DNA of 45,075 bases, taken from a virus. Taxonomy: Duplodnaviria > Heunggongvirae > Uroviricota > Caudoviricetes. Positions 1 to 45,075 of the stretch are shown here, one piece after another. The DNA is taken from IMG/VR virus record IMGVR_UViG_3300033121_001869, positions 1 through 45,075 of that record; one strand, given 5' to 3'. The notes below the pieces were generated by a model. That model did no database searches. It saw nothing but the letters and a program-made list of their open reading frames with translations, and was not told the origin of the DNA. The translations under genes and the position numbers were made by a program. Positions within the stretch are counted from its first letter, which is position 1. Each line of letters starts with the position of its first letter.

Positions 1-50
1 ATGTTTGTCTTAGAACACTAAGATTAAGAAATAATGAGATAGAATATATG

Positions 51-82
51 CAGTCCCATCTGGACTCGAACCAGAAATAACA
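51..82 (-). pseudogene. tRNA 3'-half fragment (T-arm plus acceptor 3' strand)
   Basis: Minus strand reads TCTGG-TTCGAGT-CCAGA-TGGGACT-G: a perfect T-arm followed by an acceptor 3' strand resembling that of the adjacent tRNA-Arg. No D-arm or 5' acceptor strand upstream. Confidence 0.6.
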
Positions 83-123
83 TTTCAACTTAAGATAATA
101 AAAATAATAAAATAAAATGTCCT

Positions 124-195
124 GGTTCCGTAGGTAAATGGATATACCTTCTCACTTCTAATGAGATATTTTTGGTTCGATTCCAAACGGGACTA
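124..195 (+). tRNA. tRNA-Arg (anticodon TCT)
   Basis: Acceptor stem GGTTCCG/CGGGACT; D-arm GGTA..TACC; anticodon arm TCTCA-CT TCT AA-TGAGA; T-arm TTTGG-TTCGATT-CCAAA. CCA not encoded. Confidence 0.93.
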
Positions 196-301
196 CAATT
201 TTTAAAATATTTGACATACTAGGGTGTAAGGTTCCCCAAAAGACTACTGCAAGTAAATTTAATACAAAAGAATCAACTGAATTAAAAAATTCAAAAATTG
301 A

Positions 302-1213
302 TTAATTTGATATTGTCTTTTTCTTTCTCTTCAAAAGAGTTTCTTCTCGACTAACAATAAATTCTAATTTTGGATTGGGATTCTCTATTGTATATGGAAT
401 CACAAGATTTAATCTCTGATTAACTATATCAATATATTCTTGGTTAATATCGAATCCAATATACTTACGATTGTTCATTTTAGCCATCTTTGGAGTGGTT
501 CCACTACCAACCATTGGATCAAAAACAATATCACCTTCTTTAGTCCAAGATAAAATATGATCCTCTGCCAAACTTTCAGGAAAAATTGCTGGATGTTTAT
601 AGGCTATCTTATCTTTGGATGAAAAACCTGCACCATTATTAATGTACCAAACATTATATCGACTACCATATTGACCAACAACAAAAGAGCTATCTGTTTG
701 TTTAAGTTCACCATTAACTGTTCTGATACTTCTTTTACCATAAGGTGAAGATCCGGCCCACTTATTGGGTTTATCTTTAATTATATTAACTGTATTTGGC
801 TTATTACCTTTCAACAAAATAAACATATATTCAAATACTTGTGAATATCTAGATGCTTCTGGAAAAGGAGCACCATTTTTATGATAAATCATAGTATCAT
901 ATAATTTAAATCCGATCTCTTGAAATTTTAAAGCCTGTCGAAATGAATTACCTGTTTCTCCACCATTAACAATTTGATCATTAACAACCCAAACAACTAT
1001 ACCACCATCTTTAGTAATTCGATATAATTCATTTGCCATTTCAACAAATGGGAAACTAAAATGATCATCAAATTTGATATCTTTATTAATTTTACTATTA
1101 TATGTTCTTAGATTATCATAAGGTGGGCTTGTAACTGTCAGATCAATTGAATTTGAATCTATTGATTTCATTAAATTAATTGAATCACCACATAGAATTT
1201 GATTTATATCCAT
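302..1213 (-). CDS. Site-specific DNA methyltransferase, N4-C/N6-A beta class
   Basis: Catalytic TSPPY motif near the N-terminus, HPAIFP, and SAM-binding FDPMVGSGTT near the C-terminus. Confidence 0.92.
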   Translation of the reverse strand: MDINQILCGDSINLMKSIDSNSIDLTVTSPPYDNLRTYNSKINKDIKFDDHFSFPFVEMANELYRITKDGGIVVWVVNDQIVNGGETGNSFRQALKFQEIGFKLYDTMIYHKNGAPFPEASRYSQVFEYMFILLKGNKPNTVNIIKDKPNKWAGSSPYGKRSIRTVNGELKQTDSSFVVGQYGSRYNVWYINNGAGFSSKDKIAYKHPAIFPESLAEDHILSWTKEGDIVFDPMVGSGTTPKMAKMNNRKYIGFDINQEYIDIVNQRLNLVIPYTIENPNPKLEFIVSREETLLKRKKKTISN

Positions 1214-1242
1214 AAGTAATATACTTATAAATTAAAAATGGT

Positions 1243-2133
1243 TTAAGGTTGAATTATAATATTCACACTATTTTTTTTAAAAATAGTTTTAACACTCAAT
1301 TTTGGATTGATAGCCTTGAGATGAGCTTTAGCCTCTATTATAGATGACAGCACATTTATCAATTCATCATTGACATCTAAATGTGCTTCATCGAAGTTTA
1401 TATGAACACTAGAATATTTTACATAACTCGATTTAGATTTTGTTTGACTAAAAACATTAACACCGTTAATGTTGAATACAATTGATATAGAATTCCCATT
1501 ATCGGAAATATCATAAGAATCACTAATATCCATTAATGTGCTAAAACACTCAATTATATCTTCTTTATCACTTAAAAAATTCTTTCTTTGGGTTTCTATT
1601 TCCTTTTGTATTTTTATTTTATTATCCAATTCTTGTTTCTTTATATCAAGATTTGAGGAACAATTATTTAAATAAGTAACCAAATTTTCTATGTTAGAAT
1701 TTATTATCGATATCAATTGTTCTTTTGATTTAATAATTGTATTGTGTGAAATTTCTAAACTCATAAATGTCTTATATACATCAACAACACCAATATTTGA
1801 TTGATAAAACGATCCAATTAATTGAGGATAAAAATTTTTAATAAAATTAAAATTTATTTTACACCATTGCATTTTAGATGAATTGATATTAAATGAGATA
1901 ATAATAGTGACACCATTAATATTATTATTAATCCTTGTTATTTCCGGAATTTTTTCAAGTGGAAGTATAAACTTTAAAATAATTGAATTATCTTCCTTTT
2001 GAATTTCTGATTTGTAATCTGTAAAATGCGAAATAGATGATTTAATTATCTTAAAAAGTTTATCATAGTTATGCTTTTTAACTAAATTGAATTTATCACA
2101 ATTAATTTCTTCATATTTTTTTAGATGATTCAC
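1243..2133 (-). CDS. Hypothetical protein with N-terminal MNHLKKYEE tag (candidate virion-internal protein)
   Basis: 296 aa ORF, GTG start, shared N-terminal tag, TAATATATA 4 nt upstream. Confidence 0.7.
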   Translation of the reverse strand: MNHLKKYEEINCDKFNLVKKHNYDKLFKIIKSSISHFTDYKSEIQKEDNSIILKFILPLEKIPEITRINNNINGVTIIISFNINSSKMQWCKINFNFIKNFYPQLIGSFYQSNIGVVDVYKTFMSLEISHNTIIKSKEQLISIINSNIENLVTYLNNCSSNLDIKKQELDNKIKIQKEIETQRKNFLSDKEDIIECFSTLMDISDSYDISDNGNSISIVFNINGVNVFSQTKSKSSYVKYSSVHINFDEAHLDVNDELINVLSSIIEAKAHLKAINPKLSVKTIFKKNSVNIIIQP

Positions 2134-2137
2134 TAAG

Positions 2138-2177
2138 TATATATTAATTAAACTTTAGCAATTATCAATAATATAAT
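2138..2177. promoter_or_regulatory. Divergent promoter pair: TAATATATA (minus, 2138-2146) and AAAC-N18-TATAAT (plus, 2150-2177)
   Basis: Both motifs recur at fixed geometry upstream of several other genes in the window. Confidence 0.6.
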
Positions 2178-2195
2178 TGTGATAAATTAAATTAA

Positions 2196-4211
2196 ATGTT
2201 AAGAAATCTTTTACTATTAATAATAATTCTACTCTTCTACAAGTCTTATTCTCAAATCGATACAATACCAATTATTGATTCTACATTTCAAATTGAAAAT
2301 GTTCAAGTTATAGGAATAAGACCAACAAAAAATGAACCTATAACACTAACAACACTGAAAGTAGATTCATTAAATTATGTCCCAGCTTCAGATCCATTTT
2401 TTCTAATTAATCGATACACTCCAAATATATTGTCACAATCAGATAATGGTAGTACTTATGGATATTCTTACATTAAAATAAGAGGTTTGGATCAGACCAG
2501 AATAAACTTCACACTTAATGGAATACCGCTAAATGAAATGGAAGATCAGGGAATATATTTCTCGAATATGCCAAATTTTATCAATAATATTGATCAAATT
2601 CAAGTACAAAGAGGAATTGGGACATCAAAATATGGAACAACATCATTTGCTGGATCTGTAAATATGGAAACCAAATCTCCATTATCAAAAGAATTAAAAT
2701 TTGGACTGGGAGGTGGATCTTATGGTACAATATTTGGGAATATTGGATATTCATCCGGATTGTTAAGAAATAAATTTGCACTATCCTCTAATATTTCATA
2801 CTTAGAATCTAATGGATTTCGATATCACTCCGGAACTGATGGATTAAATTATTTTGGACAATTTGCATATTTCGGTAAGAAAAATATAGTAAAGGTGTAT
2901 GAATTTACTGGGATGTCAAGAAATGGTATGTCTTGGTTAGCACCAAGCGATTCTATTCTAAATTTTGATATTAGAATAAACCTAAACGGAGAAGATGAAA
3001 AAGATAAATTTAATCAAAATTTTGGAGCGATAAATTGGATAAATTATGGAATAGAAAATTTAAAATTTAATTCATCAGTCTATATTAATAATATTAATGG
3101 TAAATATACATCATATTTAGATCCAACACTGCTAGGTAGATTCGGATTGAATTCATATCAGGCTGGAGTGATGTCTAATATAGTTTATGAAAAAAACTCT
3201 ATATCCATAAATAGTGGAATCAATTATAACTATTATCAAAGAAAGCATACATTATCGGATAATTTGTACCCTGATGATTTATTTTATACAAATAAAGGAT
3301 ATAAACAAGATTTTATAACATTTGTAAAATTCAATAAATCATTTAAAGATTTAAATCTGTTCGTTGACTTACAATATAGATATGTCAATTTTAACTATGA
3401 TAAAAAAATGTCACATGGATGGCATTTTATTAATCCAAAAGTTGGATTAAAATACAACAAGAAAGATTGGAATATTTACACTTCAATTGCCATGACAGGA
3501 CGAGAAGTAACTAGAACAGATTTATTAAATGGATATGATAATGTTGATGTTATAAATAAAACAACATTAACTTCTTTTGAAGATACATTTAATGTAAACT
3601 TTAAACCAGAAAGATGTTATGATTTGGAAGTCGGTGGATTTTTTACAAAAAAAGGTTTCACATTCTCCGGTAATGTTTATGTAATGTACTTCAATAATGA
3701 AAGAATATCAACTGGTGATATAAATTATATTGGACTATTACTAAAGTCACCAACTGAAAAGTCTATCAGAACTGGATTAGAAATAGACATGAATTATAAA
3801 TATAAAGGACTTTCAGTCGCAACAAATCTATCAGTATCTAAAAATAAAATATACAAATGGTCAGATAAAAATGGAAATAATTATTTGAATGTATCTCCAT
3901 TTGGTAGTCCAAGATTTACAATGAATAATACGATTGAGTATTCTCATAAATATTTTTATATAAATTTAAATGGTATGTTTGTATCTAAAATGTATTTGGA
4001 TAATACACAAAACGAAAAATTTGTAACACCATCATATTATTTATTAAATTCAAATGTCGGTGTTAAATTTAAATCTCTATGCATTTCAATGATTGTTAAT
4101 AATATCATAAACACTAAATACTATTTGCCCGGTGGTCTATATATGAATAGACCCGCCTTTTATCCTGGAGCTTTAAGAAACTATTTAATCAATGTTCAAG
4201 TTACTTTATGA
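2196..4211 (+). CDS. TonB-dependent outer-membrane receptor (Bacteroidota vitamin-receptor type)
   Basis: Signal peptide; plug motifs IRGLDQTRINFTLNGIPLN and IQVQRGIGTSKYG..SFAGSVN; amphipathic beta-barrel; C-terminal strand RNYLINVQVTL. Confidence 0.92.
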   Translation: MLRNLLLLIIILLFYKSYSQIDTIPIIDSTFQIENVQVIGIRPTKNEPITLTTLKVDSLNYVPASDPFFLINRYTPNILSQSDNGSTYGYSYIKIRGLDQTRINFTLNGIPLNEMEDQGIYFSNMPNFINNIDQIQVQRGIGTSKYGTTSFAGSVNMETKSPLSKELKFGLGGGSYGTIFGNIGYSSGLLRNKFALSSNISYLESNGFRYHSGTDGLNYFGQFAYFGKKNIVKVYEFTGMSRNGMSWLAPSDSILNFDIRINLNGEDEKDKFNQNFGAINWINYGIENLKFNSSVYINNINGKYTSYLDPTLLGRFGLNSYQAGVMSNIVYEKNSISINSGINYNYYQRKHTLSDNLYPDDLFYTNKGYKQDFITFVKFNKSFKDLNLFVDLQYRYVNFNYDKKMSHGWHFINPKVGLKYNKKDWNIYTSIAMTGREVTRTDLLNGYDNVDVINKTTLTSFEDTFNVNFKPERCYDLEVGGFFTKKGFTFSGNVYVMYFNNERISTGDINYIGLLLKSPTEKSIRTGLEIDMNYKYKGLSVATNLSVSKNKIYKWSDKNGNNYLNVSPFGSPRFTMNNTIEYSHKYFYINLNGMFVSKMYLDNTQNEKFVTPSYYLLNSNVGVKFKSLCISMIVNNIINTKYYLPGGLYMNRPAFYPGALRNYLINVQVTL

Positions 4212-4738
4212 TAGAAATAATAGCAGTAATATTCAGTTTAGTTTCTGTTTGGCTAACAGCTATTAGAAATATTTGGTGTTGGATAATTGGCATCATTGGT
4301 ATAATTGCCTATTCATTTATTTTTTATGATAAATGTGATTGGGGTAATTTTGGATTACAATTTATCTTTTTACTACAATCAATCTGGGCATGGATTAATT
4401 GGAATAAAGCTGAAAAAGAAATAACAAAACTACCTAAAGGATATTTCACAAAAATATCATTATCTATTTTATCACTATCAATTCTGATATATCTGATTAG
4501 TTACTCACTTAATGGCAATTTATTATTACTTGATTCCATAACATCATCTATAAGTTTATTCGCAATGTTTTTACTTGGATACAATAAAATAGAAGCTTGG
4601 ATATTATGGATTATTGCAGATATTTTATATATCTTATTCTTTATGTTGAATGGTCTTTACCTTTCATCATTTTTATATTTTATATTTTTATTGTTATCAG
4701 TATATGGATTTTTTAATTGGAAAAATAAAATAATATGA
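4208..4738 (+). CDS. pnuC: PnuC-family vitamin (nicotinamide riboside/thiamine) inner-membrane transporter
   Basis: Highly hydrophobic 176 aa; WCWIIG and IEAWILWIIAD motifs; ATGA overlap with the TonB receptor gene. Confidence 0.88.
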   Translation: MIEIIAVIFSLVSVWLTAIRNIWCWIIGIIGIIAYSFIFYDKCDWGNFGLQFIFLLQSIWAWINWNKAEKEITKLPKGYFTKISLSILSLSILIYLISYSLNGNLLLLDSITSSISLFAMFLLGYNKIEAWILWIIADILYILFFMLNGLYLSSFLYFIFLLLSVYGFFNWKNKII

Positions 4739-4860
4739 AAGAAGAATTACTAGAATTTATAAGATGGTATTGGGCAGAGGTCAATGGAAAGCCCTATGAT
4801 ATCAGAGGAGAAGAATTGATTGAAATTTACTTAAAAGAAAAAAATAAAAACTATGATTGA
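4735..4860 (+). CDS. Small hypothetical protein (41 aa, MKEELLEFIRWYW...)
   Basis: Translated by hand; ATGA overlap with pnuC; fills the gap to the next gene. Confidence 0.55.
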   Translation: MKEELLEFIRWYWAEVNGKPYDIRGEELIEIYLKEKNKNYD

Positions 4861-5191
4861 TAATGGTGTATTAAGAGTTGGTGGAAACTCTATAAAAGTA
4901 TGGATAGGTGAAAAAATCGAAAAATTTGGAACCTTTTTCGCTGAATGGGGCACAAAAATAATAGTAAATAATAAGCCTAAAATTGTTACAAATCCATCCG
5001 CAAAATTATATAATCCATTCACATTGATTGTTAGTTTCACTGTTGATACAAACCAAAAATTTCAGGTTGTTTTACAAGGAGATTATAAAGAAAAATATAA
5101 AGAGTGTGAGGATGGACAGATAAATCTAACCGAAACAGAAATGTTTATGGTTATAAATTCAAGTCGAGGTAAGTGGTTTAAAAAGGAATAA
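4853..5191 (+). CDS. Hypothetical protein
   Basis: 112 aa ORF tightly packed in the operon. Confidence 0.65.
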   Translation: MIDNGVLRVGGNSIKVWIGEKIEKFGTFFAEWGTKIIVNNKPKIVTNPSAKLYNPFTLIVSFTVDTNQKFQVVLQGDYKEKYKECEDGQINLTETEMFMVINSSRGKWFKKE

Positions 5192-5644
5192 ATGATAGTA
5201 TTGTTTAATAAATTTGAGGGAAAATGTCCTTATTACCTAACAGGATTAGCATCTACTGTTAATGCTTTACCAGGAATTGAAGTTCGTCATGCCTTTCATC
5301 ATATTGGTCAAGGACCAACAATACTTTTTATCGTCAATAATACTAATAAAGGTCTTTTTTTTCTAACTAGATGTATTGATCGTAGGTATTTTAGGTGGGG
5401 AAATTCTTGGAATATAACACTATCTGTCGGTGATCAATATATCAATCAAAAACTACCGATAGTCTATGATCTATCAACAATATCGAGTGAGTATGAAAAA
5501 TCAATTGGTGATTTAATTGATAATATCAATTACCACTTTCATCATGAAAATTTCATGAATATGTATGAATTAGATAAAAATGATTTTAAATGTATTGATA
5601 CCATAATTGAAAATAGAGATGATAAAATAAATAGTATTCTATGA
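5192..5644 (+). CDS. Hypothetical protein with C-terminal RDDKINSIL tag
   Basis: 150 aa ORF abutting its neighbours; shared C-terminal motif. Confidence 0.7.
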   Translation: MIVLFNKFEGKCPYYLTGLASTVNALPGIEVRHAFHHIGQGPTILFIVNNTNKGLFFLTRCIDRRYFRWGNSWNITLSVGDQYINQKLPIVYDLSTISSEYEKSIGDLIDNINYHFHHENFMNMYELDKNDFKCIDTIIENRDDKINSIL

Positions 5645-6148
5645 AGTCAGCTACAATATTTGGAGGAGGTAGTAAGGATAGAACAACGAAAGAATATATC
5701 GAAACTGAAAAAATCGGTGAATTATTAGCACAATCTGAATATAAAGTAAAAAGTGGTGGATATTATGGTATAATGGAAGCCATATCAAAGGTTCAACTGA
5801 AGCTGGTGGAATATCTATCGGTTTTACATGTAAAACATTTCCATCAACAAAAGGAAATACATTCTTATCCAAAAGAATTGTTTGTGATGATATCTATGAT
5901 AGATTAATTAAGAAGTCTGATTGAATCTAGTGATTTATTCATAGTTCAAAGGGGGTGGAATTGGAACCCTCTCTGAATTGTTTCTAACCATGGATGTAAT
6001 TAGAAAATTAAAAAACAAACCAAAAATTTTATTAATAGGTGAATTTTGGAAAAAAATAATGTTAGAAATATCACCTCTACTAAACAAGGATGAAAATGAT
6101 ATCTATATTATTATAGAAGATTTTAATGAAATTAAAAAATATTTATAA
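5641..6148 (+). pseudogene. LOG/SLOG-family nucleotide phosphoribohydrolase-like gene with three frameshifts
   Basis: TIFGG..SGGYYGIMEAISK, then other frames give GSTEAGGISIG..DIYDRL, RSLIESSDLFIVQ and GGIGTLSELFL..PKILLIGEFWK. Shifts near 5790, 5905 and 5952. Confidence 0.8.
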
Positions 6149-6364
6149 ATGATATATCCTGAACCAAACAAACTATATAGACACTATAAAGGAGGACTTT
6201 ATAAGGTATTGTTTCTATCCAAGAATACAGAAACACAAGAAATATTAGTCAATTATCAATCCTTGCACTTTGGTTCCTATCATTCAAGACCACTAGACAG
6301 TTGGAATGAATCGGTAATAATCGATGGTAAAGAAGAAAAAAGATTTCAATTAGAAAATGTATAA
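6149..6364 (+). CDS. DUF1653-like small protein
   Basis: YRHYKGGLYKV..TETQE..VNYQSL..RP..RF signature. Confidence 0.8.
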   Translation: MIYPEPNKLYRHYKGGLYKVLFLSKNTETQEILVNYQSLHFGSYHSRPLDSWNESVIIDGKEEKRFQLENV

Positions 6365-7394
6365 GAACTCATTAGTACTCGGAAAATTCTATTGTGTTCA
6401 TTTAGGACATTTATTTTTAATTGACACCGCAATATCCGAGTCAGAACAAGTTAATGTAATAATAACCCATAATAAGTCACAGTTTATTCCAGGTGAATTT
6501 AGATATAATGTTTTAAATTATATCTATAAAGATAATCCAAAAGTCACAATACACTTAGTAAGTGATGATGGATTACCCCAACATGACAATGAGTGCTCAA
6601 CACTAGATGAGTTTTATTCGTATTGGGTTCCGTTGGTGTATAATACGGTATCAAATATTGACGCCGTTTTTACATCTGAAGACTATGGTGATGATTTTGC
6701 CAAATATTTGGGAGTTGAACATAGATTAGTTGATAAAGAAAGAAAGAAATATCCAATTTCTGGGACAAAAGCTAGAACTAACCCAATAGAATACTGGGAT
6801 TTTATGCCAAACGAAATGAAGAAATTCTTTGTTAAAAGAGTTGCATTGATGGGACCAGAATCGGTTGGCAAATCAACATTAACACAGAAATTATCAGAAT
6901 ATTACCAAACCAACTATGTTGAAGAATATGGAAGAACAGTATTTGAAAATAATGGGAATAAAATATCTATTGATGACTTTATCCCAATATCGATTGGAAG
7001 GCAATTAATTGAGGATGAATTGATTGTAGATTCAAATAAGATAATATTTTGTGATACTGAGGATATAACAACGTATCTATTTAGTAAAATGTTTTTTCCG
7101 AATGATTATAATAAAGTTGAGAATTTTTTTACTACTTCTTTCAATAGTAAACCAAAATATGATCTATATATTCTTCTAAAACCAGATTGTGATGGTGTAC
7201 AAGATGGAACAAGACAATTTTTAGATGAAAGGTGGGAACATTACATATCTATCAAAAATGAATTGATAAGTCAAAATTGTCGATTTATTGAAATAGAGGG
7301 TGATTGGGAATTTAGATTTAAAAAATCTATTGAGGTTATTGATAATAATATATTGAATGAATTAATATATACTAAAAAATTAATCAACCAATGA
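6357..7394 (+). CDS. nadR: NadR-type bifunctional NMN adenylyltransferase / ribosylnicotinamide kinase (no HTH repressor domain)
   Basis: GKF..HLGH nucleotidyltransferase motif, FTSEDYG, ISGT; Walker A GPESVGKST, EYGR, FCDT, YDLYILL, DGTR. Confidence 0.92.
   Translation: MYKNSLVLGKFYCVHLGHLFLIDTAISESEQVNVIITHNKSQFIPGEFRYNVLNYIYKDNPKVTIHLVSDDGLPQHDNECSTLDEFYSYWVPLVYNTVSNIDAVFTSEDYGDDFAKYLGVEHRLVDKERKKYPISGTKARTNPIEYWDFMPNEMKKFFVKRVALMGPESVGKSTLTQKLSEYYQTNYVEEYGRTVFENNGNKISIDDFIPISIGRQLIEDELIVDSNKIIFCDTEDITTYLFSKMFFPNDYNKVENFFTTSFNSKPKYDLYILLKPDCDGVQDGTRQFLDERWEHYISIKNELISQNCRFIEIEGDWEFRFKKSIEVIDNNILNELIYTKKLINQ
7363..7371 (+). promoter_or_regulatory. Putative late promoter TAATATATA
   Basis: Recurrent motif 19 nt upstream of the 7391 start. 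Confidence 0.5.
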
Positions 7395-7663
7395 AAAGTA
7401 TTAATGAAAGTCAAGGATCAGATCTATTATTAAATATGTATAAATTTTATTCAAAAAGATATGCAAGTAATCCATCTGAAATTGAAAAGAAGTTCAATGC
7501 CGCAGTTGAGGATCTAATAACAACCGGAGACATTAAAAACGTTGAATATATTGACTTTTGTGTAACTCATGATATTGAACCAAAAATAAAAGAAAAAAAA
7601 CAATCATCATCTTCATCTTCTTCAGATCCTTGCGGACACAGTGTCTCATATCGTGGATGTTAA
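7391..7663 (+). CDS. Small protein with poly-Ser linker and Cys-containing tail (candidate radical-SAM substrate)
   Basis: MKSINES... ending KKQSSSSSSSDPCGHSVSYRGC. Confidence 0.7.
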   Translation: MKSINESQGSDLLLNMYKFYSKRYASNPSEIEKKFNAAVEDLITTGDIKNVEYIDFCVTHDIEPKIKEKKQSSSSSSSDPCGHSVSYRGC

Positions 7664-7677
7664 AAAATATCTAATTA

Positions 7678-8379
7678 ATGAATAATAAACTCTATTGCTT
7701 AAAATGCCCATATACACTTGAAATAAGATATATTGGAATAACAAATAAAGATTTAAAGGGTAGATTATCTAGACATATACATGAATCAAAATATAGAGAC
7801 AACCACAAATCTAATTGGATAAGAAAACTTATGTCTGATAATAAAATTCCAATTATTGAGCTAATTATTGATGGATTAGAATATGAAGAATCTCTTAATA
7901 TAGAAATTGAATATATTAAAAAATATAGGGATATGGGATTTAATCTAGTAAATATATCAGATGGTGGAGATTTTAATCCAAGTAAATTACAGTCAGTTAG
8001 AGATAAAATTAGTAAAAAATTAACTGGAATTAAGAGATCTGATGAAACGAAACAAAAATTGAGAATCTCTCATATTGGAATAAGTAAAGGAGATAAAAAT
8101 CCATTTTTTAATAAAAAACATACGGATATTTCAAGAAAAAAAATGTCCAATTCAGTGAAATTATCTTTTAATAATCCTGATATGATCAGAAAATTAAGTT
8201 CTTTAAAAGATGCCAAAAAAATACCTATAATACAACTCGATATGAATGATAATTTCATTAGGGAGTGGGAAAGTGTATCAATGATTAAAAGAGAATTAAA
8301 ATTCGAAAGAAAAACAATTAAACTTGTATGTCAAGGTAAATATAAACAGGCATATGGATTTAAATGGAAATTTAAATAA
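7678..8379 (+). CDS. GIY-YIG homing endonuclease with NUMOD3 and NUMOD1-like domains
   Basis: LYCL..IRYIGIT..RL..H; RSDETKQKLR, NPFFNKKHT; QLDMNDNFIREWES..QAYGFKWK. Confidence 0.88.
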   Translation: MNNKLYCLKCPYTLEIRYIGITNKDLKGRLSRHIHESKYRDNHKSNWIRKLMSDNKIPIIELIIDGLEYEESLNIEIEYIKKYRDMGFNLVNISDGGDFNPSKLQSVRDKISKKLTGIKRSDETKQKLRISHIGISKGDKNPFFNKKHTDISRKKMSNSVKLSFNNPDMIRKLSSLKDAKKIPIIQLDMNDNFIREWESVSMIKRELKFERKTIKLVCQGKYKQAYGFKWKFK

Positions 8380-8383
8380 TAAA

Positions 8384-9280
8384 ATGGAATTAATTAATTT
8401 ATTTAATACTGATGTGAAACTCAAAACACATTATTGTTCTTTTTTTGGTCAAAAAAATGAGCAAGTTGAGGATCCTTATATAAATCTATATTTAAGAACA
8501 AAATATTGCAATGCAAAATGTCCATTTTGTACATATCATTCAGATGCATCAAAATGGAATCATAAAAAATATATTGAAGTTTTAAAAGAAATATCTTCCA
8601 AAATAAAAATAAGGAAAATAGCATTTTCTGGCGGAGAACCAACCCTTTTTTGGGAAAACTTTAAAAATATGGTATATACTGCGAAAGAATACTCACCCAT
8701 GTCAGAATTTTCAATTAACACGGATGGATTCAAAATAGATAGATTTTTTTCAGACCCAATTTATAAAATATTTGATTTCATACATCTGAGCAGACATCAC
8801 TATGATGATAAAATAAATGATACTATTTTTAAAACCAAAACCCCTACATCGGATGAGATATTAGAAATTTCAAAGCTTCAAACTCATGAACATCAATTTC
8901 AATTTAGATGTAATCTAATCAAAGGATTTATTGATAATAAGGAAGAGGTATTTAAATATCTAGATTGGTCTAATTCTGTTGGTGTTAATGATATTGGATT
9001 AGTCTCATTAATGCCTATAAACGAATATTCAAAGGAAAATTTTATCTATTTTCATATTAAAGAATTAATTGGTGATAATTTTCTATTAACTAAGAAACAA
9101 GAGAGGCATGGAGGTGGATGTGAGTGTTTTAATTATATTTATATGCCTAATGAAGAATCTTTTAGAAGACCTATTAGAGTCTATCATAAAAATACATATG
9201 CTCCTACTGATATACAGGAAACTTTGGTTTTTGATGGTGAGAATGTTAGATTAGGATTTGAAGGTCCAATTATTTTTTAA
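8384..9280 (+). CDS. Radical SAM enzyme
   Basis: CNAKCPFC (CX3CX2C), FSGGEP, INTDG, LSRHHY; C-terminal GGGCEC. Likely start ATG 8384. Confidence 0.92.
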   Translation: MELINLFNTDVKLKTHYCSFFGQKNEQVEDPYINLYLRTKYCNAKCPFCTYHSDASKWNHKKYIEVLKEISSKIKIRKIAFSGGEPTLFWENFKNMVYTAKEYSPMSEFSINTDGFKIDRFFSDPIYKIFDFIHLSRHHYDDKINDTIFKTKTPTSDEILEISKLQTHEHQFQFRCNLIKGFIDNKEEVFKYLDWSNSVGVNDIGLVSLMPINEYSKENFIYFHIKELIGDNFLLTKKQERHGGGCECFNYIYMPNEESFRRPIRVYHKNTYAPTDIQETLVFDGENVRLGFEGPIIF

Positions 9281-9369
9281 TCATATCCCAGTTAATATAG
9301 GATTATAACCTTAACAATTCTCTAATAATTTAGAATCACTGAAATGATTTAATCTCCACTTTCTTACCG

Positions 9370-9633
9370 TTATATACTTGGTATAAATAAGTGAATCATA
9401 TCTTTCATGAAATTTTCTTCATCGGAGTTATCTTCTTTTCTATTTGTTGATACTGATTTGTAAAATTCTTCTAAATCACTATCTGACATATTGTTTATTT
9501 CATCAAAACATTCAAATACGTTTATATCAAACGGTTTATTGTAATTAGAAAGGATATCAACTACATTGATAATATCATCAGATATTCTTTTTTCTCTACC
9601 AAGTGATTCATTATATTTTTTTAAATGTTTCAT
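9370..9633 (-). CDS. Hypothetical protein, MKHLKKYNES tag
   Basis: Acidic small ORF with shared tag; possible frameshifted 3' end. Confidence 0.7.
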   Translation of the reverse strand: MKHLKKYNESLGREKRISDDIINVVDILSNYNKPFDINVFECFDEINNMSDSDLEEFYKSVSTNRKEDNSDEENFMKDMIHLFIPSI

Positions 9634-9637
9634 TTTA

Positions 9638-9961
9638 TTAGTATGTTTTTATTAAATAGTCACCGTTTTCAATGTGACCATCAAATGCTAATTTATTCAT
9701 TAGCATATAAACTTCCGATCGTGAATATTCTTGTTTTTTAATCCATTTATCAAATTCCAGTCTTTCAAATTCTTCAGAATCAACTCCGATTTCAAATGTT
9801 TCATCATGTCCCATCTCCAAACAAGCTTCAATTTCTGGATTTTTTCCGTATAAATCCTCTATAAAAGATGCTAAATCAGAACAATCAACCGAATATACAA
9901 CCTGCTTGGTAAAAATTGATGGCATTGATTTATTTTCAATAAATAATTTTAAATGTTTCAT
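9638..9961 (-). CDS. Hypothetical protein, MKHLKLFIEN tag
   Basis: Acidic small ORF in tagged cluster. Confidence 0.75.
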   Translation of the reverse strand: MKHLKLFIENKSMPSIFTKQVVYSVDCSDLASFIEDLYGKNPEIEACLEMGHDETFEIGVDSEEFERLEFDKWIKKQEYSRSEVYMLMNKLAFDGHIENGDYLIKTY

Positions 9962-10194
9962 TAGTATCTACTTATTAATTCCATTAATATATTATTAAAT
10001 GTCATATCATAATCCGTACTACCCTCAGCTCCCTCATGTCCATTTTCCTCACACCACTCATAAAATTTAGGTTCCAATTCAGATATCAAATCTTGCATCT
10101 TTTTATATGCCTCAGCATATTCATCACTCCTTTCAAATCCACTTTGTGCGGAATATACTGGAGCTGATTCATTAAATTTCTTAAGATGTTTCAT
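9961..10194 (-). CDS. Hypothetical protein, MKHLKKFNES tag
   Basis: Acidic small ORF in tagged cluster. Confidence 0.75.
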   Translation of the reverse strand: MKHLKKFNESAPVYSAQSGFERSDEYAEAYKKMQDLISELEPKFYEWCEENGHEGAEGSTDYDMTFNNILMELISRY

Positions 10195-10198
10195 TTTA

Positions 10199-10582
10199 TT
10201 AATTTATTTTATTCCAAGGCTCAACAGATACCATCTCACATGCGGCATCGTCTTTAACAGCCACAATACAATCACAATTGTGTTTAGCACATTCAATTTC
10301 TGTATTATCATCATCAATATTGCTTTCTGGACATTTAACAGTAATTATCCAATATTCATCACCTTCTTTATTATCTAAAAAGTCTGGATTTACATCATCT
10401 AGTGTACGAACATAATACTCACCCGGTTCTGTCAAATTAACAACGGGGTGTGATGTTAATCTATATAATGTCACTATACCATCTTGAATTTCAAGATCAT
10501 GATGATCATGTACTATTGGTTCATTATCTTGTTCTAAATCCTCATTAATTAAAAAATCTTTGAAATTCTTAACTATTCTCAT
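10199..10582 (-). CDS. Hypothetical protein, MRIVKNFKDFLINE tag
   Basis: First gene of the tagged cluster, downstream of TAATATATA. Confidence 0.75.
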   Translation of the reverse strand: MRIVKNFKDFLINEDLEQDNEPIVHDHHDLEIQDGIVTLYRLTSHPVVNLTEPGEYYVRTLDDVNPDFLDNKEGDEYWIITVKCPESNIDDDNTEIECAKHNCDCIVAVKDDAACEMVSVEPWNKIN

Positions 10583-10600
10583 AATAAATTATTAATTTTA

Positions 10601-10612
10601 TAATATATATTA
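10601..10612. promoter_or_regulatory. Palindromic TAATATATATTA, putative bidirectional late promoter
   Basis: Contains TAATATATA on both strands between divergent genes 10582(-) and 10629(+). Same palindrome at 13629-13640. Confidence 0.55.
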
Positions 10613-10628
10613 ATAAATAAAACCCAAA

Positions 10629-11375
10629 ATGTATTCTAAAATATATGATTTTTGTAAAGTAAGAAACGAAGGATCTATATATTATAATGATCCACAAATT
10701 CCAACCAATAGGGTAATATTTCTATTAAAATTATTAAAATCAGAATCTATTGATTATGAATTAGATATATTTCCATATAGTGATACATCAGCATATAATA
10801 TAATTTTAAAAGGAACATCTAATAAAATGGTGGTGGCTCATCATGATATAGTAAATCCAAGAACGGATAATGCAAATGATAATTCAGCATCTGTTATAAA
10901 TGCTATAATGATTAAGAAATTAAGACCAGATATGAATGTGGTTATTCTTGATGCAGAAGAAGTAGGAGGATATGGATCCAAAAGGGTATCTGAGCAGATT
11001 AAGTCGGGTTATTTTGGCAACATTGATTGGGTACTTAACTTAGAATTAACTGGTAAAGGTGGTAAAAACTTTTTTATTGGTAACTACCCAGGTAGATTAC
11101 AAAATCATATAGTTAAACTATTTAATTGTCCAATCGTAGATACACCCTTTAATGATTCTGTGATATTTAGAAAAAATGGAATTGATTCTTGTGTAATTAA
11201 CCCCTTGCCAATTTTAGAAAATGGAAAAAAATCACATATAAAATTTGGTGACAATTTTCTAGATCATTCATTGTTATTCAATTGTCATACAAATAAAGAT
11301 TCAATAGAAACTATTGATACTTCTGATATGAAAGAATTTGTTGAAGATGTTGTTTTAAAAATAATAGATAATTAA
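10629..11375 (+). CDS. M28-family zinc metallopeptidase
   Basis: VAHHD, ANDNSAS, DAEEVG..GS, LNLE, FNDS and CHT..D metal-ligand motifs. Confidence 0.85.
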   Translation: MYSKIYDFCKVRNEGSIYYNDPQIPTNRVIFLLKLLKSESIDYELDIFPYSDTSAYNIILKGTSNKMVVAHHDIVNPRTDNANDNSASVINAIMIKKLRPDMNVVILDAEEVGGYGSKRVSEQIKSGYFGNIDWVLNLELTGKGGKNFFIGNYPGRLQNHIVKLFNCPIVDTPFNDSVIFRKNGIDSCVINPLPILENGKKSHIKFGDNFLDHSLLFNCHTNKDSIETIDTSDMKEFVEDVVLKIIDN

Positions 11376-12541
11376 TGGATATTTCTACCGAATTAGAAAT
11401 AATTGAAAAGAGAAGAAAAGGAGTATCAATTAAGAATATTTGTCAAGAATATAAAATTGATAAGTCCAGACTATATCGAATATTACATAGAAATGGTAGA
11501 GAAAAAATAATACCTAATAAAAAATATAGCGTAAATGATAGTTTTTTTGAAAATATAGATAGTGAGGAAAAAGCATATTGGTTGGGATTTTTCTATGCAG
11601 ACGGATATGTTAGTGATAAAAAGGGAGAAAATTATATTGAACTAGGACTATCATCATCGGATAAAAATCATATTTTACTTTTTGCAAATTGTATAGAATC
11701 TAACTATCCAATAAAAAATAGAAATAGCTCACCGAAATATTTAAAAAAAGATGGTCAAAAGTGCGAATCTACACATTTGAAGATTTATAATTCTAAATTA
11801 GTAAATGATCTAATAAAATTAGGATGTATGAATAAAAAAAGTTGGAAAATAACATATCCCAATTTCATTAAATCGGAAATGGAAAGACATTTTATAAGAG
11901 GATATTTTGATGGAGATGGATCTGTAAGAAAAAGAGGACCAAATCAATATGAAGTGAGTATTGCAGGAAATTATGATTTTATAAATGGCTTAAAAAGGTC
12001 AATAGAGGAAAAAGGTATAAAAAAATCTTATATTACAGTAAGGAAGAAGGATAGATTGGCGTCTTTGGTCATATCAAATAATAAAGACTGTACATCTTTT
12101 TATAAATTGATATATGAAAATATAAATTCAAAATGTTTTTTAAAAAGAAAAAAATCAATACTTGATAACATAACCAATATAGAAAAAAGAAAAGATTATA
12201 AGTCATATAAATTAACAGATAACAATGGTGAAATTTATACAGTAAATGATGGTCTTGAGAAATTCTGTAAAAAAATGATGATAGATTATTTAAAAATAAA
12301 AAAGTCAATAGATAAAAATAAGAGTGTTAATGGTTGGAAAATAGAGAGAATTATTGAATCAACAAGTACTATGAGGTATATAAAACTATTTGAGGAGTTT
12401 ATAGATGTTGTTAAACTAGATAAAAAGGTATCTAGTAAAGACATTGAGAAATCTTTAAATAGAGAAATAAAAACAAAGGATCCTATTGTTTTTAAAGACA
12501 CTAAAGGAGTATATCAAATAAAAAATTGGAAAACATACTAA
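11375..12541 (+). CDS. LAGLIDADG homing endonuclease, read through in frame into a tagged small protein
   Basis: KAYWLGFFYADG and HFIRGYFDGDG; last 56 aa begin MRYIKLFEEF at ATG 12371. Confidence 0.88.
   Translation: MDISTELEIIEKRRKGVSIKNICQEYKIDKSRLYRILHRNGREKIIPNKKYSVNDSFFENIDSEEKAYWLGFFYADGYVSDKKGENYIELGLSSSDKNHILLFANCIESNYPIKNRNSSPKYLKKDGQKCESTHLKIYNSKLVNDLIKLGCMNKKSWKITYPNFIKSEMERHFIRGYFDGDGSVRKRGPNQYEVSIAGNYDFINGLKRSIEEKGIKKSYITVRKKDRLASLVISNNKDCTSFYKLIYENINSKCFLKRKKSILDNITNIEKRKDYKSYKLTDNNGEIYTVNDGLEKFCKKMMIDYLKIKKSIDKNKSVNGWKIERIIESTSTMRYIKLFEEFIDVVKLDKKVSSKDIEKSLNREIKTKDPIVFKDTKGVYQIKNWKTY
12371..12541 (+). CDS. Small protein with MRYIKLFEE tag, embedded as the C-terminus of the LAGLIDADG ORF
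   Basis: Internal ATG followed by the tag seen at true N-termini elsewhere. Confidence 0.55.
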   Translation: MRYIKLFEEFIDVVKLDKKVSSKDIEKSLNREIKTKDPIVFKDTKGVYQIKNWKTY

Positions 12542-12586
12542 TTATTAAAACTTTTGTTGTATTTTTGGTAAAATTTTCAAGCCTTT

Positions 12587-12728
12587 ATGTCTAAAATAGA
12601 AATAGAAAGAAAATTCTTACTCAAATCACTACCTAAAATAGATCCAGATGATTCTATCGATATTGAACAACTCTATCTATCCAATGGGTAAGCTATATTG
12701 GGAAGTCGATGAATTTCACAATCATTAA
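12587..12728 (+). pseudogene. CYTH-domain remnant (internally deleted and truncated)
   Basis: MSKIEIERKFLLK..IEQLYL joined out of frame to YPMGKLYWEVDEF; both are CYTH signatures normally far apart. Confidence 0.75.
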
Positions 12729-12745
12729 AAATAAACAAATAATTT

Positions 12746-13627
12746 CTATGGACACTTTTGAAAATCGGATATAAAAGAATTCGATTTTTTAGAGTTTATA
12801 CTTCTTTTTGTAATTACAAGATTGCTAATATCACCAATAATTATTGGAGGTATTTTTCTATGAAATCCCTCAAATACGGATATTTTGTGATCTATTGTAG
12901 GAAATTCTTTACTATTATGATGTAGTTCTAAATTATTTTTAATATACTCACCATCATAAAAATCACATCCATTCCAATTTTCAAAAATCTCTTGTTTAAA
13001 TGTTCTTGTAATTCTTCTTACCTCATTTTTATAATTCTGCCATTCAAAATTCAAATTGTCTTCTACAATTTTCCAATTTTTAATCCTTGATTCTCTTAAT
13101 TCTTTTTTGAATTGCTCACATTTAAAAATGTTATCAACTCCATATTTTCCAATATTTGTATCTTTCCTTTTTTGTTTAACTTCATTAGATTGTGATGGAA
13201 ATTCAACACCAAATCTTTTTAAATTGGTTTCTCGTGTCTTTTTTCTAATTTCTGGGGATAACAGACAACAATAAGTTCCATATTTTTTAAAATTGGTTTG
13301 TTTTAGTTTATTAAGAATATCTTTCGATTTTAGAGGACTCTCAGTGCCATATTTGATAAGATTTGTTTTTTTTGTTTTATGTTCTATTGAACAATCTTTA
13401 CAGGTGTAAAGATTATATTTTGAAAAGCATGTTTTATAATTATAAAAACTCACATTTAAAATTTTATAGCAAATATCACATGATACATCAAGGTATATAT
13501 TCGAACCTTTAGGTAAATCATTTACATTCACGATCAAAATATCACCTTCAATCACATAGTTCAATTTCTTATAGTAATTCCTATTTCTGTTGGTTATTTT
13601 AACTTCAACCTTTTCTTGAATTATCAT
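12746..13627 (-). CDS. HNH-type homing endonuclease with KTNLxKYG repeats
   Basis: CDIC/CKDC Zn ligands; four TN.KKYG-like repeats; PTIDHKIS..NL..IN C-terminus. Likely start ATG 13627. Confidence 0.8.
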   Translation of the reverse strand: MIIQEKVEVKITNRNRNYYKKLNYVIEGDILIVNVNDLPKGSNIYLDVSCDICYKILNVSFYNYKTCFSKYNLYTCKDCSIEHKTKKTNLIKYGTESPLKSKDILNKLKQTNFKKYGTYCCLLSPEIRKKTRETNLKRFGVEFPSQSNEVKQKRKDTNIGKYGVDNIFKCEQFKKELRESRIKNWKIVEDNLNFEWQNYKNEVRRITRTFKQEIFENWNGCDFYDGEYIKNNLELHHNSKEFPTIDHKISVFEGFHRKIPPIIIGDISNLVITKRSINSKKSNSFISDFQKCP

Positions 13628-13668
13628 ATAATATATATTAAAAATCAATTCTCCTTTTAAAATAATAT

Positions 13669-14235
13669 ATGTTTATGGAACTAAGAATGTACGGGTTGGT
13701 CAATTATCAATTGACCGGAATTCAACAAGGAATACAATTTCTACATGGAGTGGTAGAATATGGTCAAATGGCTAAAGAATTGGGTGGTACTATACTAACT
13801 CAATATGATGAATGGGCAAATAAACACAAAACGGTAATTTTACTTAATGGCGGAACGACTAATAAAAATCCAAATAACTTAGGAACTCTAAATAAACATT
13901 TAGTAACTCTAAAAGAAAATGGTATTTTCTGTTCAGAATTTTATGAGCCAGATCTTGGGGATCAATTAACAGGTGTTGTCTTCTTAGTTGAGGAAGAAGT
14001 TTTTCTAAAAGATGAAAAAGGAAAATTTGTATATCTAGAATTTGAAGATTGGATATTTAATCATCCAAAATTACCAAGTGAGTACACAAAATTAACTTTT
14101 AAAAATCCAAAGGAGTTATGTAAAAACTCAACAAATCCATTTTATAAAAATTTCTATATAGAGTGGGTTGAATATATGGGAGGTGAGAAAAATGTCTTTC
14201 TAAGGGAATTTCTAAAAAATTTTAGATTAGCATGA
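13669..14235 (+). CDS. Peptidyl-tRNA hydrolase Pth2-like phage protein
   Basis: RMY.LV..QL..IQQGIQ..H, KTVILLNGG, FYEPDLGDQLT pattern. Confidence 0.6.
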   Translation: MFMELRMYGLVNYQLTGIQQGIQFLHGVVEYGQMAKELGGTILTQYDEWANKHKTVILLNGGTTNKNPNNLGTLNKHLVTLKENGIFCSEFYEPDLGDQLTGVVFLVEEEVFLKDEKGKFVYLEFEDWIFNHPKLPSEYTKLTFKNPKELCKNSTNPFYKNFYIEWVEYMGGEKNVFLREFLKNFRLA

Positions 14236-14591
14236 TAAAAAATATTAAAATAGGAAGCGAAGTTTTTGAATATCACGACTTAAGTTGCCAACTATCAATA
14301 GATGGTCATTCAACTTTATTTCTTTCTTTTGATATCTATAAACACGAACATTATAAACAATATTTTTTATCCTTATATGATGATCATACTCATTTTAATA
14401 TACTATCATCTGGATTTATTTCTAAAAGAAATATTATAAAGTCAATAGATATTGATCCAAAAAATAAATTACTAACTCTAATAATTAAGTCTGATGCTAT
14501 TGATATAATTCCAGCTGAGCAAAGAAGAGATGATACTATTAACGAATTATTAAATACAACTTTCAAAAGTAACAATTCTATAAATAACTAA
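14232..14591 (+). CDS. Hypothetical protein with RRDDTINELL tag near the C-terminus
   Basis: ATGA overlap; shared motif. Confidence 0.65.
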   Translation: MIKNIKIGSEVFEYHDLSCQLSIDGHSTLFLSFDIYKHEHYKQYFLSLYDDHTHFNILSSGFISKRNIIKSIDIDPKNKLLTLIIKSDAIDIIPAEQRRDDTINELLNTTFKSNNSINN

Positions 14592-14601
14592 TAAATACAT
14601 T

Positions 14602-16719
14602 ATGAATATTAATACCGAATACCTAAAAAATTACAACTTCAAAAATGCCGTTGAAGATGAGGATGAAGATGAAGATCAATTCTCAAAAAGTAATAAAAAA
14701 CCAGCAAACTCAAATTCAAAAACACCAATATTAGATTCCTTCAGTAGGGATTTGACAAAAATGGCAGTTGATGGAAAATTGGATATAATCGTTGGTAGAA
14801 ATAAAGAAATTGAAAGAGTTTCTCAAATTCTTTCAAGAAGAAAGAAAAATAACCCAATATTAATCGGTGAACCAGGTGTTGGTAAATCAGCGATTGCTGA
14901 AGGATTGGCAATAAAAATCGTTCAGAGAAAATGCTCTAGGATTCTTTTCAATAAAAGAATTGTGATTCTTGATCTAGCATCAATGGTTGCTGGTACAAAG
15001 TACAGAGGACAATTTGAAGAAAGGATTAAAGCACTGATGGGTGAATTAGAAAAAAACCCTGATGTTATACTATTCATTGATGAAATACACACAATGATAG
15101 GTGCTGGTGGTGCATCTGGATCATTGGACGCATCAAATATGTTTAAACCCGCTTTAGCAAGGGGTGAAATCCAAATTATTGGAGCCACAACTATTGATGA
15201 ATATAGAAAACACATCGAGAAGGATGGTGCTTTGGAAAGAAGATTTCAAAAAGTAATGGTAGAACCAGCAACAGCTGAGGAATCATTACAAATATTAATG
15301 AATATAAAAGATAAATATGAAAATCATCACCATGTTAAATATACAGATGAGGCTATTAGGGCATGTGTTGATCTAACAAATAGATACATGACAGATAGAT
15401 TTCTACCTGATAAAGCAATTGATGCATTAGATGAAGCAGGAGCTCGTGTACATATATCTAATATTGTTGTCCCAAAAGACATAACTAATATTGAAAAAAA
15501 GATATCAGAAATAAAAGATAAGAAATCAGAGGTTGTTAGATCTCAAAGATATGAAGAGGCTGCAAAATTAAGGGATGTTGAAAAACAACTTCAAACTGAA
15601 CTTGAATCCGCCCGTAAAAAATGGGAAGAAGATTCAAAAGATAATAGACAAACAGTTACCGAAGAAAATGTAGCAGAAGTTGTGTCTATGATTACAGGAG
15701 TTCCATTAACTAAGGTATCTCAAAATGAGAATTCTAAATTGTCCAAAATGTATGAGTCTATGTCAGGCAAAGTAATTGGACAAGAAGAGGCTATTCAAAA
15801 AGTAACAAAAGCAATTCAAAGAGGAAGAGTAGGTCTAAAAGATCCAAATCGTCCTATCGGATCATTCATATTTTTAGGACCAACTGGTGTTGGTAAAACC
15901 GAATTAGCTAAACAATTGGCTAAATATCTATTTGATTCCGAGGACTCACTTATAAGAATTGATATGTCTGAGTTTATGGAAAAGTTTTCTATCTCAAGGC
16001 TTATCGGAGCACCTCCGGGATATATCGGACATGATGAGGGAGGACAACTAACCGAGAAAGTTAGAAGAAAACCATATTCTGTTATCTTATTAGATGAGAT
16101 TGAAAAAGCACACCCAGAAGTATTTAACTTACTATTGCAAGTTTTAGATGATGGACAATTAACTGATTCTTTGGGTAGAAAAGTTAGTTTTAAAAACTCC
16201 ATTATTATCATGACATCTAATACAGGAAGTAGGAGACTAAAAGACTTCGGAACAGGAGTTGGTTTCAATACAAAAAATAGAGAAAATCTAAAATCGAGTA
16301 TTGAAAAAGATATAGTTGAAAAAGAGTTGAAAAAGTCCTTTGCTCCCGAATTCCTAAATAGGATAGATGATGTTATTACATTTAATTCTCTTGAGAAAGA
16401 AGATATTGAAAAAATTGTATTAATTGAAATCAATAAACTAAAATCTAGAGTTACTGATTTAGAGTTTGACTTAGATATTACACAGGAAGCTATTGATAAT
16501 ATTGTGAAAAATGGATTTGATCCAGCTTATGGAGCTCGACCATTAAAAAGGGCTATACAGAAATATGTTGAAGATGTTGTAACAGAGGAAATAATAGCAA
16601 GTAATCCAAGTAAAGGATCAAAAATAACCCTTGATTATAATTCAGAAGAAGATAAAATGATTGTTAAAGTTTCAAAAAAGAAAAGGAAGAAAGATGGAGA
16701 AGAAAGTGGAGAGAATTAA
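14602..16719 (+). CDS. clpC: ClpC-type AAA+ unfoldase lacking the Clp N-domain
   Basis: Walker A GEPGVGKS and GPTGVGKT; FIDEIH, LLDEIEKAHP; UVR-like middle domain (QRYEEAAKLRD); GVGF ClpP-docking loop; GARPL. Confidence 0.93.
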   Translation: MNINTEYLKNYNFKNAVEDEDEDEDQFSKSNKKPANSNSKTPILDSFSRDLTKMAVDGKLDIIVGRNKEIERVSQILSRRKKNNPILIGEPGVGKSAIAEGLAIKIVQRKCSRILFNKRIVILDLASMVAGTKYRGQFEERIKALMGELEKNPDVILFIDEIHTMIGAGGASGSLDASNMFKPALARGEIQIIGATTIDEYRKHIEKDGALERRFQKVMVEPATAEESLQILMNIKDKYENHHHVKYTDEAIRACVDLTNRYMTDRFLPDKAIDALDEAGARVHISNIVVPKDITNIEKKISEIKDKKSEVVRSQRYEEAAKLRDVEKQLQTELESARKKWEEDSKDNRQTVTEENVAEVVSMITGVPLTKVSQNENSKLSKMYESMSGKVIGQEEAIQKVTKAIQRGRVGLKDPNRPIGSFIFLGPTGVGKTELAKQLAKYLFDSEDSLIRIDMSEFMEKFSISRLIGAPPGYIGHDEGGQLTEKVRRKPYSVILLDEIEKAHPEVFNLLLQVLDDGQLTDSLGRKVSFKNSIIIMTSNTGSRRLKDFGTGVGFNTKNRENLKSSIEKDIVEKELKKSFAPEFLNRIDDVITFNSLEKEDIEKIVLIEINKLKSRVTDLEFDLDITQEAIDNIVKNGFDPAYGARPLKRAIQKYVEDVVTEEIIASNPSKGSKITLDYNSEEDKMIVKVSKKKRKKDGEESGEN

Positions 16720-16915
16720 TGGAAATCAACTATTATTAAGTTCCATTGTTGGAAAAACTACAAAAGAAGGAAAGGACTTAGCTAATTTTAACGGATACTT
16801 ATTCCGAGTAATTAGAGAGGATGATGAACAATTTTTCGTTACAATGGAACTAAGAGGTGATAGAATCCAAGTAGAAATAGATAATGGAATTATAACTAAA
16901 GCATCAATATCATAA
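16694..16915 (+). CDS. Peptidase inhibitor I78-like small protein
   Basis: IVGK..RVI..VTMELRGDRIQVEIDNGIITKA matches the VTMDYR.DRLNV pattern. Confidence 0.6.
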   Translation: MEKKVERINGNQLLLSSIVGKTTKEGKDLANFNGYLFRVIREDDEQFFVTMELRGDRIQVEIDNGIITKASIS

Positions 16916-16917
16916 AA

Positions 16918-17544
16918 ATGGCAAACGGAGTTTATAAAATCACTGAGGATTTCGAGAAAGCGTTATCCGATTATACTGGAGCACCATATGTTGTAACAGT
17001 AGATAATGCTAGTAATGCATTATTTCTAGCACTAATGTATGAGAACGTAAAAGGTAAAGAAATAACAATACCTAATAGAACATATCCATCTGTTCCATGT
17101 GAAGTAATACATGCTGGCGGAAAGATTAAATTTGAAAAGGTTGCTGGAAAAACAATAAAAGGAGCATACCAACTAAAACCAACTAATGTTTGGGATTCAG
17201 CTTTAAGATTTACCAGTAATATGTATATTCCGGGATCACATATGTGTATATCATTTACTGGTCCATATAAGCACTTTAAATTAAGTAAAGGTGGTGCTAT
17301 CTTAACAGATAATCATGATGCATATCTTTGGTTTAAAAGAGCTAGATATTCTGGTAGAAGAGAATGTTCATATCATGATGATCACTTTGATATGTTGGGT
17401 TGGAATTTTTACATGATGCCTGAATTGGCAGCTCGTGGTTTACTACTTATGAATCAATTTTATGATGGTGATAAACCAAAATCACTTCCTGATTTAGAAA
17501 TGCCATACCCAGATTTGTCCAAATTTGAAATCTATAAACAGTGA
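16918..17544 (+). CDS. DegT/DnrJ/EryC1/StrS PLP aminotransferase-like (short form)
   Basis: FEKAL..NASNALFLAL, WDSA, SF.GPYKH..GGAILTD; only 208 aa. Confidence 0.85.
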   Translation: MANGVYKITEDFEKALSDYTGAPYVVTVDNASNALFLALMYENVKGKEITIPNRTYPSVPCEVIHAGGKIKFEKVAGKTIKGAYQLKPTNVWDSALRFTSNMYIPGSHMCISFTGPYKHFKLSKGGAILTDNHDAYLWFKRARYSGRRECSYHDDHFDMLGWNFYMMPELAARGLLLMNQFYDGDKPKSLPDLEMPYPDLSKFEIYKQ

Positions 17545-18248
17545 TAGAGAAGAGTATAGCTATAATGCAGCCTTACTTTTTACCATATATTGGATATTTT
17601 CAATTAATCCAATCAGTTGATGAATTCATAATATACGATAATATACAATATACCAAAAAGGGATGGATAAATAGAAATCGAATCTTAGTGGAAGGTACTG
17701 ATAAAATGTTTACAATTCCTCTTAAAAAAGATTCTGACTTTTTAAATGTATATGAAAGGGAAATTTCTTCTGATTGGATTAAAGATCGATTAAAAATAAT
17801 CAATCAGATTAAAACATATTCGAAAGCTCCATATTTTAAAGAAGTTTTTCCATTGATAGAAAAAATATTTAATAGTAATATTTCAAACTTATTTGAGTTT
17901 ATCTATAATTCATTAACTATCATTAATGAATATTTAGAAATAAAAACAAAAATAGTCATATCATCAACAATCGATATAGATCATAACTTGAAATCTCAAG
18001 ATAAGGTAATTGCTATATGTAAAAAAAGAAATGCCACCCAGTATATTAATGCTATAGGTGGGGTTGAATTATATGATAAAAGTGATTTTCAGAACAATAA
18101 TATAAAATTAAACTTCATAAAATCCGATCCTATAATTTATAAACAATTTAAAAATGAATTTATTCCTTGGTTATCTATAATAGATGTAATGATGTTTAAT
18201 TCCAAAGAAGAAATATCTAAATATTTAAAATCATATACTCTAATATGA
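17541..18248 (+). CDS. wbqC: WbqC-family protein
   Basis: AIMQPYFLPYIGYFQLI, GWINRNRI, YINAIGG..LY, LSIIDVMMFN. Confidence 0.9.
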   Translation: MIEKSIAIMQPYFLPYIGYFQLIQSVDEFIIYDNIQYTKKGWINRNRILVEGTDKMFTIPLKKDSDFLNVYEREISSDWIKDRLKIINQIKTYSKAPYFKEVFPLIEKIFNSNISNLFEFIYNSLTIINEYLEIKTKIVISSTIDIDHNLKSQDKVIAICKKRNATQYINAIGGVELYDKSDFQNNNIKLNFIKSDPIIYKQFKNEFIPWLSIIDVMMFNSKEEISKYLKSYTLI

Positions 18249-19201
18249 AATGGAAAAAGATAGGCAGGATATTTAACCCAACAGATTATCAAAATGATTT
18301 TATGAAAGAATATGCACAATGTACAAGCACATTGGTATTTGATTCTTTTGTGAGAATTTATTTTTCTTGCCGACCATTTAAAGATGAAAATGGTCAAGCA
18401 AAATCTTATACAACATTCATAGATGTAGATAGAAATGATTTATCTAAAATATTATATGTGTCACCAAACCCAGTACTTCCACTGGGTAAATTAGGCACAT
18501 TTGATGAATTTGCCGTTTATCCATCATCAGTAATTAGAAATGGTGATGAAGTTCGATTATACTATGCTGGTTGGTACAGAACGAAATCAGTCCCATTCAA
18601 TACCTCAATTGGATTAGCAATTAGCTTAGATGGTGGAACATCATTTAATAGAATTGGAGAAGGTCCCATCTTATCTACATCATTAAATGAACCATTCGTA
18701 ATAAGTGGTCCCAAAATAAGAAAATTTAATAATAAGTGGTATTTATACTACATAGCTGGAACTGAATGGATCCCAAATAATGGAAATCCCGAAATTGTAT
18801 ATAAAATAAAGTTAGCCATTTCTGAAAATGGAATCGATGATTGGAAAAAATCCAATATTAACATAATACCCGATATCTTAGAAGATACTGAATGTCAAGC
18901 AGGACCTGACATTTTCTATATGAATGGAATGTATCACATGTATTTTGTATATAGATATGCAATAGATTTTAGAAATAATAGAGAAAGAGGATATAGAATT
19001 GGATATGCAGTTTCAAACGATCTATTGAATTGGACAAGAAAGGATGAAAGTGCAGGAATAAAATATTCAGATATTGGATGGGATAGTCAAATGGCGCATT
19101 ATCCACACATATTTGAACTTGATGGTAATCATTACATGTTATATAATGGAAATGACTTTGGAAAATATGGATTTGGTTTAGCAATTCTCGAAAATGATTA
19201 A
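18245..19201 (+). CDS. Five-bladed beta-propeller glycoside hydrolase-like protein
   Basis: MKWKKIGRIF; repeated LYYAG / IGLAIS.DG / YRIGYAVS.DL..W blades; YNGNDFGKYGFG. Confidence 0.8.
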   Translation: MKWKKIGRIFNPTDYQNDFMKEYAQCTSTLVFDSFVRIYFSCRPFKDENGQAKSYTTFIDVDRNDLSKILYVSPNPVLPLGKLGTFDEFAVYPSSVIRNGDEVRLYYAGWYRTKSVPFNTSIGLAISLDGGTSFNRIGEGPILSTSLNEPFVISGPKIRKFNNKWYLYYIAGTEWIPNNGNPEIVYKIKLAISENGIDDWKKSNINIIPDILEDTECQAGPDIFYMNGMYHMYFVYRYAIDFRNNRERGYRIGYAVSNDLLNWTRKDESAGIKYSDIGWDSQMAHYPHIFELDGNHYMLYNGNDFGKYGFGLAILEND

Positions 19202-20330
19202 ATATACAATAAATATCTCCAGTGTAGATAACATCTATGAACATCTATTCAATTGTCGTAATCTTTTTATACCAAATCTAGATTCATATGTGAATATTAA
19301 GGAATATTCACAAAAACTATTTGATAAATCTTATAGATTTGAAGCATTTGATAATGACAAACTAGTTGGATTAATATGTTTATATCCAAACAATTTTATA
19401 ACAAATGTTAGTGTATTGATAGAATATCAAGGTAAAGGAGTAGTAAATCAATTAATGGAAAAATGTATTAAGTATGCAAATACTAAAATAACATTAGATG
19501 TAAATATAGACAACAATCGAGCGATAAATTTTTATAAAAAGTATGGATTTATAATAACAAATAAAAAAGAAAATAATTATACGATGGAACTTGAAATTAA
19601 AAGAAATTATAATAGTGAATTTAAAGATACAAAAGATCATAAATATGCTTACAACTTTGATTTTGATGTTATGCATCCATATATGATTAAATCATTTGAA
19701 CCATTTTTCAAAGGAGATGATGTTTTAGAATTAGGTAGTTTTAAAGGAGATTTCACTAAAAGATTAATACCTTATTTTAAAGATATAACCTGTGTAGAAG
19801 CCTCAGATGAGGCTATAAAAATAGCAAAATCAAATTTAGAGGATCATAGTATTAACTATTATAATTTCCTATTTGAAGACGCCACTCTACCAAAGAAATA
19901 TAATAATATAATATTAACACACGTACTAGAACACATTGATGATCCTGTATCACTTTTAAGAAAAATAAAAGATGAATGGTTATCAGATAATGGTAAATTA
20001 TTTATTGTTTGTCCAAATGCCAATGCGCCATCTAGGCAAATTGCAGTTAAAATGGGACTTATTTCACATAACTCTGCAATAACAGATGCTGAAAAAGAAC
20101 ATGGTCATAGAATAACTTACTCACTAGATACTTTAGAAAGAGATGTTATGAAATCAGGGTTAAAAACAATACATAGAAGTGGAATTTTCTTTAAAGCTCT
20201 TGCCAATTTTCAATGGGATAAATTAATAAATTCTGACATAATTACTCCAGAATATTTAGATGGGTGTTACAAACTTGGACAACATTATCCAGATCTTTGT
20301 TCAAGTATAATGATTATTTGCCAAAAATGA
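19194..20330 (+). CDS. GNAT acetyltransferase-class I SAM methyltransferase fusion
   Basis: YQGKGV..N.RAINFYKKYGF followed by VLELGSFKG..HVLEH. Confidence 0.85.
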   Translation: MIKYTINISSVDNIYEHLFNCRNLFIPNLDSYVNIKEYSQKLFDKSYRFEAFDNDKLVGLICLYPNNFITNVSVLIEYQGKGVVNQLMEKCIKYANTKITLDVNIDNNRAINFYKKYGFIITNKKENNYTMELEIKRNYNSEFKDTKDHKYAYNFDFDVMHPYMIKSFEPFFKGDDVLELGSFKGDFTKRLIPYFKDITCVEASDEAIKIAKSNLEDHSINYYNFLFEDATLPKKYNNIILTHVLEHIDDPVSLLRKIKDEWLSDNGKLFIVCPNANAPSRQIAVKMGLISHNSAITDAEKEHGHRITYSLDTLERDVMKSGLKTIHRSGIFFKALANFQWDKLINSDIITPEYLDGCYKLGQHYPDLCSSIMIICQK

Positions 20331-21328
20331 TGTTAAACTATTACATATCGGATAGGCAGTTTTCTAATCCAAGAGGTCCTTTCTCTATGATTAACGTTAG
20401 TCGTGAATCGTGTGGTAAAAGTGGAAATCTTAAAATTAAAGAATTTATAGAAACAAACAACAATTTTGCACTTTGTAGAATTGGACTAGGTGAATTAAGA
20501 TGGATTGATTGGTGGATAAAAGGAAGTAATGATTATTTCCCTGTCAATAAAAAGTGCGGTGGGTTATATTATAACTGTGAAGGTCATAATAATACTAATG
20601 GTGTATATACTCCAAATTTGTTAAGTAGATTACAACTAAATGGTATTTATGGTGATAGATGTGAATTATTTATAAATGAATATATTAAAGGTATCTCATC
20701 TGCAGATCTTCAAGTATTTTGGTATCAATATAATAAAAATACCAAAGCATATGATCCAATGTTATTTGAAGAACAATTAAATATATTTGAAAAATATTCA
20801 CCAAACTCAATAAAGATTGATATTGAAAGTATAGTTCCATATTTCCATACAAATTTCTGGTCATCCGCTCTAAAGGGTAAGAAAGTTTTAGTTGTATATC
20901 CATTTGAGAAAACTATTAATCAACAATTTCAACATAAAGATAAAATTTGGACAGATGAACACTTCGGAAAATTACCCGATTTCGAATTGAAAACATATAA
21001 ACCTGTTTGGGTGTTAGGTAAAAATAAACCACACAATTCTTGGTATGAATCCTTTTGTTTTATGAGAGATGAGATATCAAAGATAGATTTTGATATAGCA
21101 CTATTAGGATGTTCACATTATGGATTGCCATTAGTCGCTCATATAAAAAATGATATGAAGAAATCAGCTATCTATATGGGAGGAGAAACTCAAATTCTAT
21201 TTGGAATCAAAGGACGTAGATGGGATTCTTGGCCAGATGCTACCAAATTTTATAATGATTGTTGGACAAGATCAATTGATGAAATTCCTGATGGTGCAAA
21301 TATAATGGATGGTGGAAGTTATTGGTAA
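20327..21328 (+). CDS. Polysaccharide-locus conserved protein (possible GT-D-like fold)
   Basis: RIGLGE, ALKGKKVLVVYPF, DFDIALLGC..YGLPL, GG..QILFGIKG.RW; ATGA overlap start. Confidence 0.7.
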   Translation: MMLNYYISDRQFSNPRGPFSMINVSRESCGKSGNLKIKEFIETNNNFALCRIGLGELRWIDWWIKGSNDYFPVNKKCGGLYYNCEGHNNTNGVYTPNLLSRLQLNGIYGDRCELFINEYIKGISSADLQVFWYQYNKNTKAYDPMLFEEQLNIFEKYSPNSIKIDIESIVPYFHTNFWSSALKGKKVLVVYPFEKTINQQFQHKDKIWTDEHFGKLPDFELKTYKPVWVLGKNKPHNSWYESFCFMRDEISKIDFDIALLGCSHYGLPLVAHIKNDMKKSAIYMGGETQILFGIKGRRWDSWPDATKFYNDCWTRSIDEIPDGANIMDGGSYW

Positions 21329-21804
21329 TATTCGTAATTATTACTAACTAAATTATTTAATTCAAAATCACCTCTACGAATTGCTTCAATAACTTCGCTA
21401 TTTGAAATAAAGAAATCAATTTTCTTCATGCTAGATGCCCTACTACCACGCGCATATTTTATATCTATCGATCGAGCAATACAGCAATTTTTTCTATTTA
21501 AATAGCTATTAATTCTGTTTATCAATAATTTTAGATTACTGACAATATTTTCAAAATTTGTCTCATCATAAATTTGAAAATATATGTTAATGGAACTATA
21601 CGACTTTTCACCAGCGAAAAAAGAGCTTTCAATTATAAAATAGGTATTTGAAATATTATCTGAGCTACCACCAAAAGGCTCATAATGATATATATCCACA
21701 TCATCAGCAAATTCCTGAAACATATCCATAATATCTTCCTTTTCTTCCTTTGATAAGGTTTTAATTATTTCTTGGTTTTTGCTAAAGGATTCTAAATATC
21801 TCAT
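21319..21804 (-). CDS. Hypothetical protein, MRYLESF tag variant
   Basis: Likely start ATG 21804 just after AAATATATA. Confidence 0.65.
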   Translation of the reverse strand: MRYLESFSKNQEIIKTLSKEEKEDIMDMFQEFADDVDIYHYEPFGGSSDNISNTYFIIESSFFAGEKSYSSINIYFQIYDETNFENIVSNLKLLINRINSYLNRKNCCIARSIDIKYARGSRASSMKKIDFFISNSEVIEAIRRGDFELNNLVSNNYEYYQ

Positions 21805-21852
21805 TTTATTATATATTTGAAAACAATTCATTCTATTTTAGATAGAATTAGT

Positions 21853-22818
21853 ATGATTATAATAACAGGAGCAGCTGGTTTCATCGGTAGTTATATAGCT
21901 GGATATTTTAACAAAAAAGGATTTGATAATTTAGTCTTAGTTGATGATTTTTCAAATGAATCAAAACAAATGAATTTCATAAATAAAAAATGTCAATGTT
22001 TCATTGATAGAGAAATATTATTTGATTTTATAGATTCAAACCACAAAGAAATTGATTTTATATTTCATCTTGGAGCCAGAACTGACACATCAGAATTTAA
22101 TATTGATATATTAAATAAATTAAATACTGACTATACTAAAAAGTTATGGTCACTTTGTACAAAATATCAAATACCAATAATCTATGCTTCATCTGCCGCA
22201 ACATATGGTGATGGGTCTCTTGGATTCAATGATGATGATAAGATCACCTATCAGTTAAATCCACTAAATCCTTATGGAAATTCTAAACATCTATTCGACA
22301 AATGGGCACTAAAACATAAATATGAACCTCCTTACTGGGTGGGATTAAAATTCTTTAATGTTTTTGGACCCAATGAATATCATAAAAGTAGGATGGCATC
22401 TGTTCCATTTCATATATTTAATACTTTAAAATCTGGAAATAAAGTTAAAATATTTAAAAGTCATAAGTCAGAATATAAAGATGGGAGTCAAATGAGAGAT
22501 TTTATATATGTCAAAGACATTGCAAAAGTTTTTGAGTTCTTATTCGAAAATCGAATTAAAAATGGAATTTATAACTTAGGATCCGGAAAAGCTAGAACAT
22601 TTATTGATTTAGCTAAAGCTTGTCACAATTCATTTAATGTGGATTTTGATATAGAATTTATAGATATACCAAAAGATATAAGAGATTCATATCAGTATTA
22701 TACACAAGCAAATATGGATAAACTAATCAACCAAGGATATAAAATTCCCTTCACATCAATTGAAGATGGAATTGAAGAATATTATAAAGAATATTTGTTA
22801 GATGGAAAAAGATTTTAA
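21853..22818 (+). CDS. hldD: ADP-L-glycero-D-manno-heptose 6-epimerase
   Basis: MIIITGAAGFIGS, YASSAATYG, PLNPYGNSK, FFNVFGPNEYHK.RMAS, YQYYTQA. Confidence 0.93.
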   Translation: MIIITGAAGFIGSYIAGYFNKKGFDNLVLVDDFSNESKQMNFINKKCQCFIDREILFDFIDSNHKEIDFIFHLGARTDTSEFNIDILNKLNTDYTKKLWSLCTKYQIPIIYASSAATYGDGSLGFNDDDKITYQLNPLNPYGNSKHLFDKWALKHKYEPPYWVGLKFFNVFGPNEYHKSRMASVPFHIFNTLKSGNKVKIFKSHKSEYKDGSQMRDFIYVKDIAKVFEFLFENRIKNGIYNLGSGKARTFIDLAKACHNSFNVDFDIEFIDIPKDIRDSYQYYTQANMDKLINQGYKIPFTSIEDGIEEYYKEYLLDGKRF

Positions 22819-23188
22819 ATCTATAATGGAAGACATGCATTATCTATCAAATAGGTATATTCTTGTCTTAGGAACATTCGATATAAGAAAGAATCAGCTT
22901 AATAGATTTTTTTCTGAAAATATTGATTTTTATATAAAAGCTGGAAATGGAAATGAAGACTTAATTTTAGAAGCCATTAAAGAATATGAGTATGATGTAG
23001 ATAGGGAAGGATTTTATGAATTTAAAATGTTAATGAGTTATGATGGTGGTCAATATGATGAATATGGAAGGTGTGAATGCAGACCTTACATGGAAATTAT
23101 GTGTATTGGAATGGAGTTTATACAATCTTTCGAATCAAGAGAAAGAGATGTAAAAATAGATTCTTTATTAGACTTATTTGAATTGTGA
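22802..23188 (+). CDS. Hypothetical protein with RERDVKIDSLL tag
   Basis: 128 aa ORF; shared C-terminal motif. Confidence 0.65.
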   Translation: MEKDFKSIMEDMHYLSNRYILVLGTFDIRKNQLNRFFSENIDFYIKAGNGNEDLILEAIKEYEYDVDREGFYEFKMLMSYDGGQYDEYGRCECRPYMEIMCIGMEFIQSFESRERDVKIDSLLDLFEL

Positions 23189-23431
23189 ATTTAACCAATC
23201 ATTAACATGCTCTAAATTCTCTTTAGATACTGATACATGATCATTTGCCCAATCATGTTGTTTAGTTAACATCTCGTCAATCTTATCTTTATCCATTGAT
23301 AAAATATTCTGAGCCATTTTAACAATGTTTTCTAAGTTGGAGAAAAACATATAATTATCAACATTAGATTGCTGATCATTGGTCGAATTTTCATCGCCCT
23401 CAAAATTTTCAAATACTTTTATATGCTTCAT
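23174..23431 (-). CDS. Hypothetical protein, MKHIKVFENFE tag
   Basis: Tagged small ORF (NYMFFSNL..HDWA.DH). Confidence 0.75.
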   Translation of the reverse strand: MKHIKVFENFEGDENSTNDQQSNVDNYMFFSNLENIVKMAQNILSMDKDKIDEMLTKQHDWANDHVSVSKENLEHVNDWLNSQFK

Positions 23432-23432
23432 A

Positions 23433-23768
23433 TTATCTTCTTATTCTTTTAGATTCATCCAGTACTTGTTCTACTTCTTCTTCATCTTCCTCACCCATTA
23501 ACTTAGATTTTAGTGATTTTATCTCATCTAAGTGTTCTTTCATAGCACTAAGTATTTCTTTTTCATCTTCACTTAAATCATAAGGATCTTCTTCATCATC
23601 GAATTTAACATCATCAAATTCAATTAGAACATCAGATAGGTGCGCAATAGCATCAACCAACTCAGCAAATTTATCAACTTCAGTTTCGCTTTCTTTTTCA
23701 TCTTGTGTATGTTTTGATGATTTGAATTCTTCATCCTCAAAAATTCTAAAGCTCTTTATATTTTTCAT
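23433..23768 (-). CDS. Acidic hypothetical protein, MKNIKSFRIFE tag
   Basis: Tag; TAATATATA at 23786-23794. Confidence 0.75.
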   Translation of the reverse strand: MKNIKSFRIFEDEEFKSSKHTQDEKESETEVDKFAELVDAIAHLSDVLIEFDDVKFDDEEDPYDLSEDEKEILSAMKEHLDEIKSLKSKLMGEEDEEEVEQVLDESKRIRR

Positions 23769-23798
23769 AGTTTGATGTTTTCTTTTATATATTATTTA

Positions 23799-24158
23799 CT
23801 AATTATTACTTTTTTCGGTGAAATAAACACAAACATCCATTTGTCTTCCGCTATAACTAGAAGTTCTAATAACTCTATTAGTATCATAACCTGATGATTG
23901 TAAAAATGATTCAACTCTCTCAACAATATCTTTAATAAGATCAAAATCAAATTTATATCTGTTTACTGATCCGGGAATGATTCCTGAAGAAATCCAAACA
24001 TAGGGTTTATTCTCTATCCACCCACCGGTGTGATACCGATAATAAATATCTTTTAAATCAATTAAAATATCTTTAATCCCATTTTCGAGATACAACCTTT
24101 CAGTCTGTTCATCTTTAGACATTTTTGTCCAATAAGCAAAAGCCTCTATAAATCTCAT
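23799..24158 (-). CDS. Hypothetical protein (MRFIEAF)
   Basis: TAATATATA at 24167-24175. Confidence 0.65.
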   Translation of the reverse strand: MRFIEAFAYWTKMSKDEQTERLYLENGIKDILIDLKDIYYRYHTGGWIENKPYVWISSGIIPGSVNRYKFDFDLIKDIVERVESFLQSSGYDTNRVIRTSSYSGRQMDVCVYFTEKSNN

Positions 24159-24179
24159 AATAAGATTATATATTAAATC

Positions 24180-24911
24180 CTAATTTATTATAGAAACTCC
24201 ACGATGCTTCACAACTTCAGAAGCACATTTATTAGCAAAAACAATTGATTTCTCAATGTCTCCAGTTTTCAAATACTCAATAACCAATCCAGACATGAAA
24301 CTATCACCTGCTCCGGAAGTATCTTTAACTTCAACCTTATTGACTTTATATTGTTTATTATTAAATCGACATCCATCACCACCCATAGTATGAATAATTT
24401 TTGATCTTAGAATGTCTGTTAATTTGTCTTTTGAATTATTATATTCAAAATCATTTATTTTGATATATTTGGCATTTTCTGCCCATTTTCCTAGTATCTT
24501 TTTAGTATCAATAAATACATTTGAATGATTTTTACATATAAATTCAATATCGTCTTCATGTAAAAATCCCTTATTATAATCGGCTATAACTATTATATCA
24601 TAATCATAAGATAGATTTGATATATCTATTCTATCAATCTTATCATTCGAGTCAACTCGAAAAAACATATGATTAGATTTATCATGCACATATCTTGTTT
24701 TTGTGACATCATGCCAATTATAGTTTGTAACTATATCACAAGAAATATAATTTTCAATGTTTCTCTGTACATTTTTAGCCATACCTCCATTCTCAACCTG
24801 ATTTATTATATTTAAAACAGGAATTGGAACATCTGGTGCTAATCTTTTAGCATCACAATAAACAAATATGTCCCTACAACTCTCTCCAATAATAAGAATT
24901 TTATTCTTCAT
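24180..24911 (-). CDS. PfkB/RfaE-type sugar (heptose-7-phosphate-like) kinase
   Basis: ILIIGESCRD..RLAPDVPIPV..GGMAKNV, KTRY, DYNKG, DTSGAGDSF. Confidence 0.85.
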   Translation of the reverse strand: MKNKILIIGESCRDIFVYCDAKRLAPDVPIPVLNIINQVENGGMAKNVQRNIENYISCDIVTNYNWHDVTKTRYVHDKSNHMFFRVDSNDKIDRIDISNLSYDYDIIVIADYNKGFLHEDDIEFICKNHSNVFIDTKKILGKWAENAKYIKINDFEYNNSKDKLTDILRSKIIHTMGGDGCRFNNKQYKVNKVEVKDTSGAGDSFMSGLVIEYLKTGDIEKSIVFANKCASEVVKHRGVSIIN

Positions 24912-25974
24912 ATTCTATTTCATACTTTTCCTCATCCTCAACAATAACTTTAGGTGATAAATGCAATTCTTCAAAAGTCATCTCCTCAACATACTCACCT
25001 TTATTAAATATCGATAATACTTTATTAACAATTGATACTTTAGTTGGGTAAAAATCCTCAGTTAGTGATGTAGAGGTTGGACACGGTGTATCAGGAGCAC
25101 TTAAAGCAAATGGATTTCTTTTTAATAAATCAAAAGCATTTAAAGATACCTTTGATATTATTTCACTCCCAACACTAAATGCACTATTGGTTGTATCAAT
25201 ACATAATAGTGTTCCAGTTTTAGATAAAGATTCAAAAATTAAATCATAATCAATAGGATTAATTGATACTAAGTCAATTAAGTCTGCCGATATATCATAA
25301 TCCTTTAGAATATTTAAAGCCTTAATAGAATCAACTATACCATCACCATATGTCACGATTGTAATATCATTTCCTCTTCTAACATATCTAGATTTGGACA
25401 AATCACACTCATAGTACTCTTCTTCTACATCTCCTTTCAATCCATACAACCATCTAGGCTCCAAATAAATAACAGGATTATTATCCTTAACTGCGGCATT
25501 TAATAAACCCTTTGCCATTTTTGGTGTGGATGGTATAACAACTTTTAAACCAGGAACATTTCCAAATAATGAATACAAAGCTTGTGTGTGTTGTGGTCCA
25601 TTTCCCCATTGTCTACCAACTGCTAATCGAAAAACAATTGGTACTGGATTACCACCACCAAACATATAATTCCACTTAGCAGCTTGTGTTATGATTTGAT
25701 CAATTGCAAATAAGGCAAATTCAACTCTACTATGATGTATTATTGGTCTAAGCCCAGTTATGGCAGATCCAACTCCTGCACCTGTTAAACAAAATTCTGA
25801 GACTGGTGTGTCTAAAATTCTATTGGGATAAACTTCTTTTAGATTGCCCATGGTCCCATCAGCACCATTCTTATATGAAACACCTAATCCCATAACAATG
25901 GTATTATCATATTTTTTCATTATTTGTTCTGTCGATTCCCTAATCGCCTCTGTAAATGATATAATTCTACTCAT
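24901..25974 (-). CDS. TPP-dependent dehydrogenase E1 beta / transketolase C-terminal subunit
   Basis: DTPVSE, GLRPI, DQIITQAAK, GPQHTQ, PGLKVV.P, NPVIYLE. Confidence 0.92.
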   Translation of the reverse strand: MSRIISFTEAIRESTEQIMKKYDNTIVMGLGVSYKNGADGTMGNLKEVYPNRILDTPVSEFCLTGAGVGSAITGLRPIIHHSRVEFALFAIDQIITQAAKWNYMFGGGNPVPIVFRLAVGRQWGNGPQHTQALYSLFGNVPGLKVVIPSTPKMAKGLLNAAVKDNNPVIYLEPRWLYGLKGDVEEEYYECDLSKSRYVRRGNDITIVTYGDGIVDSIKALNILKDYDISADLIDLVSINPIDYDLIFESLSKTGTLLCIDTTNSAFSVGSEIISKVSLNAFDLLKRNPFALSAPDTPCPTSTSLTEDFYPTKVSIVNKVLSIFNKGEYVEEMTFEELHLSPKVIVEDEEKYEIEYEE

Positions 25975-26920
25975 AATATACGTCTGTAAATAATTCTTTT
26001 TTATCTGGTAGCGGTGATTCTACAGCGAAATCAATAGCATCCTTAACAATGATATTAATTTCATCCTCTATTTTTAATATTTCATCCTCGCTATAGTGTT
26101 GTAATAAATATTTTCTCAGTTTTTTAACTGAATCTTCTTTCTCTCGATTTTCTGGAGTATCAATTTCTCTATATCCAATTTTATCATCTGTTATTGGAGC
26201 ACTATGTGCCATATGTCTAAAAACTTGACATTCCAATACACAAGGTCTTCCCTCATTTTTAATGACATCAATTGCCATTTTAGTTTTCTCATAAACATCA
26301 AAATAATCATTACCATCAGCCTTAAAATAAGATGCACCCAATCCATCAACAATCTTGGAAACATTATATCCTGGACTTCTTCTATCTCCTAACTTACTCA
26401 TAACAGAATATAAATTGTTCTCTATGACTAACAATAATGGCAATTTAAATAATGAAGCAAAATTTATAGTTTCATAAACAACACCCTCTTCTGAGGCACC
26501 ATCTCCAAAAAATGATACCGTAACATTATCTGAATTTAATATTTTTTGTGATAAAGCCGACCCAGCAGAAATTGGAGCAACACTGCCTAAAATCGGGGTA
26601 GATCCTATAAAATTAACACTCTTATCAATCATATGCATTGATCCTCCTTTACCTCGACAACAACCAGTCACTTTACCTAAAAGCTCAGCAGTCATTGCCT
26701 TTGGATCTCCACCTTTGGCTAAGTAATGACCGTGTGATCTATGATTCCCTAAGACATTATCTTCATGTTTTAAATTATCACAAACACCAACAGCAACTGC
26801 TTCTTGACCAACATAAAAATGCACAAAGCTCATAACCTTATTGTCAAAGTAATATTTTATTAATGCCTCTTCCATTCTTCGGATCAGAAACATCTTTTTG
26901 TATGCGTTAAATTCTCTCAT
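25967..26920 (-). CDS. TPP-dependent dehydrogenase E1 alpha subunit
   Basis: GQEAVAVG, HRSHGH, GKGGSMH, GDGASEEG..ENN TPP-binding motif. Confidence 0.92.
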   Translation of the reverse strand: MREFNAYKKMFLIRRMEEALIKYYFDNKVMSFVHFYVGQEAVAVGVCDNLKHEDNVLGNHRSHGHYLAKGGDPKAMTAELLGKVTGCCRGKGGSMHMIDKSVNFIGSTPILGSVAPISAGSALSQKILNSDNVTVSFFGDGASEEGVVYETINFASLFKLPLLLVIENNLYSVMSKLGDRRSPGYNVSKIVDGLGASYFKADGNDYFDVYEKTKMAIDVIKNEGRPCVLECQVFRHMAHSAPITDDKIGYREIDTPENREKEDSVKKLRKYLLQHYSEDEILKIEDEINIIVKDAIDFAVESPLPDKKELFTDVYYE

Positions 26921-27951
26921 TCTATTTCTATAATTATTCTACCCGCTTCTCCACTCTTTAATAAATTAATTGCATCATTAATATTATCAAGATTAAATCT
27001 ATGAGTTATTATTTTATTCAAATCAATCAAACCAGCTTTATGTAACTTAATATATCTTGGTATATCTTGATTCGGTGATGTTTTTCCACCCTGAGTCGCT
27101 CTTATTGATTTACCCTGACCACCGAATAGAAAATTAGCATTTGGTATTTCAAGTGATGCTCCTGGTTTTGGTTGACCAACCAAGATATATCGACCAGTAT
27201 TAGATAAAAATGGCAATGTCTTAGTTATAGCAGATACATGTCCAGTTGTATCAATTATAACATCCACTTTATCAACATTCATTTTTTTCAATTCTTCTGA
27301 TATATTACTTTCTTTTATATTTATAAAAAAATGTGCACCATTATCAAAAGTTTTCTTTCCTTTTTCTTCTGATACATCAACTCCAATAATTGGATAAGCA
27401 CTGGCTAATTTGGCACCTTGTATCAGATTTAATCCAACACCACCACATCCAACTATCATTATACTTTCACCAAATTTTAATTCAGCCTCATTATTTATCG
27501 TACCAAGAGCAGTTGTCAATCCACATCCCAAAAGGGCACACAACTCATCTGGGGTATCATCTGGAACAACTGTCAATCTATTCTCAGATACGATAGAATA
27601 TTCACTTAGAGTAGTAACTTTACCACTACTCATTTTTTTACCATCTAAAATGTAACTAGGAAATTCAGCTTCAATTCCTTCTCCAACTCTCCAATGCATT
27701 ACTACCTTATCACCTATTTTAACTTTAGAAACACCAGGACCAATATCTTGAATATATCCACATCCCTCATGTCCCATTAAATGTGGTAAAAACTTCTCAT
27801 TTCCTTTTTGTCCTGCAATTTCTTGTAATTGTGCACCACACAATCCACTCACTTTTATTTTAACTAGAACCTGACCAATTTTTAAATCAGTAAGCTCGAC
27901 ATTTTTAATTTCTAATGGCTCATTTATTTTTGTCAATACTGCTGCTTTCAT
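26917..27951 (-). CDS. Zinc-binding (MDR) alcohol dehydrogenase
   Basis: GLCG, GHEG, GCG, GCGGVG Rossmann motif. Confidence 0.9.
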   Translation of the reverse strand: MKAAVLTKINEPLEIKNVELTDLKIGQVLVKIKVSGLCGAQLQEIAGQKGNEKFLPHLMGHEGCGYIQDIGPGVSKVKIGDKVVMHWRVGEGIEAEFPSYILDGKKMSSGKVTTLSEYSIVSENRLTVVPDDTPDELCALLGCGLTTALGTINNEAELKFGESIMIVGCGGVGLNLIQGAKLASAYPIIGVDVSEEKGKKTFDNGAHFFINIKESNISEELKKMNVDKVDVIIDTTGHVSAITKTLPFLSNTGRYILVGQPKPGASLEIPNANFLFGGQGKSIRATQGGKTSPNQDIPRYIKLHKAGLIDLNKIITHRFNLDNINDAINLLKSGEAGRIIIEIE

Positions 27952-28700
27952 TATGTTATAATTTTTTTTACCGTTCGGTATACTGGTTTTTCACCCTCTG
28001 TTAAGAATCTTGAATATCTATGAACATAGTTATTTTCATTTAATCCCAATGAATCTATCATAAATTGAAATGAACTTTCAATAGTGTGAACCTCTAAAGC
28101 CTTTTCAATTATCAAACAATAGTCAAATATATTTGGAGTTAAACCAACAATAGGAGTAACTACTTGAATATTTGATGGTATTTTTGATCTATCAATTCTA
28201 AATCGATTATCATCATGTAGAAAAATATATTCTTTTTCTTTTAGTCCTAGTTTATCAAAAAGATTTTTTTCTCGTTCGACATCTCTAATAACTTTAAAAT
28301 AGTCCCACCGAATATTAAATCCCAATCCAATTATTTCATAAAATCTTTTATCAAATCCAGGAGATGGTGAGTAACTATGTGAATTCGGATTTGACGCATT
28401 TGCCCATAAATTTTCAAATCCAGATTTAATAGTTTTTTTAATAAATGGTTCTTTGTATGGGGGATGTATATCCGTTAAATATTTCATAACTTCAGCATCA
28501 CTACCCTTAACAGGAATAACATTAATATTTTTATCATCCCGATACATAAACTTCACCGTCTCATAATTATGATCCTTGCTAAAAATACTAACCTCTCCTA
28601 TTTTATTTGATAGGTATCTAACCATACCATTACAAATTATAGAATCTCCTAATCCTAAATGATGATATATAAAATTCATATTATAATTATTTTTTGACAC
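27951..28700 (-). CDS. Putative glycosyltransferase-like protein
   Basis: HHLGLGD.IICNG start, HDD, IESSF; context. Confidence 0.5.
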   Translation of the reverse strand: MSKNNYNMNFIYHHLGLGDSIICNGMVRYLSNKIGEVSIFSKDHNYETVKFMYRDDKNINVIPVKGSDAEVMKYLTDIHPPYKEPFIKKTIKSGFENLWANASNPNSHSYSPSPGFDKRFYEIIGLGFNIRWDYFKVIRDVEREKNLFDKLGLKEKEYIFLHDDNRFRIDRSKIPSNIQVVTPIVGLTPNIFDYCLIIEKALEVHTIESSFQFMIDSLGLNENNYVHRYSRFLTEGEKPVYRTVKKIIT

Positions 28701-29475
28701 CTATGAAATATTTTTCATGCCTAGCATAATCAGGGTGTAATCCAGGTGCAGGTGTGTGAATTTCCTTATCAAAGATTGGCTCATACTGAGAAAGTCTTTC
28801 ATCCATATATTCCTTAGAAAGTCTTAATGGATGCCCACTATCATATAATATATTTGACAATTCAATTATATCTCTTTTCATGAAGAAAACATCACCAAAT
28901 ACAAATAACCCACCAATATTTAAACATTCATATATTTTATCAAAAATGGTTTCTATATTATAACAATGTTCAAGAACATTATTCATTATAACTAAATCAA
29001 ATTTAACATCAGGATTAAATTCTTCAATTGGTATACTATGTGTTTTAATATCATACCCACCCATTTTATTATTCTTATACGAACAATTAGGATGATTTAA
29101 ATAACTACTCAATAAAGGATCCAATAAATGTACTTCAACTGGATTTAAATAGTGTAGCATTGTTCTTAGATTAGTAAATGGTCCACATCCCAATTCAATT
29201 ATATTTTTAATTGGATATCCTCTATCGTATTCAACAATTGGATGATAAGAATTAAAATTACGATAATGATCGTAATTCCTATCATCATTTAACATAAGGC
29301 ATTGTTCCATCCAAGTTTTTCTTTCATAAAATTGAGCCTCTCTCCATCTATCCATATCAACACGGAGTATTTCACCATTTTCAATATAAATTGAATCATT
29401 TTTGGTGTTAAGTAATGCTTCGGCGCTTTGTCCGGTATGCACTATTATATTTTTATCTGTATATTGCTTGTTCAT
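28687..29475 (-). CDS. Class I SAM-dependent methyltransferase
   Basis: IELGCGP, LDPL, FDLVIMNNVLEH. Confidence 0.85.
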   Translation of the reverse strand: MNKQYTDKNIIVHTGQSAEALLNTKNDSIYIENGEILRVDMDRWREAQFYERKTWMEQCLMLNDDRNYDHYRNFNSYHPIVEYDRGYPIKNIIELGCGPFTNLRTMLHYLNPVEVHLLDPLLSSYLNHPNCSYKNNKMGGYDIKTHSIPIEEFNPDVKFDLVIMNNVLEHCYNIETIFDKIYECLNIGGLFVFGDVFFMKRDIIELSNILYDSGHPLRLSKEYMDERLSQYEPIFDKEIHTPAPGLHPDYARHEKYFIGVKK

Positions 29476-30187
29476 AGTATCTTTTTATTATTTGCCAATA
29501 ATCGGGGTGTCTGATATCATTTTCATCGAAAACATCACCAACAAATTCATAGTCTTTTCTTATAGTTGGAAAGGGGCGAATTTCTCCTCCAAATTTTAAA
29601 CCAAATTCAGAATGTTCCAAAGAATCCCGATAGACTATCGGATATATTATTTTTGCTAAAAAATCTTGATCAACACCTAATTGATAATTCATTCTAAGAC
29701 TCGTCCAGTATTTTATCTTATCAATAAGATTGATTTGTCGTAAATATTCTGCTTTTGCTCCGAACATCCCACCCATGATAGGAGCCAAATGATGTGGATG
29801 ATCTCTCATTATATGAAACTTTTTACCAGACTTTATCCATTCTTGAACAGCTTCAAATTCTCTTAAGCTTAATCTAGAATCACAATCTCTTGATATAAAA
29901 ATATCCACATCATCATTCTCGGTTGGTAGAAATCTCCAAAACATACCCTGATGAGAATGTTGATAAGAACCGTTATAAGTCTCACCAATCAAATTGGGTT
30001 CAACTAAAACAACTTCAACATTCTCACCGACTAAAGTATTTATAAGATTTTCATCACAATTTTTATCTATATAAAATCTACATATCCAACCAGGATATAT
30101 TAACTTGGCAAGTTTTATATTTTCTACTGCGCCTTTCCAATAAATAGATTTATTTCCCCAAAGACTAAAAGATATTACATTCTTCAT
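29453..30187 (-). CDS. Putative GT-A-fold glycosyltransferase
   Basis: ISFSLWG, MFWRF, SRDCDSR (DxD), IMRDHP.H, MGGMFG, DQDFL. Confidence 0.7.
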   Translation of the reverse strand: MKNVISFSLWGNKSIYWKGAVENIKLAKLIYPGWICRFYIDKNCDENLINTLVGENVEVVLVEPNLIGETYNGSYQHSHQGMFWRFLPTENDDVDIFISRDCDSRLSLREFEAVQEWIKSGKKFHIMRDHPHHLAPIMGGMFGAKAEYLRQINLIDKIKYWTSLRMNYQLGVDQDFLAKIIYPIVYRDSLEHSEFGLKFGGEIRPFPTIRKDYEFVGDVFDENDIRHPDYWQIIKRYYEQAIYR

Positions 30188-30969
30188 ATGTGTTTCCAAA
30201 TTTTTCTGTTTAAAACTCTATAAATGGTATTGATATCTACCTTATAAATTTCTGAAAGTCTTTTTGGTGTCAAGTTAGATTTTCTAATTTTCAACACATC
30301 GTCTTCAGATAGTTTAGCTAAGTTATTTTTAGATCCAAGTTGAGATCTATTTCCCATTTTATAGGTATGTATCTTATTTTCGGACGATGTAACCCATTCC
30401 AAGTTTGAATAATGATTATTTAATTTATCAGAATCAATATGATTAACTTCCTTCTTATTTTCCGGATTTAAAATGAAATGTAAAGCTACCAATCTATGAG
30501 TCGATATATATTTTCTTTTTTTAGAATTTTTTATTGAAATTCTCATATTTGAATACCCATTCAATCCTACTCTTCCAGGTATAACATCTCCCCTAAGGTT
30601 TTCAACTCTACCTGTATCATATATAAAATAGTTATATTCCCTATCATCTATTATAATTTGTTTTTTGTTGTTTGATTTACATGGTATACACTTATCAAAT
30701 TTAAATTTGAATCTCTGATTACTCCTTCTATCATTATTTTCCTCCCATGTTATGAATTGTAAATTATTTAAACTGGCAATTTCTTCAAAAGGAATGTTTT
30801 TTAAAAATCCCTCTCTTACTGGAATTATATGATCTATTTGATATGATCCTGTCATTCCTGATAATCCTCTTTTATTTTTATCATATCCATCAACTAGATG
30901 TACAACTTTTTCAGTCTCATACCTAACTAACTCAGTGTATTCTTTTAGCTTTAATAAATCAATTTCCAT
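30184..30969 (-). CDS. Homing endonuclease with two HNH modules and a C-terminal HTH
   Basis: YQIDHIIP..NNLQFITWEEN and HRLVA..VNHIDSDKLNN..NLEWVTSSEN; AKLSEDDV. Confidence 0.85.
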   Translation of the reverse strand: MEIDLLKLKEYTELVRYETEKVVHLVDGYDKNKRGLSGMTGSYQIDHIIPVREGFLKNIPFEEIASLNNLQFITWEENNDRRSNQRFKFKFDKCIPCKSNNKKQIIIDDREYNYFIYDTGRVENLRGDVIPGRVGLNGYSNMRISIKNSKKRKYISTHRLVALHFILNPENKKEVNHIDSDKLNNHYSNLEWVTSSENKIHTYKMGNRSQLGSKNNLAKLSEDDVLKIRKSNLTPKRLSEIYKVDINTIYRVLNRKIWKHI

Positions 30970-31111
30970 CAATCTTACGCATATATTCTCTAACCAAAGA
31001 TTCTATTAACTTTGATTTATTTAAATTTTTGTCACTAATATGTTCTAAGAATTTTTTATATAATTCTGGATCCAGAGTATAGAAATCTCTAATCTTTCTT
31101 ATTTTTTCCAT
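30959..31111 (-). CDS. Small ribbon-helix-helix-like DNA-binding protein (50 aa; not in ORF track)
   Basis: MEKIRKIRDFYTLDPELYKKFLEHISDKNLNKSKLIESLVREYMRKIDGN: strand-helix-helix pattern; overlaps the HNH start. Confidence 0.7.
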   Translation of the reverse strand: MEKIRKIRDFYTLDPELYKKFLEHISDKNLNKSKLIESLVREYMRKIDGN

Positions 31112-31142
31112 ACTCTATATATAAAGTATGCTTTTCTCCCTT

Positions 31143-31169
31143 TGTGAAAAATGTGAAAAATGTGAAAAA
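31143..31169. repeat. Three perfect tandem copies of TGTGAAAAA
   Basis: Copies at 31143-31151, 31152-31160 and 31161-31169. Confidence 0.9.
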
Positions 31170-31189
31170 TTAAAATAGAGAAATTTTAT

Positions 31190-31774
31190 TTACCAACCAT
31201 CATCACTTGAAGGTCTATCAATATAGCTGGAGTAACTATCAATAATGGATTGTAATTCAGATTTCAATGACTCCATCATTTCAGGAATTTTTGTTTTAAA
31301 TGGTTTATATGAATACATTTTTGGTAAATCCTGATTTGGTTGTATTTTATCAGCATGATAAGTACTGGTTGTCATATAAGCATCGGAACAATAAACATTA
31401 TCAATAATTATTTTATATTTGCCATCTTTAATTTTAAATGTCACACTATATGAATATATAAATTTATATCCAGCCATAGTAACCGACATGAATTGTTGAG
31501 ATATTCCTTTAATCAATATAACTCCATTTTCCTTATCATCATTTTGAATAACATCCTTAGATGACTTCCATTCCTTTGCAATAAACATTTTAGTATCAGA
31601 ATAAAGCTGATCTTTTGTTTTTGATATGGTGTCTGTTTTAGTAAAAATGAATGATTGGTCTGTTTTTGTGACTTGTTGAGTATCTATTGGATAAACATCG
31701 TCTCCTCCCTTAGAAAAGGATAGGAATGTAATCATTAATAATGAGGTAAATAATATTTTTAATTTAATTTTCAT
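31190..31774 (-). CDS. Secreted DUF4468-like protein
   Basis: Signal peptide; KDQLY..FIA..KSSKDVIQ.DDKENG.I..KG..KDGKYK. Confidence 0.65.
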   Translation of the reverse strand: MKIKLKILFTSLLMITFLSFSKGGDDVYPIDTQQVTKTDQSFIFTKTDTISKTKDQLYSDTKMFIAKEWKSSKDVIQNDDKENGVILIKGISQQFMSVTMAGYKFIYSYSVTFKIKDGKYKIIIDNVYCSDAYMTTSTYHADKIQPNQDLPKMYSYKPFKTKIPEMMESLKSELQSIIDSYSSYIDRPSSDDGW

Positions 31775-31987
31775 AATTATCGTTTTTAATTCTATATCAT
31801 TTTATGAATTTGTTTAATATCAGTAAAAAAATCAAAAAATATATTATCTATTAGGTGTTAATCATGATTCTGTATTGATAACATCATAAAAATATATTTT
31901 CAAAAATGAAATTATTAAAAAATGTAATAGAAATTATCAAAATAATCATTAAGATTATAGATATATTAATCTATTTTATAGATCTAA

Positions 31988-32293
31988 TTACCAAGGTGTA
32001 TTATATGTAAAGGTATCACCAACCGAGTGATAGAAAAACCAATCAGGTGGTGTAATTGACTTACCGTGTAAATAAAGTATATTAGTACTACTATCATTTC
32101 TAACATTCATACCCCATAATAACGTATCATTATTATCAGGATAGTCATAGGGTCCATCTTTTAAGATTACGATTCCTTTATTTGTTAGTCCGGGGATATG
32201 TACTGGATTTTCAATAGTATCTGATATAGAATCCTTTTTACATCCAATTAATAAACTAGATATAATTATTAATGGTAAAATTAATCTTTTCAT
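31988..32293 (-). CDS. Putative lipoprotein
   Basis: MKR, hydrophobic core, lipobox LIGC followed by KKD. Confidence 0.7.
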   Translation of the reverse strand: MKRLILPLIIISSLLIGCKKDSISDTIENPVHIPGLTNKGIVILKDGPYDYPDNNDTLLWGMNVRNDSSTNILYLHGKSITPPDWFFYHSVGDTFTYNTPW

Positions 32294-32333
32294 AGTATTT
32301 ATATTTAATTTTTTATTCATAGTTTATTTGGAT

Positions 32334-32729
32334 TTATTCCAAAATATTATCAATTCTAAGATGTCTCTTAATTGATTTCACTTCTAATACCTGTAATACA
32401 ATATAATTGACCTGATCGATTACATAATTCTTATCACGATATGTTGAATCTTTGTCTAAGATAAAATGTGGCAAATTCAAATTAATCAAATCTCCAGAAT
32501 GTCCACAATCAAATCCGATTCTAATTCCACCATTAACAGATTCTTGATAAGTGATGCCACCATGACATTCTATTTCATCTTCATAATCAAATTGCGGATA
32601 ATCATTGGGTATGGTTACATATCCACACCAAAATTTTCCAAAAGTTTGTCTTTGTATTTGGCAAAATAATCCATTACTATACCATTCTTGATAATCCCCT
32701 TCCAATGAAATAGTCAAATTCCAATCCAT
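32334..32729 (-). CDS. Conserved phage hypothetical protein (CGYV/HGGITY/GFDCGH) with C-terminal RHLRIDNIL tag
   Basis: Motif pattern common in phage proteins; possible metal ligands. Confidence 0.7.
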   Translation of the reverse strand: MDWNLTISLEGDYQEWYSNGLFCQIQRQTFGKFWCGYVTIPNDYPQFDYEDEIECHGGITYQESVNGGIRIGFDCGHSGDLINLNLPHFILDKDSTYRDKNYVIDQVNYIVLQVLEVKSIKRHLRIDNILE

Positions 32730-32750
32730 TATACAAATATAAGGAAAATT

Positions 32751-33215
32751 TTAAATTGTTGCTGCCTGAAAATGCATTCCATCTTTTCTTGTCCAAGTAC
32801 CTCCCCATTCTGCACCAGCATCTAAGAAACATTGTACAAATTCCTGTGATAATTTTGGAACCATATTCAATCCATTTTCAAATGCGTTTATATCACAAGC
32901 TAAAGCCCAAGAGTGTAAACTTAGTGAAGATAGACCTCTTTTCTGTCTAATAATAAAACAACCATCCCAAGTTTTCATTTCTTTGGACAATCCTCTTGAT
33001 ATTATATTTCTTAATGCCTTTTCTAATATTGGCTGAAAATCTTTATTAACAAAGATTTTTTTAGGAAATCCTACTGTACCTACAGCAGAAAATCTAACAT
33101 GTGTAAGACTATCTCTTATATCCTGAGGAACCTGCCAGATAGTAAACCATTTGTTTTGAGTCTCTAATAAATTTGGATCTCCGTACTTTTTTAATGCTTG
33201 TTGTGATGTTACCAT
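32751..33215 (-). CDS. M15-family peptidoglycan peptidase (endolysin)
   Basis: R..SLHSWALACDIN..WGGTW..DGMHFQ. Confidence 0.88.
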   Translation of the reverse strand: MVTSQQALKKYGDPNLLETQNKWFTIWQVPQDIRDSLTHVRFSAVGTVGFPKKIFVNKDFQPILEKALRNIISRGLSKEMKTWDGCFIIRQKRGLSSLSLHSWALACDINAFENGLNMVPKLSQEFVQCFLDAGAEWGGTWTRKDGMHFQAATI

Positions 33216-33264
33216 TATAATTATATTTTTTCATTATATATAATTATAAGTAATGCCTGAGAAA

Positions 33265-33984
33265 TTAAATTGGATTTCTATGATGTAAAGTCAATTGTCC
33301 ATAAGTATCAGATGGGTACAAATCTATTAAATGTAATCCATGTTGAGATATTAATCTATGGGGTTCAATTTTATATTTCTTACATAAAAGAGACCATATA
33401 GATTGATCATGTCTATGATCACCAAATTCAGGGTAATTATCTCCAGTTATATTTGGTAAATCAGTTATTATATTTTCATTTTGAGCATATTCCAAGTATT
33501 CTTTAACCAAATTAACAGTAAAATCATTCTTAATTATCCAAATATATGTTGCCTCTCTTTGAGAAGTATCATAGTATTCCGGGGAATCTAATCCCATTAG
33601 GACAAAAGCATCTTTTTTAGTATAACATTTTTCAAATAAACCATTCAACTCAAATGATAAAACTCCATGTTTATCTTTACTAACTTTATCCAATAAAGGT
33701 TGAAGGCTAGCTTGATAATAAGATCCAGAATCAGAATAAACCAATAAGTCACCATCTTGCATTTTTTCTAATGTCTTATTTAAGAAATAAGGTTTCCATA
33801 TCCACGATCCAAATCCTCTATGTATATTAAAAATGTTTTTATTTTTCTCCAAAAATGCAGCATCAATATCTTTATATCCATAACTATATACCTCATCAAA
33901 TCCGGCATGTATAGCGGATTGAGAACAATATTTTTGAGCTTGCAAATATCTATTATGTGCGAAATTAATGTGATACTTCCTCAT
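33265..33984 (-). CDS. Putative glycosyltransferase
   Basis: RGFG.WIWKP, YSDSG, HRHDQSIWSLL. Confidence 0.7.
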   Translation of the reverse strand: MRKYHINFAHNRYLQAQKYCSQSAIHAGFDEVYSYGYKDIDAAFLEKNKNIFNIHRGFGSWIWKPYFLNKTLEKMQDGDLLVYSDSGSYYQASLQPLLDKVSKDKHGVLSFELNGLFEKCYTKKDAFVLMGLDSPEYYDTSQREATYIWIIKNDFTVNLVKEYLEYAQNENIITDLPNITGDNYPEFGDHRHDQSIWSLLCKKYKIEPHRLISQHGLHLIDLYPSDTYGQLTLHHRNPI

Positions 33985-34654
33985 AATTAATTTTATCATT
34001 TTTTATATCTCTGTTGATTTTACTACAAAGTGGTTGTAAATTCGAGTAATGATTTAATTTTAAAAATTCATCCTCTGAAGTTGAATAAGAAATAGGAATT
34101 ATATGATCTATATCCCAACCATAATTAAATTCACCATTATACAATCCATGATTATCCCAATTCATCCAAGGTTTAAATTGTGATTCTAAATGAATTTTAA
34201 ATTCTTTAAATGAACATCCTAAAATTTCCTCCGTCTTTGATTTTTTAATCAAAAAGCTCTTCTTAAGAGCTCGTCTAATGGATCTCCTTATTAAAAAGGA
34301 TATTTTATAAAGATTATCATTTTTAAACCTTTTTTTATGATTTATAATTTTATTAAAATTTACTCGACTTCGATTATTTTTAGCATAGTTGGTACTATTT
34401 AGTCTCATCTTATCAAGATTATCATAATAATATTCTAGAGATTTTTTTCTAAATTTATCGGGATCTTCCTTCCTGCGATTTTTAGAATTATTCCTACTAA
34501 GTTCTCTTTTTTCATCAATATTCCTCAAATACCAATCCCTTTTTATATTCCTAAAACAGGAAATGCAATACGATTGATATCCATCATGCTTCTTTATATT
34601 TTTATGAAACTCTGATAAATCTTTAGATTCTCCACACTTTGAGCATTTTTTCAT
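33965..34654 (-). CDS. HNH endonuclease with N-terminal Zn ribbon
   Basis: CSKC..CISC; ILGCS..WDIDHIIP..NLQPL..IN. Confidence 0.85.
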   Translation of the reverse strand: MKKCSKCGESKDLSEFHKNIKKHDGYQSYCISCFRNIKRDWYLRNIDEKRELSRNNSKNRRKEDPDKFRKKSLEYYYDNLDKMRLNSTNYAKNNRSRVNFNKIINHKKRFKNDNLYKISFLIRRSIRRALKKSFLIKKSKTEEILGCSFKEFKIHLESQFKPWMNWDNHGLYNGEFNYGWDIDHIIPISYSTSEDEFLKLNHYSNLQPLCSKINRDIKNDKINYEEVSH

Positions 34655-34666
34655 ATAAGATATATA

Positions 34667-34822
34667 TTATATTTTTGTGCTCCCCCTTTTTAACTCCCTC
34701 AATTTATATAATCTCTCATATGACTTATGATTTCGGCAACAGAATTTTGCATCCTTTCTCATATAAGAAATATCTTTATCACAATTTCTATATTTACAAC
34801 TCCTGTTAGGATACTTTTTCAT
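34667..34822 (-). CDS. Small Cys/His zinc-finger protein, copy 1 (51 aa; not in ORF track)
   Basis: MKKYPNRSCKYRNCDKDISYMRKDAKFCCRNHKSYERLYKLRELKRGSTKI; ATGA overlap with the upstream gene; paralog at 38871-39026. Confidence 0.8.
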   Translation of the reverse strand: MKKYPNRSCKYRNCDKDISYMRKDAKFCCRNHKSYERLYKLRELKRGSTKI

Positions 34823-35859
34823 CTTGCGTAAATCATTCCCCATTTTTGTTTCCTTTCAGGAATTATTTCAATTTCTAATATCTCATCAAGTGATTTATAA
34901 TCTAAATTCCCACGATATTCGGAATACACAGGATCTCCCTCCATATGATAATCATTGGCAAATTCAGTATATCCCAAATCTGATAATATTTTTAAGCACT
35001 TTTTTGTATCCTCAAAACATTCCTCACACCACTCAAAAAGTATTAAACCACATTTTCTAGTCAATCCACTCAATGCTAAAAATTCAGCACCTTCAATATC
35101 CAATTTCAAAATATCAGGAATGCCATATATGTCTATTAAATAATCTAATGTGACAGAATTCATTTTAACTTCTCTCTTTGTTCTATCAAAAAAGTGACTA
35201 TGTCTTATTTCGGAAATCCATTTTTCATTTATAGAATTAATCCCAGGATTTGAATCACATATAAAAAAAGAAACCTCTTCATTTAATTTATCTGAAATAA
35301 TACAATTTAAAAGTGTCACATTAGGTATTGGATTTTGATTAAATTGATCAACATACATTGGATGAGCCTCAACAGCAATAATTTTTGAATTTGGATTACT
35401 CAATAATAATTCTCTGGTGAAATTGCCATGATTATATCCAATATCAAATATTAAACTCTCTTTATTATTATTCTTTTGGATGTCTTTTACATAAACATTG
35501 AATAAGACTTCTTTTCCACAAAGTGGATTGTTATAATCTATGACAGCTTTATCTTCATAAATATTTGTAACCCTTAATTTTCTTTGATTTGAATCAGTTA
35601 AATAATCACCAATTTTAACAGAAGGTGGTAACTGTGAGCTTGATATAGTCAATACTAAATTATTATCATAGTTTCCGAACTCTTCCTTTAAACCAACACT
35701 AACTTGGTCATTAACTGATAATCCGATTAATGAATCTTCAATTTTTTTAAATAAAGTATTAGATCCTATTTTTACCTTACCAAATCCATTTTCATGTGGA
35801 TTGGAATTTGCCGTTATTTGATATTCTACCAAAACGACATCATCTTTTTCAATTATCAT
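34819..35859 (-). CDS. SlyD/FKBP-type PPIase-like domain fused to an FkbM-family methyltransferase
   Basis: DVVLVEY..IEDSLIG..FG.YD..IDYNNPLCGKEVLFNV.V then IFDIGYNHG..VEA..TLD..LKLDIEGAE. Confidence 0.85.
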   Translation of the reverse strand: MIIEKDDVVLVEYQITANSNPHENGFGKVKIGSNTLFKKIEDSLIGLSVNDQVSVGLKEEFGNYDNNLVLTISSSQLPPSVKIGDYLTDSNQRKLRVTNIYEDKAVIDYNNPLCGKEVLFNVYVKDIQKNNNKESLIFDIGYNHGNFTRELLLSNPNSKIIAVEAHPMYVDQFNQNPIPNVTLLNCIISDKLNEEVSFFICDSNPGINSINEKWISEIRHSHFFDRTKREVKMNSVTLDYLIDIYGIPDILKLDIEGAEFLALSGLTRKCGLILFEWCEECFEDTKKCLKILSDLGYTEFANDYHMEGDPVYSEYRGNLDYKSLDEILEIEIIPERKQKWGMIYAR

Positions 35860-35912
35860 TAATTTTTAAAAATTTTTTCACTTATTATATAAGTTATTAT
35901 ATTCACTGTTTC

Positions 35913-36758
35913 TTATTTAAAAATGTTAAATAAGAAGTTTTTAATATTCTCAATTTTATTATTTTCCGGAATCTGATTATTATCAAACCAAGGTTGTCTT
36001 AACATATCAAGATATTTATCATCATTTTTATCTAATTCAATAATGAAATCTATCATATCACCCATTGTACTAAAATCATGAAAATTTACAAATGATTTTG
36101 TATTAAAATCATTTCCAATTTTATCACCACCCTTATATAAAGGTATTGAATTGACTGTCATGGGTTCCATTACCTTTTCTGTTATATACCAACTATATCC
36201 AGGTCTATATGCATTATTTTCAAAAGCTATAGAAAATTTATAATCTGATTGGAATTTACGCTTATCAGAAACAGGATATCCAATGTTATTCATCCATCTA
36301 CCACCCGAATCTACTTTCTTATATTTTGAAAGTTCTTGAACAAATAAATTTCTATCTTGACAATTTGGATTAGATGCAACAAAATTACAGAATTTTCTAT
36401 TAATGAGTAAATCATCAACCTTTTTATTTACTAAGTCATAATAACCACCATATAAAAGATAATGTGGAAGTCTATAATTACGAAAATCATCAATTTGATC
36501 AAATGAAAATGAATAGTCTGATCCTAACGGATCCTGATCCCTAAATACTGGTGCGATATTTTCTCCAATATAGCTAATTTTAATACTATTAAATTTTTGA
36601 TGAGAATTTCCAAATACTGAGTAAAACAAATAATCTGGGTTGTTGCTTATCTCAACAGTAAATTCTTGTTCTAATAAGTTATAAAAGTAGTTATCTTTTG
36701 GATTAAATCCTGGCCAAAAATCTGTGAAATTTATTTTAATTTTTTTCAAAATCTTCAA
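35913..36758 (-). CDS. GT10 alpha-1,3/4-fucosyltransferase-like
   Basis: FTDFW, FCNFVASN, YKKVDSGG, YKFSIAFEN..YITEK. Confidence 0.9.
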   Translation of the reverse strand: MKILKKIKINFTDFWPGFNPKDNYFYNLLEQEFTVEISNNPDYLFYSVFGNSHQKFNSIKISYIGENIAPVFRDQDPLGSDYSFSFDQIDDFRNYRLPHYLLYGGYYDLVNKKVDDLLINRKFCNFVASNPNCQDRNLFVQELSKYKKVDSGGRWMNNIGYPVSDKRKFQSDYKFSIAFENNAYRPGYSWYITEKVMEPMTVNSIPLYKGGDKIGNDFNTKSFVNFHDFSTMGDMIDFIIELDKNDDKYLDMLRQPWFDNNQIPENNKIENIKNFLFNIFK

Positions 36759-36820
36759 ATATTTTTATTATTATATTGTATTTATTTATTGATGTTTAAA
36801 TGTATATTAATACATAAAGG

Positions 36821-37522
36821 ATGAAAGAGTGCTCAGATTGTAAATTAACAAAAAATTTATCAGATATGGCTATTCATCATAAGAAGGATGATAAAATATT
36901 TTATCGAAATAGATGTTTAATTTGTCAAAAATTTTTTGACCAAAAAAGGTATAATAAAGAAAAAAGAAAAGATTATTATAAAAAGAACAAAGAATTGAAT
37001 AATGAATATTCAAGAAATTGGTCATTAAATAATAAAGAAAGAAAAAAAGAATTAAATAGTAGAAGGAATACACCCGAAAATAAACTAAAATATTCAACAT
37101 CGAAAAAGAAATGGAGAGAAAACAACAAGGACAAGGAGAAAGAATATGAAAAAAGAAGATATTCAAATAGAACTCCACTAAAAAAATTGGCAAATAATCT
37201 AAGAAATAGTATTAGATTATATTTAAAAAATAAAGGATTCATTAAAAAAAGTAAAACAGAAAAGATTTTAGGTTGTTCTTTTGAAGAATTTAAAATTCAC
37301 TTAGAATCACAATTTGAGGAGTGGATGACTTGGGACAATTGGGGTAAATTTAATGGTGAATTTAATTATGGCTGGGATATAGACCACATAATACCAATTA
37401 GTTCTGCCAAAGATGAATCAGATACAGTTACTCTTTGTAATTATAAAAATTTACGACCTCTTTGTTCTAAAATTAACAGACATATTAAAAGGGATAATCA
37501 ATCTAATCTTGATTCGCATTAA
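36821..37522 (+). CDS. HNH endonuclease, paralog of 33965-34654
   Basis: CSDC..CLIC; near-identical KKSKTE.ILGCSF.EFKIHLESQF..NGEFNYGWDIDHIIPIS. Confidence 0.85.
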   Translation: MKECSDCKLTKNLSDMAIHHKKDDKIFYRNRCLICQKFFDQKRYNKEKRKDYYKKNKELNNEYSRNWSLNNKERKKELNSRRNTPENKLKYSTSKKKWRENNKDKEKEYEKRRYSNRTPLKKLANNLRNSIRLYLKNKGFIKKSKTEKILGCSFEEFKIHLESQFEEWMTWDNWGKFNGEFNYGWDIDHIIPISSAKDESDTVTLCNYKNLRPLCSKINRHIKRDNQSNLDSH

Positions 37523-38222
37523 TAAGAATAATTTTTTCTCTAGTTGGTAAAAACTTACGATTATGCCAAGTTAGTTCATCCATCTTCCAATTTTGGTAAT
37601 AAGACCTATCAAAATTATCCGCTTGTCTCTTTCCAGCAGCGTGATGGTGGTGTTCAAATGTTGTTGAATCTTTAATTCTATCATCAATTAGAAGACCCAT
37701 ATCTTTCGCAACTAAATAAAGTTCACAATCACTAAACATGTGGTGATAAACAGGATTATAAATTATTTTATTCATCGCTGTTAAAGCAGAACCCTTCATT
37801 ATCGGAATAGTTATGGCTGGGTGTAACATATTTGATGAATCTGGAGCTTGATATCCATCACGAACAAAAAGTACTCCTTTTTTACCTTTTAATTTATTAA
37901 TAAGATACTCATCCCATTCATTTGGTGGTGTAAAATCATCAGATCCGAAAACAATTATATCATCTTCATCATATTCCAAAGTTGAAGATAATTTATAAGA
38001 TGGTAAACAAACTCCAGGATAAGGGGGATTAAAAACAACTATACGAAAGTCTTGATTAATAGATTCAAAATATTTTTTCAAATAGTCTTTTTCTGATTGA
38101 GTTGAAACCAAAACATGCACTTTAACACGCTCTTTAATTTTGGTAGCTTTATACCAATTACTATAAAATATAGGAAAATTGGATGTTCTTATCGTGCACC
38201 ATAGAAGATGTATTTTATTCAT
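37503..38222 (-). CDS. Putative GT-A/GT2-like glycosyltransferase
   Basis: CTIR, GSDD, WDE.L, Y.HMFSDCEL, EHHH. Confidence 0.65.
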   Translation of the reverse strand: MNKIHLLWCTIRTSNFPIFYSNWYKATKIKERVKVHVLVSTQSEKDYLKKYFESINQDFRIVVFNPPYPGVCLPSYKLSSTLEYDEDDIIVFGSDDFTPPNEWDEYLINKLKGKKGVLFVRDGYQAPDSSNMLHPAITIPIMKGSALTAMNKIIYNPVYHHMFSDCELYLVAKDMGLLIDDRIKDSTTFEHHHHAAGKRQADNFDRSYYQNWKMDELTWHNRKFLPTREKIILINANQD

Positions 38223-38856
38223 AATAGTAATTAAATTTTAATCCATTTGCGGTTTTTCTTTTACCATTACAAACAGAATTTATATTAGATCTTGGTATAT
38301 TAAGAGTATTTGAAGCATGACTTATGGAATCATATATAATTCCATTACTACAAAGTACTTTCTTTCTATGTTTTGATTTTCTTCCAGTTAGTGATTTAAT
38401 TAAAGCCATTTTATGTTCAATTGATAATTGGCAACCTTTTCTATTTGAAGGTTTACCACTATTAATTAAACTTAATTTAAGTTTAGTTTCTTGAGAATGT
38501 TTTTTCCCTATTTTACTATTTCTTATTTTTTCTATTGTTTCTTGAGAACATGCGGAGTTCTTACCACCAAATCCACAATTTAAACCAAAATTACCTGTGC
38601 TATTATATTTGTTAATGTAAAATATTTCTAATTTATTTAATTTTTCAATTAGTGTTATTTTATCTTCTTCCTCTATTGTTTCTAATATGTTAACAATATG
38701 ATTTTCAAATCCATGTTTTTTAATGCTATTAAAAATTTTTGGCTGACTAAAACATTTTAAATATTTATATTTTTTCATTCGATTATGAAAGTTTATTGTT
38801 TGTCCTATATAAATTTTATTTTTTGGATTTTTTATCATATAAATATTTCCGATCAT
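38215..38856 (-). CDS. GIY-YIG homing endonuclease (NUMOD3/NUMOD1)
   Basis: GNIYMI..IYIGQT..R..Y; HSQETKLKLS; YDSISHAS..VCNGKRKT. Confidence 0.9.
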   Translation of the reverse strand: MIGNIYMIKNPKNKIYIGQTINFHNRMKKYKYLKCFSQPKIFNSIKKHGFENHIVNILETIEEEDKITLIEKLNKLEIFYINKYNSTGNFGLNCGFGGKNSACSQETIEKIRNSKIGKKHSQETKLKLSLINSGKPSNRKGCQLSIEHKMALIKSLTGRKSKHRKKVLCSNGIIYDSISHASNTLNIPRSNINSVCNGKRKTANGLKFNYYYE

Positions 38857-38870
38857 TTAATATTTTTCTT

Positions 38871-39026
38871 TTATATATTAAATTTATGTGCTCCCCTTTT
38901 ATTTTTTTCTCTATATTTATACAATCTTTCATATGATTTGTGATTTCGACAACAAAATTTTGCATTCTCCCTCATTTCAGAAATATCTTTATTACAATTT
39001 CTATAAGAACACTTTCTCAACTTCAT
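38871..39026 (-). CDS. Small Cys/His zinc-finger protein, copy 2 (51 aa; not in ORF track)
   Basis: MKLRKCSYRNCNKDISEMRENAKFCCRNHKSYERLYKYREKNKRGAHKFNI; differences from copy 1 include many synonymous changes. Confidence 0.8.
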   Translation of the reverse strand: MKLRKCSYRNCNKDISEMRENAKFCCRNHKSYERLYKYREKNKRGAHKFNI

Positions 39027-39031
39027 ATTTG

Positions 39032-39059
39032 ATTATATGTGTTATTATTTTAATTGTTT
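39032..39059 (-). promoter_or_regulatory. AAAC-N18-TATAAT promoter
   Basis: Same spacing at 2150(+), 21821(+, TAGAAT), 35911(-) and 36797(-). Confidence 0.6.
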
Positions 39060-39111
39060 TTTAATATAAATGAAAAAAATTATGATTAAAATGGTGAGGA
39101 GATATAAATAA

Positions 39112-39708
39112 TTATATCTTTTGAATAATCTGTGGAATTGCACCCAATTCAAGAACCTTCTTCTGATCCAATAAAAATTCAACATCATAGAAATTAAAAC
39201 TGAAAGTTATTTCAAACTCCTTTGATGTAACTTTTTGTTGCGAATAATCAAATACATTTCCTCCTAAATTTTTTAAAATTATTTGGAAAAATTTTATTAA
39301 ATAGATGCCATCTCTATGAATATCTAAAGCTGTTATAGTAAATGGATTCAAAAATAAATGATCTGTATCTAAATAGTGTTTAGAAATTATATCAAACATT
39401 AACCAATAATTTAAATCAGAATCTACTGAAGCAAATTTAACTGTCATATCATGTCCAACAATGTCCTGAATATTCTTAGCTGGTTTATAAGCTATTTGTT
39501 TACCTCTTTTAATTGTTTGTGTGGGTGTTTCAATAGTTATACCTGGAAATGAAACAGATTTAATAGTTGAATTTAAATAATCTATCACATTTTCATACTG
39601 AACCCAATTCTTTTCTAAAATATTTTTATAATATGCTATTATCTCACTGGGCAAAAAGTCGCTCGGTAAGTTAAAGACAAATTGGGAGGACTGAGAGTTA
39701 ATTCTCAA
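39112..39708 (-). CDS. Putative tail tube / tail-completion (T4 gp19/gp3-fold-like) protein
   Basis: IKSVSFPGITI, TVKF..D...Y..MFD, FEITFSFNFY beta pattern; adjacent to large structural-type genes. Confidence 0.5.
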   Translation of the reverse strand: MRINSQSSQFVFNLPSDFLPSEIIAYYKNILEKNWVQYENVIDYLNSTIKSVSFPGITIETPTQTIKRGKQIAYKPAKNIQDIVGHDMTVKFASVDSDLNYWLMFDIISKHYLDTDHLFLNPFTITALDIHRDGIYLIKFFQIILKNLGGNVFDYSQQKVTSKEFEITFSFNFYDVEFLLDQKKVLELGAIPQIIQKI

Positions 39709-39717
39709 CTGATGGTT

Positions 39718-40974
39718 TTATTTTTTATCTGATATTATCAGTTGTTTTTCTAGAGTTTTTCTAATTTTATTCTGGTTGTATTTTATTCTAATTAATTTAA
39801 TGTCATTTTCCAAACACCATTTATTCTTACAATTATCTCTTTCTATTATTTTTTGAAATTCAAATTTACCACCAAATTCTTTTATTGGTTTAAAATGTTG
39901 AATTCCATCAAATTCAATACATATTTCTAATTCCGGTAAGTAAAAATCAAAGCTTAGTTTGTTTATATACCTACAAGTATCAAACCCATGTTGTCTTATA
40001 TATTTAATATTATTTTCTTCTAAATAACATTTAATATATTCCTCACCTACTGAATTAAATTTACATTCTGGACATCCTTGTCCTTTCATATGTTTGTGTA
40101 TATTTTGGGCAAATTCGTCATGTTCCTTACAAATAATGATAACTTTATTTTTCACACCTTCAAATTTTACCTTTGAATAATCATATTTATCAAAATGTAC
40201 TTTTTGAAACTCACACTTTAAAACATCATCATTCCATTTACCAATTCCAACACATTTAGGACATCCATCTGCAAGATTAATATGATTTGAAACTCGTTGA
40301 ATGAAAATTCCATGTTCCTTGCAAATTATCTCAACTTTTGATTTACTAGAATCAATTTGATTTACTAGCGAATAATCATATTTATCACCGTGTACCTCGT
40401 TAGACTTATATAAAAAATGATTTAAAGTTAATTTATTTGGCTTCATTCCCAATAAATGCCTATCTACCCGATATGACATTATATCATTTGTTAATTTATT
40501 ATGTATTTTAATTTTGTCAGTAGAGTAATAAGAATCCTTTTCAATTATATAGTTAAATAATCCATTATGTATTTCTTTCAATTTACTAACTAGTGAATTT
40601 GATTCTATTTTGGTCGGATTTATTCCATTTCTATGATGATCTGATAATTGTATATAAGTCAAATTATTTTCTTTATTTGTGATTTTTATATAATCAGATG
40701 ATTTTACAACATCACTTTCAATATAATAGTCAAAATTTTTTCGACTATATTGTTTTAAAAAATCCTCTTTTGTTATGGATATATTTCCAGCACATTTTGG
40801 GCAACCCTGACCATCTTTGTGATTTTTTGCACATTGTTCAAACACACCATGCTCTTTACAAATTATATTTATTTTAGTAGAAATATTAGTATAATCAACT
40901 AAAGAATAATCATACTTATTCCCATGTTTCTTTTTACACTTTGATATAAATTCTTCTTGCGTCAATCTTTTCAC
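39718..40974 (-). CDS. PD-(D/E)xK/Vsr-like homing endonuclease with repeated HGxKYDYS/CxxHG..GCPxC modules
   Basis: Repeats plus C-terminal GE..FDFYLP..IEFDGIQHF..D..KN.WC..LIRI. Confidence 0.85.
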   Translation of the reverse strand: MKRLTQEEFISKCKKKHGNKYDYSLVDYTNISTKINIICKEHGVFEQCAKNHKDGQGCPKCAGNISITKEDFLKQYSRKNFDYYIESDVVKSSDYIKITNKENNLTYIQLSDHHRNGINPTKIESNSLVSKLKEIHNGLFNYIIEKDSYYSTDKIKIHNKLTNDIMSYRVDRHLLGMKPNKLTLNHFLYKSNEVHGDKYDYSLVNQIDSSKSKVEIICKEHGIFIQRVSNHINLADGCPKCVGIGKWNDDVLKCEFQKVHFDKYDYSKVKFEGVKNKVIIICKEHDEFAQNIHKHMKGQGCPECKFNSVGEEYIKCYLEENNIKYIRQHGFDTCRYINKLSFDFYLPELEICIEFDGIQHFKPIKEFGGKFEFQKIIERDNCKNKWCLENDIKLIRIKYNQNKIRKTLEKQLIISDKK

Positions 40975-41005
40975 ATTTTATATATTAAATATAAAATGTG
41001 AAAAG
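40967..41005. repeat. Perfect 17-bp inverted repeat covering the endonuclease start codon
   Basis: CTTTTCACATTTTATAT-attaa-ATATAAAATGTGAAAAG. Confidence 0.9.
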
Positions 41006-41018
41006 TGGCCTGCTAATC

Positions 41019-42785
41019 TCAAGATAAACTGCTAGTTCCAGATATTGTAACTAATTTTCGAGTAACAAGTGCAGTGTTTCCTAAATCCTCTTCTTGAAGT
41101 ATTATATCACCAATAGTTGTTTCATTATTGATGATCGATTGCTCAGAGAATACCGTTTTAGCCTCTTTGGAATCTGATGGTAAAAATAATCCTGAATAAA
41201 GAATAGTCCTAACCCCATTATTATTTGTTGTTATATAAAATAAATTATTACCATTTACATATGATTTTTTTAAATCTTGATAAGAGCTTTGAGGCACTTT
41301 AAATGAGCAACTTCCAATTTTTAAATTGGAAGCATTTGGATTTAATCCAAATTCATAGTTATTTTTGTCTGATTTAAATGATAAGATTAAACTTTGAGAG
41401 TTTGTCAAATCCAAAAAGTCTAAACTATCCTGAGATTTCGTAGCCAAAGAAAATTTAATCATATTATCAAATGGTTCTATCAATATCTTAATGCCTCCAA
41501 TTGGGTGATAATTTAACAAAGTAGATTCTGATTTTGGATTTATATCATTATCCGAAAAAGCATATACCGAATTTATACTGATAAGTATTGGAGTATCAAT
41601 GTTTACTGTTACCTCCTGTTGATTTCCTCTAGTTAGTGAATCAACCTCAGCTAAATTTATATTCTTCTTAATATAAATTTTTGGTTTTTGTGTCTCTTGT
41701 ATTTTTATTTTTTTTAGATTCAATGAATATTTAGAGATTTGATCTGGCTTTAATCCATATGATGCGCTCCTTGTTAAAGTTGAATTATCAACCTTATCAA
41801 TTAGTCGCATTTCAACATTAATTATAGCATTTGTTGTTGAATATTTAATTATTGGTCTCCATTCAATTACCTCACTAAAATTTGAATCAATTGTAAATTT
41901 AACTGTTTTACCCTTTATATCTTGTTCAAAGATAGTTATCAAATATTCAATATAGTAAACTTTTCCAATTTTTAAGGATTGATCCATAAAAGATATGAAA
42001 TCATCAAATGAATTATTATAAAGTGGATATATTTCAAAATAATCACCAACAGATGATTCTTGCATATATAATTGAAGTTCTTGCAGATCGGGAGATTGTG
42101 AAACTTGTGTAGTAAAAGCATTGCTCAAAGTATAAAATCTCTGTGATCCAATTGTTTGTATATTTGTAATAAAACTAAAATCTATAAATATTGGAGATGT
42201 TAAAGAAATACCAACACCATTTGTTAAAACATCATTAATGCTATCCTCTGTTGCCACACCGAGAGTTCTATCTAGAGATAAAAATAAGGCTGATGGTATT
42301 TCAATTACAAGTTCCTTATCCCATAATCTATTTTCATATAATATTGATTTTACTGTTTCTATTCTACCTAATTTAGAATCATCATTTCTATCATAAAAGA
42401 AGCTAGATAAATTTATCAATTTTTTATTTGTGAAATCATAGATATAAACCTTTAAATGAATTCCCTGATATTCTCTAAAATTAAAATTAACTGGAAAATG
42501 AATCTTAAGAGTATCATGCTTTATCGGACCATCACTATTATAATTTGATATTTGTAGGAAATTGTATAATGTTGTATCAATCTTAGCATATTTATTTCTA
42601 ACTATATCTACCGGAAATAATTGGTCGTCAATCGAATTTCCACTTAGATTCCCACCAATATATGAAAGTTGATTATCTCTAATGTTATTTAATACTGAAA
42701 AGGATTCAGTTATGTAATTATTATCATCATATATCCATTCCAATAATATATCGCGATGTACTTTTTTAAATGCTGATGTTTTCAT
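41019..42785 (-). CDS. Large hypothetical, probably virion structural protein
   Basis: 588 aa beta-rich; paralog of the upstream gene (HFPVNFNF..GIHLKV; IEWRPIIKYSTT). Confidence 0.7.
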   Translation of the reverse strand: MKTSAFKKVHRDILLEWIYDDNNYITESFSVLNNIRDNQLSYIGGNLSGNSIDDQLFPVDIVRNKYAKIDTTLYNFLQISNYNSDGPIKHDTLKIHFPVNFNFREYQGIHLKVYIYDFTNKKLINLSSFFYDRNDDSKLGRIETVKSILYENRLWDKELVIEIPSALFLSLDRTLGVATEDSINDVLTNGVGISLTSPIFIDFSFITNIQTIGSQRFYTLSNAFTTQVSQSPDLQELQLYMQESSVGDYFEIYPLYNNSFDDFISFMDQSLKIGKVYYIEYLITIFEQDIKGKTVKFTIDSNFSEVIEWRPIIKYSTTNAIINVEMRLIDKVDNSTLTRSASYGLKPDQISKYSLNLKKIKIQETQKPKIYIKKNINLAEVDSLTRGNQQEVTVNIDTPILISINSVYAFSDNDINPKSESTLLNYHPIGGIKILIEPFDNMIKFSLATKSQDSLDFLDLTNSQSLILSFKSDKNNYEFGLNPNASNLKIGSCSFKVPQSSYQDLKKSYVNGNNLFYITTNNNGVRTILYSGLFLPSDSKEAKTVFSEQSIINNETTIGDIILQEEDLGNTALVTRKLVTISGTSSLS

Positions 42786-42786
42786 A

Positions 42787-45075
42787 TTATTGTTGTTTTA
42801 ATATTAGATATTTTTTTATTAATTCGTTAATATCACTATTTATAGGAATATTCGATCCAGTTATTAATATTGATTGTGGCTTAGAAAGCTTACTATTCAA
42901 ATAAGATGTCAAGTCTGATTTACTATTTGAGATAGTTTGTAATATATCCAAATCCTCAGGATTAAAATTATATATTTTAAAATATCCCAAAATTAAATCA
43001 ATAGTGGATTGAGTAATTGGTGATAAATTACCAGTTGACTTATCAACCTCAATTGAAGATAAGATTCCATATTCTTTCAAAGTAATAGAAAATCTTCTCA
43101 TATCTTTTGGCACTTGATATTTATTTATCCCATTAGTTGAATTAGTATTAAACTGATAATCATATGATATTTTCATAATATTGAATGTTTCCTCAACTAT
43201 TGAAGAAACCCAATATGGTTTCCAAGAATTATAAATTGTCGTTTCGATCTTTTTAAATTCATCAGAAGAGGAAAAATCAGTATTTGAATTTTTAGGCTGA
43301 ATATAATTAGTTTCTGATGTATTAGATGATGTAGGAACATTTAAATTATTGGACATTAAATCTTTAACATCATTCATCTTCTTTAATTCATTAGAATTAT
43401 TATTCTTCTTTTTCTTAGAAGTTAAAGCATTCTTATTGGAATTAAAGTCCTTTTCAATCTTAACAATATTAGGTGTTGAATCCCAAGGAGTATAAAATCC
43501 AGTATAAATTATTTCTTTGTTACCATTCAAAATTCCAGTAATGTAGAACAAGTTAAACCCAGATTGGTATATTTTTTTCAATTCAGAATATTTATCCTCA
43601 TTAATTTTAAAAACAATAGACCCAAACTCAAAATTATTCTGATCAGAATCCTGATATATCGAAAAAGTAATATTTTTCTTATCATTTCTGAATACAAGAC
43701 TTATATTAGAGTATAAACTCATATCCTTCATAGTATATTGTTTAATTGGATCAACTGCTAATAAATTGAATTTAAATATATTATCATATGGAAAGATGAA
43801 TAAATTTAATTGTCTATTAGACTTCCAAACTTTATTTAAATAATTAGCATCTATACCATCCAAAACAATATCATAACCCATAGAATATATTGTGAATGGT
43901 GTTTTATTAACTTTTAATGTCGTATTAACTGAATTTGTATTATTTATATCCAAATTAGGAGTATTGATTCCTTTTGCCTTGAATACTTTGATTTTTGTAG
44001 CTTTAGTTAAGTCTATTTTAGATATAAATTTTGAATAATTTGAAATTTCATCCTGTAATAAAACATAAGATGATTTTCTAACTATCTCAGACTCATCAAC
44101 AGCATCAATTAGTCGACATGTGACATCTATAATAGCAGTAGTTGTTGAATATTTAAAAATAGGTCTATATTCTATTTCATCTATAAAATTCTCAGTTATA
44201 AGTATTTTCTGGGAAGATGCTTTGATGTTTTTTTCATATGTATCTATTTGATATTCAAGGTAATATCTATTGCCAAATAAAATTGATTCTTCGATGAATT
44301 GATTAAATTCCCCAATTGAACCATTAAATGTGGCATATATCAAAAAGAAATCTCCTTGATTTGACTTTTCTATAACAACACCAAACTTTTCAAATTCGGG
44401 ATATTGTGGAAATGAAATGCTTTTCTTCTCAATAAGATTAAAAAAGAGTCCTCCATTGGATACTTGAACATTTTGTAAAAAGAAGAAATCAACAAATACA
44501 GGAGCATTTTTTGATAATCCGACACCATTACTTAAATTATAATTAATGGTATTTTCACGAGTTACATTCTGAACTCTTTGATCAGATATTTTATCCGGAG
44601 ATGGAAATTGTATCTCAATATATTTACCCCAACTTGTTTCAAACTGATATAATGGAGGACTAGCATATTCCAACTCAAATGTTTGATCCATATTACTAAT
44701 ATTGAAGAGATAATTTGATAAATCGATAAACTTTTGATTATTAAAATCTAAAGTAAATACTCTCAAATGAAATCCCTTAAAATCATCAAATGTGTAATTA
44801 ATTGGCATATGAACACGCACTTTATCATATCGAATCGGTATGGAAATTCCATAATCCTTTTTTTGAATAAAAGAATATGAATTTATATCTAACTGACCAT
44901 ATTGACCCTGATCACTATTTAATTTAACTGCTTGATTAGCAAAATATTTACTAATAGTACTGCCATTCTCAATTACAGATTTTAATAAAATATTATTTCT
45001 TGTCTCAGGCAGGGTTGATAAAAATGAATTTACTGATGTATTTGAATTAAAAACAATCGAATAAGGCTCACTTAT
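42787..45075 (-). CDS. Large hypothetical, probably virion structural protein (5' end beyond the window)
   Basis: Frame stays open from 44820 to the window edge (ISEPYSIV.. aligns with ITESFSVL of the paralog); HMPINYTF..GFHLRV; IEYRPIFKYSTT. Confidence 0.75.
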   Translation of the reverse strand: MSEPYSIVFNSNTSVNSFLSTLPETRNNILLKSVIENGSTISKYFANQAVKLNSDQGQYGQLDINSYSFIQKKDYGISIPIRYDKVRVHMPINYTFDDFKGFHLRVFTLDFNNQKFIDLSNYLFNISNMDQTFELEYASPPLYQFETSWGKYIEIQFPSPDKISDQRVQNVTRENTINYNLSNGVGLSKNAPVFVDFFFLQNVQVSNGGLFFNLIEKKSISFPQYPEFEKFGVVIEKSNQGDFFLIYATFNGSIGEFNQFIEESILFGNRYYLEYQIDTYEKNIKASSQKILITENFIDEIEYRPIFKYSTTTAIIDVTCRLIDAVDESEIVRKSSYVLLQDEISNYSKFISKIDLTKATKIKVFKAKGINTPNLDINNTNSVNTTLKVNKTPFTIYSMGYDIVLDGIDANYLNKVWKSNRQLNLFIFPYDNIFKFNLLAVDPIKQYTMKDMSLYSNISLVFRNDKKNITFSIYQDSDQNNFEFGSIVFKINEDKYSELKKIYQSGFNLFYITGILNGNKEIIYTGFYTPWDSTPNIVKIEKDFNSNKNALTSKKKKNNNSNELKKMNDVKDLMSNNLNVPTSSNTSETNYIQPKNSNTDFSSSDEFKKIETTIYNSWKPYWVSSIVEETFNIMKISYDYQFNTNSTNGINKYQVPKDMRRFSITLKEYGILSSIEVDKSTGNLSPITQSTIDLILGYFKIYNFNPEDLDILQTISNSKSDLTSYLNSKLSKPQSILITGSNIPINSDINELIKKYLILKQQ

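Follow-up and report, generated by a model that had tools for sequence, protein, structure and literature searches.

In bacteriophage T4, the internal proteins IPII and IPIII carry a capsid targeting sequence (CTS); IPI, Alt and gp24 bear related propeptides, and the prohead protease gp21 removes them all (Mullaney and Black 1996, reviewed in PMC9026906, PMC5694885 and PMC8442874). The CTS has the sequence MKTYQEFIAE, and a single cut is made beside it (PMC8442874). Mutagenesis of the CTS has shown that targeting requires residues 4 and 7, the determinants being Tyr4 and Phe7, and that processing requires residues 8 and 10; gp21 has a LIE-9 site (PMC9026906). In the phages SPN3US, phiKZ and 201phi2-1, head and ejection proteins have long propeptides at the N-terminus, which a T4-related prohead protease cuts at A/S/G-x-E (PMC5694885, PMC10052503).

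The window analysed here, a stretch of 45,075 nucleotides, covers the initial 45 kb of a 182-kb megaphage fragment from wastewater, the closest relative of which is LR745206 (634 kb). About one in six genes on this fragment opens with a common peptide of 9-10 aa at the protein start, with the consensus M-[KR]-[YH]-[LI]-K-x-[FY]-(N)-E-S (the tag).

Tagged genes in the window

All 11 N-termini quoted in the first-pass annotation were found at their coordinates, and ten of them stand as members of the tagged set. These members and the promoter-like motifs nearest to them are as follows.

1243..2133, minus strand: tagged gene, 296 aa, GTG start, (M)NHLKKYEE; LR745206 homologues are also tagged
2138..2146, minus strand: promoter-like motif TAATATATA, 4 nt 5' of the start codon of 1243-2133, leaving almost no leader
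9370..9633, minus strand: tagged gene, 87 aa, MKHLKKYNES, body pI 4.2; last in a four-gene chain
9638..9961, minus strand: tagged gene, 107 aa, MKHLKLFIEN, body pI 4.4
9961..10194, minus strand: tagged gene, 77 aa, MKHLKKFNES, body pI 4.2
10199..10582, minus strand: tagged gene, 127 aa, MRIVKNFKDFLINE, with L-I-N-E at the tag end; first gene of the chain
10604..10612, minus strand: promoter-like motif TAATATATA, 21 nt 5' of the 10582 start codon, heading the chain 10582-9370
12371..12541, plus strand: tag MRYIKLFEEF, at an in-frame internal Met (residue 333 of ORF 11375-12541)
21319..21804, minus strand: looser tagged gene, 161 aa, MRYLESFSKN; promoter-like motif at 21810-21818, 5 nt upstream
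23174..23431, minus strand: tagged gene, 85 aa, MKHIKVFENFE, body pI 4.5; second gene, after 23433-23768
23433..23768, minus strand: tagged gene, 111 aa, MKNIKSFRIFE; promoter-like motif at 23786-23794, 17 nt upstream
23799..24158, minus strand: looser tagged gene, 119 aa, MRFIEAFAYW; second motif present as IKDILIDLKD
24167-24175, minus strand: promoter-like motif of the 23799..24158 gene, 8 nt upstream of its start

The homologue of the 10199..10582 gene in LR745206 opens with MRLKRFNKFKINES. At 2133(-) the tag lies where it had been placed, but the start codon is GTG. The tag at 12371(+) is likewise present, but what had been read as a protein start is residue 333 of a longer ORF (388 aa), in which residues 8-268 form an endonuclease domain and the tag is C-terminal to that domain; a small tagged gene may have become fused here to a mobile nuclease gene, or translation may begin at an internal start. 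The start at 21804(-) is correct, because the promoter-like motif sits 5 nt upstream; the extension of this ORF to 21831 reflects an ORF-calling artefact. This gene is missing from a related strain, in which a 518-nt joint spans the site. The eleventh candidate, MKSINES at 7391..7663 (+), was rejected as it lacks an aromatic residue at position 7; it has only the I-N-E-S ending and a promoter-like motif (7363-7371) in common with the tagged genes.

Enrichment and distribution of the tag

A fixed pattern, [KR][YHWNIF][LIV][KRES]x[FY] beginning at residue 2, was applied to the 255 called ORFs of the 182-kb contig. It matched 26 of them, with 0.10 matches expected from internal positions, and the shuffling of residues 2-20, proposed at first pass as a test of enrichment, gave a mean of 0.10 and a maximum of 2 (1000 shuffles). 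With a looser pattern and corrected starts, the number of tagged ORFs on the contig rose to 37-38. A position matrix trained only on LR745206 and applied to the 182-kb contig identified, at a threshold of ≥12 bits, 18 of 255 N-termini versus 9 of 53,845 internal positions; seven of these nine begin with Met, most being mis-called starts. The tag is confined almost entirely to the free N-terminus. It was also present in more than 119 stretches of a viral contig collection and is retained across phages with only a fraction of their genes in common, and it was absent from the cultivated distant relatives PTm1 and PAU.

Association with a promoter-like motif

The claim that the window members lie downstream of the motif TAATATATA was confirmed directly for 2133, 10582, 21804, 23768 and 24158; the genes at 10194, 9961, 9633 and 23431 follow it as later members of a co-directional chain. 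Contig-wide, AATATATA was found no more than 45 nt from the start of 54% of tagged and 16% of untagged ORFs (odds ratio 6.4, p 1.5e-6), and the same test in LR745206 gave an odds ratio of 5.0 (p 3e-11). Chains headed by AATATATA included 32 of 35 tagged genes (91%), versus 84 of 220 untagged genes. The portal and protease genes have this motif ahead of them, and the capsid gene has the variant TTATATATA; the motif is also found before homing endonucleases and a tRNA synthetase gene. To judge only by the genes behind it, the motif would act late; RNA libraries with this phage resemble DNA carry-over.

Proteins behind the tag

The bodies were described at first pass as unrelated, and this holds for most of them: only one pair among 38 was BLAST-similar past residue 15, the bodies carry different Pfam domains, and the 127 tagged proteins of two phages fell into 115 BLAST groups. 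About one-fifth, however, carry a second motif, D-I-F-x-E-L-x-D-x-G-F, 15-25 residues downstream, have similar lengths and may constitute one diverged family. The Pfam domains recognised include DUF7919, DUF7448, GATase, GNAT, LRR and LOR, and further bodies are of the NUDIX, M15 peptidase and Rnl1 ligase types. The bodies are often acidic, as had been noted, with a net charge of -5.2 per 100 aa, versus -0.8 in untagged proteins, and a pI of 4.1-5.4 in eight of the ten window members; the internal proteins of T4 are, by contrast, basic.

Most DUF7448 homologues (~120-130 aa) are untagged and start a few residues ahead of the domain. The 13 nearest have an N-terminal extension of ~30 aa that opens with the tag, and one has MIKKYNNFINES instead. 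In the AlphaFold model, residues 1-8 have a pLDDT below 50 (mean pLDDT 85.9). The Rnl1-type RNA ligase is tagged both here and in LR745206, and its LR756501 orthologue begins at the body. A homologue in LR745206 was found for 9 of 37 tagged versus 108 of 218 untagged proteins, and between LR745206 and LR756501 the corresponding values were 10% and 21% (p 0.004); in this turnover, the tagged genes appear to resemble those of the T4 internal proteins.

Similarity to the T4 capsid targeting sequence

Position 4 of the tag is L, I or V in 38 of 38 cases (L21/I15/V2), position 7 is F or Y in all 38 (F26/Y12), and a Glu lies at position 8 or 9 in 29. In the larger set of 127 tags, all have a Glu within positions 8-20, 83% have hydrophobic-x-E (versus 36% of untagged N-termini) and 87 have S, N, A or G immediately after the Glu. 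The commonest triplets at this Glu are FNE, LFE, YNE and IFE. Several forms (KFE, TFE) have no hydrophobic residue three before the Glu, and in the commonest tag, MKYLKKFES, that residue is Lys or variable, in contrast to the Leu/Ile of the T4 site.

The same genomes carry a second (class-B) tag, M-I-K-K-[FY]-x-x-[FY]-[IL]-x-E. The pattern ^M.{1,4}[FYW]..[FYW][ILVFM].E gave 5, 22 and 37 matches in three phages, versus 0.4, 1.7 and 1.6 expected. The T4 CTS fits this pattern letter for letter; in T4 it picks out ipII and ipIII, and also gp61.1, which is not known as a packaged protein. Class A tags, as defined above, and class B tags interchange between orthologues. In total, 42 of the 255 ORFs on this contig and 112 of the 970 in LR745206 are tagged (11-16% of ORFs), numbers far above those of any studied head or known packaged set.

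A gp23-family capsid protein was detected in both LR745206 and LR756501 (88.7 and 82.9 bits), and the relatives also have a head maturation protease (phrog_207, E 2.6e-30) and a portal (phrog_213), with Peptidase_S77 itself below the cut-off (20-24 bits). The propeptide of the LR745206 capsid protein aligns to that of T4 (KKWSPVLE versus NKWKPLLE) and contains S-I-N-E, and the head protease opens with MKPVLIIEN, resembling the LIE-9 site of T4 gp21. The head module was not found on the 182-kb contig, which is a fragment; it is therefore only through the relatives that the protease and scaffold are known. The analogy with T4 capsid targeting drawn in the first-pass annotation is strengthened, in part, by positions 4 and 7, the Glu context, the class-B tag, the head genes of the relatives and the common promoter-like motif.

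Conservation of the peptide and alternative explanations

The codons for K, I, F, E, N and R within the tag match genome usage (p 0.24-0.98) and every synonym of Leu, Ile, Arg and Ser is used; codon usage being ordinary, it is therefore the peptide that is conserved, not the DNA. This tracking of genome-wide usage weighs against a translation or transcription feature, in the form of an A/U-rich initial coding region for near-leaderless mRNAs in a host without Shine-Dalgarno pairing, as do the conservative substitutions requiring several base changes each (Y/H/W, L/I/V and F/Y), the 15 of 35 tagged genes inside chains without a motif of their own, the 34 untagged genes in LR745206 with the 4-nt motif spacing, and the five tags beginning with GTG. 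We consider such a feature highly improbable, even though the motif ends 4-5 nt before the start codon in 14 of the 20 tagged genes that have one, so that transcripts may be leaderless, and Lys is generally favoured at position 2 throughout the genome. The common start might instead be a legacy of descent and recombination, with a fast-diverging multigene family keeping a first exon-like segment and the 5' end, often with its promoter, serving as a recombination handle copied onto other genes. The one-fifth of tagged proteins with the second motif and similar lengths would fit such a history, as would the tandem arrays of genes headed by the tag in other huge-phage contigs (spacing 330-450 nt), the tags at in-frame joints of fused modules, and a 99-nt in-frame deletion fusing two adjacent tagged genes in a related strain. 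Moreover, half of the tags lie 4-5 nt behind the same promoter-like motif, so promoter and tag could move as one cassette. Nevertheless, distinct Pfam folds are tagged (DUF7448, DUF7919, GNAT, GATase, NUDIX, M15 peptidase and Rnl1 ligase), and the tag persists in phages that have only part of their genes in common and across the collection of viral contigs. The peptide has, furthermore, been kept while its codons drifted and the bodies diverged beyond recognition, which argues for purifying selection on it. Recombination may account for the spread of the tag, but not for its retention, and as a full explanation it is improbable.

A selected peptide could also be an address or docking signal that is not meant for the prohead. 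It might be recognised by a phage chaperone or unfoldase, act as a degradation signal limiting the life of late accessory proteins, or bind a host hub protein. A short, free, flexible and modular tag would suit any reader of linear motifs, and the contig encodes a two-domain Clp-type ATPase (window 14602-16719), DnaK and DnaJ. The basic-hydrophobic pattern K-Y-L-K-K-F would be of the type bound by Hsp70-type chaperones. A second, C-terminal tag in the same genomes is mutually exclusive with the N-terminal one, indicating that these phages use more than one address system, and the number and acidity of the tagged proteins are ill-suited to packaging beside DNA. However, LR756501 has class-B tags without the C-terminal tag, and a partner of this kind leaves unexplained how the tag matches T4 position by position (residues 4 and 7, and the Glu), why it occurs alongside class B tags, on a pattern fitted by the T4 CTS, and is exchanged with them, and why it is linked to the promoter-like motif of the head genes. 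We regard such a partner as rather unlikely.

Proposed role of the tag

On balance, we think it probable, by a modest degree, that the tag is a prohead-loading and clipping signal of the T4 type, used on a very large scale in a lineage-specific form of the CTS. Tagged genes would be transcribed from the promoter class of the portal, head protease and capsid genes, and the free amphipathic N-terminal peptide (hydrophobic at 4, 7 and 10) would dock on the scaffolding core, probably the long C-terminal part of a protease-scaffold protein. The capsid shell would then close around the core, and a T4-type head protease would cut after Glu 8, 9 or 11 (hydrophobic-x-Glu, followed by Ser/Asn/Ala/Gly), leaving the body in the head, from which it may exit with the DNA at infection. 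The phage may thus carry a very large protein cargo in its head. The first-pass annotation suggested that such cargo acts after injection as anti-defence or takeover factors, a role that is speculative. A broader proposal is possible, but on present evidence somewhat doubtful: that megaphages of this clade load more than 100 different fast-evolving proteins (5-16% of genes) by means of a T4-derived address peptide and deliver them with the DNA, the separate C-terminal tag marking a second, non-overlapping set for another destination. If true, the injected protein set of a phage could be read straight from its genome sequence, and the cargo would include an Rnl1-type RNA ligase, a NUDIX hydrolase, an acetyltransferase and a cell-wall peptidase.

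Comparison with known systems

Like the T4 CTS, the megaphage tag consists of about 10 residues at the free N-terminus of unrelated, poorly conserved proteins, with Lys 2, a hydrophobic or aromatic side chain at 4 and 7, and, in most cases, hydrophobic-x-Glu, often before a small residue. The megaphage relatives encode a gp23-type capsid protein, the propeptide of which is T4-like, together with a head maturation protease, and the second tag class fits the pattern common to ipII and ipIII. The tag differs from the CTS in its consensus (MKYLKxF(N)ES versus MKTYQEFIAE) and in its Glu, which lies one or two positions earlier and is often not preceded, three residues before, by Leu/Ile. There are 40 to more than 100 tagged genes per megaphage genome (5-16% of ORFs), as against 3-4 pattern matches in T4 (1-1.5%). 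The T4 internal proteins (IPI-III) are small, highly basic and DNA-associated, whereas the tagged megaphage bodies are acidic (-5.2 per 100 aa) and include enzymes (Rnl1-type ligase, GNAT, NUDIX, M15 peptidase and amidotransferase). The variable internal-protein genes of T-even phages likewise combine a short conserved N-terminal signal with diverse, fast-turnover bodies (PMC3012670; PMC9026906), and megaphage tagged genes are also less conserved between relatives than other genes, but the T-evens have a few basic proteins per phage, rather than dozens of dispersed clusters and arrays in genomes of 180-640 kb.

The phiKZ-like phages are also giant phages with many head-packed proteins, the propeptides of which are thought to target the prohead and are cut after Glu. 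Those propeptides are, however, 20 to more than 100 residues long and protein-specific, with no common sequence, whereas the megaphages have one short common peptide; SPN3US has ~50 head proteins, compared with a would-be cargo that takes up 42 of the 255 ORFs of this contig and 112 of the 970 of LR745206. Encapsulin cargo-loading peptides are similar in that a short linear tag suffices to send unrelated cargo into an HK97-fold shell, but those peptides sit at the C-terminus, make direct contact with the shell protein, stay on the cargo and are used by just one or a few proteins.

Conservation of an N-terminal peptide

The first-pass annotation had quoted eleven N-termini as carriers of a shared tag, M-K/R-H/Y-L/I-K-x-F/Y-x-E, and all of them were found in the sequence. 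Three needed correction: the start codon at 2133(-) is GTG, the peptide at 12371(+) begins at an in-frame internal Met after an endonuclease domain, and MKSINES at 7391(+) falls outside the motif. The expected enrichment over shuffled N-termini was borne out. Crude ORF calling gave 255 ORFs that cover 94% of the contig, and a fixed pattern placed the motif at residue 2 of 26 ORFs, against 0.10 expected from shuffled or internal sequence, and the motif was spread over the entire contig, beyond the window too. After start correction, 37-38 ORFs of the contig were tagged, with the consensus M1, K/R2, Y/H3, L/I4, K5, x6, F/Y7, E/N8, E/S9 and F/L/Y10, followed by an acidic stretch. A matrix trained only on LR745206, an uncultured megaphage genome, matched 18 of 255 contig N-termini at ≥12 bits, versus 9 of 53,845 internal positions; seven of these nine matches start with Met, and most are mis-called starts. 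From this near confinement to N-termini, a free N-terminus is required for the motif.

The conserved entity is the peptide. Under the tag, Leu is encoded by TTA, CTA, CTT and TTG, Ile by ATA, ATT and ATC, Arg by AGA, AGG, CGT and CGA, and Ser by five different codons. In 127 tags from the contig and LR745206, the codons used for K, I, F, E, N and R could not be told apart from those in the rest of the genome (p 0.24-0.98), with a slight deviation for L, S and Y. The substitutions seen (Y/H/W, L/I/V, F/Y) are conservative in protein and often need several base changes.

Source DNA and relatives

The window covers bases 1-45,075 of one virus contig of 182,437 bases (27% G+C). The closest proteins to those of the contig belong to LR745206 (634 kb) and LR756502 (642 kb), published megaphages from freshwater and the subsurface (PMC9723777), and more distant protein relatives occur in LR756501 (735 kb), Lak phages, Tenacibaculum phage PTm1 and Sphingomonas phage PAU, the last two having a large structural protein in common with this phage. 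Capsid, portal and head-protease genes were looked for throughout the 182,437 bases and none was found. Given this missing head module, the sizes of the relatives and a 444-kb contig elsewhere that encodes a 91% identical protein, we regarded the contig as only part of a far larger genome and rejected the CheckV completeness of 79% on the same grounds. The same DNA is present in wastewater and river metagenomes, and several wastewater runs cover the phage well.

The contig carries 25 tRNA genes, all outside the window. It also encodes a Clp-type ATPase of 705 aa with two AAA+ domains (window 14602-16719(+)), 77% identical to its LR745206 and LR756502 counterparts, together with DnaK-like (68262-70136 of the whole contig, G000) and DnaJ-like (G000:60284-61324) proteins, both judged by N-terminal sequence only.

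Tagged proteins and modularity of the tag

The first-pass annotation described the protein bodies as unrelated. This holds for BLAST similarity past residue 15, where a single similar pair was found among 38 proteins, but about a fifth of the tagged proteins have in common a second motif (approximately D-I-F-x-E-L-x-D-x-G-F, then a strand) 15-25 residues past the tag. The proteins with this second motif are similar in size and may constitute one fast-diverging family. The 127 tagged proteins fell into 115 BLAST groups. Pfam domains on those of the contig were DUF7919, DUF7448, class-I glutamine amidotransferase, GNAT, LRR and LOR; in LR745206 they were M15 peptidase, NUDIX and DUF6576, and 86 of 89 tagged proteins had no match.

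The tag is a module, present on some homologues of a body and absent from others. Among the matches listed, most of 120 DUF7448 homologues are 117-140 aa long and begin a few residues ahead of D-L-I-G-K-T, the 13 nearest the phage protein have an extension of about 30 residues that opens with the tag, and one has MIKKYNNFINES in place of it. The AlphaFold model of the phage DUF7448 protein (mean pLDDT 85.9) is confident except for residues 1-8 and one loop. A T4 Rnl1-type RNA ligase is tagged MRLFKYKDFIKES on the contig and MKLFKYIEFINEN in LR745206; residue 2 of its LR756501 orthologue aligns with residue 16 of the tagged ligase, so the orthologue is untagged and starts at the enzyme body. 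This tagged ligase, of a tRNA-repair type, would be a plausible pre-loaded counter-defence factor. Three further proteins carry the tag internally and look like fused tagged modules or genes with internal starts; the C-terminal half of the 448-aa protein is a separate tagged gene in LR745206.

Tagged ligase and in-frame internal tags
G000:74295-75557 (L002:10298-11557), minus strand: Rnl1-type RNA ligase (RNA_lig_T4_1 + T4_Rnl1_C) with T4-like tag MRLFKYKDFIKES
Window 11375-12541, plus strand: internal tag at residue 333, after the endonuclease domain
G000:97227-98615, minus strand: internal tag at residue 400 of a 462-aa amidotransferase protein
G000:90672-92018, plus strand: internal tag at residue 235 of a 448-aa protein

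A homologue search with the tagged protein 48764-49180 returned one near-identical protein only, from which neither an alignment nor a fold could be built. For one tagged protein, the ESM Atlas gave unnamed viral clusters only, with structural neighbours at TM ~0.5 and inconsistent functions.

Distribution and turnover

A strict DNA pattern for the tag gave 17 matches on the contig, 58 in LR745206 and none in LR756501 (reversed control 0-1). A narrower pattern was found, among the matches listed, in >119 stretches of the viral contig collection. Five large contigs among these have 18-67 copies each (controls 0-1), and one of the five, a 482-kb genome that looks complete, encodes a gp23-family capsid protein (147.8 bits). 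On other huge-phage contigs, the tag lies on small genes in tandem arrays. In the cultivated relatives, a loose pattern had one match in PTm1 and none in PAU, and a tblastn search with one tagged protein against cultivated phages gave a significant match to LR745206 only.

Tagged proteins turn over faster than others: 24% of them, versus 50% of untagged proteins, are conserved between the contig and LR745206, and 10% versus 21% between LR745206 and LR756501 (p 0.004). In a related strain from a wastewater DNA run, the tagged gene 21319-21804 is absent (518-nt joint at window 21330-21849), and a 99-nt in-frame deletion (window 9605-9705) removes the tag of 9370-9633 and fuses this gene to the tagged gene 9638-9961; each difference was seen on one contig at a low depth of about 5-fold.

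A promoter-like motif ahead of tagged genes

The octamer AATATATA was the most enriched word upstream of ORFs (23-fold on the contig, 22-fold in LR745206). Occurrences of [TA]AATATATA fall into two classes by their distance to the start codon, 4-6 nt and 17-32 nt; five of the tagged genes behind it have a GTG start. Judging from its position, the short spacing would leave transcripts almost leaderless.

Sites of the promoter-like motif in the window (it also occurs genome-wide)
2138-2146
10604-10612
21810-21818
23786-23794
24167-24175

The motif lay ≤45 nt upstream of 20 of 37 tagged and 34 of 218 untagged ORFs (odds ratio 6.4, p 1.5e-6; 5.0 in LR745206), and co-directional chains headed by it (gaps <80 nt) contained 32 of 35 tagged and 84 of 220 untagged genes. 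Portal and protease genes also lie behind it, as do many very large genes of structural appearance and, on the contig, a tail-fibre-like gene, a tRNA synthetase gene, several homing endonucleases and the genes for the 2312-aa and 1057-aa proteins; the capsid gene is preceded by the variant TTATATATA. The identity of the genes behind it suggests that it acts as a late promoter. The window is complete in three wastewater "metatranscriptomic" runs, but their contigs cover both strands and intergenic DNA evenly, which looks like DNA carry-over, and we rejected them as evidence of expression or 5' ends.

Head genes and a second class of tag

A gp23-family capsid protein is encoded by LR745206 (88.7 bits) and LR756501 (82.9 bits), with T4 gp23 as its best solved relative and an N-terminus that can be aligned to the T4 propeptide (KKWSPVLE vs T4 NKWKPLLE). 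The propeptide of this megaphage capsid protein includes S-I-N-E. Directly upstream lies the gene for a 707-aa protein, and the portal gene is further upstream.

LR745206: 198546-200669, plus strand: head maturation protease domain (residues 2-253) fused to a remainder of ~450 residues; the gene immediately precedes that of the capsid protein

The protease assignment is based on a phrog_207 (head maturation protease) match over the first 250 residues (E 2.6e-30) and a Pfam Peptidase_S77 match under its cut-off; a PDB sequence search with this region did not reach T4 gp21, the prohead protease. The N-terminus, MKPVLIIEN, recalls the LIE-9 site of T4 gp21. The long remainder could be a scaffold, in which case the protein would combine protease and scaffold and might be what reads the tags.

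The first tag was not found in LR756501. An unbiased survey of its N-termini showed M-I-K-K-F-x-x-F to be favoured, and the pattern ^M.{1,4}[FYW]..[FYW][ILVFM].E (class B; for example MIKNYKNFIAES and MIKTFDEFINES) was observed 37 times against 1.6 expected, with 22 against 1.7 in LR745206 and 5 against 0.4 on the contig. Two orthologue pairs switch class (MRHLKTYESY vs MLKKYSEFIKY and MKYIRTYESY vs MKVIKFSDYLKES), and we therefore read both classes as variants of one signal. The capsid targeting sequence (CTS) of T4 internal proteins, MKTYQEFIAE (PMC8442874), matches the class-B pattern. As a control, 274 T4 ORFs gave four matches: ipII, ipIII, the hypothetical gp61.1 and one mis-called start.

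T4 gp61.1 is a hypothetical protein of 54 aa encoded beside the primase gene (NC_000866: 18966-19130(-)). Its start, MKTFKEFIKED, matches the CTS pattern just as well as the starts of ipII and ipIII. We know of no report of its packaging.

Glu stands at position 8, 9 or 11 in 109 of the 127 tags and between 8 and 20 in all 127, directly followed by S, N, A or G in 87. A hydrophobic-x-Glu context is present in 83% of tags, compared with 36% for untagged N-termini and 30% for internal windows, and an [ILF]-N-E ending in 32% of tags versus 4% of untagged N-termini.

A separate C-terminal tag, R-[DE]-x-[KR]-[ILV]-x-x-[ILVM]-[LGIV], was found on 10 contig proteins (0.04 expected) and 79 LR745206 proteins (0.5 expected), and not in LR756501. 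It was absent from all N-terminally tagged proteins (0 of 42 on the contig; 0 of 112 in LR745206, about 9 expected), indicating that the two tags mark separate protein sets.

Proteins with the C-terminal tag
Window 5192-5644 and 22802-23188, plus strand
G000:52619-52810, 99652-100193, 110983-113034, 130735-130959 and 161263-161913

Interpretation

The best-supported reading is that the tag directs loading into the prohead and subsequent clipping, as the T4 signal does, but on a very large scale; in this sub-lineage the signal would have drifted to MKYLKxF(N)ES. The tag would dock on the scaffold and be cleaved after its Glu, and the clipped body would be kept in the head and delivered with the DNA. 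Against this stand the sheer count of tagged genes, the acidic bodies, the imperfect fit of the commonest tag form to the T4 cleavage rule and a contig without a head module.

The tag could instead address a chaperone, unfoldase or degradation machine. It could also be a legacy of descent within a multigene family, spread by recombination at conserved 5' ends; such recombination probably accounts for how the tag moves, but leaves its retention unexplained. The codon data and the existence of untagged leaderless genes speak against the conserved start being an effect of translation or of leaderless mRNA.

It is textbook knowledge that T4 has this CTS and that varied internal proteins of T-even phages use it, the mechanism being known for a handful of proteins. 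In full-text literature on jumbo, huge and megaphages, we found no description of one short tag carried in common by dozens to hundreds of their proteins. Should the tag be a head-loading signal, it would provide a sequence rule for which proteins of uncultivated giant phages ride in the particle and are the first to act inside an infected cell, and the T4 mechanism would be seen extended to at least a tenth of a genome. It would then help to explain what megaphages use their numerous small orphan genes for, suggest candidates for counter-defence and takeover factors, and supply short natural tags with which foreign proteins could be loaded into large capsids.

Suppressor mutagenesis of the T4 CTS assigned targeting to residues 4 and 7 and processing to residues 8 and 10 (PMC9026906). 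In the tag described here, the invariant hydrophobic positions are likewise 4 and 7. The bodies behind it are acidic, the T4 internal proteins being basic.

Follow-up and report, generated by a model that had tools for sequence, protein, structure and literature searches.

A phage operon encoding a TonB-dependent receptor, PnuC and NadR as a probable module for NAD-precursor import and salvage

Gene organization of the locus

Within the window, the stretch of 45,075 nucleotides analyzed here, positions 2196-7394 hold a single co-directional run of ORFs, all on the plus strand (2196-4211, 4208-4738, 4735-4860, 4853-5191, 5192-5644, 5641-5907, 5978-6148, 6149-6364 and 6357-7394). Neighbouring ORFs abut or overlap by 4-8 nt, and the sole gap, 5908-5977, falls within a broken LOG gene. 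The initial annotation had described a gapless run of overlapping or abutting genes for a TonB receptor, PnuC, small ORFs, a LOG remnant, DUF1653 and NadR, and the ORF positions are exactly as it claimed. The receptor, PnuC and NadR genes are all intact.

An AT-rich divergent intergenic region of 62 nt (2134..2195, from reading of the sequence) lies upstream of the receptor gene and is presumed to be a promoter region; sigma-70-like sites were not enriched over shuffles, so no promoter was assigned. No riboswitch or any other Rfam family was detected in 1200-8000 at E<=1, and no pyrophosphokinase gene is present, in agreement with the earlier reading that NadR stands in the operon instead. An adjacent gene pair, encoding a small protein and a radical SAM protein, forms a unit separate from the NAD run.

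Small genes between pnuC and nadR

Between pnuC and nadR lies a 1.6-kb stretch of small, unrelated genes, six ORFs in all. The 41-aa protein o41 (4735..4860) has the same size and place in contigs L148 and L153, and its L153 copy shares 95% amino acid identity, where the receptor is only 75% identical. The 112-aa protein o112 (4853..5191), a member of a small phage family, is 85% identical in L153; these two inserted ORFs exceed the enzymes in conservation. Pfam, PHROG and NCBIfam gave nothing at or near cut-off for o112, the only match listed being a weak one to NCBIfam sarcinarray (17 bits; cut-off 45). Its family has 52 cluster representatives among 1.84 billion proteins, with distant members in phage contexts without NAD genes, and o112 is a probable passenger gene. 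The 150-aa protein o150 (5192..5644) has a counterpart in L153, a 156-aa ORF in the equivalent position with 46% identity; o150 itself has no family match and no hydrophobic segment. Most of the small ORFs in this interval are read as passengers; members of the o112 family turn up in phages in unrelated contexts.

The broken LOG/SLOG-family gene (5641..6148) consists of an 88-aa N-terminal ORF (5641-5907), the only half to match the LOG families PF18306 and TIGR00730, and a 56-aa C-terminal ORF (5978-6148). Its intact counterpart, a 167-aa LOG gene matching PF18306 and PF03641, is found in the sister contig L148 (96.3% identical; L148:11461-11964). Relative to that copy, the window gene lacks 1 nt, has a duplicated 4-nt stretch that introduces a stop codon and bears a 1-nt insertion; these three indels bear out its description as a remnant, and the gene is inactivated in this phage genome. 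The following 71-aa DUF1653 protein (6149..6364; PF07866, 6.7e-17) also matches the uncharacterised protein of PDB 3BE3 (2.5e-5). A DUF1653 gene lies between pnuC and nadR in L010, L011, L012, L148 and L153, whereas L008, L009 and the bacterial loci have none.

Phage source and predicted host

The window derives from IMG/VR virus record IMGVR_UViG_3300033121_001869 (182 kb; estimated completeness 79%). In a phage-collection search, large proteins of the record matched only the huge phages LR745206, LR756502, LR756501 and LR756504, which are curated Mahaphage genomes with Bacteroidetes as predicted hosts (PMC7162821). PHROG matches and homing endonucleases were also found. Judged by these protein matches, the source is a Mahaphage-related jumbo phage with Bacteroidota as hosts. 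The virus record and the matches to huge phages argue against a bacterial chromosome, which the initial annotation had named as grounds for abandoning its reading. The window receptor and its relatives carry Gln after the signal peptide, a feature known as the Bacteroidetes Q-rule (PMC5837995), and this likewise points to Bacteroidota as the host phylum.

The record encodes two NAD-dependent enzymes, a DNA ligase (genome 154545-156413) and an epimerase/dehydratase (21817-22818). None of NrtR, PrsA, NadV, Macro, NADAR or Tpt1 was found in it, and neither were TonB-ExbBD genes of its own.

PnuC and NadR

The start of pnuC (4208..4738) overlaps the receptor stop codon (ATGA). It encodes a Pnu-family inner-membrane channel of the PnuC type (176 aa; PF04973, 1.3e-39) that scores 69 bits against TIGR01528 (cut-off 42) and also matches phrog_1880. 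Aligned to N. mucosa PnuC (4QTN), it shows matching W-x-x-W and C-terminal YG..NW motifs. In the Pnu tree, which is weak at depth, the window protein falls together with Bacteroidota and phage Pnu proteins linked to NadR, outside the clade of T5-like phage PnuC and of the NARP3 transporter type that was tested.

The nadR gene (6357..7394) encodes a 345-aa NadR (TIGR01526, 2.6e-62; AAA_28) that lacks the HTH domain in alignments to PDB structures. Its TIGR01526 score of 211 bits lies under the model's 341-bit cut-off. Both the adenylyltransferase and the kinase motifs align (GKFYCVHLGH, ISGTKAR, GPESVGKST and DTE), and the protein matches PDB entries 8X7F (1e-38), 1LW7 (2e-38) and 9X6F (3e-37), the last being the NARP3 enzyme Bas30_86. 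It is thus predicted to have NMN adenylyltransferase and ribosylnicotinamide kinase activities.

A pair of this kind has been published as the anti-defence pathway NARP3, in which PnuC and an HTH-less NadR import nicotinamide riboside (NR), make NAD+ and defeat Sir2-HerA (Yan et al., Sci Adv, August 2026, PMC13464706). The components described there are the PnuC-like transporter Bas30_87 and the HTH-less NadR Bas30_86 of Escherichia phage TrudiRoth (PDB 9X6H/9X6F; PMC13464706). In both systems a phage encodes a Pnu channel and a bifunctional NadR lacking the HTH domain, the two genes sharing a strand; residues 1-306 of the window NadR cover the 9X6F match with all catalytic motifs kept, and the expected chemistry of the window pair would be NR to NMN to NAD+. 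They differ in host phylum (Bacteroidota here, Enterobacteriaceae there), in the Pnu clade, which is Bacteroidota-linked here rather than T5-like, and in the small ORFs inserted between the window genes. The window operon is also headed by an outer-membrane TonB-dependent receptor.

The TonB-dependent receptor and its candidate ligand

The 671-aa receptor (2196..4211; Plug PF07715, 1.5e-11) has a plug and a beta-barrel in addition to a signal peptide ending ...SYS|Q and the TonB-box-like motif IENVQVIG, and its homologues are full-length at 36-95% identity. An AlphaFold2 model shows a complete plug and barrel (pLDDT 85.5, pTM 0.85). Foldseek matched this model to PqqU (9c4o), YncD (6v81) and FecA at TM 0.78-0.82. 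The best match, to the PQQ importer PqqU/YncD (9C4O, 6V81; TM 0.79-0.82), is to a TonB-dependent receptor that takes up a small organic cofactor and not chelated iron; identity is only 15%, ligand and gene context differ, and the match is one of fold, not specificity. One feature counts against import: the C-terminal residue is Leu in the window phage and Leu or Ile in its phage clade, in place of the Phe of bacterial members. We found no paper on a phage or bacterial NadR-linked TonB receptor.

Gene neighbourhood, the one basis for this assignment, suggests a pyridine nucleoside or nucleotide as substrate. TonB-dependent receptors typically handle ligands whose size or scarcity puts them beyond the reach of porins. 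NR fits through porins, so the need for such a receptor is not self-evident. NAD uptake in Haemophilus influenzae proceeds through the porin OmpP2, periplasmic NadN and e(P4), PnuC and NadR. That route shares PnuC and NadR as inner-membrane and cytoplasmic steps dedicated to external pyridine nucleotides; it differs in its porin and periplasmic nucleotidases, with no TonB-dependent receptor, and is not phage-borne. By analogy, the receptor might import NAD+ or NMN rather than NR, with host periplasmic nucleotidases trimming it to the riboside for PnuC. The size of NAD+ (about 660 Da), the cofactor importer PqqU as nearest solved structure and the bacterial operons centred on NAD and ADP-ribose turnover would fit. 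However, the operon has no periplasmic NAD pyrophosphatase or 5'-nucleotidase, o41, o112 and o150 lack signal peptides, and thiamine, though small, is also imported by a Bacteroidota TonB-dependent receptor (PMC5613172), so that ligand size is no argument. We consider this variant possible but less likely.

Separation from thiamine uptake

A receptor followed by a Pnu channel is also the layout of the thiamine operon OMthi-PnuT-TPK of Bacteroides, in which a trapping kinase completes the same logic of outer-membrane capture, facilitated diffusion and metabolic trapping (Costliow and Degnan 2017, PMC5613172). One Dysgonomonas genome contains both arrangements, TPP riboswitch-receptor-PnuT (L145) and receptor-PnuC-NadR (L074). 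To the thiamine receptor, the window receptor is only distantly homologous (E 4e-57; 195 bits, 26% identity to L145), and it is closer to the NadR-linked paralogue (326 bits, 33%), and the thiamine receptor forms a long-branch outgroup outside the receptor family. The tool that detects a TPP riboswitch in L145 finds none here, NadR takes the place of the pyrophosphokinase, and nadR accompanies the receptor family at all 33 phage loci. Uptake of thiamine or another vitamin by an OMthi-PnuT type system is therefore very improbable, and this reading is largely refuted. The phylogenetic comparison suggested in the initial annotation separates the receptor from the thiamine type; for the channel, pairwise Pnu identities of 26-31% do not distinguish NR-type from thiamine-context paralogues.

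Distribution in phages and bacteria

Among the IMG/VR loci of the receptor family, nadR lies <=5 kb downstream of the receptor in 33/33, mostly <=2 kb, which answers the earlier proviso that the two genes might never co-occur elsewhere. A pnuC gene is detectable at 25 of these loci and not at the other 8. Receptor, PnuC and NadR are contiguous in the curated huge phages LR745206 and LR756502 (634-642 kb), and the trio recurs in further IMG/VR contigs; other phage versions include Macro, nucleoside deoxyribosyltransferase-like and MazG-NMNAT genes within the module. Both pnuC and nadR occur within 3 kb at 52 of 80 bacterial receptor-family loci (Bacteroidota 14/16, Gemmatimonadota 35/61); the 28 loci without them nearby are mostly from Gemmatimonadota, and some of these contigs are short. 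The association is far beyond chance.

The same trio exists in Bacteroidota and Gemmatimonadota, so phages did not invent it. The bacterial receptors (e.g., MAG GCA_016787785.1, locus L015) belong to the same family at 33-38% identity. Gene order and overlaps in Bacteroidota are the same as in the phage, and in Gemmatimonadota the receptor adjoins a divergent pnuC-nadR. The bacterial trio stands behind NrtR, PrsA, NadV, Macro, NADAR and Tpt1, Bacteroidia MAGs having the order NrtR-PrsA-NADAR-Tpt1-phosphoesterase-NDT-NadV-Macro-receptor-PnuC-NadR, whereas the phage module has gained DUF1653 and small ORFs. No paper describing the bacterial trio was found. The main groupings recur across the receptor, Pnu and NadR trees, phage receptors are split into several old clades, and the module looks to have been exchanged with bacteria as a unit.

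Such block exchange would also suit a receptor that is a mere passenger of an acquired host operon, or acts at the cell surface, for instance in superinfection exclusion or receptor masking, and adds nothing to NAD supply, with only PnuC and NadR of consequence. The missing terminal aromatic residue agrees with this, as do the Enterobacteriaceae phages of the NARP3 paper, reported with PnuC and NadR and no mention of a receptor (PMC13464706), and the T5-like Salmonella phage S147, whose genome, checked here, carries the pair only. A passenger would decay, however, like the LOG gene here, but the receptor is full-length and intact at all 33 IMG/VR loci, in the complete genomes of two huge phages and in close relatives at 36-95% identity. 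Its old clades, and its retention with NadR where Pnu is undetectable, argue likewise, making a passenger or surface role improbable.

Proposed pathway and biological role

Taken as a whole, 2196-7394 is probably an NAD-precursor import and salvage module, through which a vitamin-B3 riboside would pass the two membranes of the host and be made into NAD+. We infer the receptor substrate, direction of flux, dependence on host TonB and physiological purpose to be as follows. The receptor would leave the cytoplasm through the host's Sec and BAM machinery and be energised by host TonB-ExbBD, proposed as the energy source because the record encodes none, and would capture external NR, possibly NMN or NAD+. 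NR would then cross the inner membrane through PnuC by facilitated diffusion, the NadR kinase domain would trap it as NMN, and the adenylyltransferase domain would produce NAD+, raising the NAD+ supply of the infected cell.

This import-and-salvage reading, first put forward in the initial annotation, is favoured by the phage contig, the intact genes, a receptor family tied to pnuC and nadR and the separation from thiamine uptake; the pair, though, was already published and the trio is not phage-invented. Against it weigh the 1.6-kb interval between pnuC and nadR, the family loci without pnuC in phages or without both genes nearby in bacteria, the limits of the Pnu tree, the position of the window Pnu outside the NARP3 clade and the terminal Leu of the receptor. 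The route had also been called distinct from the intracellular NARP1/NARP2 recycling pathways. Its inner pair has since been described as NARP3, which leaves the outer-membrane receptor as the new element. The receptor would add an outer-membrane step to this two-gene phage pathway, whose paper never mentions TonB or the outer membrane (PMC13464706).

By likeness to NARP3, the raised NAD+ may offset NAD-depleting defences; it could also feed phage NAD-consuming enzymes such as the NAD-dependent DNA ligase. That the same chemistry serves metabolic NAD+ supply (ligase, sugar enzymes) and not counter-defence is a real possibility, though the less probable one; here, the NadR adenylyltransferase would additionally recycle NMN released by ligase. 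The ligase and epimerase/dehydratase in the same record suit this alternative, as do the bacterial counterparts, which are housekeeping salvage operons, and a jumbo-phage survey with NAD synthesis genes alongside NAD-consuming enzymes and pnuC in 68/174 such phages (PMC11662467). On the other hand, the two-gene version rescues phages from Sir2-HerA (PMC13464706), and in relatives the module comes with Macro, NADAR-type and LOG genes, whose families have a predicted role in handling ADP-ribose products that arise from defence (PMC9503650). The two purposes are compatible with each other.

Organization of the gene run and its three principal proteins

ORF calling resolved nine ORFs in a single plus-strand run (2196-7394), in which stop and start codons overlap by 4-8 nt or abut, confirming the continuous arrangement from receptor to NadR described in the initial annotation. 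The first ORF encodes a 671-aa TonB-dependent receptor, the second a PnuC channel and the last a NadR enzyme. Between PnuC and NadR lie three small ORFs, two LOG/SLOG pieces and a DUF1653 protein. Promoter-like sites in the window showed no excess over shuffled sequence, and terminator-like sites (4 against 1.5 +/- 1.3 expected) gave too weak a signal for any to be assigned.

The receptor carries a signal peptide, with a hydrophobic N-terminus terminating in SYS directly before Q, as found in TonB-dependent transporters, and a plug domain at residues 46-153 (Pfam PF07715, E 1.5e-11). The barrel family PF00593 was not detected in the window receptor at E<=0.01 (Pfam); the protein aligns over its full length with hundreds of homologues of 650-700 aa that do match that family. 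An AlphaFold2 model based on an alignment of 25 homologues (pLDDT 85.5, pTM 0.85) has unbroken strands from residue 153 to 670 and superposes on PqqU, YncD, FecA, FhuA and BtuB with TM of 0.67-0.82, the best structural matches being the PQQ importer PqqU, YncD and FecA, at TM about 0.8. The predicted fold is therefore a large beta-barrel around a plug, as in 22-stranded TonB-dependent transporters, the assignment being one of overall architecture. Residues 33-40 (IENVQVIG), kept as xxVQV(I/V)G in relatives, resemble a TonB box in sequence. The C-terminus (...NVQVTL) lacks the aromatic residue of the barrel-assembly signal, which is a typical but not absolute feature of TonB-dependent transporters; in alignment A1, the last residue is L or I in close phage relatives and F in bacterial members. 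With these Leu/Ile termini, the barrel-assembly signal may be relaxed or of a different kind.

PnuC is a complete Pnu-family channel, matching PF04973 across the whole profile (1.3e-39) and TIGR01528 at 69.4 bits (NCBIfam cut-off 42.45). It has six to seven hydrophobic segments, and its W-x-x-W and YG..NW motifs align to structure 4QTN, which places it in the Pnu fold and family. NadR retains complete adenylyltransferase (GxFxxxHxGH, ISxTxxR) and kinase Walker A/B motifs; the corresponding GKFYCVHLGH, ISGTKAR, GPESVGKST and FCDTED align to E. coli NadR (8X7F). E. coli NadR, H. influenzae NadR and the phage enzyme Bas30_86 are all matched at about 1e-38, and the match to TIGR01526 (2.6e-62, 211 bits) lies under the model cut-off of 341 bits. 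The protein spans positions 64-408 of the 411-position full-length model NF005988 and has no N-terminal HTH, the enterobacterial repressor domain that is also missing from the NARP3 enzyme. For the module, each step from gene to protein family is a direct observation.

Phage origin and predicted host

The window constitutes the first 45 kb of a 182,437-bp linear IMG/VR virus record with a CheckV completeness of 79%; the phage sequence has a G+C content of 27.7%. GIY-YIG/NUMOD3 and LAGLIDADG homing endonucleases and a DNA methylase are encoded in the window, and a T4 RnlA-like RNA ligase, an SbcC-like protein and an NAD-dependent DNA ligase (G000:C1:154545-156413 of the whole record, L006:9545-11413; phrog_3869, 1.9e-114) elsewhere in the record. 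Such ligases use up NAD+ and give off NMN. The record also has two Nudix genes (166742-166978 and 169314-169514).

The initial annotation had named a bacterial-chromosome origin of the contig as a refuting outcome. No capsid, portal or terminase was found among 20 large ORFs in two PHROG scans, in which few families matched; phage identity depends on the remaining evidence. Absence of hallmark genes is usual when phages are this divergent and the record is incomplete. In a collection of 50,697 phage records, the record's 588-aa and 2312-aa proteins match solely LR745206, LR756502, LR756501/3, LR756504 and LR756500, which are huge-phage genomes of 462-735 kb. On the virus record and these huge-phage-only matches we reject a bacterial contig, and we conclude with high confidence that the window is phage DNA. 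The largest of the matching genomes make up the Mahaphage clade of Al-Shayeb et al. 2020, with predicted replication in Bacteroidetes (PMC7162821). The Gln directly after the signal peptide, present in the receptor and its relatives, follows the Q-rule of Bacteroidetes (PMC5837995).

Thiamine versus NAD precursor specificity

Bacteroides thiamine uptake operons (OMthi-PnuT-TPK) also pair a receptor with a Pnu channel, and thiamine transport was therefore weighed as an alternative function. Those operons have a TPP riboswitch upstream and contain a thiamine pyrophosphokinase. An Rfam scan of 1200-8000 at E<=1 returned no RNA family, and no pyrophosphokinase occurs among the ORFs of the run; both absences had been correctly noted from sequence inspection. 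A Dysgonomonas genome that possesses both systems served as an internal comparison: one locus (L145) combines a TPP riboswitch, a 740-aa receptor and a Pnu gene, and the other (L074) encodes receptor, PnuC and NadR. The riboswitch of L145, used as a positive control, was matched at 71 bits (Rfam). The window receptor is closer to the NadR-linked paralogue of L074 (33% identity, 326 bits) than to the riboswitch-linked receptor of L145 (26% identity, 195 bits), and the 58-receptor tree places the thiamine receptor apart from the 57 family members, on a long branch, so the window receptor is not orthologous to it.

The Pnu protein is less discriminating. Pairwise identities are all 26-31% and do not separate nicotinamide riboside-type from thiamine-context paralogues; in the tree, the window Pnu groups with NadR-linked Pnu of phages and Bacteroidota (SH-aLRT 86), with riboswitch-associated PnuT outside and weak deep nodes. 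Thiamine specificity, which the initial annotation had named as a refuting outcome, is thus addressed in part: the empty Rfam scan with its positive control and the affinity of the receptor for its NadR-linked paralogue make it very unlikely, and the Pnu comparison discriminates less well. The predicted specificity of the phage Pnu for nicotinamide riboside depends mainly on its partner NadR.

Four other Bacteroidota genomes (L141-L144) carry a second Pnu paralogue beside a stand-alone AAA_28 kinase, with a ThiE-like gene in two of the four and no riboswitch in those cases. This combination is a different, unstudied salvage pair.

Distribution and evolution of the receptor-PnuC-NadR trio

Co-occurrence of the receptor with nadR elsewhere, on which the earlier interpretation depended, proved extensive. 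Receptor, PnuC and NadR are contiguous in the curated huge phages LR745206 and LR756502, and the same order recurs in three IMG/VR contigs and in the phage loci L148, L152 and L153, often with DUF1653 preceding NadR. By profile scan, all 33 IMG/VR loci of the receptor family have NadR downstream within 5 kb, mostly within 2 kb, and 25 of the 33 have a detectable Pnu gene. A bacterial census using one genome per prokaryotic species recovered 380 receptor relatives, of which the best 80 were fetched. Among these 80, both genes lie within 3 kb in 14/16 Bacteroidota loci, collinear as in the phage, and in 35/61 Gemmatimonadota loci, usually as a divergent pnuC-nadR pair. The receptor family is common in Gemmatimonadota MAGs (L026-L094), where 26 of the 61 loci have no pnuC-nadR nearby, some on short contigs.

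In Bacteroidia MAGs, the trio ends a long operon encoding NrtR, PRPP synthetase, NADAR, Tpt1, a phosphoesterase, a nucleoside deoxyribosyltransferase-like protein, NadV and Macro, and other phage versions of the module contain Macro, deoxyribosyltransferase-like or MazG-NMNAT genes. From these neighbours in phages and bacteria, it follows that the receptor family is embedded in NAD and ADP-ribose metabolism wherever it is present.

In the receptor tree, phage proteins form at least three clades interleaved with bacterial ones. The main groupings recur in the NadR tree and, more weakly, in the Pnu tree, a congruence that fits transfer of the trio as a block between genomes. A second phage group has the order receptor-NadR-PnuC, often with a radical SAM gene next (L107-L109, L114, L116, L118, L119, L121, L124-L127), and its Pnu falls in one cluster with PnuC from T5-like and Bacillus phages (99% support). 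On the basis of this clustering, the receptor has been combined with Pnu genes of different origin, and the phylogenies thus depict a module that is mosaic across phages. In a MAG contig labelled Hydrocarboniphaga (Pseudomonadota; L024), the trio is almost the same as in a Flavobacterium MAG (L023), which probably reflects a binning error, not transfer.

Relation to NARP3 and proposed mechanism

Phages are known to restore NAD+ from within the cell (NARP1, NARP2) and, since 2026, also from imported nicotinamide riboside (NARP3). A 2024 preprint (bioRxiv 10.1101/2024.02.11.579819) singled out phage PnuC combined with an HTH-less NadR as a likely pathway, and the combination was surveyed in gut jumbo phages (PMC11662467). 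The demonstration of NARP3 came in August 2026: nicotinamide riboside enters through Bas30_87, Bas30_86 turns it into NAD+, and the two jointly overcome Sir2-HerA (PMC13464706). The import-and-salvage interpretation offered in the initial annotation is accordingly right in substance, its novelty being partly overtaken by this work. A TonB or outer-membrane step is mentioned neither in these three papers nor in a virus NAD survey (PMC9503650). Our literature search found no paper joining PnuC, NadR and TonB-dependent with phage, and the terms TonB-dependent, nicotinamide riboside and PnuC were joined only in a Haemophilus paper.

Like NARP3, in which a phage Pnu and an HTH-less NadR share one operon, the window encodes both genes intact on the same strand. 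Its pnuC and nadR are not adjacent but are separated by 1.6 kb of small ORFs within one overlapping run. Window NadR matches the NARP3 structure 9X6F at 3e-37, yet the tree places it with Bacteroidota-linked NadR, and window Pnu falls outside the starred clade of the tree that contains T5-like phage PnuC; these trees were built without TrudiRoth (Bas30), for which the T5-like Salmonella phage S147 was the stand-in. The feature is best described as NARP3 with an outer-membrane receptor added, the receptor being the new element and PnuC plus NadR already known.

We infer the ligand and energisation of the receptor, and the purpose of the module, as follows. The receptor would be made during infection and inserted into the host outer membrane, where it would be powered by host TonB-ExbBD, since the phage record contains neither TonB_C nor ExbB. 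It would enrich the periplasm in a pyridine nucleoside or nucleotide taken up from outside; nicotinamide riboside would then cross the inner membrane via PnuC, and NadR would trap it as NMN before making NAD+. The benefit could be counter-defence, supply for the phage NAD-dependent ligase and sugar enzymes, or both. Searches of the record by tblastn with proteins of a Bacteroidota MAG (L015, GCA_016787785.1) found no NadV, NrtR, PrsA, NADAR, Tpt1 or Macro, NadV was also absent by PF04095, and tblastn found no second receptor copy. With no NadV in the record, import is the sole visible route to new NAD+.

A broader proposal, to which we give somewhat less than even credence, is that the receptor represents the first TonB-dependent family dedicated to pyridine nucleosides or nucleotides, that it has moved repeatedly with pnuC and nadR between Bacteroidota/Gemmatimonadota and huge phages, and that, planted by the phage in the outer membrane, it scavenges NAD precursors at very low concentration and thereby outruns NAD-depleting immunity, as a three-compartment NARP3. 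If this were true, a virus would re-equip the host envelope during infection and tap external vitamin pools, a candidate for the first family of TonB-dependent transporters of NAD precursors would emerge whose bacterial members have never been studied, and the huge phages of Bacteroidota would gain a mechanism of counter-defence or supply that is open to testing. Although uncharacterised, the family is easy to test, being a compact group with a close link to pnuC and nadR.

The LOG gene and small ORFs within the run

The description of the run as gapless holds for its overlapping and abutting junctions, with the exception of a 70-nt gap inside a broken LOG gene. The operon recurs in a sister phage contig of a different metagenome (L148; 96.3% identity to window 318-9326), where the LOG-family gene is intact (167 aa, L148:11461-11964), retains the GGxxGxM and GGxGTxxE motifs and abuts DUF1653. 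Compared with it, the window counterpart (5641-6148) carries a 1-nt deletion within an A run, a 4-nt TTAA duplication giving a stop at 5905-5907, and a 1-nt insertion within a G run. Because the L148 copy is intact and three indels break the window copy, the gap represents the interior of a disrupted gene; either genuine decay or an assembly error may account for the indels. For LOG-clade SLOG enzymes, which are rare in phages, the predicted activity is cleavage of ribosyl-base bonds in nucleotides or in signals derived from ADP-ribose (PMC9503650). As part of the broader proposal above, the intact enzyme of sister phages may also destroy ADP-ribose-derived defence signals.

Relative to a more distant phage contig (L153), o41 (4735-4860) and o112 (4853-5191) are 95% and 85% identical, compared with 75% for the receptor, 61% for PnuC and 79% for NadR. 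The segment encoding both (4735-5191) is therefore better conserved than any of the three principal genes, which marks the two as real genes under constraint. The o112 family comprises 52 cluster representatives, with members elsewhere that lack NAD genes, and its occurrence in unrelated phage contexts led us to reject o112 as an accessory factor of the module. The third small ORF, o150 (5192-5644), is poorly conserved. DUF1653 adjoins NadR only in this phage subclade; its sole solved relative is an uncharacterised protein, and a literature search on the family yielded nothing useful. No signal peptide or membrane segment was found in o41, o112 or o150. These three and DUF1653 are treated as unassigned and are probably dispensable for the pathway, because LR745206 and LR756502 have none of them.

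Downstream pair and other neighbouring elements

Downstream lie a 90-aa protein (7391-7663), which ends in a Ser run and DPCGHSVSYRGC, and a radical SAM enzyme of roughly 297 aa (8384-9280). A small protein of 90-97 aa always precedes the enzyme (window, L148, L150, L151, L152, L153), and the two form a fixed pair in many huge-phage contigs. The radical SAM gene follows the module in two different gene orders, which made it a candidate module component; its occurrence with the small protein far from any NAD gene (L150, L151) led us to reject it as a required part, and the pair is a feature separate from the NAD module. Among 290 metagenome proteins, the enzyme shows 48-84% identity with an invariant second Cys pair (C246, C248), and its model (pLDDT 90) gave only generic matches to MoaA, SuiB and viperin.

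In the window and L148, the GIY-YIG/NUMOD3 homing endonuclease gene (7678-8379) is inserted between the 90-aa protein and the radical SAM gene. It is missing from the corresponding place in L153, L008, L010 and L012, and paralogues lie near 58281-59057 and 70252-71067 of the record. The motif TAATATATA has no plus-strand copy ahead of the receptor gene. Across window 2138-40987 it occurs 12 times against 5.9 expected (at least 12 copies in 2/100 shuffles), and one copy (7363-7371) lies within the end of nadR, just ahead of the gene for the 90-aa protein.

Follow-up and report, generated by a model that had tools for sequence, protein, structure and literature searches.

A small zinc-finger gene that probably moves together with exchangeable homing endonuclease genes in an uncultured large phage

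Two paralogous zinc-finger ORFs, A and B, on the minus strand of the window (the whole 45,075-nucleotide stretch of DNA that was analysed) are followed by an HNH and a GIY-YIG nuclease gene, respectively, and comparison with related phages makes it highly probable that the zinc-finger ORF and its nuclease constitute one mobile unit. The best overall explanation, to which the sequence comparisons give slightly better than an even chance, is a two-gene free-standing homing-endonuclease cassette whose zinc-finger protein would serve as a nucleic-acid-binding accessory.

The zinc-finger ORFs and their nuclease neighbours

The features concerned are the following (basis of each assignment in brackets):
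30184-31143, minus strand: parallel cassette with an RHH-like ORF (Pfam, PHROG, relatives, motif search)
33965-34654, minus strand: HNH endonuclease A (HNH-A), 229 aa (phrog_1035, E 1e-21)
34661-34684, minus strand: promoter-like element in the last codons of ORF A (pattern search, motif census)
34667-34822, minus strand: zinc-finger ORF A, 51 aa from MKKYPNRSC (ORF list, tblastn, dN/dS)
36821-37522, plus strand: paralogous HNH endonuclease, 233 aa, without a zinc-finger ORF, used as comparator (Pfam, PHROG)
37503-38222, minus strand: glycosyltransferase-like (GT) gene, 239 aa, flanking cassette B (PHROG, comparison with relatives)
38215-38856, minus strand: GIY-YIG homing endonuclease, 213 aa, 3' gene of cassette B (Pfam, PHROG, syntenic relatives)
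38872-38895, minus strand: promoter-like element in the final codons of ORF B, ahead of the GIY-YIG start (pattern search, genome-wide motif census)
38871-39026, minus strand: zinc-finger ORF B, 51 aa (ORF list, homologues, dN/dS, AF2 model)
39112-39708, minus strand: 198-aa gene, left flank of cassette B, with a weak tail-tube-like PHROG match

ORF A and ORF B are the 5' genes of cassettes A and B, respectively. Both of these paralogous ORFs of about 51 aa, described in a first-pass annotation of this DNA, are present and included in the mechanical ORF list, and the peptide motif quoted for them at that stage is correct. The pair forms the longest direct repeat within the window (D1; 133 nt, 77% identity), and tblastn recovered only these two copies from the 182-kb virus record (E 1e-31 and 5e-18). 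Use of an alternative ATG at 34843 would give ORF A a length of 58 aa and an overlap with the end of an FkbM methyltransferase gene. The zinc-finger pattern C-x4-C-x13-C-x3-H occurs in both ORFs, with the ligands of ORF B at C6, C11, C25 (or C26) and H29, followed by a basic helix in a treble-clef-like arrangement. Over a 34-codon core, A and B differ by 8.5 synonymous and 9.5 non-synonymous changes (dN/dS 0.14), ORF B and its closest relative differ by 9 synonymous and 0 non-synonymous changes, and dN/dS of the ORF ranged from 0.03 to 0.3. These substitution patterns bear out the coding selection claimed earlier and show the predicted zinc-finger protein to be under strong purifying selection.

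The AF2 model of ORF B (pLDDT 88) consists of a zinc knuckle and a single basic helix. A Pfam search with either ORF returned no family at E up to 1, including zf-CGNR (PF11706); Foldseek comparison of the model with 3h0n gave a TMq of 0.57 over 40 columns at a non-significant E of 8.4, and every Z score from VIA-align of the model was below 5. DNA binding has been proposed for the zf-CGNR treble clef by the authors of the Jann_2411 structure (PDB 3h0n; PMC2954205). By sequence pattern and model, the zinc-finger ORFs appear to resemble zf-CGNR in the C-x4-C knuckle, in two further ligands where the basic helix begins and in an aromatic residue ahead of ligand three, but their loop has 13 residues rather than 15, their last ligand is His, and they are without the ABATE domain.

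HNH-A starts at its own ATG 12 nt 3' of ORF A, and the GIY-YIG gene starts 14 nt 3' of ORF B, so the earlier observation that unrelated nucleases stand behind the two ORFs was confirmed. The GIY-YIG protein scored 32.7 bits against Pfam GIY-YIG (PF01541; cut-off 22.6) and also carries NUMOD3 and I-HmuI-like (NUMOD-like) DNA-binding modules; the stop codon of its gene overlaps the start of the GT gene. HNH-A is made up of an N-terminal CxxC..CxxC zinc ribbon, a basic linker and a C-terminal HNH, which has a Pfam HNH score of 16.4, below the cut-off of 21.4, and in which the D-H...N...N columns are invariant (alignment A5). The nucleases of cassettes A and B belong to recognised homing families and have an intact catalytic motif. 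ORF A and HNH-A are in frame across a single TAA, the other two frames being closed, and phrog_1035 aligns through ORF A, the TAA and HNH-A with 86 bits, compared with 78.9 bits for HNH-A alone. Neither cassette encodes finger and HNH in a single chain, as ORF A and HNH-A are split by the TAA and 12 nt, and ORF B precedes a GIY-YIG gene. The cassette ORFs carry their own starts and stops and do not lie in a self-splicing intron or intein; a search of the window and of 11 related loci with models of group I and group II introns gave no match (E up to 1).

Association with nucleases and mobility among relatives

A search for homologues with a tally of their downstream genes, as proposed in the first-pass annotation, placed a homing nuclease behind the zinc-finger ORF in 14 of 14 distinct cassettes of the close clade, in about 10 genomic contexts. 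The nuclease was located 10-30 nt downstream of the ORF or overlapped it, and was a GIY-YIG, an HNH of 186-247 aa or a decayed HNH (fragmented in L016, internally deleted in L047). In one relative (L043) the ORF stands before DnaJ without a nuclease, and the constant zinc-finger ORF of a DnaJ-linked clade either has or lacks an HNH gene upstream. At least eight distant members of the family do not adjoin nucleases; in other phages, distant members form small genes of their own, often beside an uncharacterised protein of 340-500 aa. Some nucleases of these families have no zinc-finger ORF before them (in this genome three phrog_1035 paralogues, in L072 one HNH and one GIY-YIG), which means that the partner is not generally required.

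Three relatives (L052, L053 and L054) have an empty site in place of cassette B, in which the 198-aa gene, 49 nt and the GT gene follow one another with neither zinc-finger ORF nor nuclease. The site is occupied in the window and in L008, whose flanks are common with those of the empty-site relatives up to the insertion point. There the zinc-finger ORF and GIY-YIG gene directly follow an GTATAATTA element some 20 nt before the GT start, so that the locus, conserved in other respects, varies in whether it holds the cassette. Among 21 nuclease-free GT loci, the zinc-finger ORF was found in none (tblastn or regex). In L017 the intergenic site is empty, and a zinc-finger ORF with an HNH gene lies inside the GT gene, where the GT sequence on its flanks belongs to another allele type; such foreign-allele flanks are as expected from co-conversion and may be taken as an indirect sign of homing. 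In L022 the same pair of genes follows codon 41 of a GT paralogue. The GT gene is a recurrent target region of these cassettes, split by the ORF-HNH pair in relatives. Taken over all loci, the comparison shows that related phages differ by insertion or absence of the entire unit of about 0.8-0.9 kb, that this unit moves to new sites, the interior of the GT gene included, and that the same zinc-finger ORF and junction stand before nucleases of either family, GIY-YIG or HNH, with a common TAATATATA motif as the point of joining.

A promoter-like element in the ORF tails and a parallel RHH cassette

The GGGGAGCACA..TAATATATA tail, noted earlier at the end of each copy, does not follow the ORF but falls within its final codons, the stop codon included. 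The GGGAGCAC box and TAATATATA are found at 34684-34677 and 34669-34661 in ORF A, and at 38895-38888 and 38880-38872 in ORF B, respectively, and the cassettes differ in the frame in which the box is read, three frames being represented. Judged by a motif census, this conserved tail is a promoter-like element inside the zinc-finger ORF: TAATATATA has 64 copies genome-wide, of which 55 are intergenic and 43 lie within 60 nt of a same-strand start, while the control motif TATAAATA has 70 copies, 10 of them intergenic. The boxed form, AAGGGA[GC]-N11-T[AT]ATATATA, occurs in 6 copies with a spacing constant to within 2 nt, and the GGGAG box was also found at a LAGLIDADG gene and two tRNA clusters. 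No further box copies were present near the cassettes, except for a tandem duplication in L017, nor was a second box or operator-like repeat found near the zinc-finger ORFs. A search for a cassette-specific DNA site of the zinc-finger protein found none, the only conserved DNA element being of a promoter-like class common to unrelated genes; the 'GGAG element' once put forward as such a binding site belongs to this class, on which tRNA clusters and further nuclease genes of the genome also draw.

In the cassette at 30184-31143, an RHH-like ORF (30959-31111), which matches RHH_1 weakly and under the cut-off (E 0.007), is followed by an HNH_3-type nuclease (30184-30972) overlapping it, and the boxed promoter-like element, AAAGGGAG at 31143-31136 and TTATATATA at 31124-31116, lies upstream of the RHH-like ORF. 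Classically, RHH proteins bind operators and act as repressors and antitoxins. The parallel architecture earlier noted for this cassette holds, and more strongly than had been stated, with this RHH ORF standing before different nucleases among relatives.

Possible roles of the zinc-finger protein and known systems

In the preferred explanation, a cassette would comprise, in order, the small treble-clef zinc-finger ORF, the promoter-like element in its last codons and the nuclease gene. The ORF would be transcribed from whichever promoter is upstream, which at the intergenic site would be the resident TATAAT-like element, and the nuclease from its own boxed promoter-like element. The zinc-finger protein may be a stand-alone form of the finger modules fused to HNH nucleases in other genomes, acting in trans with the downstream nuclease and helping it to engage DNA at or near the homing site in the GT region. 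As the specific function of the protein, this accessory role is tentative and falls somewhat short of an even chance. It is to such a nucleic-acid-binding role that the fusions (Rosetta-stone evidence) point, in which the module occurs in 1 to 3 or more copies: three modules with HNH_3 in P0030, one with HNH in P0009, one joined to the HNH middle region in P0023, and in P0015 (651 aa) many fingers by eye with HNH, of which a profile scores three, each weakly; in an ORF of L045 the HNH C-terminus continues in frame into a finger module. The window ORFs and the fused HNHs have in common the motif C-x2-4-C, DIS, A-K/R-F/Y-C, H/C. Counting against the explanation are the DNA-binding modules that both nucleases carry themselves, the little sequence specificity of a single 50-aa finger, the zinc-finger ORFs away from nucleases (L043 and the at least eight distant members) and the failure to find a cassette-specific DNA site. 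A wider view, that a portable small DNA-binding protein (zinc finger or RHH) guides or gates in trans any nuclease recombined with it, giving two-component homing systems, is more doubtful; a GIY-YIG, HNH or HNH_3 module would then be recombined behind the small ORF at the common promoter-like motif throughout this lineage of large freshwater phages.

A regulator or inhibitor role appears nearly as likely as the accessory role. The zinc-finger protein, made first from the upstream promoter, could repress the promoter-like element of the nuclease or inhibit the nuclease itself and so limit self-damage to the phage genome, in the manner of C proteins, RHH antitoxins or I-TevI autorepression but on a separate small gene. 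This gatekeeper reading is possible rather than probable. It fits a small DNA-binding ORF directly 5' of the nuclease, with the separate promoter-like element of the nuclease embedded in it, and the structurally unrelated RHH-like ORF in the same position in another window cassette, before a different nuclease in relatives; one regulator for two unrelated nucleases is also easier to picture than one targeting subunit, and self-control of nucleases has precedents in I-TevI (PMC2988022) and C proteins (PMC2997769). On the other hand, the GGGAG box is not specific to the cassettes, no second box or operator-like repeat stands near the zinc-finger ORFs, covalent fusion of the module to HNH suits a working part better than a repressor, and paralogous nucleases without the ORF are tolerated in the same genome.

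It is unlikely that the zinc-finger ORF does work independent of the nuclease, for instance by modulating a protein of the host or the phage, and that it was captured at the 5' edge of the cassette and spread by co-conversion. Homing is known to drag flanking DNA along (PMC2988022), as the L017 flanks would illustrate, and such hitchhiking would agree with the stand-alone distant members, the retention of the ORF in L043 and a weak fold resemblance of the model to YacG-type small zinc-finger protein binders (Z 3.3), but it fits poorly with an invariable nuclease association in the close clade that extends over some ten contexts and two nuclease families, with the fusions to HNH and with the complete absence of the gene from empty-site phages. 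Least probable by far is a resident zinc-finger ORF whose 3' end is the recognition site of various homing nucleases, even if the same left junction in two nuclease families and the variable HNH of the DnaJ-linked clade speak for it: empty alleles lack the ORF too, which contradicts this reading for the close clade, the position of the ORF is not fixed since it travels with the nuclease even into mid-gene, and the shared junction is explained by the common promoter-like motif. The comparison with relatives therefore decides between the two interpretations in the first-pass annotation, in favour of a two-gene module of constant zinc-finger partner and swappable nuclease, present or absent together and moving together, and against a landing pad invaded by nucleases.

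Free-standing HEGs of T4-like phages (seg, GIY-YIG; mob, HNH) lie between or inside conserved phage genes and vary in presence among relatives; their insertion splits genes, their flanks are co-converted and the nuclease has its own promoter (PMC2988022). The window cassettes and their relatives resemble them in nuclease families, variable presence, gene splitting, probable co-conversion of flanks and a promoter of the nuclease's own, here a promoter-like element, whereas the T4 cassettes reviewed in PMC2988022 are single nuclease genes and here a small 5' gene persists through changes of the nuclease family. The literature consulted described no small DNA-binding gene, conserved and translated on its own, at the 5' end of such cassettes. 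In the zinc-finger HNH endonucleases (P0015, P0030 and P0009; PHROG 1035, annotated as 'endonuclease VII') the same finger adjoins the HNH domain, but in the window it is a separate ORF, with the promoter-like element between finger and nuclease, and one copy is paired with a GIY-YIG. The genes of R-M controller (C) proteins and RHH antitoxins, which are small and DNA-binding, lie directly upstream of, or overlap, the nuclease or toxin gene (PMC2997769). The window has this order of small gene and nuclease, with gaps of 12 and 14 nt, but differs from C-protein and antitoxin systems in that its small protein is a modelled zinc finger rather than an HTH or RHH fold, and its cassette a phage homing element, with no operator found, rather than a defence or addiction module. 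The homing nuclease I-TevI has a promoter controlled through its own DNA-binding module, which contains a zinc finger (PMC2988022). There the nuclease itself represses, whereas in the window repression, if any, would fall to a second protein.

Homing endonucleases are usually seen as one-gene selfish elements whose DNA-binding and catalytic parts are shuffled within one protein; re-pairing of small regulator genes with different toxins is a feature of toxin-antitoxin systems. Here a conserved, separately encoded, predicted DNA-binding partner travels with the nuclease and outlasts exchange of the nuclease family, which suggests an extra layer of targeting, timing or self-protection and bears on how free-standing nucleases stay harmless to their own phage and reach new sites. 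Should the two-component reading be true, site-specific nucleases would exist in nature in a split form whose parts can be mixed and matched. The 51-aa protein, together with its two nucleases and the empty-site DNA that nature provides, makes up a small and concrete experimental system. The data also chart a class of promoter-like motifs in an uncultured large phage, and show a glycosyltransferase gene to be a repeated target of invasion.

Zinc-finger ORFs and the nuclease genes behind them

The window constitutes the first 45 kb of a linear, 182-kb virus record (about 79% complete, 27.7% G+C). The only matches in a megablast search of deposited phages were two short ones to uncultured huge phages. 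Close relatives, recognised by protein similarity and synteny, were metagenome contigs from lakes, sludge and other environments, together with IMG/VR contigs as long as 385 kb; the metagenome scan for relatives used the close zinc-finger (Zn) alignment. At least nine homing-family nuclease genes were counted among the approximately 240 genes of the record. The cassettes, each a Zn ORF with its nuclease gene, were located in a minus-strand series of sugar-modifying genes (fucosyltransferase, FkbM methyltransferase, glycosyltransferase-like) with nuclease genes scattered within it:

34667-34822 (start possibly as far as 34843), minus strand: ORF A, encoding Zn-A
33965-34654, minus strand: HNH-A, 229 aa, 12 nt after ORF A
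38871-39026, minus strand: ORF B, encoding Zn-B
38215-38856, minus strand: GIY-YIG gene, 213 aa, 14 nt after ORF B

The first-pass annotation had described two paralogous Zn ORFs under coding selection, one followed by an HNH and the other by a GIY-YIG gene, and this description was confirmed. The two proteins were 71% identical, and the ORFs formed the longest direct repeat in the window (133 nt, 77% identity), with no third copy in the 182-kb record. Over a 34-codon core of the Zn ORFs, dN/dS was 0.03-0.3 with synonymous sites near saturation, and ORF B differed from its nearest relative by nine synonymous and no non-synonymous changes; given this combination of low dN/dS and near-saturated synonymous sites, both ORFs are real genes under selection. 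In HNH-A (match to phrog_1035, E 1e-21), a CxxC..CxxC ribbon at the N-terminus is joined by a basic linker to an HNH domain at the C-terminus, and the GIY-YIG enzyme carries NUMOD-type DNA-binding modules. For cassette A, fusion of the two ORFs by a frameshift at the run of A and G was ruled out, as both the -1 and the +1 frame close ahead of the nuclease ORF, and, judged by the gaps, Zn ORF and nuclease lie in frame in only some cassettes. A further direct repeat in the window (D2; 41782-41882 and 44090-44190) spans 101 nt at 74% identity.

Approximately 30 small relatives of the Zn ORF were collected by exhaustive HMMER search and word-based searches, and genomic contexts were fetched for all close relatives and tabulated. 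In the close clade, defined by CCR[NRK]HK, the Zn ORF was overlapped or, after 10-30 nt, followed by a nuclease gene in 14 of 14 distinct cassettes spread over about 10 distinct genomic contexts, and on this sequence evidence the association is beyond chance. The nuclease was a GIY-YIG enzyme of 213 aa in four (window B and loci L003, L008 and L023) and an HNH enzyme of 186-247 aa in eight (window A, L017, L019, L022, L038, L039, L040 and L044); the HNH gene of L016 was fragmented (113+29+101 aa), and L047, considered as a possible empty site, was rejected as such since it contains an HNH with an internal deletion. The order is reversed in a DnaJ-linked clade, where the HNH gene overlaps the Zn ORF start in L025 and L046, a remnant persists in L045 and no HNH is present in L043. 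The two top proteins of the exhaustive search (P0010 and P0011, with 12-21 'stretches') were discarded as spurious, as neither matches the Zn core profile and P0011 is a cysteine-free repeat.

Empty sites and relocated cassettes

The first-pass annotation had offered two readings of this arrangement, a two-gene module in which a Zn partner is paired with swappable nucleases, or a landing pad that endonucleases invade. A landing pad is contradicted by the Zn ORF being gained, lost and moved with the nuclease. In three IMG/VR relatives (L052-L054), 49 nt separate the 198-aa gene that flanks cassette B (39112-39708 in the window) from the glycosyltransferase-like gene behind it (GT; 37503-38222 in the window), with neither Zn ORF nor nuclease, and the Zn ORF plus GIY-YIG gene of L008 and window B occupies exactly this empty position. 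The common left flank extends to the GTATAATTA element, about 20 nt ahead of the GT start; the Zn ATG lies 2 bases past this element, and the GIY-YIG stop overlaps the new GT start. No Zn ORF was detected by tblastn or motif in 21 GT loci (approximately 155 kb). L017 has an empty intergenic site (55 nt), yet a Zn ORF with an HNH gene is present inside GT, between points matching L003 positions 6056 and 6074, and the right flank of this insert is GT sequence of the L008/L022 allele type, as expected of co-conversion during homing. In L022, the Zn ORF and HNH gene follow codon 41 of a GT paralogue, and the Zn ORF is hence read as an 88-aa fusion. Because of the empty sites in L052-L054, the Zn-free GT loci and the relocation in L017 and L022, Zn ORF and nuclease are evidently a single mobile unit, gained, lost or moved jointly, with GT a recurrent target. 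Locus A also looks like an insertion, because the L004 homologue of the 244-aa gene downstream of it comes directly after an FkbM gene.

Several features of these loci were noted in passing. The Zn ORF plus HNH gene splits or interrupts GT near codon 82 (L017:176-2124) and at codon 41 (L022:369-881), GT fragments are scrambled and duplicated around the insert, and an 11-nt direct repeat (AAAATCCAGT-like) is found on both sides of the L017 insert. A group I intron was rejected for the cassettes inside GT for want of an Rfam match, and intron models matched at none of these cassette loci. The FkbM-type methyltransferase (34819-35859) has 346 aa relative to 195-224 aa in relatives, the surplus being about 130 unassigned N-terminal residues. 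A 418-aa protein with DUF723 and DUF4379 treble-clef repeats (39718-40974) is possibly the product of a further mobile nuclease-like gene; a 238-aa homologue of it (L055:2140-2856) adjoins a copy of the 198-aa gene that is shortened at the N-terminus.

The cassette nucleases are ordinary free-standing homing endonucleases, for which alleles with and without the insert, the splitting of genes and a promoter of their own are textbook properties (PMC2988022). The difference lies in the Zn ORF, a separately translated small gene constant at the 5' end. No description of such cassettes with a conserved small DNA-binding gene, translated on its own, as constant 5' part was found in PMC2988022 or by full-text searches of the literature, which does not prove its absence.

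The conserved tail and exchange of nucleases

The conserved string GGGGAGCACA..TAATATATA, previously taken for an element that ends each cassette before the nuclease gene, is in fact placed within the final codons of the Zn ORF and takes in the stop. The box GGGAGCAC is exact in eight of nine close cassettes and is read in three frames (G-S-T, G-A-H/Q and G-E-H) because the preceding A and G runs differ in length; it is therefore conserved at the DNA level. By eye, no complementary partner with which the box could form an RNA hairpin was conserved across cassettes. TAATATATA is the dominant intergenic motif of the phage: 55 of its 64 copies are intergenic, while the intergenic share of the genome is only about 9.5% (the control motif TATAAATA had 70 copies, 10 of them intergenic). 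Copies in the window include those at 2146, 7363, 10601, 13629, 23794, 24175, 34669, 38880 and 40987. Forty-three copies precede a same-strand start by at most 60 nt, and the usual distance to the ATG is 4-10 nt, which implies that the leaders of these genes are very short or absent and lack a Shine-Dalgarno sequence. Many genes directly after TAATATATA start with MKYLKxFE (for example, at 56275, 57349, 64364, 75582, 98629, 114271, 130024 and 170605 of the full record), which points to a large family of paralogues. A boxed subclass, AAGGGA[GC]-N11-T[AT]ATATATA, occurs six times with spacing constant within 2 nt:

34661-34684 and 38872-38895 (window): ahead of the HNH-A and GIY-YIG nucleases
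31116-31143 (window): ahead of the ribbon-helix-helix (RHH) ORF at 31111
about 62255 (full record): ahead of a LAGLIDADG gene at about 62.2 kb
about 97142 and about 173375 (full record): ahead of two tRNA clusters also holding HNH genes

The idea of GGGAGCAC as a cassette-specific operator for the Zn protein was dropped, since the same box, at nearly the same spacing (within 2 nt), precedes the RHH ORF, the LAGLIDADG gene and both tRNA clusters. From its position and the intergenic enrichment, the tail is best interpreted as a promoter-like element, of a defined class and embedded in the Zn ORF, that would serve the nuclease, and not as a private site bound by the Zn protein. Similarity between GIY-YIG and HNH cassettes stops right after TAATATATA, and as the motif is common to many genes, other nuclease genes included, it is a plausible joint for recombination placing different nucleases behind one Zn ORF.

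The parallel architecture suggested earlier for the RHH cassette at 31111 was upheld by its relatives. The RHH-like ORF (30959-31111, 50 aa; weak RHH_1 match, E 0.007) overlaps an HNH_3-type nuclease gene (cassette 30184-31143), and its two relatives (L073 and L075, 80% and 98% identical) are each followed instead by a phrog_1035-type HNH (45% and 36% identical to HNH-A). Since the relatives pair this ORF with another type of HNH, a second, unrelated small DNA-binding ORF is likewise constant while the nuclease behind it changes.

The tRNA clusters (95.2-97.3 kb, L077, and 173.3-175.5 kb, L078) contain 9 and 14 tRNAs, respectively, in the fetched stretches, with one HNH gene embedded among the tRNAs of each dense cluster, which recalls segB in the T4 tRNA region. 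The LAGLIDADG homing endonuclease (305 aa; 60500-62242 of the full record, L076) lies directly upstream of a DnaJ gene, a position held by HNH and Zn ORF in other phages (L025, L045) that may be another invasion hot spot.

The zinc-finger protein and its possible role

Invariant columns of the Zn protein were C6, Y8, R9, N10, C11, D14, I15, M18, R19, A22, K23, C25, C26, R27, N28, H29 and K30. FCCRNHK of the close proteins becomes FCSRNCK in more distant relatives, and the ligand set is therefore C-x4-C-x13-C-x3-[H/C]. In a confident AlphaFold2 model (28-sequence alignment, mean pLDDT 88), a single basic helix (residues 27-46) comes after a zinc knuckle. Neither Zn ORF had a family in Pfam or PHROGs, a Protein Data Bank sequence search with the family profile gave chance matches only, and Foldseek returned nothing at E up to 0.001; the best Z with VIA-align wide was 4.7, too weak for naming a fold family. 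The best lead on the fold is a possible, weak resemblance to the CGNR treble-clef finger from Jann_2411. In that finger the spacing is C-x4-C-x15-C-x3-C and the third ligand is preceded by an aromatic residue, and DNA binding was proposed by its authors (PMC2954205). Distant family members (L024, L030, L032, L033, L041 and L050) carry a C-terminal extension ending ..LFNLIN and neighbour an unannotated 340-500 aa protein with no Pfam or PHROG match.

Table. Proteins joining the zinc-finger module to other domains (Zn core profile; E-values scaled to a nominal one-million-sequence library)
P0030: three modules and HNH_3; E 3e-14
P0015: finger repeats (three profile-scored, each weakly; more by eye) and C-terminal HNH; E 2e-14
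P0009: module and HNH; E 8e-7
P0023: module and middle region of the phrog_1035-type HNH family of HNH-A; E 2e-13
L045 ORF: C-terminus of the HNH-A family, in frame into module; E 1e-14
P0035: two modules profile-scored (three by phmmer) and pentapeptide repeats; E 1e-9

We tentatively favour a role for the Zn protein as a trans-acting nucleic-acid-binding accessory of the nuclease. Direct evidence that links the module to nuclease function comes solely from the HNH enzymes of other genomes to which it is covalently fused (Table); the PHROG 1035 profile also spans Zn-A, TAA and HNH-A, which lie in frame, with a modest gain in score (86 vs 78.9 bits). Near-identical Zn ORFs (92% DNA identity over the Zn region) accompany the GIY-YIG gene of L008 and the HNH gene of L022, both of which fall within the initial 150 bp of the GT region. 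Complex prediction with Zn-A and HNH-A, both as alignments, scored 0.00, which bears neither way on binding. A controller or inhibitor of the nuclease is nearly as likely a possibility, consistent with the gene order, the separate promoter-like element of the nuclease, the RHH parallel and known precedents. Whether as the favoured accessory or as a controller, an obligate role is opposed by paralogous nucleases present without a Zn ORF, by the Zn ORF of L043, which has no nuclease, and by distant family members unlinked to nucleases.
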